A DNA stretch of 64,000 nt from Eledone cirrhosa (taxonomy: Eukaryota): the NCBI GenBank assembly GCA_964016885.1, contig OZ024744.1, positions 43,276,001-43,340,000 on the forward strand, given 5' to 3'. The notes beneath the pieces are model-generated. The model was given only the letters and a program-made list of their open reading frames with translations, did not search any database and was not told the DNA's origin. This document shows, one piece after another, positions 1 to 64,000 of the stretch (positions within the stretch are counted from its first letter, which is position 1; each line of letters opens with the position of its first letter). Made by a program: the position numbers and the translations under genes.

Positions 1-34
1 GAAGCAATGCGAGGGGACTGTGTAATATGGTCAC
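1..34 (-). CDS. Partial exon X1 (cut by the window edge): ..DHITQSPRIA..
   Basis: Same sequence as the X1 exon at 1719-1778; acceptor AG corresponds to plus-strand CT at 35-36. Confidence 0.65.
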   Translation of the reverse strand, partial: MTILHSPLALL

Positions 35-3000
35 CTAGAATATATAAACAAAATCATAGTAAACCTACATGTATATATACAAATAACATTACAAATACAG
101 GAAACAGTTATTAGATTTATTATCTCTGATATATACATATATACACCAGGTCCAAACATATATGGACCAAACTCCTACTGCCACTGCCATTTATATATAT
201 ATATTTATATATAGTGAAAGGATTCAGGACGCCAACTACTTAGATCCGTAAATATACATTTACTACTAAATTTTCTATAATCATGGCAACAGTCCTAATA
301 AAGCAAATTTATTCTTACATACACACACACAGAGATTGCACACTCACAAACTCACACTCACACAAACACAAACAGGGCTCACACAAACTCAAAAAAGCAT
401 CACCGGTGAAACACACCCAAACAGGTACACAATGAATTAATATACAACCCAATATACCTATATGTATACATCAACATACACATAATACCAACATCACTTC
501 ACTTATATATGTACACACAATTTTATTCAATGGGTCCACCTAACACATTACATAAACTTAGAATGTATACAGATATACAATATAACGTCAATTTGATATT
601 AATGTTGAAACACGTGTAATAGTTTTCTGTACTAACTGGTAGGAATCGGTTTGAAATACAACTTACTTTCTTTTGATCCACCTCTTATGTGTGTGCCTGA
701 GTCAGAGACAAGGATCTCTACAGGAGTCACACCTGGAAAAATATACAGAAGAAAAGAATAATAAAAGCTAGAAGGCTTTCTTGAGAAGAGTTTGTTGTCA
801 AGTTGAAGAAAGGGTAGAATGAGTTGTCATTTGTTTAATCAACTAGATCAAATTATACGGTTTGTTCTCTCAAGGACATGCTTACTTTTCCCACAAATCT
901 AAAACTTACAAAAGGAGTAAAGTGTGGTTAGTCTTGAATTATGAGAGAAACATTCTACAGTTTCCTACTGGTCCTTAAAATCAGATTTATATAGTGGTTT
1001 ACCAAATATTTAGGGTACTGGCAGATGTAGTGGAGAAGAGGATGCAGCATATGAACAATGAAGGGTGACAAGAAATTGTGAAGAACTGTAGGATAAAATT
1101 TGATAAAGAAGAGAATACTGATCTCTGAAATAATTCAATCTAACTCAATGAATCTAGTGTAACATTTATCTTCTCATTTGAATCACATGTAATGTCATTC
1201 TTTCTCAGTTATCTCTGATAATGCCCTAAAAAAGTCTAGCTATACTTTTGTCATCATTAAAAGGTCTTTGAGGAAGTCAATAAAATGTTTATTCTGGATT
1301 ATTTTATGGAGGTTGTAATAGAGAGTTTGATATTGTTGACTGAATTAAGTAGTTATAAATTTACTGTTGAAAACCTAAATAAGTTACTGAATAACTTATT
1401 ACATGATGTTTAAATTATAACTTACGCTTTTGAGAAGTTTCAGGCTTCATTGCAGCACTGGGAGGGTACACGGTAATATGGTCACCTAGAATATATAAAC
1501 AACATCATAGTAAACCTACATGTATATATATAAAAAACATTACAAATACATGGAATCAGTTATTAGATTGATTATCTCTGATATATAGATATATACACCA
1601 GGTGCAAAGACATATGGACCAAACTCCCACTGTCCCTCGCATATATATATATTTATATATAGAGAGAATGGATAAATTACTGAATAACTTATTAGATGAT
1701 GTTCAAACTATAACTTACCCTTTTTAGTTGATTTTGCCTCCATTGAAGCAATGCGAGGGGACTGTGTAATATGGTCACCTAGAATATATAAACAAAATCA
1801 TAGTAAACCTACATGTATATATACAAATAACATTACAAATACAGGAAACAGTTATTAGATTTATTATCTCTGATATATACATATATACACCAGGTCCAAA
1901 CATATATGGACCAAACTCCTACTGCCACTGCCATTTATATATATATATTTATATATAGTGAAAGGATTCAGGACGCCAACTACTTAGATCCGTAAATATA
2001 CATTTACTACTAAATTTTCTATAATCATGGCAACAGTCCTAATAAAGCAAATTTATTCTTACATACACACACACAGAGATTGCACACTCACAAACTCACA
2101 CTCACACAAACACAAACAGGGCTCACACAAACTCAAAAAAGCATCACCGGTGAAACACACCCAAACAGGTACACAATGAATTAATATACAACCCAATATA
2201 CCTATATGTATACATCAACATACACATAATACCAACATCACTTCACTTATATATGTACACACAATTTTATTCAATGGGTCCACCTAACACATTACATAAA
2301 CTTAGAATGTATACAGATATACAATATAACGTCAATTTGATATTAATGTTGAAACACGTGTAATAGTTTTCTGTACTAAATGGTAGGAATCGGTTTGAAA
2401 TACAACTTACTTTCTTTTGATCCACCTCTTATGTGTGTGCCTGAGTCAGAGACAAGGATCTCTACAGGAGTCACACCTGGAAAAATATACAGAAGAAAAG
2501 AATAATAAAAGCTAGAAGGCTTTCTTGAGAAGAGTTTGTTGTCAAGTTGAAGAAAGGGTAGAATGAGTTGTCATTTGTTTAATCAACTAGATCAAATTAT
2601 ACGGTTTGTTCTCTCAAGGACATGCTTACTTTTCCCACAAATCTAAAACTTACAAAAGGAGTAAAGTGTGGTTAGTCTTGAATTATGAGAGAAACATTCT
2701 ACAGTTTCCTACTGGTCCTTAAAATCAGATTTATATAGTGGTTTACCAAATATTTAGGGTACTGGCAGATGTAGTGGAGAAGAGGATGCAGCATATGAAC
2801 AATGAAGGGTGACAAGAAATTGTGAAGAACTGTAGGATAAAATCTTGATAAAGAAGAGAATACTGATCTCTGAAATAATTCAATCTAACTCAATGAATCT
2901 AGTGTAACATTTATCTTCTCATTTGAATCACATGTAATGTCATTCTTTCTCAGTTATCTCTGATAATGCCCTAAAAAAGTCTAGCTATACTTTTGTCATC

Positions 3001-3385
3001 ATTAAAAGGTCTTTGAGGAAGTCAATAAAATGTTTATTCTGGATTATTTTATGGAGGTTGTAATAGAGAGTTTGATATTGTTGACTGAATTAAGTAGTTA
3101 TAAATTTACTGTTGAAAACCTAAATAAGTTACTGAATAACTTATTACATGATGTTTAAATTATAACTTACGCTTTTGAGAAGTTTCAGGCTTCATTGCAG
3201 CACTGGGAGGGTACACGGTAATATGGTCACCTAGAATATATAAATAACATCATAGTAAACCTACATGTATATATATAAAAAACATTACAAATACATGGAA
3301 TCAGTTATTAGATTGATTATCTCTGATATATAGATATATACACCAGGTGCAAAGACATATGGACCAAACTCCCACTGTCCCTCGC

Positions 3386-3448
<63 letters not shown>

Positions 3449-5171
3449 GAGAGAATGGATAAATTACTGAATAACTTATTAGATGATGTTCAAACTATAA
3501 CTTACCCTTTTTAGTTGATTTTGCCTCCATTGAAGCAATGCGAGGGGACTGTGTAATATGGTCACCTAGAATATATAAACAAAATCATAGTAAACCTACA
3601 TGTATATATACAAATAACATTACAAATACAGGAAACAGTTATTAGATTTATTATCTCTGATATATACATATATACACCAGGTCCAAACATATATGGACCA
3701 AACTCCTACTGCCACTGCCATTTATATATATATATTTATATATAGTGAAAGGATTCAGGACGCCAACTACTTAGATCCGTAAATATACATTTACTACTAA
3801 ATTTTCTATAATCATGGCAACAGTCCTAATAAAGCAAATTTATTCTTACATACACACACACAGAGATTGCACACTCACAAACTCACACTCACACAAACAC
3901 AAACAGGGCTCACACACACTCAAAAAAGCATCACCGGTGAAACACACCCAAACAGGTACACAATGAATTAATATACAACCCAATATACCTATATGTATAC
4001 ATCAACATACACATAATACCAACATCACTTCACTTATATATGTACACACAATTTTATTCAATGGGTCCACCTAACACATTACATAAACTTAGAATGTATA
4101 CAGATATACAATATAACGTCAATTTGATATTAATGTTGAAACACGTGTAATAGTTTTCTGTACTAACTGGTAGGAATCGGTTTGAAATACAACTTACTTT
4201 CTTTTGATCCACCTCTTATGTGTGTGCCTGAGTCAGAGACAAGGATCTCTACAGGAGTCACACCTGGAAAAATATACAGAAGAAAAGAATAATAAAAGCT
4301 AGAAGGCTTTCTTGAGAAGAGTTTGTTGTCAAGTTGAAGAAAGGGTAGAATGAGTTGTCATTTGTTTAATCAACTAGATCAAATTATACGGTTTGTTCTC
4401 TCAAGGACATGCTTACTTTTCCCACAAATCTAAAACTTACAAAAGGAGTAAAGTGTGGTTAGTCTTGAATTATGAGAGAAACATTCTACAGTTTCCTACT
4501 GGTCCTTAAAATCAGATTTATATAGTGGTTTACCAAATATTTAGGGTACTGGCAGATGTAGTGGAGAAGAGGATGCAGCATATGAACAATGAAGGGTGAC
4601 AAGAAATTGTGAAGAACTGTAGGATAAAATTTGATAAAGAAGAGAATACTGATCTCTGAAATAATTCAATCTAACTCAATGAATCTAGTGTAACATTTAT
4701 CTTCTCATTTGAATCACATGTAATGTCATTCTTTCTCAGTTATCTCTGATAATGCCCTAAAAAAGTCTAGCTATACTTTTGTCATCATTAAAAAGTCTTT
4801 GAGGAAGTCAATAAAATGTTTATTCTGGATTATTTTATGGAGGTTGTAATAGAGAGTTTGATATTGTTGACTGAATTAAGTAGTTATAAATTTACTGTTG
4901 AAAACCTAAATAAGTTACTGAATAACTTATTACATGATGTTTAAATTATAACTTACGCTTTTGAGAAGTTTCAGGCTTCATTGCAGCACTGGGAGGGTAC
5001 ACGGTAATATGGTCACCTAGAATATATAAATAACATCATAGTAAACCTACATGTATATATATAAAAAACATTACAAATACATGGAATCAGTTATTAGATT
5101 GATTATCTCTGATATATAGATATATACACCAGGTGCAAAGACATATGGACCAAACTCCCACTGTCCCTCGC

Positions 5172-5234
<63 letters not shown>

Positions 5235-6944
5235 GAGAGAATGGATAAATTACTGAATAACTTATTAGATGATGTTCAAACTATAACTTACCCTTTTTAG
5301 TTGATTTTGCCTCCATTGAAGCAATGCGAGGGGACTGTGTAATATGGTCACCTAGAATATATAAACAAAATCATAGTAAACCTACATGTATATATACAAA
5401 TAACATTACAAATACAGGAAACAGTTATTAGATTTATTATCTCTGATATATACATATATACACCAGGTCCAAACATATATGGACCAAACTCCTACTGCCA
5501 CTGCCATTTATATATATATATTTATATATAGTGAAAGGATTCAGGACGCCAACTACTTAGATCCGTAAATATACATTTACTACTAAATTTTTTATAATCA
5601 TGGCAACAGTCCTAATAAAGCAAATTTATTCTTACATACACACACACAGAGATTGCACACTCACACAAACACAAACAGGGCTCACACACACTCAAAAAAG
5701 CATCACCGGTGAAACACACCCAAACAGTTACACAATGAATTAATATACAACCCAATATACCTATATGTATACATCAACATACACATAATACCAACATCAC
5801 TTCACTTATATATGTACACACAATTTTATTCAATGGGTCCACCTAACACATTACATAAACTTAGAATGTATACAGATATACAATATAACGTCAATTTGAT
5901 ATTAATGTTGAAACACGTGTAATAGTTTTCTGTACTAACTGGTAGGAATCGGTTTGAAATACAACTTACTTTCTTTTGATCCACCTCTTATGTGTGTGCC
6001 TGAGTCAGAGACAAGGATCTCTACAGGAGTCACACCTGGAAAAATATACAGAAGAAAAGAATAATAAAAGCTAGAAGGCTTTCTTGAGAAGAGTTTGTTG
6101 TCAAGTTGAAGAAAGGGTAGAATGAGTTGTCATTTGTTTAATCAACTAGATCAAATTATACGGTTTCTTCTCTCAAGGACATGCTTACTTTTCCCACAAA
6201 TCTAAAACTTACAAAAGGAGTAAAGTGTGGTTAGTCTTGAATTATGAGAGAAACATTCTACAGTTTCCTACTGGTCCTTAAAATCAGATTTATATAGTGG
6301 TTTACCAAATATTTAGGGTACTGGCAGATGTAGTGGAGAAGAGGATGCAGCATATGAACAATGAAGGGTGACAAGAAATTGTGAAGAACTGTAGGATAAA
6401 ATCTTGATAAAGAAGAGAATACTGATCTCTGAAATAATTCAATCTAACTCAATGAATCTAGTGTAACATTTATCTTCTCATTTGAATCACATGTAATGTC
6501 ATTCTTTCTCAGTTATCTCTGATAATGCCCTAAAAAAGTCTAGCTATACTTTTGTCATCATTAAAAGGTCTTTGAGGAAGTCAATAAAATGTTTATTCTG
6601 GATTATTTTATGGAGGTTGTAATAGAGAGTTTGATATTGTTGACTGAATTAAGTAGTTATAAATTTACTGTTGAAAACCTAAATAAGTTACTGAATAACT
6701 TATTACATGATGTTTAAATTATAACTTACGCTTTTGAGAAGTTTCAGGCTTCATTGCAGCACTGGGAGGGTACACGGTAATATGGTCACCTAGAATATAT
6801 AAATAACATCATAGTAAACCTACATGTATATATATAAAAAACATTACAAATACATGGAATCAGTTATTAGATTGATTATCTCTGATATATAGATATATAC
6901 ACCAGGTGCAAAGACATATGGACCAAACTCCCACTGTCCCTCGC

Positions 6945-7009
<65 letters not shown>

Positions 7010-8732
7010 GAGAGAATGGATAAATTACTGAATAACTTATTAGATGATGTTCAAACTATAACTTACCCTTTTTAGTTGATTTTGCCTCCATTGAAGCAAT
7101 GCGAGGGGACTGTGTAATATGGTCACCTAGAATATATAAACAAAATCATAGTAAACCTACATGTATATATACAAATAACATTACAAATACAGGAAACAGT
7201 TATTAGATTTATTATCTCTGATATATACATATATACACCAGGTCCAAACATATATGGACCAAACTCCTACTGCCACTGCCATTTATATATATATATTTAT
7301 ATATAGTGAAAGGATTCAGGACGCCAACTACTTAGATCCGTAAATATACATTTACTACTAAATTTTCTATAATCATGGCAACAGTCCTAATAAAGCAAAT
7401 TTATTCTTACATACACACACACAGAGATTGCACACTCACAAACTCACACTCACACAAACACAAACAGGGCTCACACACACTCAAAAAAGCATCACCGGTG
7501 AAACACACCCAAACAGGTACACAATGAATTAATATACAACCCAATATACCTATATGTATACATCAACATACACATAATACCAACATCACTTCACTTATAT
7601 ATGTACACACAATTTTATTCAATGGGTCCACCTAACACATTACATAAACTTAGAATGTATACAGATATACAATATAACGTCAATTTGATATTAATGTTGA
7701 AACACGTGTAATAGTTTTCTGTACTAACTGGTAGGAATCGGTTTGAAATACAACTTACTTTCTTTTGATCCACCTCTTATGTGTGTGCCTGAGTCAGAGA
7801 CAAGGATCTCTACAGGAGTCACACCTGGAAAAATATACAGAAGAAAAGAATAATAAAAGCTAGAAGGCTTTCTTGAGAAGAGTTTGTTGTCAAGTTGAAG
7901 AAAGGGTAGAATGAGTTGTCATTTGTTTAATCAACTAGATCAAATTATACGGTTTGTTCTCTCAAGGACATGCTTACTTTTCCCACAAATCTAAAACTTA
8001 CAAAAGGAGTAAAGTGTGGTTAGTCTTGAATTATGAGAGAAACATTCTACAGTTTCCTACTGGTCCTTAAAATCAGATTTATATAGTGGTTTACCAAATA
8101 TTTAGGGTACTGGCAGATGTAGTGGAGAAGAGGATGCAGCATATGAACAATGAAGGGTGACAAGAAATTGTGAAGAACTGTAGGATAAAATTTGATAAAG
8201 AAGAGAATACTGATCTCTGAAATAATTCAATCTAACTCAATGAATCTAGTGTAACATTTATCTTCTCATTTGAATCACATGTAATGTCATTCTTTCTCAG
8301 TTATCTCTGATAATGCCCTAAAAAAGTCTAGCTATACTTTTGTCATCATTAAAAGGTCTTTGAGGAAGTCAATAAAATGTTTATTCTGGATTATTTTATG
8401 GAGGTTGTAATAGAGAGTTTGATATTGTTGACTGAATTAAGTAGTTATAAATTTACTGTTGAAAACCTAAATAAGTTACTGAATAACTTATTACATGATG
8501 TTTAAATTATAACTTACGCTTTTGAGAAGTTTCAGGCTTCATTGCAGCACTGGGAGGGTACACGGTAATATGGTCACCTAGAATATATAAATAACATCAT
8601 AGTAAACCTACATGTATATATATAAAAAACATTACAAATACATGGAATCAGTTATTAGATTGATTATCTCTGATATATAGATATATACACCAGGTGCAAA
8701 GACATATGGACCAAACTCCCACTGTCCCTCGC

Positions 8733-8795
<63 letters not shown>

Positions 8796-10504
8796 GAGAG
8801 AATGGATAAATTACTGAATAACTTATTAGATGATGTTCAAACTATAACTTACCCTTTTTAGTTGATTTTGCCTCCATTGAAGCAATGCGAGGGGACTGTG
8901 TAATATGGTCACCTAGAATATATAAACAAAATCATAGTAAACCTACATGTATATATACAAATAACATTACAAATACAGGAAACAGTTATTAGATTTATTA
9001 TCTCTGATATATACATATATACACCAGGTCCAAACATATATGGACCAAACTCCTACTGCCACTGCCATTTATATATATATATTTATATATAGTGAAAGGA
9101 TTCAGGACGCCAACTACTTAGATCCGTAAATATACATTTACTACTAAATTTTCTATAATCATGGCAACAGTCCTAATAAAGCAAATTTATTCTTACATAC
9201 ACACACACAGAGATTGCACACTCACACAAACACAAACAGGGCTCACACACACTCAAAAAAGCATCACCGGTGAAACACACCCAAACAGTTACACAATGAA
9301 TTAATATACAACCCAATATACCTATATGTATACATCAACATACACATAATACCAACATCACTTCACTTATATATGTACACACAATTTTATTCAATGGGTC
9401 CACCTAACACATTACATAAACTTAGAATGTATACAGATATACAATATAACGTCAATTTGATATTAATGTTGAAACACGTGTAATAGTTTTCTGTACTAAC
9501 TGGTAGGAATCGGTTTGAAATACAACTTACTTTCTTTTGATCCACCTCTTATGTGTGTGCCTGAGTCAGAGACAAGGATCTCTACAGGAGTCACACCTGG
9601 AAAAATATACAGAAGAAAAGAATAATAAAAGCTAGAAGGCTTTCTTGAGAAGAGTTTGTTGTCAAGTTGAAGAAAGGGTAGAATGAGTTGTCATTTGTTT
9701 AATCAACTAGATCAAATTATACGGTTTGTTCTCTCAAGGACATGCTTACTTTTCCCACAAATCTAAAACTTACAAAAGGAGTAAAGTGTGGTTAGTCTTG
9801 AATTATGAGAGAAACATTCTACAGTTTCCTACTGGTCCTTAAAATCAGATTTATATAGTGGTTTACCAAATATTTAGGGTACTGGCAGATGTAGTGGAGA
9901 AGAGGATGCAGCATATGAACAATGAAGGGTGACAAGAAATTGTGAAGAACTGTAGGATAAAATTTGATAAAGAAGAGAATACTGATCTCTGAAATAATTC
10001 AATCTAACTCAATGAATCTAGTGTAACATTTATCTTCTCATTTGAATCACATGTAATGTCATTCTTTCTCAGTTATCTCTGATAATGCCCTAAAAAAGTC
10101 TAGCTATACTTTTGTCATCATTAAAAGGTCTTTGAGGAAGTCAATAAAATGTTTATTCTGGATTATTTTATGGAGGTTGTAATAGAGAGTTTGATATTGT
10201 TGACTGAATTAAGTAGTTATAAATTTACTGTTGAAAACCTAAATAAGTTACTGAATAACTTATTACATGATGTTTAAATTATAACTTACGCTTTTGAGAA
10301 GTTTCAGGCTTCATTGCAGCACTGGGAGGGTACACGGTAATATGGTCACCTAGAATATATAAATAACATCATAGTAAACCTACATGTATATATATAAAAA
10401 ACATTACAAATACATGGAATCAGTTATTAGATTGATTATCTCTGATATATAGATATATACACCAGGTGCAAAGACATATGGACCAAACTCCCACTGTCCC
10501 TCGC

Positions 10505-10567
<63 letters not shown>

Positions 10568-12276
10568 GAGAGAATGGATAAATTACTGAATAACTTATTA
10601 GATGATGTTCAAACTATAACTTACCCTTTTTAGTTGATTTTGCCTCCATTGAAGCAATGCGAGGGGACTGTGTAATATGGTCACCTAGAATATATAAACA
10701 AAATCATAGTAAACCTACATGTATATATACAAATAACATTACAAATACAGGAAACAGTTATTAGATTTATTATCTCTGATATATACATATATACACCAGG
10801 TCCAAACATATATGGACCAAACTCCTACTGCCACTGCCATTTATATATATATATTTATATATAGTGAAAGGATTCAGGACGCCAACTACTTAGATCCGTA
10901 AATATACATTTACTACTAAATTTTCTATAATCATGGCAACAGTCCTAATAAAGCAAATTTATTCTTACATACACACACACAGAGATTGCACACTCACACA
11001 AACACAAACAGGGCTCACACACACTCAAAAAAGCATCACCGGTGAAACACACCCAAACAGTTACACAATGAATTAATATACAACCCAATATACCTATATG
11101 TATACATCAACATACACATAATACCAACATCACTTCACTTATATATGTACACACAATTTTATTCAATGGGTCCACCTAACACATTACATAAACTTAGAAT
11201 GTATACAGATATACAATATAACGTCAATTTGATATTAATGTTGAAACACGTGTAATAGTTTTCTGTACTAACTGGTAGGAATCGGTTTGAAATACAACTT
11301 ACTTTCTTTTGATCCACCTCTTATGTGTGTGCCTGAGTCAGAGACAAGGATCTCTACAGGAGTCACACCTGGAAAAATATACAGAAGAAAAGAATAATAA
11401 AAGCTAGAAGGCTTTCTTGAGAAGAGTTTGTTGTCAAGTTGAAGAAAGGGTAGAATGAGTTGTCATTTGTTTAATCAACTAGATCAAATTATACGGTTTG
11501 TTCTCTCAAGGACATGCTTACTTTTCCCACAAATCTAAAACTTACAAAAGGAGTAAAGTGTGGTTAGTCTTGAATTATGAGAGAAACATTCTACAGTTTC
11601 CTACTGGTCCTTAAAATCAGATTTATATAGTGGTTTACCAAATATTTAGGGTACTGGCAGATGTAGTGGAGAAGAGGATGCAGCATATGAACAATGAAGG
11701 GTGACAAGAAATTGTGAAGAACTGTAGGATAAAATTTGATAAAGAAGAGAATACTGATCTCTGAAATAATTCAATCTAACTCAATGAATCTAGTGTAACA
11801 TTTATCTTCTCATTTGAATCACATGTAATGTCATTCTTTCTCAGTTATCTCTGATAATGCCCTAAAAAAGTCTAGCTATACTTTTGTCATCATTAAAAGG
11901 TCTTTGAGGAAGTCAATAAAATGTTTATTCTGGATTATTTTATGGAGGTTGTAATAGAGAGTTTGATATTGTTGACTGAATTAAGTAGTTATAAATTTAC
12001 TGTTGAAAACCTAAATAAGTTACTGAATAACTTATTACATGATGTTTAAATTATAACTTACGCTTTTGAGAAGTTTCAGGCTTCATTGCAGCACTGGGAG
12101 GGTACACGGTAATATGGTCACCTAGAATATATAAACAACATCATAGTAAACCTACATGTATATATATAAAAAACATTACAAATACATGGAATCAGTTATT
12201 AGATTGATTATCTCTGATATATAGATATATACACCAGGTGCAAAGACATATGGACCAAACTCCCACTGTCCCTCGC

Positions 12277-12339
<63 letters not shown>

Positions 12340-15300
12340 GAGAGAATGGATAAATTACTGAATAACTTATTAGATGATGTTCAAACTATAACTTACCCTT
12401 TTTAGTTGATTTTGCCTCCATTGAAGCAATGCGAGGGGACTGTGTAATATGGTCACCTAGAATATATAAACAAAATCATAGTAAACCTACATGTATATAT
12501 ACAAATAACATTACAAATACAGGAAACAGTTATTAGATTTATTATCTCTGATATATACATATATACACCAGGTCCAAACATATATGGACCAAACTCCTAC
12601 TGCCACTGCCATTTATATATATATATTTATATATAGTGAAAGGATTCAGGACGCCAACTACTTAGATCCGTAAATATACATTTACTACTAAATTTTCTAT
12701 AATCATGGCAACAGTCCTAATAAAGCAAATTTATTCTTACATACACACACACAGAGATTGCACACTCACAAACTCACACTCACACAAACACAAACAGGGC
12801 TCACACACACTCAAAAAAGCATCACCGGTGAAACACACCCAAACAGGTACACAATGAATTAATATACAACCCAATATACCTATATGTATACATCAACATA
12901 CACATAATACCAACATCACTTCACTTATATATGTACACACAATTTTATTCAATGGGTCCACCTAACACATTACATAAACTTAGAATGTATACAGATATAC
13001 AATATAACGTCAATTTGATATTAATGTTGAAACACGTGTAATAGTTTTCTGTACTAACTGGTAGGAATCGGTTTGAAATACAACTTACTTTCTTTTGATC
13101 CACCTCTTATGTGTGTGCCTGAGTCAGAGACAAGGATCTCTACAGGAGTCACACCTGGAAAAATATACAGAAGAAAAGAATAATAAAAGCTAGAAGGCTT
13201 TCTTGAGAAGAGTTTGTTGTCAAGTTGAAGAAAGGGTAGAATGAGTTGTCATTTGTTTAATCAACTAGATCAAATTATACGGTTTGTTCTCTCAAGGACA
13301 TGCTTACTTTTCCCACAAATCTAAAACTTACAAAAGGAGTAAAGTGTGGTTAGTCTTGAATTATGAGAGAAACATTCTACAGTTTCCTACTGGTCCTTAA
13401 AATCAGATTTATATAGTGGTTTACCAAATATTTAGGGTACTGGCAGATGTAGTGGAGAAGAGGATGCAGCATATGAACAATGAAGGGTGACAAGAAATTG
13501 TGAAGAACTGTAGGATAAAATTTGATAAAGAAGAGAATACTGATCTCTGAAATAATTCAATCTAACTCAATGAATCTAGTGTAACATTTATCTTCTCATT
13601 TGAATCACATGTAATGTCATTCTTTCTCAGTTATCTCTGATAATGCCCTAAAAAAGTCAAGCTATACTTTTGTCATCATTAAAAGGTCTTTGAGGAAGTC
13701 AATAAAATGTTTATTCTGGATTATTTTATGGAGGTTGTAATAGAGAGTTTGATATTGTTGACTGAATTAAGTAGTTATAAATTTACTGTTGAAAACCTAA
13801 ATAAGTTACTGAATAACTTATTACATGATGTTTAAATTATAACTTACGCTTTTGAGAAGTTTCAGGCTTCATTGCAGCACTGGGAGGGTACACGGTAATA
13901 TGGTCACCTAGAATATATAAACAACATCATAGTAAACCTACATGTATATATATAAAAAACATTACAAATACATGGAATCAGTTATTAGATTGATTATCTC
14001 TGATATATAGATATATACACCAGGTGCAAAGACATATGGACCAAACTCCCACTGTCCCTCGCATATATATATATTTATATATAGAGAGAATGGATAAATT
14101 ACTGAATAACTTATTAGATGATGTTCAAACTATAACTTACCCTTTTTAGTTGATTTTGCCTCCATTGAAGCAATGCGAGGGGACTGTGTAATATGGTCAC
14201 CTAGAATATATAAACAAAATCATAGTAAACCTACATGTATATATACAAATAACATTACAAATACAGGAAACAGTTATTAGATTTATTATCTCTGATATAT
14301 ACATATATACACCAGGTCCAAACATATATGGACCAAACTCCTACTGCCACTGCCATTTATATATATATATTTATATATAGTGAAAGGATTCAGGACGCCA
14401 ACTACTTAGATCCGTAAATATACATTTACTACTAAATTTTCTATAATCATGGCAACAGTCCTAATAAAGCAAATTTATTCTTACATACACACACACAGAG
14501 ATTGCACACTCACAAACTCACACTCACACAAACACAAACAGGGCTCACACACACTCAAAAAAGCATCACCGGTGAAACACACCCAAACAGGTACACAATG
14601 AATTAATATACAACCCAATATACCTATATGTATACATCAACATACACATAATACCAACATCACTTCACTTATATATGTACACACAATTTTATTCAATGGG
14701 TCCACCTAACACATTACATAAACTTAGAATGTATACAGATATACAATATAACGTCAATTTGATATTAATGTTGAAACACGTGTAATAGTTTTCTGTACTA
14801 ACTGGTAGGAATCGGTTTGAAATACAACTTACTTTCTTTTGATCCACCTCTTATGTGTGTGCCTGAGTCAGAGACAAGGATCTCTACAGGAGTCACACCT
14901 GGAAAAATATACAGAAGAAAAGAATAATAAAAGCTAGAAGGCTTTCTTGAGAAGAGTTTGTTGTCAAGTTGAAGAAAGGGTAGAATGAGTTGTCATTTGT
15001 TTAATCAACTAGATCAAATTATACGGTTTGTTCTCTCAAGGACATGCTTACTTTTCCCACAAATCTAAAACTTACAAAAGGAGTAAAGTGTGGTTAGTCT
15101 TGAATTATGAGAGAAACATTCTACAGTTTCCTACTGGTCCTTAAAATCAGATTTATATAGTGGTTTACCAAATATTTAGGGTACTGGCAGATGTAGTGGA
15201 GAAGAGGATGCAGCATATGAACAATGAAGGGTGACAAGAAATTGTGAAGAACTGTAGGATAAAATTTGATAAAGAAGAGAATACTGATCTCTGAAATAAT

Positions 15301-15806
15301 TCAATCTAACTCAATGAATCTAGTGTAACATTTATCTTCTCATTTGAATCACATGTAATGTCATTCTTTCTCAGTTATCTCTGATAATGCCCTAAAAAAG
15401 TCTAGCTATACTTTTGTCATCATTAAAAAGTCTTTGAGGAAGTCAATAAAATGTTTATTCTGGATTATTTTATGGAGGTTGTAATAGAGAGTTTGATATT
15501 GTTGACTGAATTAAGTAGTTATAAATTTACTGTTGAAAACCTAAATAAGTTACTGAATAACTTATTACATGATGTTTAAATTATAACTTACGCTTTTGAG
15601 AAGTTTCAGGCTTCATTGCAGCACTGGGAGGGTACACGGTAATATGGTCACCTAGAATATATAAATAACATCATAGTAAACCTACATGTATATATATAAA
15701 AAACATTACAAATACATGGAATCAGTTATTAGATTGATTATCTCTGATATATAGATATATACACCAGGTGCAAAGACATATGGACCAAACTCCCACTGTC
15801 CCTCGC

Positions 15807-15869
<63 letters not shown>

Positions 15870-17578
15870 GAGAGAATGGATAAATTACTGAATAACTTAT
15901 TAGATGATGTTCAAACTATAACTTACCCTTTTTAGTTGATTTTGCCTCCATTGAAGCAATGCGAGGGGACTGTGTAATATGGTCACCTAGAATATATAAA
16001 CAAAATCATAGTAAACCTACATGTATATATACAAATAACATTACAAATACAGGAAACAGTTATTAGATTTATTATCTCTGATATATACATATATACACCA
16101 GGTCCAAACATATATGGACCAAACTCCTACTGCCACTGCCATTTATATATATATATTTATATATAGTGAAAGGATTCAGGACGCCAACTACTTAGATCCG
16201 TAAATATACATTTACTACTAAATTTTTTATAATCATGGCAACAGTCCTAATAAAGCAAATTTATTCTTACATACACACACACAGAGATTGCACACTCACA
16301 CAAACACAAACAGGGCTCACACACACTCAAAAAAGCATCACCGGTGAAACACACCCAAACAGTTACACAATGAATTAATATACAACCCAATATACCTATA
16401 TGTATACATCAACATACACATAATACCAACATCACTTCACTTATATATGTACACACAATTTTATTCAATGGGTCCACCTAACACATTACATAAACTTAGA
16501 ATGTATACAGATATACAATATAACGTCAATTTGATATTAATGTTGAAACACGTGTAATAGTTTTCTGTACTAACTGGTAGGAATCGGTTTGAAATACAAC
16601 TTACTTTCTTTTGATCCACCTCTTATGTGTGTGCCTGAGTCAGAGACAAGGATCTCTACAGGAGTCACACCTGGAAAAATATACAGAAGAAAAGAATAAT
16701 AAAAGCTAGAAGGCTTTCTTGAGAAGAGTTTGTTGTCAAGTTGAAGAAAGGGTAGAATGAGTTGTCATTTGTTTAATCAACTAGATCAAATTATACGGTT
16801 TGTTCTCTCAAGGACATGCTTACTTTTCCCACAAATCTAAAACTTACAAAAGGAGTAAAGTGTGGTTAGTCTTGAATTATGAGAGAAACATTCTACAGTT
16901 TCCTACTGGTCCTTAAAATCAGATTTATATAGTGGTTTACCAAATATTTAGGGTACTGGCAGATGTAGTGGAGAAGAGGATGCAGCATATGAACAATGAA
17001 GGGTGACAAGAAATTGTGAAGAACTGTAGGATAAAATTTGATAAAGAAGAGAATACTGATCTCTGAAATAATTCAATCTAACTCAATGAATCTAGTGTAA
17101 CATTTATCTTCTCATTTGAATCACATGTAATGTCATTCTTTCTCAGTTATCTCTGATAATGCCCTAAAAAAGTCTAGCTATACTTTTGTCATCATTAAAA
17201 GGTCTTTGAGGAAGTCAATAAAATGTTTATTCTGGATTATTTTATGGAGGTTGTAATAGAGAGTTTGATATTGTTGACTGAATTAAGTAGTTATAAATTT
17301 ACTGTTGAAAACCTAAATAAGTTACTGAATAACTTATTACATGATGTTTAAATTATAACTTACGCTTTTGAGAAGTTTCAGGCTTCATTGCAGCACTGGG
17401 AGGGTACACGGTAATATGGTCACCTAGAATATATAAACAACATCATAGTAAACCTACATGTATATATATAAAAAACATTACAAATACATGGAATCAGTTA
17501 TTAGATTGATTATCTCTGATATATAGATATATACACCAGGTGCAAAGACATATGGACCAAACTCCCACTGTCCCTCGC

Positions 17579-17641
<63 letters not shown>

Positions 17642-20600
17642 GAGAGAATGGATAAATTACTGAATAACTTATTAGATGATGTTCAAACTATAACTTACCC
17701 TTTTTAGTTGATTTTGCCTCCATTGAAGCAATGCGAGGGGACTGTGTAATATGGTCACCTAGAATATATAAACAAAATCATAGTAAACCTACATGTATAT
17801 ATACAAATAACATTACAAATACAGGAAACAGTTATTAGATTTATTATCTCTGATATATACATATATACACCAGGTCCAAACATATATGGACCAAACTCCT
17901 ACTGCCACTGCCATTTATATATATATATTTATATATAGTGAAAGGATTCAGGACGCCAACTACTTAGATCCGTAAATATACATTTACTACTAAATTTTCT
18001 ATAATCATGGCAACAGTCCTAATAAAGCAAATTTATTCTTACATACACACACACAGAGATTGCACACTCACAAACTCACACTCACACAAACACAAACAGG
18101 GCTCACACACACTCAAAAAAGCATCACCGGTGAAACACACCCAAACAGGTACACAATGAATTAATATACAACCCAATATACCTATATGTATACATCAACA
18201 TACACATAATACCAACATCACTTCACTTATATATGTACACACAATTTTATTCAATGGGTCCACCTAACACATTACATAAACTTAGAATGTATACAGATAT
18301 ACAATATAACGTCAATTTGATATTAATGTTGAAACACGTGTAATAGTTTTCTGTACTAACTGGTAGGAATCGGTTTGAAATACAACTTACTTTCTTTTGA
18401 TCCACCTCTTATGTGTGTGCCTGAGTCAGAGACAAGGATCTCTACAGGAGTCACACCTGGAAAAATATACAGAAGAAAAGAATAATAAAAGCTAGAAGGC
18501 TTTCTTGAGAAGAGTTTGTTGTCAAGTTGAAGAAAGGGTAGAATGAGTTGTCATTTGTTTAATCAACTAGATCAAATTATACGGTTTGTTCTCTCAAGGA
18601 CATGCTTACTTTTCCCACAAATCTAAAACTTACAAAAGGAGTAAAGTGTGGTTAGTCTTGAATTATGAGAGAAACATTCTACAGTTTCCTACTGGTCCTT
18701 AAAATCAGATTTATATAGTGGTTTACCAAATATTTAGGGTACTGGCAGATGTAGTGGAGAAGAGGATGCAGCATATGAACAATGAAGGGTGACAAGAAAT
18801 TGTGAAGAACTGTAGGATAAAATTTGATAAAGAAGAGAATACTGATCTCTGAAATAATTCAATCTAACTCAATGAATCTAGTGTAACATTTATCTTCTCA
18901 TTTGAATCACATGTAATGTCATTCTTTCTCAGTTATCTCTGATAATGCCCTAAAAAAGTCTAGCTATACTTTTGTCATCATTAAAAGGTCTTTGAGGAAG
19001 TCAATAAAATGTTTATTCTGGATTATTTTATGGAGGTTGTAATAGAGAGTTTGATATTGTTGACTGAATTAAGTAGTTATAAATTTACTGTTGAAAACCT
19101 AAATAAGTTACTGAATAACTTATTACATGATGTTTAAATTATAACTTACGCTTTTGAGAAGTTTCAGGCTTCATTGCAGCACTGGGAGGGTACACGGTAA
19201 TATGGTCACCTAGAATATATAAACAACATCATAGTAAACCTACATGTATATATATAAAAAACATTACAAATACATGGAATCAGTTATTAGATTGATTATC
19301 TCTGATATATAGATATATACACCAGGTGCAAAGACATATGGACCAAACTCCCACTGTCCCTCGCATATATATATATTTATATATAGAGAGAATGGATAAA
19401 TTACTGAATAACTTATTAGATGATGTTCAAACTATAACTTACCCTTTTTAGTTGATTTTGCCTCCATTGAAGCAATGCGAGGGGACTGTGTAATATGGTC
19501 ACCTAGAATATATAAACAAAATCATAGTAAACCTACATGTATATATACAAATAACATTACAAATACAGGAAACAGTTATTAGATTTATTATCTCTGATAT
19601 ATACATATATACACCAGGTCCAAACATATATGGACCAAACTCCTACTGCCACTGCCATTTATATATATATATTTATATATAGTGAAAGGATTCAGGACGC
19701 CAACTACTTAGATCCGTAAATATACATTTACTACTAAATTTTCTATAATCATGGCAACAGTCCTAATAAAGCAAATTTATTCTTACATACACACACACAG
19801 AGATTGCACACTCACAAACTCACACTCACACAAACACAAACAGGGCTCACACACACTCAAAAAAGCATCACCGGTGAAACACACCCAAACAGGTACACAA
19901 TGAATTAATATACAACCCAATATACCTATATGTATACATCAACATACACATAATACCAACATCACTTCACTTATATATGTACACACAATTTTATTCAATG
20001 GGTCCACCTAACACATTACATAAACTTAGAATGTATACAGATATACAATATAACGTCAATTTGATATTAATGTTGAAACACGTGTAATAGTTTTCTGTAC
20101 TAACTGGTAGGAATCGGTTTGAAATACAACTTACTTTCTTTTGATCCACCTCTTATGTGTGTGCCTGAGTCAGAGACAAGGATCTCTACAGGAGTCACAC
20201 CTGGAAAAATATACAGAAGAAAAGAATAATAAAAGCTAGAAGGCTTTCTTGAGAAGAGTTTGTTGTCAAGTTGAAGAAAGGGTAGAATGAGTTGTCATTT
20301 GTTTAATCAACTAGATCAAATTATACGGTTTGTTCTCTCAAGGACATGCTTACTTTTCCCACAAATCTAAAACTTACAAAAGGAGTAAAGTGTGGTTAGT
20401 CTTGAATTATGAGAGAAACATTCTACAGTTTCCTACTGGTCCTTAAAATCAGATTTATATAGTGGTTTACCAAATATTTAGGGTACTGGCAGATGTAGTG
20501 GAGAAGAGGATGCAGCATATGAACAATGAAGGGTGACAAGAAATTGTGAAGAACTGTAGGATAAAATTTGATAAAGAAGAGAATACTGATCTCTGAAATA

Positions 20601-22852
20601 ATTCAATCTAACTCAATGAATCTAGTGTAACATTTATCTTCTCATTTGAATCACATGTAATGTCATTCTTTCTCAGTTATCTCTGATAATGCCCTAAAAA
20701 AGTCTAGCTATACTTTTGTCATCATTAAAAGGTCTTTGAGGAAGTCAATAAAATGTTTATTCTGGATTATTTTATGGAGGTTGTAATAGAGAGTTTGATA
20801 TTGTTGACTGAATTAAGTAGTTATAAATTTACTGTTGAAAACCTAAATAAGTTACTGAATAACTTATTACATGATGTTTAAATTATAACTTACGCTTTTG
20901 AGAAGTTTCAGGCTTCATTGCAGCACTGGGAGGGTACACGGTAATATGGTCACCTAGAATATATAAACAACATCATAGTAAACCTACATGTATATATATA
21001 AAAAACATTACAAATACATGGAATCAGTTATTAGATTGATTATCTCTGATATATAGATATATACACCAGGTGCAAAGACATATGGACCAAACTCCCACTG
21101 TCCCTCGCATATATATATATTTATATATAGAGAGAATGGATAAATTACTGAATAACTTATTAGATGATGTTCAAACTATAACTTACCCTTTTTAGTTGAT
21201 TTTGCCTCCATTGAAGCAATGCGAGGGGACTGTGTAATATGGTCACCTAGAATATATAAACAAAATCATAGTAAACCTACATGTATATATACAAATAACA
21301 TTACAAATACAGGAAACAGTTATTAGATTTATTATCTCTGATATATACATATATACACCAGGTCCAAACATATATGGACCAAACTCCTACTGCCACTGCC
21401 ATTTATATATATATATTTATATATAGTGAAAGGATTCAGGACGCCAACTACTTAGATCCGTAAATATACATTTACTACTAAATTTTCTATAATCATGGCA
21501 ACAGTCCTAATAAAGCAAATTTATTCTTACATACACACACACAGAGATTGCACACTCACAAACTCACACTCACACAAACACAAACAGGGCTCACACAAAC
21601 TCAAAAAAGCATCACCGGTGAAACACACCCAAACAGGTACACAATGAATTAATATACAACCCAATATACCTATATGTATACATCAACATACACATAATAC
21701 CAACATCACTTCACTTATATATGTACACACAATTTTATTCAATGGGTCCACCTAACACATTACATAAACTTAGAATGTATACAGATATACAATATAACGT
21801 CAATTTGATATTAATGTTGAAACACGTGTAATAGTTTTCTGTACTAACTGGTAGGAATCGGTTTGAAATACAACTTACTTTCTTTTGATCCACCTCTTAT
21901 GTGTGTGCCTGAGTCAGAGACAAGGATCTCTACAGGAGTCACACCTGGAAAAATATACAGAAGAAAAGAATAATAAAAGCTAGAAGGCTTTCTTGAGAAG
22001 AGTTTGTTGTCAAGTTGAAGAAAGGGTAGAATGAGTTGTCATTTGTTTAATCAACTAGATCAAATTATACGGTTTGTTCTCTCAAGGACATGCTTACTTT
22101 TCCCACAAATCTAAAACTTACAAAAGGAGTAAAGTGTGGTTAGTCTTGAATTATGAGAGAAACATTCTACAGTTTCCTACTGGTCCTTAAAATCAGATTT
22201 ATATAGTGGTTTACCAAATATTTAGGGTACTGGCAGATGTAGTGGAGAAGAGGATGCAGCATATGAACAATGAAGGGTGACAAGAAATTGTGAAGAACTG
22301 TAGGATAAAATTTGATAAAGAAGAGAATACTGATCTCTGAAATAATTCAATCTAACTCAATGAATCTAGTGTAACATTTATCTTCTCATTTGAATCACAT
22401 GTAATGTCATTCTTTCTCAGTTATCTCTGATAATGCCCTAAAAAAGTCTAGCTATACTTTTGTCATCATTAAAAGGTCTTTGAGGAAGTCAATAAAATGT
22501 TTATTCTGGATTATTTTATGGAGGTTGTAATAGAGAGTTTGATATTGTTGACTGAATTAAGTAGTTATAAATTTACTGTTGAAAACCTAAATAAGTTACT
22601 GAATAACTTATTACATGATGTTTAAATTATAACTTACGCTTTTGAGAAGTTTCAGGCTTCATTGCAGCACTGGGAGGGTACACGGTAATATGGTCACCTA
22701 GAATATATAAACAACATCATAGTAAACCTACATGTATATATATAAAAAACATTACAAATACATGGAATCAGTTATTAGATTGATTATCTCTGATATATAG
22801 ATATATACACCAGGTGCAAAGACATATGGACCAAACTCCCACTGTCCCTCGC

Positions 22853-22917
<65 letters not shown>

Positions 22918-25900
22918 GAGAGAATGGATAAATTACTGAATAACTTATTAGATGATGTTCAAACTATAACTTACCCTTTTTAGTTGATTTTGCCTCCATT
23001 GAAGCAATGCGAGGGGACTGTGTAATATGGTCACCTAGAATATATAAACAAAATCATAGTAAACCTACATGTATATATACAAATAACATTACAAATACAG
23101 GAAACAGTTATTAGATTTATTATCTCTGATATATACATATATACACCAGGTCCAAACATATATGGACCAAACTCCTACTGCCACTGCCATTTATATATAT
23201 ATATTTATATATAGTGAAAGGATTCAGGACGCCAACTACTTAGATCCGTAAATATACATTTACTACTAAATTTTCTATAATCATGGCAACAGTCCTAATA
23301 AAGCAAATTTATTCTTACATACACACACACAGAGATTGCACACTCACAAACTCACACTCACACAAACACAAACAGGGCTCACACACACTCAAAAAAGCAT
23401 CACCGGTGAAACACACCCAAACAGGTACACAATGAATTAATATACAACCCAATATACCTATATGTATACATCAACATACACATAATACCAACATCACTTC
23501 ACTTATATATGTACACACAATTTTATTCAATGGGTCCACCTAACACATTACATAAACTTAGAATGTATACAGATATACAATATAACGTCAATTTGATATT
23601 AATGTTGAAACACGTGTAATAGTTTTCTGTACTAACTGGTAGGAATCGGTTTGAAATACAACTTACTTTCTTTTGATCCACCTCTTATGTGTGTGCCTGA
23701 GTCAGAGACAAGGATCTCTACAGGAGTCACACCTGGAAAAATATACAGAAGAAAAGAATAATAAAAGCTAGAAGGCTTTCTTGAGAAGAGTTTGTTGTCA
23801 AGTTGAAGAAAGGGTAGAATGAGTTGTCATTTGTTTAATCAACTAGATCAAATTATACGGTTTGTTCTCTCAAGGACATGCTTACTTTTCCCACAAATCT
23901 AAAACTTACAAAAGGAGTAAAGTGTGGTTAGTCTTGAATTATGAGAGAAACATTCTACAGTTTCCTACTGGTCCTTAAAATCAGATTTATATAGTGGTTT
24001 ACCAAATATTTAGGGTACTGGCAGATGTAGTGGAGAAGAGGATGCAGCATATGAACAATGAAGGGTGACAAGAAATTGTGAAGAACTGTAGGATAAAATT
24101 TGATAAAGAAGAGAATACTGATCTCTGAAATAATTCAATCTAACTCAATGAATCTAGTGTAACATTTATCTTCTCATTTGAATCACATGTAATGTCATTC
24201 TTTCTCAGTTATCTCTGATAATGCCCTAAAAAAGTCTAGCTATACTTTTGTCATCATTAAAAGGTCTTTGAGGAAGTCAATAAAATGTTTATTCTGGATT
24301 ATTTTATGGAGGTTGTAATAGAGAGTTTGATATTGTTGACTGAATTAAGTAGTTATAAATTTACTGTTGAAAACCTAAATAAGTTACTGAATAACTTATT
24401 ACATGATGTTTAAATTATAACTTACGCTTTTGAGAAGTTTCAGGCTTCATTGCAGCACTGGGAGGGTACACGGTAATATGGTCACCTAGAATATATAAAC
24501 AACATCATAGTAAACCTACATGTATATATATAAAAAACATTACAAATACATGGAATCAGTTATTAGATTGATTATCTCTGATATATAGATATATACACCA
24601 GGTGCAAAGACATATGGACCAAACTCCCACTGTCCCTCGCATATATATATATTTATATATAGAGAGAATGGATAAATTACTGAATAACTTATTAGATGAT
24701 GTTCAAACTATAACTTACCCTTTTTAGTTGATTTTGCCTCCATTGAAGCAATGCGAGGGGACTGTGTAATATGGTCACCTAGAATATATAAACAAAATCA
24801 TAGTAAACCTACATGTATATATACAAATAACATTACAAATACAGGAAACAGTTATTAGATTTATTATCTCTGATATATACATATATACACCAGGTCCAAA
24901 CATATATGGACCAAACTCCTACTGCCACTGCCATTTATATATATATATTTATATATAGTGAAAGGATTCAGGACGCCAACTACTTAGATCCGTAAATATA
25001 CATTTACTACTAAATTTTCTATAATCATGGCAACAGTCCTAATAAAGCAAATTTATTCTTACATACACACACACAGAGATTGCACACTCACAAACTCACA
25101 CTCACACAAACACAAACAGGGCTCACACAAACTCAAAAAAGCATCACCGGTGAAACACACCCAAACAGGTACACAATGAATTAATATACAACCCAATATA
25201 CCTATATGTATACATCAACATACACATAATACCAACATCACTTCACTTATATATGTACACACAATTTTATTCAATGGGTCCACCTAACACATTACATAAA
25301 CTTAGAATGTATACAGATATACAATATAACGTCAATTTGATATTAATGTTGAAACACGTGTAATAGTTTTCTGTACTAACTGGTAGGAATCGGTTTGAAA
25401 TACAACTTACTTTCTTTTGATCCACCTCTTATGTGTGTGCCTGAGTCAGAGACAAGGATCTCTACAGGAGTCACACCTGGAAAAATATACAGAAGAAAAG
25501 AATAATAAAAGCTAGAAGGCTTTCTTGAGAAGAGTTTGTTGTCAAGTTGAAGAAAGGGTAGAATGAGTTGTCATTTGTTTAATCAACTAGATCAAATTAT
25601 ACGGTTTGTTCTCTCAAGGACATGCTTACTTTTCCCACAAATCTAAAACTTACAAAAGGAGTAAAGTGTGGTTAGTCTTGAATTATGAGAGAAACATTCT
25701 ACAGTTTCCTACTGGTCCTTAAAATCAGATTTATATAGTGGTTTACCAAATATTTAGGGTACTGGCAGATGTAGTGGAGAAGAGGATGCAGCATATGAAC
25801 AATGAAGGGTGACAAGAAATTGTGAAGAACTGTAGGATAAAATTTGATAAAGAAGAGAATACTGATCTCTGAAATAATTCAATCTAACTCAATGAATCTA

Positions 25901-28125
25901 GTGTAACATTTATCTTCTCATTTGAATCACATGTAATGTCATTCTTTCTCAGTTATCTCTGATAATGCCCTAAAAAAGTCTAGCTATACTTTTGTCATCA
26001 TTAAAAGGTCTTTGAGGAAGTCAATAAAATGTTTATTCTGGATTATTTTATGGAGGTTGTAATAGAGAGTTTGATATTGTTGACTGAATTAAGTAGTTAT
26101 AAATTTACTGTTGAAAACCTAAATAAGTTACTGAATAACTTATTACATGATGTTTAAATTATAACTTACGCTTTTGAGAAGTTTCAGGCTTCATTGCAGC
26201 ACTGGGAGGGTACACGGTAATATGGTCACCTAGAATATATAAACAACATCATAGTAAACCTACATGTATATATATAAAAAACATTACAAATACATGGAAT
26301 CAGTTATTAGATTGATTATCTCTGATATATAGATATATACACCAGGTGCAAAGACATATGGACCAAACTCCCACTGTCCCTCGCATATATATATATTTAT
26401 ATATAGAGAGAATGGATAAATTACTGAATAACTTATTAGATGATGTTCAAACTATAACTTACCCTTTTTAGTTGATTTTGCCTCCATTGAAGCAATGCGA
26501 GGGGACTGTGTAATATGGTCACCTAGAATATATAAACAAAATCATAGTAAACCTACATGTATATATACAAATAACATTACAAATACAGGAAACAGTTATT
26601 AGATTTATTATCTCTGATATATACATATATACACCAGGTCCAAACATATATGGACCAAACTCCTACTGCCACTGCCATTTATATATATATATTTATATAT
26701 AGTGAAAGGATTCAGGACGCCAACTACTTAGATCCGTAAATATACATTTACTACTAAATTTTCTATAATCATGGCAACAGTCCTAATAAAGCAAATTTAT
26801 TCTTACATACACACACACAGAGATTGCACACTCACAAACTCACACTCACACAAACACAAACAGGGCTCACACAAACTCAAAAAAGCATCACCGGTGAAAC
26901 ACACCCAAACAGGTACACAATGAATTAATATACAACCCAATATACCTATATGTATACATCAACATACACATAATACCAACATCACTTCACTTATATATGT
27001 ACACACAATTTTATTCAATGGGTCCACCTAACACATTACATAAACTTAGAATGTATACAGATATACAATATAACGTCAATTTGATATTAATGTTGAAACA
27101 CGTGTAATAGTTTTCTGTACTAAATGGTAGGAATCGGTTTGAAATACAACTTACTTTCTTTTGATCCACCTCTTATGTGTGTGCCTGAGTCAGAGACAAG
27201 GATCTCTACAGGAGTCACACCTGGAAAAATATACAGAAGAAAAGAATAATAAAAGCTAGAAGGCTTTCTTGAGAAGAGTTTGTTGTCAAGTTGAAGAAAG
27301 GGTAGAATGAGTTGTCATTTGTTTAATCAACTAGATCAAATTATACGGTTTGTTCTCTCAAGGACATGCTTACTTTTCCCACAAATCTAAAACTTACAAA
27401 AGGAGTAAAGTGTGGTTAGTCTTGAATTATGAGAGAAACATTCTACAGTTTCCTACTGGTCCTTAAAATCAGATTTATATAGTGGTTTACCAAATATTTA
27501 GGGTACTGGCAGATGTAGTGGAGAAGAGGATGCAGCATATGAACAATGAAGGGTGACAAGAAATTGTGAAGAACTGTAGGATAAAATTTGATAAAGAAGA
27601 GAATACTGATCTCTGAAATAATTCAATCTAACTCAATGAATCTAGTGTAACATTTATCTTCTCATTTGAATCACATGTAATGTCATTCTTTCTCAGTTAT
27701 CTCTGATAATGCCCTAAAAAAGTCTAGCTATACTTTTGTCATCATTAAAAGGTCTTTGAGGAAGTCAATAAAATGTTTATTCTGGATTATTTTATGGAGG
27801 TTGTAATAGAGAGTTTGATATTGTTGACTGAATTAAGTAGTTATAAATTTACTGTTGAAAACCTAAATAAGTTACTGAATAACTTATTACATGATGTTTA
27901 AATTATAACTTACGCTTTTGAGAAGTTTCAGGCTTCATTGCAGCACTGGGAGGGTACACGGTAATATGGTCACCTAGAATATATAAATAACATCATAGTA
28001 AACCTACATGTATATATATAAAAAACATTACAAATACATGGAATCAGTTATTAGATTGATTATCTCTGATATATAGATATATACACCAGGTGCAAAGACA
28101 TATGGACCAAACTCCCACTGTCCCT

Positions 28126-28164
<39 letters not shown>

Positions 28165-31100
28165 AGAGAGAGAGAGAGAGAGAATGGATAAATTACTGAA
28201 TAACTTATTAGATGATGTTCAAACTATAACTTACCCTTTTTAGTTGATTTTGCCTCCATTGAAGCAATGCGAGGGGACTGTGTAATATGGTCACCTAGAA
28301 TATATAAACAAAATCATAGTAAACCTACATGTATATATACAAATAACATTACAAATACAGGAAACAGTTATTAGATTTATTATCTCTGATATATACATAT
28401 ATACACCAGGTCCAAACATATATGGACCAAACTCCTACTGCCACTGCCATTTATATATATATATTTATATATAGTGAAAGGATTCAGGACGCCAACTACT
28501 TAGATCCGTAAATATACATTTACTACTAAATTTTCTATAATCATGGCAACAGTCCTAACAAAGCAAATATATTCTTACCTACTTGCACACTCACAAACTC
28601 ACACTCACACAAACACAAACAGGGCTCACACACACTCAAAAAAGCATCACCGGTGAAACACACCCAAACAGGTACACAATGAATTAATATACAACCCAAT
28701 ATACCTATATGTATACATCAACATACACATAATACCAACATCACTTCACTTATATATGTACACACAATTTTATTCAATAGGTCCACCATACACATTACAT
28801 AAACTTAGAATGTATACAAATATACAATATAACGTAAATTTGATATTAATGTTGAAACATGTGTAATAGTTTTCTGTACTAACTGGTAGGAATGGGTTTG
28901 AAATACAACTTACTTTCTTTTGATCCACCTCTTATGTATGTGCCTGAGTCAGAGACAAGGATCTCTACAGGAGTCACACCTGGAAAAAAATATACAGAAG
29001 AAAAGAATAATAAAAGCTAGAAGGCTTTCTTGAGAAGAGTTTGTAGTCAAGTTGAAGAAAGGGTAGAATGAGTTGTCATTTGTTTAATCAACTAGATCAA
29101 ATTATACGGTTTGTTCTCTCAAGGACATGCTTACTTTTCCCACAAATCTAAAACTTCCAAAAGGAGTAAAGTGTGGTTAGTCATATGTGGGCTGTCTTGA
29201 ATTATGAGAGAAACATTCTACAGTTTCCTACTGGTCCTTAAAATCAGATTTATATAGTGGTTTACCAAATATTTAGGGTACTGGCAGATGTAGTGGAGAA
29301 GAGGATGCAGCGTATGAACAATGAAGGGTGACAAGAAATTGGGAAGAAATGTAGGACAAAGTTTTGATAAAGAAGAGAATACTGATCTCTGAAATAATTC
29401 AAACTACCTCAATGAATCTTGTGCAACATTTATCTTCTCATTTGAATCACATGTAATGTCATTCTTTCTCAGCTATCTCTGATAATGCCCTAAAAAAGTC
29501 TAGCTATACTTTTGTCATCATTACAAGGTCTTTGAGGAAGTCAATAAAATGTTTATTCTGGATTATTTTATGGAGGTTGTAATACAGAGTTTGATATTGT
29601 TGACTGAATTAAGTAGTTATGAATTTACTGTTGAAAACCTAAATAAGTTACTGAATAACTTATTACATGATGTTTAAATTATAACTTACTCTTTTGAGTA
29701 GTTTCAGGCTTCATTGCAGCACTGGGAGGGTACACGGTAATATGGTCACCTAGAATATATAAACAACATCATAGTAAACCTACATGTATATATACAAATA
29801 ACATTACAAATACATGGAATCAGTTATTAGATTGATTATCTCTGATAAATACATATATACAACAGGTGCAAACACATAGGGACCAAAGTCCCACTGTCCC
29901 TCGCATATATATATACATATATATACATGAAGATAGACATAGAATATTCGAAAATATTCTGTATGTTTAAATAAACATTTTGAAGACCTAATCGCTATAG
30001 AATAGAATACGTCACGTATTACAATTAGATTCTCGATAAAAGCAAGGGAAGTAACCTACGCGTTTTATTCTCATTAGAAATCTTCAGGATTACATATCCA
30101 GTGCTTTTATCGAGAATGACACAGCTAGAGACTTATAGAATACTTAGCTGTGTACAGGAACTGGTTTGAAAGAGCGGTTGCCGGTCCGGCAGAAATTAGA
30201 AATTGGATTAAATGCTCTGAAATAGCGATATATATGTGAAGATAGACATGATATGTGAAGATTTCTAATGAGAATGAAACGCGTAGGTTACTTCCCTTGC
30301 TTTTATCGAGAATCTAATTGTAATACGTGACGTATTCTATTCTATAGCGATTAGGTCTTCAAAATGTTTATTTAAACATACAGAATATTTTCGAATAATG
30401 TATGTCTATCTTCACATATATATCGCTATTTCAGAGCATTTAATCCATTATATATATATATATATTTATATATAGAGAGAATGGATAAATTACTGAATAA
30501 CTTATTAGATGATGTTCAAACTATAACTTACTCTTTTTAGTTGATTTTGGCTCCATTGAAGCAATGCGAGGGGACTGTGTAATATGGTCACCTAGAATAT
30601 ATAAACAAAATCATAGTAAACCTACATGTATATATACAAATAACATTACAAATACAGGAAACAGTTATTAGATTCATTATCTCTGATATATACATATATA
30701 CACCAGGTCCAAACATATATGGACCAAACTCCCACTGCCACTGCCATTTATATATATATATTTATATATAGTGAAAGGATTCAGGACGCCAACTACTTAG
30801 ATCCGTAAATATACATTTACTACTAAATTTTCTATAATCATGGCAACAGTCCTAATAAAGCAAATTCATTCTTACATACACACGCACAGAGATTGCACAC
30901 ACACAAACTCACACTCACACAAACACAAACAGAGCTCACACACACTCAAAAAAGCATCACCGGTGAAACAAACCCAAACAGGTACACAATGAATTAATAT
31001 ACAACCCAATATACCTATATGTATACATCAACATACACATAATACCAACATCACTTCACTTATATATGTACATACAATTTTATTCAATAGGTCCACCTAA

Positions 31101-32210
31101 CACATTACATAAACTTAGAATGTATACAAATATACAATATAACGTCAATTTGATATTAATGTTGAAACACGTGTAATAGTTTTCTGTACTAACTGGTAGG
31201 AATGGGTTTGAAATACAACTTACTTTCTTTTGATCCACCTCTTATGTGTGTGCCTGAGTCAGAGACAAGGATCTCTACAGGAGTCACACCTGGAAAAAAT
31301 ATACAGAAGAAAAGAATAATAAAAGCTAGAAGGCTTTCTTGAGAAGAGTTTGTTGTCAAGTTGAAGAAAGGGTAGAATGAGTTGTCATTTGTTTAATCAA
31401 CTAGATCAAATTATACGGTTTGATCTCTCAAGGACATGCTTACTTTTCCCACAAATCTAAAACTTCCAAAAAGAGTAAAGTGTGGTTAGTCATATTTGGG
31501 ATGTCTTGAATTATGAGAGAAACATTCTACAGTTTCCTACTGGTCCTTAAAATCAGATTTATATAGTGGTTTACCAAATATTTAGGGTACTGGCAGATAT
31601 AGTGGAGAAGAGGATGCAGCATATGAACAATGAAGGGTGACAAGAAATTGTGAAGAACTGTAGGATAAAATCTTGATAAAGAAGAGAATACTGATCTCTG
31701 AAATAATTCAATCTAACTCAATGAATCTAGTGTAACATTTATCTTCTCATTTGAATCACATGTAATGTCATTCTTTCTCAGTTATCTCTGATAATGCCCT
31801 AAAAAAGTCTAGCTATACTTTTGTCATCATTAAAAGGTCTTTGAGGAAGTCAATAAAATGTTTATTCTGGATTATTTTATGGAGGTTGTAATAGAGAGTT
31901 TGATATTGTTGACTGAATTAAGTAGTTATAAATTTACTGTTGAAAACCTAAATAAGTTACTGAATAACTTATTACATGATGTTTAAATTATAACTTACGC
32001 TTTTGAGAAGTTTCAGGCTTCATTGCAGCACTGGGAGGGTACACGGTAATATGGTCACCTAGAATATATAAACAACATCATAGTAAACCTACATGTATAT
32101 ATATAAAAAACATTACAAATACATGGAATCAGTTATTAGATTGATTATCTCTGATATATAGATATATACACCAGGTGCAAAGACATATGGACCAAACTCC
32201 CACTGTCCCT

Positions 32211-32274
<64 letters not shown>

Positions 32275-33998
32275 GAGAGAATGGATAAATTACTGAATAA
32301 CTTATTAGGTGATGTTCAAACTATAACTTACCCTTTTTAGTTGATTTTGCCTCCATTGAAGCAATGCGAGGGGACTGTGTAATATGGTCACCTAGAATAT
32401 ATAAACAAAATCATAGTAAACCTACATGTATATATACAAATAACATTACAAATACAGGAAACAGTTATTAGATTTATTATCTCTGATATATACATATATA
32501 CACCAGGTCCAAACATATATGGACCAAACTCCTACTGCCACTGCCATTTATATATATATATTTATATATAGTGAAAGGATTCAGGACGCCAACTACTTAG
32601 ATCCGTAAATATACATTTACTACTAAATTTTCTATAATCATGGCAACAGTCCTAACAAAGCAAATATATTCTTACCTACTTGCACACTCACAAACTCACA
32701 CTCACACAAACACAAACAGGGCTCACACACACTCAAAAAAGCATCACCGGTGAAACACACCCAAACAGGTACACAATGAATTAATATACAACCCAATATA
32801 CCTATATGTATACATCAACATACACATAATACCAACATCACTTCACTTATATATGTACACACAATTTTATTCAATAGGTCCACCATACACATTACATAAA
32901 CTTAGAATGTATACAAATATACAATATAACGTAAATTTGATATTAATGTTGAAACATGTGTAATAGTTTTCTGTACTAACTGGTAGGAATGGGTTTGAAA
33001 TACAACTTACTTTCTTTTGATCCACCTCTTATGTATGTGCCTGAGTCAGAGACAAGGATCTCTACAGGAGTCACACCTGGAAAAAAATATACAGAAGAAA
33101 AGAATAATAAAAGCTAGAAGGCTTTCTTGAGAAGAGTTTGTTGTCAAGTTGAAGAAAGGGTAGAATGAGTTGTCATTTGTTTAATCAACTAGATCAAATT
33201 ATACGGTTTGTTCTCTCAAGGACATGCTTACTTTTCCCACAAATCTAAAACTTCCAAAAGGAGTAAAGTGTGGTTAGTCATATGTGGGCTGTCTTGAATT
33301 ATGAGAGAAACATTCTACAGTTTCCTACTGGTCCTTAAAATCAGATTTATATAGTGGTTTACCAAATATTTAGGGTACTGGCAGATGTAGTGGAGAAGAG
33401 GATGCAGCGTATGAACAATGAAGGGTGACAAGAAATTGGGAAGAAATGTAGGACAAAGTTTTGATAAAGAAGAGAATACTGATCTCTGAAATAATTCAAA
33501 CTACCTCAATGAATCTTGTGCAACATTTATCTTCTCATTTGAATCACATGTAATGTCATTCTTTCTCAGCTATCTCTGATAATGCCCTAAAAAAGTCTAG
33601 CTATACTTTTGTCATCATTACAAGGTCTTTGAGGAAGTCAATAAAATGTTTATTCTGGATTATTTTATGGAGGTTGTAATACAGAGTTTGATATTGTTGA
33701 CTGAATTAAGTAGTTATGAATTTACTGTTGAAAACCTAAATAAGTTACTGAATAACTTATTACATGATGTTTAAATTATAACTTACTCTTTTGAGTAGTT
33801 TCAGGCTTCATTGCAGCACTGGGAGGGTACACGGTAATATGGTCACCTAGAATATATAAACAACATCATAGTAAACCTACATGTATATATACAAATAACA
33901 TTACAAATACATGGAATCAGTTATTAGATTGATTATCTCTGATAAATACATATATACAACAGGTGCAAACACATAGGGATCAAAGTCCCACTGTCCCT

Positions 33999-34032
<34 letters not shown>

Positions 34033-37000
34033 GATAGACATAGAATATTCGAAAATATTCTGTATGTTTAAATAAACATTTTGAAGACCTAATCGCTATA
34101 GAATAGAATACGTCACGTATTACAATTAGATTCTCGATAAAAGCAAGGGAAGTAACCTACGCGTTTCATTCTCATTAGAAATCTTCAGGATTACGTATCC
34201 AGTGCTTTTATCGAGAATGACACAGCTAGAGACTTATAGAATACTTAGCTGTGTACAGGAACTGGTTTGAAAGAGCGGTTGCCGGTCCGGCAGAAATTAG
34301 AAATTGGATTAAATGCTCTGAAATAGCGATATATATGTGAAGATAGACATGATATGTGAAGATTTCTAATGAGAATGAAACGCGTAGGTTACTTCCCTTG
34401 CTTTTATCGAGAATCTAATTGTAATACGTGACGTATTCTATTCTATAGCGATTAGGTCTTCAAAATGTTTATTTAAACATACAGAATATTTTCGAATATT
34501 CTATGTCTATCTTCACATATATATCGCTATTTCAGAGCATTTAATCCATTATATATATATATATATTTATATATAGAGAGAATGGATAAATTACTGAATA
34601 ACTTATTAGATGATGTTCAAACTATAACTTACTCTTTTTAGTTGATTTTGGCTCCATTGAAGCAATGCGAGGGGACTGTGTAATATGGTCACCTAGAATA
34701 TATAAACAAAATCATAGTAAACCTACATGTATATATACAAATAACATTACAAATACAGGAAACAGTTATTAGATTTATTATCTCTGATATATACATATAT
34801 ACACCAGGTCCAAACATATATGGACCAAACTCCTACTGCCACTGCCATTTATATATATATATTTATATATAGTGAAAGGATTCAGGACGCCAACTACTTA
34901 GATCCGTAAATATACATTTACTACTAAATTTTCTATAATCATGGCAACAGTCCTAATAAAGCAAATTTATTCTTACATACACACACACAGAGATTGCACA
35001 CTCACAAACTCACACTCACACAAACACAAACAGGGCTCACACAAACTCAAAAAAGCATCACCGGTGAAACACACCCAAACAGGTACACAATGAATTAATA
35101 TACAACCCAATATACCTATATGTATACATCAACATACACATAATACCAACATCACTTCACTTATATATGTACACACAATTTTATTCAATGGGTCCACCTA
35201 ACACATTACATAAACTTAGAATGTATACAGATATACAATATAACGTCAATTTGATATTAATGTTGAAACACGTGTAATAGTTTTCTGTACTAACTGGTAG
35301 GAATCGGTTTGAAATACAACTTACTTTCTTTTGATCCACCTCTTATGTGTGTGCCTGAGTCAGAGACAAGGATCTCTACAGGAGTCACACCTGGAAAAAT
35401 ATACAGAAGAAAAGAATAATAAAAGCTAGAAGGCTTTCTTGAGAAGAGTTTGTTGTCAAGTTGAAGAAAGGGTAGAATGAGTTGTCATTTGTTTAATCAA
35501 CTAGATCAAATTATACGGTTTGTTCTCTCAAGGACATGCTTACTTTTCCCACAAATCTAAAACTTACAAAAGGAGTAAAGTGTGGTTAGTCTTGAATTAT
35601 GAGAGAAACATTCTACAGTTTCCTACTGGTCCTTAAAATCAGATTTATATAGTGGTTTACCAAATATTTAGGGTACTGGCAGATGTAGTGGAGAAGAGGA
35701 TGCAGCATATGAACAATGAAGGGTGACAAGAAATTGTGAAGAACTGTAGGATAAAATTTGATAAAGAAGAGAATACTGATCTCTGAAATAATTCAATCTA
35801 ACTCAATGAATCTAGTGTAACATTTATCTTCTCATTTGAATCACATGTAATGTCATTCTTTCTCAGTTATCTCTGATAATGCCCTAAAAAAGTCTAGCTA
35901 TACTTTTGTCATCATTAAAAGGTCTTTGAGGAAGTCAATAAAATGTTTATTCTGGATTATTTTATGGAGGTTGTAATAGAGAGTTTGATATTGTTGACTG
36001 AATTAAGTAGTTATAAATTTACTGTTGAAAACCTAAATAAGTTACTGAATAACTTATTACATGATGTTTAAATTATAACTTACGCTTTTGAGAAGTTTCA
36101 GGCTTCATTGCAGCACTGGGAGGGTACACGGTAATATGGTCACCTAGAATATATAAACAACATCATAGTAAACCTACATGTATATATATAAAAAACATTA
36201 CAAATACATGGAATCAGTTATTAGATTGATTATCTCTGATATATAGATATATACACCAGGTGCAAAGACATATGGACCAAACTCCCACTGTCCCTCGCAT
36301 ATATATATATTTATATATAGAGAGAATGGATAAATTACTGAATAACTTATTAGATGATGTTCAAACTATAACTTACCCTTTTTAGTTGATTTTGCCTCCA
36401 TTGAAGCAATGCGAGGGGACTGTGTAATATGGTCACCTAGAATATATAAACAAAATCATAGTAAACCTACATGTATATATACAAATAACATTACAAATAC
36501 AGGAAACAGTTATTAGATTTATTATCTCTGATATATACATATATACACCAGGTCCAAACATATATGGACCAAACTCCTACTGCCACTGCCATTTATATAT
36601 ATATATTTATATATAGTGAAAGGATTCAGGACGCCAACTACTTAGATCCGTAAATATACATTTACTACTAAATTTTCTATAATCATGGCAACAGTCCTAA
36701 TAAAGCAAATTTATTCTTACATACACACACACAGAGATTGCACACTCACAAACTCACACTCACACAAACACAAACAGGGCTCACACAAACTCAAAAAAGC
36801 ATCACCGGTGAAACACACCCAAACAGGTACACAATGAATTAATATACAACCCAATATACCTATATGTATACATCAACATACACATAATACCAACATCACT
36901 TCACTTATATATGTACACACAATTTTATTCAATGGGTCCACCTAACACATTACATAAACTTAGAATGTATACAGATATACAATATAACGTCAATTTGATA

Positions 37001-39783
37001 TTAATGTTGAAACACGTGTAATAGTTTTCTGTACTAACTGGTAGGAATCGGTTTGAAATACAACTTACTTTCTTTTGATCCACCTCTTATGTGTGTGCCT
37101 GAGTCAGAGACAAGGATCTCTACAGGAGTCACACCTGGAAAAATATACAGAAGAAAAGAATAATAAAAGCTAGAAGGCTTTCTTGAGAAGAGTTTGTTGT
37201 CAAGTTGAAGAAAGGGTAGAATGAGTTGTCATTTGTTTAATCAACTAGATCAAATTATACGGTTTGTTCTCTCAAGGACATGCTTACTTTTCCCACAAAT
37301 CTAAAACTTACAAAAGGAGTAAAGTGTGGTTAGTCTTGAATTATGAGAGAAACATTCTACAGTTTCCTACTGGTCCTTAAAATCAGATTTATATAGTGGT
37401 TTACCAAATATTTAGGGTACTGGCAGATGTAGTGGAGAAGAGGATGCAGCATATGAACAATGAAGGGTGACAAGAAATTGTGAAGAACTGTAGGATAAAA
37501 TTTGATAAAGAAGAGAATACTGATCTCTGAAATAATTCAATCTAACTCAATGAATCTAGTGTAACATTTATCTTCTCATTTGAATCACATGTAATGTCAT
37601 TCTTTCTCAGTTATCTCTGATAATGCCCTAAAAAAGTGTAGCTATACTTTTGTCATCATTAAAAGGTCTTTGAGGAAGTCAATAAAATGTTTATTCTGGA
37701 TTATTTTATGGAGGTTGTAATAGAGAGTTTGATATTGTTGACTGAATTAAGTAGTTATAAATTTACTGTTGAAAACCTAAATAAGTTACTGAATAACTTA
37801 TTACATGATGTTTAAATTATAACTTACGCTTTTGAGAAGTTTCAGGCTTCATTGCAGCACTGGGAGGGTACACGGTAATATGGTCACCTAGAATATATAA
37901 ACAACATCATAGTAAACCTACATGTATATATATAAAAAACATTACAAATACATGGAATCAGTTATTAGATTGATTATCTCTGATATATAGATATATACAC
38001 CAGGTGCAAAGACATATGGACCAAACTCCCACTGTCCCTCGCATATATATATATTTATATATAGAGAGAATGGATAAATTACTGAATAACTTATTAGATG
38101 ATGTTCAAACTATAACTTACCCTTTTTAGTTGATTTTGCCTCCATTGAAGCAATGCGAGGGGACTGTGTAATATGGTCACCTAGAATATATAAACAAAAT
38201 CATAGTAAACCTACATGTATATATACAAATAACATTACAAATACAGGAAACAGTTATTAGATTTATTATCTCTGATATATACATATATACACCAGGTCCA
38301 AACATATATGGACCAAACTCCTACTGCCACTGCCATTTATATATATATATTTATATATAGTGAAAGGATTCAGGACGCCAACTACTTAGATCCGTAAATA
38401 TACATTTACTACTAAATTTTCTATAATCATGGCAACAGTCCTAATAAAGCAAATTTATTCTTACATACACACACACAGAGATTGCACACTCACAAACTCA
38501 CACTCACACAAACACAAACAGGGCTCACACAAACTCAAAAAAGCATCACCGGTGAAACACACCCAAACAGGTACACAATGAATTAATATACAACCCAATA
38601 TACCTATATGTATACATCAACATACACATAATACCAACATCACTTCACTTATATATGTACACACAATTTTATTCAATGGGTCCACCTAACACATTACATA
38701 AACTTAGAATGTATACAGATATACAATATAACGTCAATTTGATATTAATGTTGAAACACGTGTAATAGTTTTCTGTACTAAATGGTAGGAATCGGTTTGA
38801 AATACAACTTACTTTCTTTTGATCCACCTCTTATGTGTGTGCCTGAGTCAGAGACAAGGATCTCTACAGGAGTCACACCTGGAAAAATATACAGAAGAAA
38901 AGAATAATAAAAGCTAGAAGGCTTTCTTGAGAAGAGTTTGTTGTCAAGTTGAAGAAAGGGTAGAATGAGTTGTCATTTGTTTAATCAACTAGATCAAATT
39001 ATACGGTTTGTTCTCTCAAGGACATGCTTACTTTTCCCACAAATCTAAAACTTACAAAAGGAGTAAAGTGTGGTTAGTCTTGAATTATGAGAGAAACATT
39101 CTACAGTTTCCTACTGGTCCTTAAAATCAGATTTATATAGTGGTTTACCAAATATTTAGGGTACTGGCAGATGTAGTGGAGAAGAGGATGCAGCATATGA
39201 ACAATGAAGGGTGACAAGAAATTGTGAAGAACTGTAGGATAAAATTTGATAAAGAAGAGAATACTGATCTCTGAAATAATTCAATCTAACTCAATGAATC
39301 TAGTGTAACATTTATCTTCTCATTTGAATCACATGTAATGTCATTCTTTCTCAGTTATCTCTGATAATGCCCTAAAAAAGTCTAGCTATACTTTTGTCAT
39401 CATTAAAAGGTCTTTGAGGAAGTCAATAAAATGTTTATTCTGGATTATTTTATGGAGGTTGTAATAGAGAGTTTGATATTGTTGACTGAATTAAGTAGTT
39501 ATAAATTTACTGTTGAAAACCTAAATAAGTTACTGAATAACTTATTACATGATGTTTAAATTATAACTTACGCTTTTGAGAAGTTTCAGGCTTCATTGCA
39601 GCACTGGGAGGGTACACGGTAATATGGTCACCTAGAATATATAAATAACATCATAGTAAACCTACATGTATATATATAAAAAACATTACAAATACATGGA
39701 ATCAGTTATTAGATTGATTATCTCTGATATATAGATATATACACCAGGTGCAAAGACATATGGACCAAACTCCCACTGTCCCT

Positions 39784-39839
<56 letters not shown>

Positions 39840-42800
39840 ATGGATAAATTACTGAATAACTTATTAGATGATGTTCAAACTATAACTTACCCTTTTTAGT
39901 TGATTTTGCCTCCATTGAAGCAATGCGAGGGGACTGTGTAATATGGTCACCTAGAATATATAAACAAAATCATAGTAAACCTACATGTATATATACAAAT
40001 AACATTACAAATACAGGAAACAGTTATTAGATTTATTATCTCTGATATATACATATATACACCAGGTCCAAACATATATGGACCAAACTCCTACTGCCAC
40101 TGCCATTTATATATATATATTTATATATAGTGAAAGGATTCAGGACGCCAACTACTTAGATCCGTAAATATACATTTACTACTAAATTTTCTATAATCAT
40201 GGCAACAGTCCTAACAAAGCAAATATATTCTTACCTACTTGCACACTCACAAACTCACACTCACACAAACACAAACAGGGCTCACACACACTCAAAAAAG
40301 CATCACCGGTGAAACACACCCAAACAGGTACACAATGAATTAATATACAACCCAATATACCTATATGTATACATCAACATACACATAATACCAACATCAC
40401 TTCACTTATATATGTACACACAATTTTATTCAATAGGTCCACCATACACATTACATAAACTTAGAATGTATACAAATATACAATATAACGTAAATTTGAT
40501 ATTAATGTTGAAACATGTGTAATAGTTTTCTGTACTAACTGGTAGGAATGGGTTTGAAATACAACTTACTTTCTTTTGATCCACCTCTTATGTATGTGCC
40601 TGAGTCAGAGACAAGGATCTCTACAGGAGTCACACCTGGAAAAAAATATACAGAAGAAAAGAATAATAAAAGCTAGAAGGCTTTCTTGAGAAGAGTTTGT
40701 TGTCAAGTTGAAGAAAGGGTAGAATGAGTTGTCATTTGTTTAATCAACTAGATCAAATTATACGGTTTGTTCTCTCAAGGACATGCTTACTTTTCCCACA
40801 AATCTAAAACTTCCAAAAGGAGTAAAGTGTGGTTAGTCATATGTGGGCTGTCTTGAATTATGAGAGAAACATTCTACAGTTTCCTACTGGTCCTTAAAAT
40901 CAGATTTATATAGTGGTTTACCAAATATTTAGGGTACTGGCAGATGTAGTGGAGAAGAGGATGCAGCGTATGAACAATGAAGGGTGACAAGAAATTGGGA
41001 AGAAATGTAGGACAAAGTTTTGATAAAGAAGAGAATACTGATCTCTGAAATAATTCAAACTACCTCAATGAATCTTGTGCAACATTTATCTTCTCATTTG
41101 AATCACATGTAATGTCATTCTTTCTCAGCTATCTCTGATAATGCCCTAAAAAAGTCTAGCTATACTTTTGTCATCATTACAAGGTCTTTGAGGAAGTCAA
41201 TAAAATGTTTATTCTGGATTATTTTATGGAGGTTGTAATACAGAGTTTGATATTGTTGACTGAATTAAGTAGTTATGAATTTACTGTTGAAAACCTAAAT
41301 AAGTTACTGAATAACTTATTACATGATGTTTAAATTATAACTTACTCTTTTGAGTAGTTTCAGGCTTCATTGCAGCACTGGGAGGGTACACGGTAATATG
41401 GTCACCTAGAATATATAAACAACATCATAGTAAACCTACATGTATATATACAAATAACATTACAAATACATGGAATCAGTTATTAGATTGATTATCTCTG
41501 ATAAATACATATATACAACAGGTGCAAACACATAGGGACCAAAGTCCCACTGTCCCTCGCATATATATATATATATATATACATGAAGATAGACATAGAA
41601 TATTCGAAAATATTCTGCATGTTTAAATAAACATTTTGAAGACCTAATCGCTATAGAATAGAATACGTCACGTATTACAATTAGATTCTCGATAAAAGCA
41701 AGGGAAGTAACCTACGCGTTTTATTCTCATTAGAAATCTTCAGGATTACATATCCAGTGCTTTTATCGAGAATGACACAGCTAGAGACTTATAGAATACT
41801 TAGCTGTGTACAGGAACTGGTTTGAAAGAGCGGTTGCCGGTCCGGCAGAAATTAGAAATTGGATTAAATGCTCTGAAATAGCGATATATATGTGAAGATA
41901 GACATGATATGTGAAGATTTCTAATGAGAATGAAACGCGTAGGTTACTTCCCTTGCTTTTATCGAGAATCTAATTGTAATACGTGACGTATTCTATTCTA
42001 TAGCGATTAGGTCTTCAAAATGTTTATTTAAACATACAGAATATTTTCGAATATTCTATGTCTATCTTCACATATATATCGCTATTTCAGAGCATTTAAT
42101 CCATTATATATATATATATATTTATATATAGAGAGAATGGATAAATTACTGAATAACTTATTAGATGATGTTCAAACTATAACTTACTCTTTTTAGTTGA
42201 TTTTGGCTCCATTGAAGCAATGCGAGGGGACTGTGTAATATGGTCACCTAGAATATATAAACAAAATCATAGTAAACCTACATGTATATATACAAATAAC
42301 ATTACAAATACAGGAAACAGTTATTAGATTCATTATCTCTGATATATACATATATACACCAGGTCCAAACATATATGGACCAAACTCCCACTGCCACTGC
42401 CATTTATATATATATATTTATATATAGTGAAAGGATTCAGGACGCCAACTACTTAGATCCGTAAATATACATTTACTACTAAATTTTCTATAATCATGGC
42501 AACAGTCCTAATAAAGCAAATTCATTCTTACATACACACGCACAGAGATTGCACACACACAAACTCACACTCACACAAACACAAACAGAGCTCACACACA
42601 CTCAAAAAAGCATCACCGGTGAAACACACCCAAACAGGTACACAATGAATTAATATACAACCCAATATACCTATATGTATACATCAACATACACATAATA
42701 CCAACATCACTTCACTTATATATGTACATACAATTTTATTCAATAGGTCCACCTAACACATTACATAAACTTAGAATGTATACAAATATACAATATAACG

Positions 42801-43866
42801 TCAATTTGATATTAATGTTGAAACACGTGTAATAGTTTTCTGTACTAACTGGTAGGAATGGGTTTGAAATACAACTTACTTTCTTTTGATCCACCTCTTA
42901 TGTGTGTGCCTGAGTCAGAGACAAGGATCTCTACAGGAGTCACACCTGGAAAAAATATACAGAAGAAAAGAATAATAAAAGCTAGAAGGCTTTCTTGAGA
43001 AGAGTTTGTTGTCAAGTTGAAGAAAGGGTAGAATGAGTTGTCATTTGTTTAATCAACTAGATCAAATTATACGGTTTGATCTCTCAAGGACATGCTTACT
43101 TTTCCCACAAATCTAAAACTTCCAAAAAGAGTAAAGTGTGGTTAGTCATATTTGGGATGTCTTGAATTATGAGAGAAACATTCTACAGTTTCCTACTGGT
43201 CCTTAAAATCAGATTTATATAGTGGTTTACCAAATATTTAGGGTACTGGCAGATATAGTGGAGAAGAGGATGCAGCATATGAACAATGAAGGGTGACAAG
43301 AAATTGTGAAGAACTGTAGGATAAAATCTTGATAAAGAAGAGAATACTGATCTCTGAAATAATTCAATCTAACTCAATGAATCTAGTGTAACATTTATCT
43401 TCTCATTTGAATCACATGTAATGTCATTCTTTCTCAGTTATCTCTGATAATGCCCTAAAAAAGTCTAGCTATACTTTTGTCATCATTAAAAGGTCTTTGA
43501 GGAAGTCAATAAAATGTTTATTCTGGATTATTTTATGGAGGTTGTAATAGAGAGTTTGATATTGTTGACTGAATTAAGTAGTTATAAATTTACTGTTGAA
43601 AACCTAAATAAGTTACTGAATAACTTATTACATGATGTTTAAATTATAACTTACGCTTTTGAGAAGTTTCAGGCTTCATTGCAGCACTGGGAGGGTACAC
43701 GGTAATATGGTCACCTAGAATATATAAACAACATCATAGTAAACCTACATGTATATATATAAAAAACATTACAAATACATGGAATCAGTTATTAGATTGA
43801 TTATCTCTGATATATAGATATATACACCAGGTGCAAAGACATATGGACCAAACTCCCACTGTCCCT

Positions 43867-43916
<50 letters not shown>

Positions 43917-46900
43917 GAGAGAATGGATAAATTACTGAATAACTTATTAGGTGATGTTCAAACTATAACTTACCCTTTTTAGTTGATTTTGCCTCCATTG
44001 AAGCAATGCGAGGGGACTGTGTAATATGGTCACCTAGAATATATAAACAAAATCATAGTAAACCTACATGTATATATACAAATAACATTACAAATACAGG
44101 AAACAGTTATTAGATTTATTATCTCTGATATATACATATATACACCAGGTCCAAACATATATGGACCAAACTCCTACTGCCACTGCCATTTATATATATA
44201 TATTTATATATAGTGAAAGGATTCAGGACGCCAACTACTTAGATCCGTAAATATACATTTACTACTAAATTTTCTATAATCATGGCAACAGTCCTAACAA
44301 AGCAAATATATTCTTACCTACTTGCACACTCACAAACTCACACTCACACAAACACAAACAGGGCTCACACACACTCAAAAAAGCATCACCGGTGAAACAC
44401 ACCCAAACAGGTACACAATGAATTAATATACAACCCAATATACCTATATGTATACATCAACATACACATAATACCAACATCACTTCACTTATATATGTAC
44501 ACACAATTTTATTCAATAGGTCCACCATACACATTACATAAACTTAGAATGTATACAAATATACAATATAACGTCAATTTGATATTAATGTTGAAACATG
44601 TGTAATAGTTTTCTGTACTAACTGGTAGGAATGGGTTTGAAATACAACTTACTTTCTTTTGATCCACCTGTTATGTATGTGCCTGAGTCAGAGACAAGGA
44701 TCTCTACAGGAGTCACACCTGGAAAAAAATATACAGAAGAAAAGAATAATAAAAGCTAGAAGGCTTTCTTGAGAAGAGTTTGTTGTCAAGTTGAAGAAAG
44801 GGTAGAATGAGTTGTCATTTGTTTAATCAACTAGATCAAATTATACGGTTTGTTATCTCAAGGACATGCTTACTTTTCCCACAAATCTAAAACTTCCAAA
44901 AGGAGTAAAGTGTGGTTAGTCATATGTGGGCTGTCTTGAATTATGAGAGAAACATTCTACAGTTTCCTACTGGTCCTTAAAATCAGATTTATATAGTGGT
45001 TTACCAAATATTTAGGGTACTGGCAGATGTAGTGGAGAAGAGGATGCAGCGTATGAACAATGAAGGGTGACAAGAAATTGGGAAGAAATGTAGGACAAAG
45101 TTTTGATAAAGAAGAGAATACTGATCTCTGAAATAATTCAAACTACCTCAATGAATCTTGTGCAACATTTATCTTCTCATTTGAATCACATGTAATGTCA
45201 TTCTTTCTCAGCTATCTCTGATAATGCCCTAAAAAAGTCTAGCTATACTTTTGTCATCATTACAAGGTCTTTGAGGAAGTCAATAAAATGTTTATTCTGG
45301 ATTATTTTATGGAGGTTGTAATACAGAGTTTGATATTGTTGACTGAATTAAGTAGTTATGAATTTACTGTTGAAAACCTAAATAAGTTACTGAATAACTT
45401 ATTACATGATGTTTAAATTATAACTTACTCTTTTGAGTAGTTTCAGGCTTCATTGCAGCACTGGGAGGGTACACGGTAATATGGTCACCTAGAATATATA
45501 AACAACATCATAGTAAACCTACATGTATATATACAAATAACATTACAAATACATGGAATCAGTTATTAGATTGATTATCTCTGATAAATACATATATACA
45601 ACAGGTGCAAACACATAGGGATCAAAGTCCCACTGTCCCTCGCATATATATATATATATATATATATGAAGATAGACATAGAATATTCGAAAATATTCTG
45701 TATGTTTAAATAAACATTTTGAAGACCTAATCGCTATAGAATAGAATACGTCACGTATTACAATTAGATTCTCGATAAAAGCAAGGGAAGTAACCTACGC
45801 GTTTCATTCTCATTAGAAATCTTCAGGATTACATATCCAGTGCTTTTATCGAGAATGACACAGCTAGAGACTTATAGAATACTTAGCTGTGTACAGGAAC
45901 TGGTTTGAAAGAGCGGTTGCCGGTCCGGCAGAAATTAGAAATTGGATTAAATGCTCTGAAATAGCGATATATATGTGAAGATAGACATGATATGTGAAGA
46001 TTTCTAATGAGAATGAAACGCGTAGGTTACTTCCCTTGCTTTTATCGAGAATCTAATTGTAATACGTGACGTATTCTATTCTATAGCGATTAGGTCTTCA
46101 AAATGTTTATTTAAACATACAGAATATTTTCGAATATTCTATGTCTATCTTCACATATATATCGCTATTTCAGAGCATTTAATCCATTATATATATATAT
46201 ATATTTATATATAGAGAGAATGGATAAATTACTGAATAACTTATTAGATGATGTTCAAACTATAACTTACTCTTTTTAGTTGATTTTGGCTCCATTGAAG
46301 CAATGCGAGGGGACTGTGTAATATGGTCACCTAGAATATATAAACAAAATCATAGTAAACCTACATGTATATATACAAATAACATTACAAATACAGGAAA
46401 CAGTTATTAGATTTATTATCTCTGATATATACATATATACACCAGGTCCAAACATATATGGACCAAACTCCTACTGCCACTGCCATTTATATATATATAT
46501 TTATATATAGTGAAAGGATTCAGGACGCCAACTACTTAGATCCGTAAATATACATTTACTACTAAATTTTCTATAATCATGGCAACAGTCCTAACAAAGC
46601 AAATATATTCTTACCTACTTGCACACTCACAAACTCACACTCACACAAACACAAACAGGGCTCACACACACTCAAAAAAGCATCACCGGTGAAACACACC
46701 CAAACAGGTACACAATGAATTAATATACAACCCAATATACCTATATGTATACATCAACATACACATAATACCAACATCACTTCACTTATATATGTACACA
46801 CAATTTTATTCAATAGGTCCACCATACACATTACATAAACTTCCATGTATACAAATATACAATATAACGTCAATTTGATATTAATGTTGAAACATGTGTA

Positions 46901-49900
46901 ATAGTTTTCTGTACTAACTGGTAGGAATGGGTTTGAAATACAACTTACTTTCTTTTGATCCACCTGTTATGTATGTGCCTGAGTCAGAGACAAGGATCTC
47001 TACAGGAGTCACACCTGGAAAAAAATATACAGAAGAAAAGAATAATAAAAGCTAGAAGGCTTTCTTGAGAAGAGTTTGTTGTCAAGTTGAAGAAAGGGTA
47101 GAATGAGTTGTCATTTGTTTAATCAACTAGATCAAATTATACGGTTTGTTCCCTCAAGGACATGCTTACTTTTCCCACAAATCTAAAACTTCCAAAAGGA
47201 GTAAAGTGTGGTTAGTCATATGTGGGCTGTCTTGAATTATGAGAGAAACATTCTACAGTTTCCTACTGGTCCTTAAAATCAGATTTATATAGTGGTTTAC
47301 CAAATATTTAGGGTACTGGCAGATGTAGTGGAGAAGAGGATGCAGCGTATGAACAATGAAGGGTGACAAGAAATTGGGAAGAAATGTAGGACAAAGTTTT
47401 GATAAAGAAGAGAATACTGATCTCTGAAATAATTCAAACTACCTCAATGAATCTTGTGCAACATTTATCTTCTCATTTGAATCACATGTAATGTCATTCT
47501 TTCTCAGCTATCTCTGATAATGCCCTAAAAAAGTCTAGCTATACTTTTGTCATCATTACAAGGTCTTTGAGGAAGTCAATAAAATGTTTATTCTGGATTA
47601 TTTTATGGAGGTTGTAATACAGAGTTTGATATTGTTGACTGAATTAAGTAGTTATGAATTTACTGTTGAAAACCTAAATAAGTTACTGAATAACTTATTA
47701 CATGATGTTTAAATTATAACTTACTCTTTTGAGTAGTTTCAGGCTTCATTGCAGCACTGGGAGGGTACACGGTAATATGGTCACCTAGAATATATAAACA
47801 ACATCATAGTAAACCTACATGTATATATACAAATAACATTACAAATACATGGAATCAGTTATTAGATTGATTATCTCTGATAAATACATATATACAACAG
47901 GTGCAAACACATAGGGATCAAAGTCCCACTGTCCCTCGCATATATATATATATATATATATATGAAGATAGACATAGAATATTCGAAAATATTCTGTATG
48001 TTTAAATAAACATTTTGAAGACCTAATCGCTATAGAATAGAATACGTCACGTATTACAATTAGATTCTCGATAAAAGCAAGGGAAGTAACCTACGCGTTT
48101 CATTCTCATTAGAAATCTTCAGGATTACATATCCAGTGCTTTTATCGAGAATGACACAGCTAGAGACTTATAGAATACTTAGCTGTGTACAGGAACTGGT
48201 TTGAAAGAGCGGTTGCCGGTCCGGCAGAAATTAGAAATTGGATTAAATGCTCTGAAATAGCGATATATATGTGAAGATAGACATGATATGTGAAGATTTC
48301 TAATGAGAATGAAACGCGTAGGTTACTTCCCTTGCTTTTATCGAGAATCTAATTGTAATACGTGACGTATTCTATTCTATAGCGATTAGGTCTTCAAAAT
48401 GTTTATTTAAACATACAGAATATTTTCGAATATTCTATGTCTATCTTCACATATATATCGCTATTTCAGAGCATTTAATCCATTATATATATATATATAT
48501 TTATATATAGAGAGAATGGATAAATTACTGAATAACTTATTAGATGATGTTCAAACTATAACTTACTCTTTTTAGTTGATTTTGGCTCCATTGAAGCAAT
48601 GCGAGGGGACTGTGTAATATGGTCACCTAGAATATATAAACAAAATCATAGTAAACCTACATGTATATATACAAATAACATTACAAATACAGGAAACAGT
48701 TATTAGATTCATTATCTCTGATATATACATATATACACCAGGTCCAAACATATATGGACCAAACTCCCACTGCCACTGCCATTTATATATATATATTTAT
48801 ATATAGTGAAAGGATTCAGGACGCCAACTACTTAGATCCGTAAATATACATTTACTACTAAATTTTCTATAATCATGGCAACAGTCCTAATAAAGCAAAT
48901 TCATTCTTACATACACACGCACAGAGATTGCACACACACAAACTCACACTCACACAAACACAAACAGAGCTCACACACACTCAAAAAAGCATCACCGGTG
49001 AAACACACCCAAACAGGTACACAATGAATTAATATACAACCCAATATACCTATATGTATACATCAACATACACATAATACCAACATCACTTCACTTATAT
49101 ATGTACATACAATTTTATTCAATAGGTCCACCTAACACATTACATAAACTTAGAATGTATACAAATATACAATATAACGTCAATTTGATATTAATGTTGA
49201 AACACGTGTAATAGTTTTCTGTACTAACTGGTAGGAATGGGTTTGAAATACAACTTACTTTCTTTTGATCCACCTCTTATGTGTGTGCCTGAGTCAGAGA
49301 CAAGGATCTCTACAGGAGTCACACCTGGAAAAAATATACAGAAGAAAAGAATAATAAAAGCTAGAAGGCTTTCTTGAGAAGAGTTTGTTGTCAAGTTGAA
49401 GAAAGGGTAGAATGAGTTGTCATTTGTTTAATCAACTAGATCAAATTATACGGTTTGATCTCTCAAGGACATGCTTACTTTTCCCACAAATCTAAAACTT
49501 CCAAAAAGAGTAAAGTGTGGTTAGTCATATTTGGGATGTCTTGAATTATGAGAGAAACATTCTACAGTTTCCTACTGGTCCTTAAAATCAGATTTATATA
49601 GTGGTTTACCAAATATTTAGGGTACTGGCAGATATAGTGGAGAAGAGGATGCAGCATATGAACAATGAAGGGTGACAAGAAATTGTGAAGAACTGTAGGA
49701 TAAAATCTTGATAAAGAAGAGAATACTGATCTCTGAAATAATTCAATCTAACTCAATGAATCTAGTGTAACATTTATCTTCTCATTTGAATCACATGTAA
49801 TGTCATTCTTTCTCAGTTATCTCTGATAATGCCCTAAAAAAGTCTAGCTATACTTTTGTCATCATTAAAAGGTCTTTGAGGAAGTCAATAAAATGTTTAT

Positions 49901-52900
49901 TCTGGATTATTTTATGGAGGTTGTAATAGAGAGTTTGATATTGTTGACTGAATTAAGTAGTTATAAATTTACTGTTGAAAACCTAAATAAGTTACTGAAT
50001 AACTTATTACATGATGTTTAAATTATAACTTACGCTTTTGAGAAGTTTCAGGCTTCATTGCAGCACTGGGAGGGTACACGGTAATATGGTCACCTAGAAT
50101 ATATAAACAACATCATAGTAAACCTACATGTATATATATAAAAAACATTACAAATACATGGAATCAGTTATTAGATTTATTATCTCTGATATATACATAT
50201 ATACACCAGGTCCAAACATATATGGACCAAACTCCTACTGCCACTGCCATTTATATATATATATTTATATATAGTGAAAGGATTCAGGACGCCAACTACT
50301 TAGATCCGTAAATATACATTTACTACTAAATTTTCTATAATCATGGCAACAGTCCTAACAAAGCAAATATATTCTTACCTACTTGCACACTCACAAACTC
50401 ACACTCACACAAACACAAACAGGGCTCACACACACTCAAAAAAGCATCACCGGTGAAACACACCCAAACAGGTACACAATGAATTAATATACAACCCAAT
50501 ATACCTATATGTATACATCAACATACACATAATACCAACATCACTTCACTTATATATGTACACACAATTTTATTCAATAGGTCCACCATACACATTACAT
50601 AAACTTAGAATGTATACAAATATACAATATAACGTCAATTTGATATTAATGTTGAAACATGTGTAATAGTTTTCTGTACTAACTGGTAGGAATGGGTTTG
50701 AAATACAACTTACTTTCTTTTGATCCACCTGTTATGTATGTGCCTGAGTCAGAGACAAGGATCTCTACAGGAGTCACACCTGGAAAAAAATATACAGAAG
50801 AAAAGAATAATAAAAGCTAGAAGGCTTTCTTGAGAAGAGTTTGTTGTCAAGTTGAAGAAAGGGTAGAATGAGTTGTCATTTGTTTAATCAACTAGATCAA
50901 ATTATACGGTTTGTTCTCTCAAGGACATGCTTACTTTTCCCACAAATCTAAAACTTCCAAAAGGAGTAAAGTGTGGTTAGTCATATGTGGGCTGTCTTGA
51001 ATTATGAGAGAAACATTCTACAGTTTCCTACTGGTCCTTAAAATCAGATTTATATAGTGGTTTACCAAATATTTAGGGTACTGGCAGATGTAGTGGAGAA
51101 GAGGATGCAGCGTATGAACAATGAAGGGTGACAAGAAATTGGGAAGAAATGTAGGACAAAGTTTTGATAAAGAAGAGAATACTGATCTCTGAAATAATTC
51201 AAACTACCTCAATGAATCTTGTGCAACATTTATCTTCTCATTTGAATCACATGTAATGTCATTCTTTCTCAGCTATCTCTGATAATGCCCTAAAAAAGTC
51301 TAGCTATACTTTTGTCATCATTACAAGGTCTTTGAGGAAGTCAATAAAATGTTTATTCTGGATTATTTTATGGAGGTTGTAATACAGAGTTTGATATTGT
51401 TGACTGAATTAAGTAGTTATGAATTTACTGTTGAAAACCTAAATAAGTTACTGAATAACTTATTACATGATGTTTAAATTATAACTTACTCTTTTGAGTA
51501 GTTTCAGGCTTCATTGCAGCACTGGGAGGGTACACGGTAATATGGTCACCTAGAATATATAAACAACATCATAGTAAACCTACATGTATATATACAAATA
51601 ACATTACAAATACAGGGAATCAGTTATTAGATTGATTATCTCTGATATATACATATATACAACAGGTGCAAACACATAGGGACCAAAGTCCCACTGTCCC
51701 TCGCATATATATATATATATATATATATGAAGATAGACATAGAATATTCGAAAATATTCTGTATGTTTAAATAAACATTTTGAAGACCTAATCGCTATAG
51801 AATAGAATACGTCACGTATTACAATTAGATTCTCGATAAAAGCAAGGGAAGTAACCTACGCGTTTCATTCTCATTAGAAATCTTCAGGATTACATATCCA
51901 GTGCTTTTATCGAGAATGACACAGCTAGAGACTTATAGAATACTTAGCTGTGTACAGGAACTGGTTTGAAAGAGCGGTTGCCGGTCCGGCAGAAATTAGA
52001 AATTGGATTAAATGCTCTGAAATAGCGATATATATGTGAAGATAGACATGATATGTGAAGATTTCTAATGAGAATGAAACGCGTAGGTTACTTCCCTTGC
52101 TTTTATCGAGAATCTAATTGTAATACGTGACGTATTCTATTCTATAGCGATTAGGTCTTCAAAATGTTTATTTAAACATACAGAATATTTTCGAATATTC
52201 TATGTCTATCTTCACATATATATCGCTATTTCAGAGCATTTAATCCATTATATATATATATATATTTATATATAGAGAGAATGGATAAATTACTGAATAA
52301 CTTATTAGATGATGTTCAAACTATAACTTACTCTTTTTAGTTGATTTTGGCTCCATTGAAGCAATGCGAGGGGACTGTGTAATATGGTCACCTAGAATAT
52401 ATAAACAAAATCATAGTAAACCTACATGTATATATACAAATAACATTACAAATACAGGAAACAGTTATTAGATTCATTATCTCTGATATATACATATATA
52501 CACCAGGTCCAAACATATATGGACCAAACTCCCACTGCCACTGCCATTTATATATATATATTTATATATAGTGAAAGGATTCAGGACGCCAACTACTTAG
52601 ATCCGTAAATATACATTTACTACTAAATTTTCTATAATCATGGCAACAGTCCTAATAAAGCAAATTCATTCTTACATACACACGCACAGAGATTGCACAC
52701 ACACAAACTCACACTCACACAAACACAAACAGAGCTCACACACACTCAAAAAAGCATCACCGGTGAAACACACCCAAACAGGTACACAATGAATTAATAT
52801 ACAACCCAATATACCTATATGTATACATCAACATACACATAATACCAACATCACTTCACTTATATATGTACATACAATTTTATTCAATAGGTCCACCTAA

Positions 52901-54013
52901 CACATTACATAAACTTAGAATGTATACAAATATACAATATAACGTCAATTTGATATTAATGTTGAAACACGTGTAATAGTTTTCTGTACTAACTGGTAGG
53001 AATGGGTTTGAAATACAACTTACTTTCTTTTGATCCACCTCTTATGTGTGTGCCTGAGTCAGAGACAAGGATCTCTACAGGAGTCACACCTGGAAAAAAT
53101 ATACAGAAGAAAAGAATAATAAAAGCTAGAAGGCTTTCTTGAGAAGAGTTTGTTGTCAAGTTGAAGAAAGGGTAGAATGAGTTGTCATTTGTTTAATCAA
53201 CTAGATCAAATTATACGGTTTGATCTCTCAAGGACATGCTTACTTTTCCCACAAATCTAAAACTTCCAAAAAGAGTAAAGTGTGGTTAGTCATATTTGGG
53301 ATGTCTTGAATTATGAGAGAAACATTCTACAGTTTCCTACTGGTCCTTAAAATCAGATTTATATAGTGGTTTACCAAATATTTAGGGTACTGGCAGATAT
53401 AGTGGAGAAGAGGATGCAGCATATGAACAATGAAGGGTGACAAGAAATTGTGAAGAACTGTAGGATAAAATCTTGATAAAGAAGAGAATACTGATCTCTG
53501 AAATAATTCAATCTAACTCAATGAATCTAGTGTAACATTTATCTTCTCATTTGAATCACATGTAATGTCATTCTTTCTCAGTTATCTCTGATAATGCCCT
53601 AAAAAAGTCTAGCTATACTTTTGTCATCATTAAAAGGTGTTTGAGGAAGTCAATAAAATGTTTATTCTGGATTATTTTATGGAGGTTGTAATAGAGAGTT
53701 TGATATTGTTGACTGAATTAAGTAGTTATAAATTTACTGTTGAAAACCTAAATAAGTTACTGAATAACTTATTACATGATGTTTAAATTATAACTTACGC
53801 TTTTGAGAAGTTTCAGGCTTCATTGCAGCACTGGGAGGGTACACGGTAATATGGTCACCTAGAATATATAAACAACATCATAGTAAACCTACATGTATAT
53901 ATATAAAAAACATTACAAATACATGGAATCAGTTATTAGATTGATTATCTCTGATATATAGATATATACACCAGGTGCAAAGACATATGGACCAAACTCC
54001 CACTGTCCCTCGC

Positions 54014-54074
<61 letters not shown>

Positions 54075-57000
54075 GAGAGAATGGATAAATTACTGAATAA
54101 CTTATTAGGTGATGTTCAAACTATAACTTACCCTTTTTAGTTGATTTTGCCTCCATTGAAGCAATGCGAGGGGACTGTGTAATATGGTCACCTAGAATAT
54201 ATAAACAAAATCATAGTAAACCTACATGTATATATACAAATAACATTACAAATACAGGAAACAGTTATTAGATTTATTATCTCTGATATATACATATATA
54301 CACCAGGTCCAAACATATATGGACCAAACTCCTACTGCCACTGCCATTTATATATATATATTTATATATAGTGAAAGGATTCAGGACGCCAACTACTTAG
54401 ATCCGTAAATATACATTTACTACTAAATTTTCTATAATCATGGCAACAGTCCTAACAAAGCAAATATATTCTTACCTACTTGCACACTCACAAACTCACA
54501 CTCACACAAACACAAACAGGGCTCACACACACTCAAAAAAGCATCACCGGTGAAACACACCCAAACAGGTACACAATGAATTAATATACAACCCAATATA
54601 CCTATATGTATACATCAACATACACATAATACCAACATCACTTCACTTATATATGTACACACAATTTTATTCAATAGGTCCACCATACACATTACATAAA
54701 CTTAGAATGTATACAAATATACAATATAACGTCAATTTGATATTAATGTTGAAACATGTGTAATAGTTTTCTGTACTAACTGGTAGGAATGGGTTTGAAA
54801 TACAACTTACTTTCTTTTGATCCACCTGTTATGTATGTGCCTGAGTCAGAGACAAGGATCTCTACAGGAGTCACACCTGGAAAAAAATATACAGAAGAAA
54901 AGAATAATAAAAGCTAGAAGGCTTTCTTGAGAAGAGTTTGTTGTCAAGTTGAAGAAAGGGTAGAATGAGTTGTCATTTGTTTAATCAACTAGATCAAATT
55001 ATACGGTTTGTTCTCTCAAGGACATGCTTACTTTTCCCACAAATCTAAAACTTCCAAAAGGAGTAAAGTGTGGTTAGTCATATGTGGGCTGTCTTGAATT
55101 ATGAGAGAAACATTCTACAGTTTCCTACTGGTCCTTAAAATCAGATTTATATAGTGGTTTACCAAATATTTAGGGTACTGGCAGATGTAGTGGAGAAGAG
55201 GATGCAGCGTATGAACAATGAAGGGTGACAAGAAATTGGGAAGAAATGTAGGACAAAGTTTTGATAAAGAAGAGAATACTGATCTCTGAAATAATTCAAA
55301 CTACCTCAATGAATCTTGTGCAACATTTATCTTCTCATTTGAATCACATGTAATGTCATTCTTTCTCAGCTATCTCTGATAATGCCCTAAAAAAGTCTAG
55401 CTATACTTTTGTCATCATTACAAGGTCTTTGAGGAAGTCAATAAAATGTTTATTCTGGATTATTTTATGGAGGTTGTAATACAGAGTTTGATATTGTTGA
55501 CTGAATTAAGTAGTTATGAATTTACTGTTGAAAACCTAAATAAGTTACTGAATAACTTATTACATGATGTTTAAATTATAACTTACTCTTTTGAGTAGTT
55601 TCAGGCTTCATTGCAGCACTGGGAGGGTACACGGTAATATGGTCACCTAGAATATATAAACAACATCATAGTAAACCTACATGTATATATACAAATAACA
55701 TTACAAATACAGGGAATCAGTTATTAGATTGATTATCTCTGATATATACATATATACAACAGGTGCAAACACATAGGGACCAAAGTCCCACTGTCCCTCG
55801 CATATATATATATATATATATATATGAAGATAGACATAGAATATTCGAAAATATTCTGTATGTTTAAATAAACATTTTGAAGACCTAATCGCTATAGAAT
55901 AGAATACGTCACGTATTACAATTAGATTCTCGATAAAAGCAAGGGAAGTAACCTACGCGTTTCATTCTCATTAGAAATCTTCAGGATTACATATCCAGTG
56001 CTTTTATCGAGAATGACACAGCTAGAGACTTATAGAATACTTAGCTGTGTACAGGAACTGGTTTGAAAGAGCGGTTGCCGGTCCGGCAGAAATTAGAAAT
56101 TGGATTAAATGCTCTGAAATAGCGATATATATGTGAAGATAGACATGATATGTGAAGATTTCTAATGAGAATGAAACGCGTAGGTTACTTCCCTTGCTTT
56201 TATCGAGAATCTAATTGTAATACGTGACGTATTCTATTCTATAGCGATTAGGTCTTCAAAATGTTTATTTAAACATACAGAATATTTTCGAATATTCTAT
56301 GTCTATCTTCACATATATATCGCTATTTCAGAGCATTTAATCCATTATATATATATATATATTTATATTTAGAGAGAATGGATAAATTACTGAATAACTT
56401 ATTAGATGATGTTCAAACTATAACTTACTCTTTTTAGTTGATTTTGGCTCCATTGAAGCAATGCGAGGGGACTGTGTAATATGGTCACCTAGAATATATA
56501 AACAAAACATAGTAAACCTACATGTATATATACAAATAACATTACAAATACAGGAAACAGTTATTAGATTCATTATCTCTGATATATACATATATACACC
56601 AGGTCCAAACATATATGGACCAAACTCCCACTGCCACTGTCATTTATATATATATATTTATATATAGTGAAAGGATTCAGGACGCCAACTACTTAGATCC
56701 GTAAATATACATTTACTACTAAATTTTCTATAATCATGGCAACAGTCCTAATAAAGCAAATTCATTCTTACATACACACGCACAGAGATTGCACACACAC
56801 AAACTCACACTCACACAAACACAAACAGAGCTCACACACACTCAAAAAAGCATCACCGGTGAAACACACCCAAACAGGTACACAATGAATTAATATACAA
56901 CCCAATATACCTATATGTATACATCAACATACACATAATACCAACATCACTTCACTTATATATGTACATACAATTTTATTCAATAGGTCCACCTAACACA

Positions 57001-58109
57001 TTACATAAACTTAGAATGTATACAAATATACAATATAACGTCAATTTGATATTAATGTTGAAACACGTGTAATAGTTTTCTGTACTAACTGGTAGGAATG
57101 GGTTTGAAATACAACTTACTTTCTTTTGATCCACCTCTTATGTGTGTGCCTGAGTCAGAGACAAGGATCTCTACAGGAGTCACACCTGGAAAAAATATAC
57201 AGAAGAAAAGAATAATAAAAGCTAGAAGGCTTTCTTGAGAAGAGTTTGTTGTCAAGTTGAAGAAAGGGTAGAATGAGTTGTCATTTGTTTAATCAACTAG
57301 ATCAAATTATACGGTTTGATCTCTCAAGGACATGCTTACTTTTCCCACAAATCTAAAACTTCCAAAAAGAGTAAAGTGTGGTTAGTCATATTTGGGATGT
57401 CTTGAATTATGAGAGAAACATTCTACAGTTTCCTACTGGTCCTTAAAATCAGATTTATATAGTGGTTTACCAAATATTTAGGGTACTGGCAGATATAGTG
57501 GAGAAGAGGATGTAGCATATGAACAATGAAGGGTGACAAGAAATTGTGAAGAACTGTAGGATAAAATCTTGATAAAGAAGAGAATACTGATCTCTGAAAT
57601 AATTCAATCTAACTCAATGAATCTAGTGTAACATTTATCTTCTCATTTGAATCACATGTAATGTCATTCTTTCTCAGCTATCTCTGATAATGCCCTAAAA
57701 AAGTCTAGCTATACTTTTGTCATCATTAAAAGGTCTTTGAGGAAGTCAATAAAATGTTTATTCTGGATTATTTTATGGAGGTTGTAATAGAGAGTTTGAT
57801 ATTGTTGACTGAATTAAGTAGTTATAAATTTACTGTTGAAAACCTAAATAAGTTACTGAATAACTTATTACATGATGTTTAAATTATAACTTACGCTTTT
57901 GAGAAGTTTCAGGCTTCATTGCAGCACTGGGAGGGTACACGGTAATATGGTCACCTAGAATATATAAACAACATCATAGTAAACCTACATGTATATATAT
58001 AAAAAACATTACAAATACATGGAATCAGTTATTAGATTGATTATCTCTGATATATAGATATATACACCAGGTGCAAAGACATATGGACCAAACTCCCACT
58101 GTCCCTCGC

Positions 58110-58174
<65 letters not shown>

Positions 58175-59913
58175 GAGAGAATGGATAAATTACTGAATAA
58201 CTTATTAGGTGATGTTCAAACTATAACTTACTCTTTTTAGTTGATTTTGGCTCCATTGAAGCAATGCGAGGGGACTGTGTAATATGGTCACCTAGAATAT
58301 ATAAACAAAATCATAGTAAACCTACATGTATATATACAAATAACATTACAAATACAGGAAACAGTTATTAGATTCATTATCTCTGATATATACATATATA
58401 CACCAGGTCCAAACATATATGGACCAAACTCCCACTGCCACTGCCATTTATATATATATATTTATATATAGTGAAAGGATTCAGGACGCCAACTACTTAG
58501 ATCCGTAAATATACATTTACTACTAAATTTTCTATAATCATGGCAACAGTCCTAATAAAGCAAATTCATTCTTACATACACACGCACAGAGATTGCACAC
58601 ACACAAACTCACACTCACACAAACACAAACAGAGCTCACACACACTCAAAAAAGCATCACCGGTGAAACACACCCAAACAGGTACACAATGAATTAATAT
58701 ACAACCCAATATACCTATATGTATACATCAACATACACATAATACCAACATCACTTCACTTATATATGTACATACAATTTTATTCAATAGGCCCACCTAA
58801 CACATTACATAAACTTAGAATGTATACAAATATACAATATAACGTCAATTTGATATTAATGTTGAAACACGTGTAATAGTTTTCTGTACTAACTGGTAGG
58901 AATGGGTTTGAAATACAACTTACTTTCTTTTGATCCACCTCTTATGTGTGTGCCTGAGTCAGAGACACGGATCTCTACAGGAGTCACACCTGGAAAAAAT
59001 ATACAGAAGAAAAGAATAATAAAAGCTAGAAGGCTTTCTTGAGAAGAGTTTGTTGTCAAGTTGAAGAAAGGGTAGAATGAGTTGTCATTTGTTTAATCAA
59101 CTAGATCAAATTATACGGTTTGATCTCTCAAGGACATGCTTACTTTTCCCACAAATCTAAAACTTCCAAAAAGAGTAAAGTGTGGTTAGTCATATTTGGG
59201 ATGTCTTGAATTATGAGAGAAACATTCTACAGTTTCCTACTGGTCCTTAAAATCAGATTTATATAGTGGTTTACCAAATATTTAGGGTACTGGCAGATAT
59301 AGTGGAGAAGAGGATGCAGCATATGAACAATGAAGGGTGACAAGAAATTGTGAAGAACTGTAGGATAAAATCTTGATAAAGAAGAGAATACTGATCTCTG
59401 AAATAATTCAATCTAACTCAATGAATCTAGTGTAACATTTATCTTCTCATTTGAATCACATGTAATGTCATTCTTTCTCAGTTATCTCTGATAATGCCCT
59501 AAAAAAGTCTAGCTATACTTTTGTCATCATTAAAAGGTGTTTGAGGAAGTCAATAAAATGTTTATTCTGGATTATTTTATGGAGGTTGTAATAGAGAGTT
59601 TGATATTGTTGACTGAATTAAGTAGTTATAAATTTACTGTTGAAAACCTAAATAAGTTACTGAATAACTTATTACATGATGTTTAAATTATAACTTACGC
59701 TTTTGAGAAGTTTCAGGCTTCATTGCAGCACTGGGAGGGTACACGGTAATATGGTCACCTAGAATATATAAACAACATCATAGTAAACCTACATGTATAT
59801 ATATAAAAAACATTACAAATACATGGAATCAGTTATTAGATTGATTATCTCTGATATATAGATATATACACCAGGTGCAAAGACATATGGACCAAACTCC
59901 CACTGTCCCTCGC

Positions 59914-59974
<61 letters not shown>

Positions 59975-62900
59975 GAGAGAATGGATAAATTACTGAATAA
60001 CTTATTAGGTGATGTTCAAACTATAACTTACCCTTTTTAGTTGATTTTGCCTCCATTGAAGCAATGCGAGGGGACTGTGTAATATGGTCACCTAGAATAT
60101 ATAAACAAAATCATAGTAAACCTACATGTATATATACAAATAACATTACAAATACAGGAAACAGTTATTAGATTTATTATCTCTGATATATACATATATA
60201 CACCAGGTCCAAACATATATGGACCAAACTCCTACTGCCACTGCCATTTATATATATATATTTATATATAGTGAAAGGATTCAGGACGCCAACTACTTAG
60301 ATCCGTAAATATACATTTACTACTAAATTTTCTATAATCATGGCAACAGTCCTAACAAAGCAAATATATTCTTACCTACTTGCACACTCACAAACTCACA
60401 CTCACACAAACACAAACAGGGCTCACACACACTCAAAAAAGCATCACCGGTGAAACACACCCAAACAGGTACACAATGAATTAATATACAACCCAATATA
60501 CCTATATGTATACATCAACATACACATAATACCAACATCACTTCACTTATATATGTACACACAATTTTATTCAATAGGTCCACCATACACATTACATAAA
60601 CTTAGAATGTATACAAATATACAATATAACGTCAATTTGATATTAATGTTGAAACATGTGTAATAGTTTTCTGTACTAACTGGTAGGAATGGGTTTGAAA
60701 TACAACTTACTTTCTTTTGATCCACCTGTTATGTATGTGCCTGAGTCAGAGACAAGGATCTCTACAGGAGTCACACCTGGAAAAAAATATACAGAAGAAA
60801 AGAATAATAAAAGCTAGAAGGCTTTCTTGAGAAGAGTTTGTTGTCAAGTTGAAGAAAGGGTAGAATGAGTTGTCATTTGTTTAATCAACTAGATCAAATT
60901 ATACGGTTTGTTCTCTCAAGGACATGCTTACTTTTCCCACAAATCTAAAACTTCCAAAAGGAGTAAAGTGTGGTTAGTCATATGTGGGCTGTCTTGAATT
61001 ATGAGAGAAACATTCTACAGTTTCCTACTGGTCCTTAAAATCAGATTTATATAGTGGTTTACCAAATATTTAGGGTACTGGCAGATGTAGTGGAGAAGAG
61101 GATGCAGCGTATGAACAATGAAGGGTGACAAGAAATTGGGAAGAAATGTAGGACAAAGTTTTGATAAAGAAGAGAATACTGATCTCTGAAATAATTCAAA
61201 CTACCTCAATGAATCTTGTGCAACATTTATCTTCTCATTTGAATCACATGTAATGTCATTCTTTCTCAGCTATCTCTGATAATGCCCTAAAAAAGTCTAG
61301 CTATACTTTTGTCATCATTACAAGGTCTTTGAGGAAGTCAATAAAATGTTTATTCTGGATTATTTTATGGAGGTTGTAATACAGAGTTTGATATTGTTGA
61401 CTGAATTAAGTAGTTATGAATTTACTGTTGAAAACCTAAATAAGTTACTGAATAACTTATTACATGATGTTTAAATTATAACTTACTCTTTTGAGTAGTT
61501 TCAGGCTTCATTGCAGCACTGGGAGGGTACACGGTAATATGGTCACCTAGAATATATAAACAACATCATAGTAAACCTACATGTATATATACAAATAACA
61601 TTACAAATACAGGGAATCAGTTATTAGATTGATTATCTCTGATATATACATATATACAACAGGTGCAAACACATAGGGACCAAAGTCCCACTGTCCCTCG
61701 CATATATATATATATATATATATATGAAGATAGACATAGAATATTCGAAAATATTCTGTATGTTTAAATAAACATTTTGAAGACCTAATCGCTATAGAAT
61801 AGAATACGTCACGTATTACAATTAGATTCTCGATAAAAGCAAGGGAAGTAACCTACGCGTTTCATTCTCATTAGAAATCTTCAGGATTACATATCCAGTG
61901 CTTTTATCGAGAATGACACAGCTAGAGACTTATAGAATACTTAGCTGTGTACAGGAACTGGTTTGAAAGAGCGGTTGCCGGTCCGGCAGAAATTAGAAAT
62001 TGGATTAAATGCTCTGAAATAGCGATATATATGTGAAGATAGACATGATATGTGAAGATTTCTAATGAGAATGAAACGCGTAGGTTACTTCCCTTGCTTT
62101 TATCGAGAATCTAATTGTAATACGTGACGTATTCTATTCTATAGCGATTAGGTCTTCAAAATGTTTATTTAAACATACAGAATATTTTCGAATATTCTAT
62201 GTCTATCTTCACATATATATCGCTATTTCAGAGCATTTAATCCATTATATATATATATATATTTATATTTAGAGAGAATGGATAAATTACTGAATAACTT
62301 ATTAGATGATGTTCAAACTATAACTTACTCTTTTTAGTTGATTTTGGCTCCATTGAAGCAATGCGAGGGGACTGTGTAATATGGTCACCTAGAATATATA
62401 AACAAAACATAGTAAACCTACATGTATATATACAAATAACATTACAAATACAGGAAACAGTTATTAGATTCATTATCTCTGATATATACATATATACACC
62501 AGGTCCAAACATATATGGACCAAACTCCCACTGCCACTGTCATTTATATATATATATTTATATATAGTGAAAGGATTCAGGACGCCAACTACTTAGATCC
62601 GTAAATATACATTTACTACTAAATTTTCTATAATCATGGCAACAGTCCTAATAAAGCAAATTCATTCTTACATACACACGCACAGAGATTGCACACACAC
62701 AAACTCACACTCACACAAACACAAACAGAGCTCACACACACTCAAAAAAGCATCACCGGTGAAACACACCCAAACAGGTACACAATGAATTAATATACAA
62801 CCCAATATACCTATATGTATACATCAACATACACATAATACCAACATCACTTCACTTATATATGTACATACAATTTTATTCAATAGGTCCACCTAACACA

Positions 62901-63854
62901 TTACATAAACTTAGAATGTATACAAATATACAATATAACGTCAATTTGATATTAATGTTGAAACACGTGTAATAGTTTTCTGTACTAACTGGTAGGAATG
63001 GGTTTGAAATACAACTTACTTTCTTTTGATCCACCTCTTATGTGTGTGCCTGAGTCAGAGACAAGGATCTCTACAGGAGTCACACCTGGAAAAAATATAC
63101 AGAAGAAAAGAATAATAAAAGCTAGAAGGCTTTCTTGAGAAGAGTTTGTTGTCAAGTTGAAGAAAGGGTAGAATGAGTTGTCATTTGTTTAATCAACTAG
63201 ATCAAATTATACGGTTTGATCTCTCAAGGACATGCTTACTTTTCCCACAAATCTAAAACTTCCAAAAAGAGTAAAGTGTGGTTAGTCATATTTGGGATGT
63301 CTTGAATTATGAGAGAAACATTCTACAGTTTCCTACTGGTCCTTAAAATCAGATTTATATAGTGGTTTACCAAATATTTAGGGTACTGGCAGATATAGTG
63401 GAGAAGAGGATGTAGCATATGAACAATGAAGGGTGACAAGAAATTGTGAAGAACTGTAGGATAAAATCTTGATAAAGAACAGAATACTGATCTCTGAAAT
63501 AATTCAATCTAACTCAATGAATCTAGTGTAACATTTATCTTCTCATTTGAATCACATGTAATGTCATTCTTTCTCAGTTATCTCTGATAATGCCCTAAAA
63601 AAGTCTAGCTATACTTTTGTCATCATTAAAAGGTCTTTGAGGAAGTCAATAAAATGTTTATTCTGGATTATTTTATGGAGGTTGTAATAGAGAGTTTGAT
63701 ATTGTTGACTGAATTAAGTAGTTATAAATTTACTGTTGAAAACCTAAATAAGTTACTGAATAACTTATTACATGATGTTTAAATTATAACTTACGCTTTT
63801 GAGAAGTTTCAGGCTTCATTGCAGCACTGGGAGGGTACACGGTAATATGGTCAC
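1..63854 (-). CDS. Internal part of a putative giant multi-exon gene: about 100 symmetric phase-1 short exons encoding a 62-aa Ser/Thr/Pro-rich repeat protein
   Basis: Each unit has three minus-strand segments bounded by YAG and GTAAGT, of 60, 60 and 66 nt, with a shared stop-free frame. I saw no indels or stops in any exon copy, whereas the introns carry many indels. No start, stop or transcript evidence is available in the window. Confidence 0.75.
319..432. repeat. CA-rich low-complexity intronic tract (GU-rich on the transcribed strand), present in every unit
   Basis: acacacacacagagattgcacactcacaaactcacactcacacaaacacaaac...; a 14-bp deletion variant occurs in units starting at 5318, 8879, 10651 and 15953. 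Confidence 0.85.
667..732 (-). CDS. Exon X3 (66 nt, phase 1-1): (R)VTPVEILVSDSGTHIRGGSKE; one per unit
   Basis: Minus strand reads cttttattattcttttcttctgtatatttttccag|GTGTGACTCC...GGATCAAAAGAAA|gtaagt. Strong polypyrimidine tract and consensus donor. The other two frames contain TGA. Confidence 0.8.
1426..1485 (-). CDS. Exon X2 (60 nt, phase 1-1): (G)DHITVYPPSAAMKPETSQK; one per unit
   Basis: Minus strand reads gttgtttatatattctag|GTGACCATATTACCGTG...CAAAAGC|gtaagt, with an open frame compatible with X3 and X1. Confidence 0.78.
1719..1778 (-). CDS. Exon X1 (60 nt, phase 1-1): (S)DHITQSPRIASMEAKSTKK; located at anchor-26 to anchor+33 of each unit
   Basis: Minus strand reads ttttgtttatatattctag|GTGACCATATTACACAG...AAAAAGG|gtaagt. 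Paralog of X2. Confidence 0.78.
3386..3448. repeat. Hypervariable compound (TA)n microsatellite in the X1-X2 intron (example copy)
   Basis: Alleles seen: short with one TT interruption (about 1641-1661), compound with two TT interruptions (here), long nearly pure (about 32214-32274), and (TA)n(GA)m (about 28129-28183 and 39787-39839). Confidence 0.95.
28914..28979 (-). CDS. Exon X3, B-type variant: VTPVEILVSDSGTYIRGGSKE (H>Y)
   Basis: Same splice signals; plus strand cttatgtatgtg instead of cttatgtgtgtg. Confidence 0.75.
29690..29749 (-). CDS. Exon X2, B-type variant: DHITVYPPSAAMKPETTQK(S)
   Basis: Plus strand acttactcttttgagtagt; splice signals intact. Confidence 0.75.
29928..30447. mobile_element. 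520-bp non-coding fold-back/MITE-like insertion in intronic (TA)n, copy 1
   Basis: Absent from A and C units. 159-bp inverted arms at 29928-30086 and 30256-30414 (a few mismatches in this copy); a second 46-bp inverted pair at 30204-30249 and 30402-30447; TA runs on both sides. Confidence 0.8.
30532..30591 (-). CDS. Exon X1 variant adjacent to the insertion: DHITQSPRIASMEPKSTKK(S)
   Basis: Plus strand acttactctttttagttgattttggctcc; A>P change and junction G>S change. Confidence 0.75.
34029..34548. mobile_element. 520-bp fold-back insertion, copy 2
   Basis: Same sequence and intronic site as copy 1; arms appear perfectly complementary. Confidence 0.8.
41584..42103. mobile_element. 520-bp fold-back insertion, copy 3
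   Basis: Same sequence and site; shares the cgttttattc variant with copy 1. Confidence 0.8.
45667..46186. mobile_element. 520-bp fold-back insertion, copy 4
   Basis: Same sequence and site. Confidence 0.8.
47963..48482. mobile_element. 520-bp fold-back insertion, copy 5
   Basis: Same sequence and site. Confidence 0.8.
51728..52247. mobile_element. 520-bp fold-back insertion, copy 6
   Basis: Same sequence and site. Confidence 0.8.
55825..56344. mobile_element. 520-bp fold-back insertion, copy 7
   Basis: Same sequence and site. Confidence 0.8.
58924..58989 (-). CDS. Exon X3, private variant: VTPVEIRVSDSGTHIRGGSKE (L>R)
   Basis: Plus strand gagacacgg (C at 58968); splice sites intact. Confidence 0.7.
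61725..62244. mobile_element. 520-bp fold-back insertion, copy 8
   Basis: Same sequence and site. Confidence 0.8.
62329..62388 (-). CDS. Exon X1 (EPK variant), 5'-most X1 copy in the window
   Basis: tag|GT...AAGA|gtaagt. Corresponds to the DHITQSPRIASMEPKSTKK segment embedded in the ORF-track entry 62318..62512. Confidence 0.75.
63020..63085 (-). CDS. Exon X3, 5'-most X3 copy in the window
   Basis: ttttttccag|GT...GAAA|gtaagt, same exon sequence as 667-732. Confidence 0.75.
63795..63854 (-). CDS. Exon X2, first exon of the window in transcription order
   Basis: ttctag|GT...AAGC|gtaagt, same exon sequence as 1426-1485. Confidence 0.75.
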
Positions 63855-64000
63855 CTAGAATATATAAACAACATCATAGTAAACCTACATGTATATATAT
63901 AAAAAACATTACAAATACATGGAATCAGTTATTAGATTGATTATCTCTGATATATAGATATATACACCAGGTGCAAAGACATATGGACCAAACTCCCACT

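What the first reader, a model, noticed from the sequence alone, without database searches (positions are those of the whole stretch)
1..63854. The apparent satellite hides a giant gene: about 100 in-frame short exons in a tandem three-exon cassette
Seen: on the minus strand every unit has three AG...GTAAGT-bounded segments (X1 60 nt, X2 60 nt, X3 66 nt). All lengths are multiples of 3, all begin with GT, and all are open in the same phase-1 frame. In unit 1 the introns are 233, 693 and 632 bp. The spliced repeat is SDHITQSPRIASMEAKSTKKGDHITVYPPSAAMKPETSQKRVTPVEILVSDSGTHIRGGSKE (62 aa, 20/62 S+T+P, no C/W/F/N, near-neutral charge). I count 34 X3, 34 X2 and 32 complete X1 exons, about 6.2 kb of coding sequence. 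Known: arrays of short symmetric exons build repetitive regions such as titin PEVK and tropoelastin, and the Schistosoma micro-exon genes. Inference: a very large, probably disordered or O-glycosylated repeat protein whose length changes with array copy number. ORF finders miss it and repeat masking would hide it. I do not recognise the peptide.
Basis: partly seen in the sequence, partly recalled or inferred. Interest (0 to 1): 0.92.

Follow-up and report, generated by a model that had tools for sequence, protein, structure and literature searches.

The report
Giant exon array, octopod gene family
What looks like satellite DNA is the middle of a 224-kb gene, the longest of at least 16 copies in an octopus-type genome, whose protein would be a short basic head followed by hundreds of tiny repeated exons, though broken exons upstream may stop this copy from making the giant protein.

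Summary
In detail: 100 minus-strand phase-1 exons (34 X2, 34 X3, 32 X1; 6,204 nt), no stop in the spliced frame against 136 and 166 in the others. The array runs on to 286 copies over 213 kb. Comparing paralogs gave both gene ends: a 73-codon ATG exon with a phase-1 donor, and a last exon with a stop and AATAAA. Sixteen first/last pairs enclose such arrays on two chromosomes. This copy is the longest; skipping broken exons it gives 5,813 aa. The genome is molluscan, octopod-like. No database relative was found. There is no signal peptide, so a mucin is unlikely. Across old exon types the frame is kept while exons diverge about four times faster than their introns. Against the giant protein: three frameshifted, splice-competent exons lie upstream of the whole window (constitutive frame ends near codon 1,001); in the recent expansion exons mutate like introns; no RNA data were available. 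A sister copy has an intact frame of about 880 codons. Verdict: a real, apparently undescribed gene family with a DAZ/NBPF/Flag-like exon array. Expression, function and translation of this copy's window exons are unproven.

The parts
1..63854 (-). Homogenised tandem array of X1-X2-X3 exon/intron cassettes: 100 complete exons, the middle of a 286-copy array at G000:C28 43,195,460-43,408,610 (window = 43,276,001-43,340,000). Parts of the same gene outside the window, in G000:C28 coordinates, minus strand: first coding exon 43,418,130-43,417,911 (ATG, 73 codons, phase-1 donor); frame-breaking splice-competent exons at 43,377,530 (61 nt), 43,365,514 and 43,361,936 (58 nt) and 43,219,947 (TAA); terminal stop exon from 43,194,172.
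1719..1778 (-). X1 exon, example copy (60 nt, phase 1-1); A-type
1426..1485 (-). X2 exon, example copy (60 nt, phase 1-1); A-type, an old duplicate of X1 (16 of 60 exon bases differ, 8 of 119 flanking intron bases)
667..732 (-). X3 exon, example copy (66 nt, phase 1-1); B-type
63795..63854 (-). 5'-most exon inside the window (X2)
1..34 (-). X1 exon cut by the window edge; complete at G000:C28 43,275,975-43,276,034
50034..50779 (-). Unit without X1 (X3 followed directly by X2); the frame is unaffected

Best explanation
SHOWN in DNA: the window is the middle of one gene of an octopod-type gene family with at least 16 complete copies (10 on C28, 6 on C18, two subfamilies). Each copy has a 73-75-codon first exon, a run of 51-66-nt phase-1 exons and a short stop exon. 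Because every exon is phase 1-1, whole exon-plus-intron cassettes can be gained or lost without breaking the frame; here one three-exon cassette grew to about 90 near-identical units. INFERRED mechanism of growth: unequal crossing-over and gene conversion (exact 5.9-kb and 11.7-kb block duplications). INFERRED protein: intracellular, with a basic amphipathic, Cys-bearing head that anchors it (membrane by lipidation, about 50%; nucleus or chromatin, about 30%). The head carries a long Ser/Thr/Pro/Lys-rich disordered tail with many SP/TP sites, acting as a spacer or phosphorylation-tuned brush whose length differs by copy. INFERRED context: a fast-evolving ampliconic family of the germline type (about 40%). 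For this copy the recent expansion looks neutral, and the window's exons are translated only in transcripts that skip three upstream frameshifted exons (about 40% that this happens to a meaningful degree).
For: First exon at 17 places, 15 open full-length. Terminal exon at 18 places. Sixteen pairs in matching orientation; family exons were seen directly, or by pattern hits, between the pair members at 15 of the 16 (the pair at C28 126.7 Mb was not looked into). The model frame from ATG to stop has one stop, at its end, after 5,813 aa. The sister copy at 45.14 Mb has 40 splice-competent repeat exons with no break until a stop in the last one. Exon 1 shows purifying selection: pS 0.150 vs pN 0.017 between subfamily-2 branches and 0.22 vs 0.11 between subfamilies; its one indel is 6 nt. 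Between subfamilies 23-29 of 60-66 exon bases differ but only 8-9 of 75-77 upstream intron bases, with frame and splice sites kept. In A-type units pN is 0.19 and pS 0.20 vs intron 0.052, and the gap remains at both A/T and G/C sites. Stops: 2 seen vs 7.8 expected in 223 changes, p about 0.015. The terminal stop alternates TAA/TAG. Head: 17 K/R and 4 D/E in 45 aa, helical moment peak at residues 8-28, no hydrophobic segment; tail 33% S+T+P with 189 SP/TP sites. Inverted head-to-head pair at about 99% identity.
Against: No expression data. Four splice-competent frame-breaking exons in this copy (numbers 46, 57, 63 and 273 of 282); all window exons lie past the first three. In the homogenised array exon and intron substitution rates are equal (0.113 vs 0.106 per base; indels 2 vs 3.6 expected). 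Amino-acid change in the repeats is near neutral (50.5 synonymous vs 57.5 expected, p 0.28). The stop test is soft: the caller missed at least one stop-bearing copy, and splice-dead copies, the 63-nt class and 5 long edges were left out. Other copies are damaged too: TGA in exon 1 at 46.47 Mb, frameshifted exon 1 at 28.78 Mb, a 59-nt exon at 45.28 Mb, TAG in a 63-nt exon at C28 0.09 Mb. The tail sits on the order/disorder boundary (0.420 vs 0.423). Function, tissue and anchoring are inferred, with no homolog to lean on.
Confidence: 0.6

Rival explanations
1. This copy is a decaying member of a real family. Its array expanded as a neutral macrosatellite after, or regardless of, loss of function, and the window's exons are never usefully translated.
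For: Three frameshifted exons precede the window; the 58-nt deletion is present in two duplicated units, so it is probably real. Exon and intron mutation rates are equal in the array. Several sister copies carry breaks. A 5-kb insertion lies inside the array.
Against: Exon 1, its donor, the terminal exon and AATAAA are intact. Symmetric exons can be skipped freely. No break lies among the roughly 210 copies between 43,361,000 and 43,220,000, though recent expansion alone could give that.
Confidence: 0.35
2. The gene is spliced constitutively into a protein of about 5,800 aa (about 620 kDa); the breaks are assembly errors or a rare allele.
For: 278 of 286 copies are intact. The 61-nt break is one extra base in an A run.
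Against: The 58-nt deletion recurs in two sister units, a GG donor sits next to the 61-nt copy, and a TAA occurs in the 3' region. Paralogs carry their own private breaks.
Confidence: 0.12
3. A secreted or surface mucin-like, O-glycosylated protein.
For: 33% S+T+P; short symmetric exons are typical of mucin-like stalks (general knowledge).
Against: No signal peptide, transmembrane segment or GPI-like tail in the model; the protein ends one or two residues after the repeats. The frame upstream of the ATG is not conserved in length between copies.
Confidence: 0.05
4. A non-genic satellite whose splice-like signals are chance.
For: The units are nearly identical, so the window alone holds only about three independent exons. 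No protein relative was found.
Against: Paired first and last exons at 16 loci, purifying selection on exon 1, and frame kept across exon types that differ at up to 48% of bases.
Confidence: 0.01

Closest known systems
Primate DAZ genes (Y chromosome, AZFc)
   Same: Multi-copy genes in head-to-head inverted pairs; a short repeat encoded by a tandemly amplified exon, variable between copies, with amplification and pruning of exons (PMC2322974, passages).
   Different: DAZ has RRM domains, an autosomal parent and 8-24 repeats of 24 aa. Here there is no Pfam domain, no parent was found, up to 282 exons occur, and the cassette has two or three exon types. Sex linkage and germline expression are not shown here.
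Spider flagelliform silk gene (Flag)
   Same: Exon-plus-intron repeats with introns nearly identical within the gene and exons changing faster (as summarised in PMC3563967, passages; the original paper was not seen).
   Different: Spidroins are secreted, with conserved terminal domains and long Gly/Pro exons (general knowledge); here the exons are 60-66 nt and there is no signal peptide.
Schistosoma micro-exon genes (MEG)
   Same: Coding region made mostly of short symmetric exons, multi-copy, high dN/dS, often disordered (PMC4350168 and PMC10526429, passages).
   Different: MEGs are secreted (signal peptide), mostly use 15-bp exons, have 10-20 exons and reach at most 189 aa. Here there are up to 282 homogenised exons and no signal peptide.
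Human genes with coding macrosatellites (NBPF/Olduvai, ANKRD36, ANKRD30A, LPA)
   Same: Long intragenic tandem duplications in lineage-expanded families (PMC4079513, passages).
   Different: No sequence relation found; those genes carry recognisable domains (general knowledge).
Titin PEVK and tropoelastin exon arrays
   Same: Disordered region built from many short in-frame exons (general knowledge; one search gave a listing only).
   Different: Single-copy conserved genes with folded domains or secretion; here no Ig/Fn3 or other domain exon was found, and the gene ends right after the repeats.
Cephalopod taxon-restricted clustered families (reflectins, suckerins, histidine-rich beak proteins)
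   Same: Clustered, lineage-restricted, low-complexity protein families in coleoids (PMC9068888, passages).
   Different: Composition differs (recalled: Met/Tyr/Arg-, Gly/Tyr/His- and His/Gly-rich); this family was not among those named in the passages seen.

Membership tests
Protein-coding gene with a tandem symmetric-exon array (DAZ/NBPF/Flag kind) | Repeat unit includes exon(s) and intron(s), same phase at both ends | tested here: met
Protein-coding gene with a tandem symmetric-exon array (DAZ/NBPF/Flag kind) | Unique first and last coding exons in frame with the array | tested here: met
Protein-coding gene with a tandem symmetric-exon array (DAZ/NBPF/Flag kind) | Repeat number differs between copies | tested here: met
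   282, 40 and 24 splice-competent repeat exons in three copies; spans of 51-224 kb. Variation between individuals not tested.
Protein-coding gene with a tandem symmetric-exon array (DAZ/NBPF/Flag kind) | Spliced transcript and protein exist | not testable with these tools
   No RNA run listed; the three runs laid behave like genomic DNA.
Protein-coding gene with a tandem symmetric-exon array (DAZ/NBPF/Flag kind) | Unbroken constitutive frame in this copy | tested here: not met
   Breaks at splice-competent exons 46, 57, 63 and 273 of 282; met in the 45.14-Mb sister copy up to its last repeat exon.
Mucin / secreted O-glycoprotein | Signal peptide or membrane anchor giving entry to the secretory pathway | tested here: not met
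   Highest hydropathy 0.72 over 19 residues and 0.91 over 9 residues in the first 50; hydropathy only, no dedicated predictor was available.
Mucin / secreted O-glycoprotein | S/T/P-rich repeats | tested here: inconclusive
   33% S+T+P, with 25% charged residues.
Schistosome MEG | Signal peptide; very short exons; short protein | tested here: not met
DAZ family | RRM domain | tested here: not met
   No Pfam family over cut-off in exon 1 or X3; no other coding exon found in the shared flanks.
Titin/PEVK-type giant muscle protein | Ig/Fn3 or kinase domains flanking the repeats | tested here: not met
   The model runs exon 1, repeats, stop; a weak exon missed by my simple splice scores cannot be excluded.
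Ampliconic sex-chromosome gene family | Located on the Z chromosome | tested here: inconclusive
   C28 (136 Mb) is listed after C27 (22 Mb), out of size order. But neither of 2 RH1 hits (domain of SPAG9 by recall; SPAG9 is a reported Z marker) is on C28, and 6 of 16 copies are on C18.
Ampliconic sex-chromosome gene family | Testis-restricted expression | not testable with these tools
   No RNA data.

The most novel reading that the evidence does not exclude
An octopod-specific ampliconic family of membrane- or chromatin-anchored disordered proteins under diversifying selection, probably germline and partly Z-linked. Tail length is set both by cassette number (about 20 to 280 exons per copy) and by exon skipping, so that this copy yields a ladder of isoforms up to about 620 kDa, among the largest disordered proteins known.
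Probability: 0.2. Interest if true: 0.85.

Novelty: new variant of a known kind. Interest (0 to 1): 0.62.

Why it matters
It shows a whole gene family hidden in DNA that would be masked as satellite, and gives its first and last exons, so it can now be tested by RT-PCR or existing octopus transcriptomes. Exons that diverge about four times faster than their own introns while keeping frame point to conflict-type evolution (reproduction, drive or immunity) in a group whose sex chromosomes were found only recently. It is also a natural series, from about 24 to 282 exons per copy, for asking how far an exon array can grow before poison exons and NMD kill the gene. The architecture itself is known from DAZ, NBPF, Flag and MEG, and no expression is shown, which caps the score.

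Tried and rejected
Expression: no RNA holder listed, which is no evidence either way. The three runs laid on one unit cover introns and show no exon-exon joint; they behave like genomic DNA of one sample and are not independent support.

Homologs: an X3-centred 46-aa query against 1.84 billion representatives gave 5 hits. Four sequences were read and all five looked up; they are unrelated repeat proteins matched by chance. Exon 1, alone or as an alignment, gave no hit in three searches (weak evidence by the tool's own warning), none in the Atlas and none over cut-off in Pfam.

Ab initio exon scans of the flanks found nothing I recognised at the time (the exon-1 donor and the terminal acceptor were in the lists but stood out only after paralog comparison). 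A hydrophobic frame after the last 63-nt exon at 28.86 Mb looked like a GPI or membrane tail, but its acceptor and first part are deleted in three other copies, so it was rejected. My first idea, a mammalian mucin such as MUC19, was dropped when the flanks proved invertebrate and haemocyanin genes were found. The Z-chromosome test was inconclusive. No structure model was obtained, so the head helix rests on a hydrophobic-moment calculation only. Earlier scan notes held nothing relevant.

Literature: searches found no description of this family; the single hit of one search is a pig butyrylcholinesterase paper, seen only as a listing. Supplements were not opened; predicted proteomes or Table S6 of PMC10925132 may bear on novelty and on the Z question.
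Full report
Observation. The minus strand holds 34 X2, 34 X3 and 32 X1 segments, each between AG and GTAAGT and each 60 or 66 nt. Joined, they give 6,204 nt with no stop in the phase-1 frame and 136 and 166 stops in the others. The units are 97.3-100% identical (40 random pairs), so the window alone is weak evidence for a gene: any intact cassette copied recently would look like this.

Extent. The window is G000:C28 43,276,001-43,340,000 in a 3.0-Gb assembly. Profile searches of 384 kb around it gave 286 exon copies from 43,408,610 down to about 43,195,460. Of these, 278 are intact, 4 are splice-dead, and 4 are splice-competent but frame-breaking (61 nt at 43,377,530; 58 nt at 43,365,514 and 43,361,936; TAA at 43,219,947). 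Diverged copies sit at both ends of the homogenised core.

Organism. The flanks are full of Helitron-, Gypsy- and LINE-like frames (labels from recall) and AT/AC microsatellites. The genome has five runs of seven molluscan haemocyanin units. One unit scores 494-501 bits against single units of PDB 6r83, 4yd9 and 1js8, and at best 385 and 368 against 3j32 and 8trz. From recall the first three entries are squid and octopus, the other two gastropod, and seven units is the octopod pattern. I therefore call the genome octopod-like.

Gene ends. Ancestral-type exons match at 154 places, the first 100 listed falling almost all in clusters on C28. Clusters near this one share about 22 kb upstream and at least 14 kb downstream at mostly 87-98% identity; one pair is a 99% head-to-head inversion. 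A more diverged copy at 28.8 Mb and a donor-motif search led to a second subfamily on C18 and C28 with its own 60/66-nt arrays and extra 63-, 51- and 66-nt exons. Sequence shared across subfamilies gave a first exon (43,418,130-43,417,911; ATG, 73 codons, phase-1 donor) and a last exon (from 43,194,172) that completes one codon, adds Met and stops, with AATAAA about 207 nt on. The first exon is found at 17 places, 15 open full-length, one with a TGA and one frameshifted. The last exon is found at 18 places. Sixteen pairs face each other across 51-224 kb, and this copy is the longest. The stop is TAA or TAG, or TAC in seven copies; in the two TAC copies translated, the frame reads on to a stop about 20 codons later. 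A tree of exon 1 with flanks separates a C28 clade holding this copy from a second subfamily, in which the six C18 copies and one C28 copy are nearly identical (the root is for drawing only).

Selection. Exon 1 shows purifying selection (pS 0.150 vs pN 0.017 between subfamily-2 branches, 0.22 vs 0.11 between subfamilies) and its one indel is in frame. Among 405 splice-competent copies (114 alleles) from the loci in hand, 109 alleles are open in the phase-1 frame and 110 have lengths divisible by three. The in-frame 54-nt class is shared by three gene copies, while each frameshifted allele was seen at one locus only. Exons diverge faster than the introns beside them: 16 of 60 vs 8 of 119 bases for X1 against X2 (p 0.0004), and 23-29 of 60-66 vs 8-9 of 75-77 between subfamilies. 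Across 16 A-type units pN is 0.19 and pS 0.20 vs intron 0.052 (120 non-independent pairs), and base composition does not explain the gap. Since pS is raised as much as pN, intron homogenisation by conversion, with exon differences kept, is at least as likely as plain positive selection. Stops are fewer than expected (2 vs 7.8, p about 0.015), but this test is soft. It left out splice-dead copies, the 63-nt class and five long edges, and my caller missed at least one stop-bearing copy.

Results against the giant protein. Within the roughly 90 recent units exons and introns mutate alike (0.113 vs 0.106 substitutions per base; 2 exon indels vs 3.6 expected). The first frame break is splice-competent exon 46 of 282, so constitutive splicing ends the frame near codon 1,001, upstream of every window exon. 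Skipping the four breaks gives 5,813 aa, about 624 kDa. The sister copy at 45.14 Mb is unbroken until a stop in its last (40th) repeat exon, about 880 codons; the one at 45.25 Mb breaks at exon 20 of 24. The family thus shows birth and death at both gene and exon level. Expression could not be tested (see Tried and rejected).

Likely working. The model protein has no hydrophobic segment. Its first 45 residues carry 17 K/R and 4 D/E, with an amphipathic stretch at about residues 8-28 and two Cys conserved in all 16 full-length first exons. The tail is 33% S+T+P, slightly basic, on the order/disorder boundary, with 189 SP/TP sites. I infer an intracellular protein: a basic, probably lipidated helix anchoring it to a membrane (or acting as a nuclear signal), towing a disordered tail whose length is set by cassette number and exon skipping. 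Multi-copy inverted amplicons, fast exon change and no relatives are what germline conflict families look like (general knowledge), so I favour a germline role at about 40%. C28 is listed out of size order, as sex chromosomes often are (convention recalled). But the domain of one reported Z marker maps to C1 and a small contig, and six copies are on C18, so Z linkage is unresolved.

Comparison with known systems. The layout resembles DAZ (amplified and pruned repeat exon, head-to-head copies; PMC2322974 passages), Flag (introns more uniform than exons; PMC3563967 passages), MEGs (short symmetric exons, high dN/dS, but secreted and small; PMC10526429 and PMC4350168 passages) and human intragenic macrosatellites (PMC4079513 passages). 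It is a member of none: no RRM, no signal peptide, no Pfam family, no database relative. It was not among the cephalopod-restricted families in the passages of PMC9068888, and searches found no description. Of PMC10925132 I read parts 1-2 of 5; of PMC13122204 and 10.1101/2024.12.09.627507, passages only; searches were seen as listings. No supplements were opened.

Verdict. A real and apparently undescribed octopod gene family with an extreme exon array: about 90% that the family is or recently was protein-coding, about 40% that this copy's window exons are translated. New variant of a known kind; interest 0.62.

Noticed in passing
window 52400-63900 and 28300-43700: Near-exact higher-order block duplications: 5,900-bp shift at 99.9% identity and 11,656-bp shift at 99.8%. 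Two unit subtypes (short or 782-bp X1-X2 intron) alternate in the right half.
   Followed up: yes
L003-L004, G000:C28 about 43,368,800-43,373,800: About 5-kb insertion in an X1-X2 intron of the array, with frames of 536 and 220 aa; it looks Penelope-like from recall, but Pfam gave no family.
   Followed up: partly
G000:C28 44.2 Mb and 45.47-45.58 Mb; C1:297.63 Mb; C2:171.11 Mb: Further exon clusters or single cassettes without a matched first exon, some in mixed orientation: probably truncated or scrambled copies.
   Followed up: no
L084 and related loci (C18 5,152,447; C18 9,333,331; C28 90,311): One 63-nt exon has a GC donor in subfamily 2 and a GT donor in the 28.86-Mb copy.
   Followed up: partly
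L095-L110, about 230 bases upstream of the ATG: The non-coding stretch before exon 1 differs by only 6-8% between subfamilies, less than synonymous sites of exon 1 (20-24%); a candidate promoter or 5' UTR.
   Followed up: no
G000:C1 173.74-173.91 Mb and C26 21.93-22.02 Mb: Five seven-unit haemocyanin genes, two of them in an inverted pair on C26, plus two unit hits on C27.
   Followed up: partly
G000 contig lengths: Very uneven karyotype: C1 443 Mb, C4 379 Mb, C6 103 Mb, then 61 down to 22 Mb (C16 only 0.8 Mb), with C28 at 136 Mb listed after them (lengths seen for 19 contigs in all).
   Followed up: partly
L013, G000:C28 43,466,437-43,466,636: A 200-base N gap 48 kb upstream of exon 1; none inside the gene span.
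   Followed up: no
G000:C28 43,034,400-43,034,671 and 54,371,357-54,371,638: Degenerate older A/B cassette pairs with dead acceptors, one lying 160 kb past this gene's end.
   Followed up: partly

Follow-up and report, generated by a model that had tools for sequence, protein, structure and literature searches.

Duplicated short exons more diverged than their flanking introns in a tandem array predicted to encode a mucin-like repeat protein

Introduction

Among the closest described systems are the polymorphic mucin genes of Schistosoma mansoni (SmPoMuc), in which a small exon and its flanking intron are described as repeated in tandem, in units of ~1 kb with microsatellites between them, and in which the introns are reported to be >93% identical while the exon types r1 and r2 differ (PMC2576457). 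The authors of that account propose that conversion is limited to the introns and that the exon differences are kept by selection, and they say the same of spider flagelliform silk (PMC2576457). Flag introns have been reported as more homogenised than Flag exons, and the MaSp2 genes of Argiope carry alternating homogenised introns, an arrangement that its authors report not having seen elsewhere (PMC9779670; also PMC1885213). The PTS domain of chicken Muc13 is described as P/T/S-rich and as having one 20-residue repeat per exon (PMC1552070), and the repeats of mammalian mucins as having near-neutral replacement rates outside T/S (PMC9417175). Comparators for positive selection are the snake SSP and venom genes and the schistosome micro-exon genes (MEG), with an intron divergence of 0.065 and a KA/KS of 1.74 given for snake SSP-1/2 (PMC6609765, PMC4350168, PMC10526429).

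An excess of exon over intron divergence is not new in itself, having been described before in mucin genes of parasites and silk genes of spiders. The kringle repeats of human LPA and the ANKRD36-type genes are further multi-exon tandem units. The fully assembled array of the locus analysed here, with two layers of time (an old split between the predicted exons X1 and X2 and a recent split between unit types a and b) and a crossover caught in place, makes it a clean natural test case for telling intron homogenisation from positive selection.

Array architecture and predicted product

The window, i.e., the whole stretch of 64,000 nt that was analysed (1..64000, minus strand), is a tandem array of ~34 units of ~1.7-2.3 kb each with a GC content of 31%, and the array extends past both window ends. 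Each unit has the predicted exon order A-X1-X2 on the minus strand, and the window holds 100 whole predicted exon copies (34 A, 32 X1 and 34 X2) together with one extra exon-motif copy truncated by the window start. In one such unit predicted exon X2 lies at 1426..1485 (60 nt, with a CTAG acceptor, a GTAAGT donor and an open frame), its predicted paralogue X1 at 1719..1778 (60 nt) and predicted exon A at 2411..2476 (66 nt), all on the minus strand. A YAG acceptor and a GTAAGT donor are kept in 100/100 whole copies, all of phase 1-1, and the predicted exons have a GC content of 45% vs 30% in the introns. Spliced in order they yield 2068 codons with 0 stops, the other two frames having 136 and 166, although only 8 distinct exon sequences lie behind this frame, which is not equivalent to 100 independent tests.

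In one unit, an unbiased scan for splice sites gave three open exons on the minus strand, of common phase, with lengths in multiples of three and with distinct donors, and 0 candidate exons on the plus strand; among 500 shuffled controls none reached three exons and 13 reached two. The segments that an earlier note on this DNA had taken for functional units do behave as functional exons would. The scan also marked internal alternative acceptors within exon A (2440-2411, minus; 30 nt, frame-preserving) and within X2 (1457-1426, minus; 32 nt, frame-shifting). Exon A was considered as a homologue of the X cassettes and rejected, the alignment score being 30-31 vs a shuffle mean of 26.

The predicted product consists of S 14.9%, T 10.3%, K 9.6% and P 8.6%, with no Cys and no Trp; S+T amount to 25%, alongside much K, E, I and V, and by this count its composition falls within that of mucin tandem repeats (>20% T+S plus proline; PMC9417175). 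No signal peptide or terminal domain was found in the window, the ends of the gene falling outside it. Judged from its predicted exons, a mucin-like repeat protein of great length, rich in Ser, Thr, Pro and Lys, is the likely product of the array. Intron structure and composition suggest an animal gene.

Homologue searches, in which the large protein sets were queried with exon A only (the X1 and X2 frames have just 29 codons, and short queries are weak), gave 0 Pfam families for 3/3 exon peptides, 8 candidates but none at E<=10 in a word-index protein search with the 64-codon frame around exon A, and a best ESM Atlas score of 0.80, inside the shuffled range; two DNA motifs had 0 matches in metagenome contigs. 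Four matches at E<=0.001 in phmmer, queried with 30 codons spanning exon A, were rejected as chance matches inflated by repeats: one to a HEAT-repeat protein, one to an MBG-domain protein and two to unnamed repeats. The result that no homologue was found, in searches made mainly with exon A, would suit a history without any selection on the exon difference, in which either an unconstrained, GC-richer segment mutates faster or the array is a non-coding satellite with splice-like motifs. Such a history is improbable to us: the three same-phase open exons of the scan, which no shuffle reproduced, and the AG and GTAAGT kept in every whole copy speak against it.

The exon-plus-intron units are homogenised across the ~34 copies, with type-a and type-b introns ~2% different. 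From 28000 to 64000 mostly two unit types alternate and form a six-exon higher-order repeat, and 1-28000 is of a single homogenised type. In layout the array is like SmPoMuc, the exon types differing more in their exons than in their introns (16/60 vs 14/189), whereas SmPoMuc, compared here by architecture alone, is described with one 27-nt exon (a 9-residue repeat) per unit and at most ~20 units per gene (PMC2576457), and the array has three exons per unit, of 60, 60 and 66 nt, and at least 34 units. The silk genes, as far as they are described, share with it iterated homogenised introns and a higher-order repeat marked off by the alternation of intron types (PMC9779670, PMC1885213), but their exons are long and Gly/Ala-rich, and here the exons are short and S/T/K/P-rich, with three intron types alternating and a six-exon higher-order unit. 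One repeat per exon and a P/T/S-rich domain are also common to the array and chicken Muc13 (PMC1552070); the latter is described with SEA and transmembrane domains and ~12 known repeats, and none of these domains is present in the window, where S+T is only a quarter of the residues. Short exons in multiples of three are shared with the MEG genes, but these are described as separate small genes with 10-20 distinct micro-exons, mostly of 15 nt (PMC10526429), and here 100 exons of three types, all of 60-66 nt, stand as near-identical units in one very long frame. By analogy, the gene would be one that works like the SmPoMuc and silk-type systems, and by exon size and number it is neither an SmPoMuc nor a MEG gene.

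Divergence between the duplicated exons

X1 and X2 go back to an old cassette duplication at 1385..1967 (blocks 1385-1673 and 1678-1967, offset 293, 85.9% identical), in agreement with the 293-bp duplication and the 16 differing exon nucleotides of the earlier note. A young repeat inserted independently in both introns was rejected as the source of the similarity, since homology is continuous through flank, exon and flank. The acceptor-side flank of X1 (1779..1935, minus) is homologous to 1486-1642 and differs from that of X2 by 10 substitutions and 1 gap in 147 nt; the donor-side flank of X2 (1380..1425, minus) is homologous to 1673-1718 and differs at 3/42 nt (4/46 nt). These counts match the 3/42 and ~11/147 given before. 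The X1-to-X2 intron (1486..1718, minus; 233 nt) is composed of the X1 donor flank, a TA run and the X2 acceptor flank.

In a formal alignment the exons differ at 16/60 nt and both flanks together at 14/189 (Fisher p=3.5e-4), and a test that allowed any 60-nt window to contain 16 of the 30 differences still gave p=0.007. The earlier claim that the exons have diverged 3-4 times more than their flanking introns holds against all flanks, but against the distal acceptor flank alone the excess is only 1.9-2.7-fold (p 0.007 to 0.12). The choice of flank length was rejected as a cause of the contrast, the excess persisting with flanks lengthened to 172+46 nt (p=0.002); with the splice-site cores left out p=0.001 was obtained. 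The first 13 exon bases are identical in X1 and X2, and the divergent zone comprises exon nt 14-60. The peptides differ in 12/20 residues, junction codon counted, as had been stated, and ACA/ACC is indeed the sole purely synonymous codon of this pair, but 3/16 nucleotide differences are synonymous, two of them lying in codons with a replacement as well. X1 and X2 resemble young paralogues among the snake SSP and venom genes in that the coding sequence has diverged further than the introns; those snake genes are described as encoding folded secreted domains.

Base composition was the other candidate cause. G/C sites of the introns mismatch at 16% vs 4% for A/T sites, which would favour a GC-richer segment mutating faster with no selection on the exon difference; however, the composition-corrected expectation is 5.8 exon differences and 16 were seen (p=1.4e-4), and composition was therefore rejected as the cause of the contrast.

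Silent and replacement changes

Two main explanations have to be weighed. According to the one to which we lean, tentatively and at slightly less than even confidence, the flanks have been slowed by recombination and splice-site constraint, and selection has kept the two peptides different. According to the other, which we regard as a serious possibility rather than as the expected course, the flanks are a fair clock that places the duplication ~7-10% ago, and replacements were driven at 2-4x the neutral rate in a burst of positive selection. The observations do not discriminate between them.

For the a-type pair, Nei-Gojobori counts are 3 silent changes per 13.8 sites and 13 replacements per 46.2 (dN/dS 1.38, p=0.74), and for the b-type pair 3 per 13.2 and 10 per 46.8 (dN/dS ~0.94 by proportions, p=1.0); over all 20 exon changes in the window, 17 are replacements and 3 silent (p=0.20). 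A silent divergence of about the same height as the replacement divergence counts for slowed flanks, and a dN/dS not above 1 counts against a burst of positive selection, as do silent sites above the flank rate, which predicts 0.6-1.2 silent changes where 3 were observed (p 0.03-0.11). A dN/dS of ~1 is also free of any signal of purifying selection on the peptide, as a neutral history would have it. In a likelihood comparison, with all flanks as yardstick, a rate common to the whole exon is favoured 3-9x over one for replacements only, and 1.3-2.6x with the distal intron as yardstick, a comparison that is weak with ~13.5 silent sites in all.

Other counts argue for the burst. Replacement divergence exceeds that of the flanks (13/46 vs 14/189, p=3e-4), with p=0.007 to 0.14 against the distal flank, and the exon variants within the array are 7/7 replacements where 74% are expected (p=0.125); DNA runs add M>I at 1741 and L>F at 2456 and bring this to 9/9 (p=0.07, from 40 of 107 variant rows). 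The exon differences comprise 2 transitions and 14 transversions, compared with 26 to 36 in introns (p=0.04), and such a transversion excess is not expected from neutral accumulation, so it also counts against slowed flanks. Among the exon variants of the array no stops or indels were found, which stands against a non-coding satellite though weakly by itself. The interpretation of the earlier note is partly upheld: positive selection as the cause of the contrast is not demonstrated, dN/dS not differing from 1 in either pair, but both main explanations make it likely that selection of some kind has acted on the peptide. In snake SSP-1/2, by comparison, KA/KS is above 1 (1.74), and the 1.38 of the array does not depart from 1.

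Old and recent changes can be set apart by way of the 12 haplotypes, in two main types (a and b), that the 66 X cassettes represent. Three of the 16 X1/X2 differences vary within the array, since at exon nt 42, 51 and 60 the two b-type exons agree, so that the b-type pair differs at 13/60 nt; by parsimony the a lineage gained four changes at these positions, all protein-altering. The last base of X1 and X2 (1719 and 1426, with their copies) depends on the type, being G/A in X1 and C/A in X2, and this difference alters the first residue across the next junction; A appears to be ancestral.

On the old X1/X2 branch the exon has 13/60 changes vs 9/189 in the flanks (p=2.4e-4), and on the recent branches the exons have 4/120 vs 10/378 in the same flanks (p=0.75). 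Because the recent branches show no exon excess, the contrast belongs to the old branch, although the difference between old and recent branches itself reaches only p=0.10, and selection acting on one copy among 34 would be diluted in such a comparison. The absence of a recent excess is a further point against the burst. Over the whole array, variable sites amount to 7/186 in exons vs 62/1469 in ungapped intron (p=1.0; the intron count omits the TA runs and an insertion described below), and exons that vary at the intron rate count for slowed flanks.

Intron flanks as a clock

One crossover between X1 and X2 acceptor flanks was caught in the window, at 50094..50713 (minus; 620 nt), in the one unit without X1. 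This chimeric intron is X1-type and matches the A-to-X1 intron up to -85, and from -71 it is X2-type and matches the X2 flank. Its structure marks it as the apparent product of an unequal crossover, in 1/99 introns and in a single assembly copy that could be an assembly error. It is the one unit that would document non-allelic recombination between exon types, and flanks that recombine are a difficulty for reading them as a neutral clock in the burst of selection. Gene conversion restricted to the introns, which the earlier note had offered as the alternative, gains direct support from this unit and has close precedents in SmPoMuc and flagelliform silk (PMC2576457), but, the chimera aside, no X1/X2 conversion patch was found in the other 11/12 cassette haplotypes, and the flank differences are not clumped (dispersion p=0.63).

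Differences between the X1 and X2 acceptor flanks thin out toward the exon (5,3,2,2,2,1 per 26 nt, p=0.011), and from -45 to +13 across the acceptor junction there is only one. Within the array, 4/267 sites at <=45 nt from a junction vary vs 58/1202 elsewhere in the intron, a constraint that depends on the window chosen (p=0.011 for 45 nt, 0.07 for 60 nt and 0.11 for 30 nt). The flanks are, therefore, probably not a fair clock. Against this, donor and acceptor flanks do not differ in similarity (3/42 vs 11/147, p=1.0), which slowed flanks could explain only with two tracts of equal age, whereas a burst of selection predicts the same age from both. The donor flank is a 46-nt island, well below the length of ~200 nt quoted for efficient conversion, shorter tracts having also been reported (PMC3924818).

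If the flanks were slowed, the history might have run as follows. One exon-intron cassette would have been copied to give X1 and X2; non-allelic recombination or conversion would then have made the intron flanks, along with the initial 13 bases of the exon, alike again, while sites within ~45 nt of the splice junctions would have been constrained; selection would have eliminated tracts that erased exon differences, or mismatches would have prevented them. An older age, ~22% at silent and replacement sites alike, would thus be kept in the exon, where purifying selection on the exact peptide would be slight, as in a glycosylated repeat of low complexity, and later unequal crossing-over would have amplified the whole A-X1-X2 unit. 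A general warning follows for comparable loci, namely that introns flanking duplicated cassettes are a poor neutral yardstick.

Related cassettes in DNA-run contigs

Contigs from DNA runs, which represent three runs of one sample and thus a single observation, possibly the source of the assembly itself, contain a low-depth contig that matches 1386-1425, continues with unaligned letters (60 nt by the record coordinates) and then matches 1779-1902 with 15 differences in 124. It is probably a third X-type cassette outside the window, in which similarity ends at the splice junction on either side, and no alignment of its 60 nt with X1 or X2 was obtained. The recurrence of the pattern agrees with a burst of positive selection but fits slowed flanks equally, because both need selection that keeps the exons different, and a purely neutral history does not predict it.

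The third cassette also bears on a further explanation, a young duplication (7%) in which one conversion event, with an older and more distant cassette of the same gene as donor, overwrote nt 14-60 of one exon. Such an event would account at once for silent and replacement divergence being equal, for the identity of the first 13 bases (p=0.01-0.03) and for the equal ages of both flanks, and more distant cassettes are present in the genome; but no donor was seen, the third cassette matching neither exon, and a pattern that recurs there calls for more than one event. We give this replacement of an exon segment little credence.

Alignment drop-outs from 1430 to 1507 and from 2417 to 2511, which lie over exons, were not counted as support, their sides being 24-25 nt and three other drop-outs being intronic. 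The joint from 2417 to 2511 has high depth and skips most of exon A, with a side of only 25 nt. One contig at ~88% identity is a diverged relative of the A cassette (2277-2641), and such relatives possibly represent a second array or a paralogous gene.

Implications and minor observations

If selection on the peptide is real, the product would be a candidate interface protein, fast-evolving and without known homologue. A more far-reaching reading, which we consider unlikely but worth stating, is that the array belongs to a giant, hitherto undescribed gene of >100 short symmetric exons. Strong, exon-confined selection would have diversified its family of cassettes, and the product would be a surface or secreted protein, combinatorial and polymorphic, at an interface between host and parasite or between gametes; unequal crossover, and possibly exon skipping, would change the number of repeats.

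A MITE-like foldback insertion of ~550 nt (one example at 29919..30447) occurs in the TA run of 8/32 X1-to-X2 introns, all of type b; the 7 further copies start, on the minus strand, at 34548, 42103, 46186, 48482, 52247, 56344 and 62244. A motif of this insertion had 0 matches in metagenome contigs. The insertion contains inverted repeats of 168 nt (97%) and of 46 nt (perfect). Finally, summed contig depth reached ~9,000-25,000 at 1562-1620, 1798-1915, 1975-2033, 2329-2387 and 3096-3129, short intron motifs that probably match genome-wide repeats.
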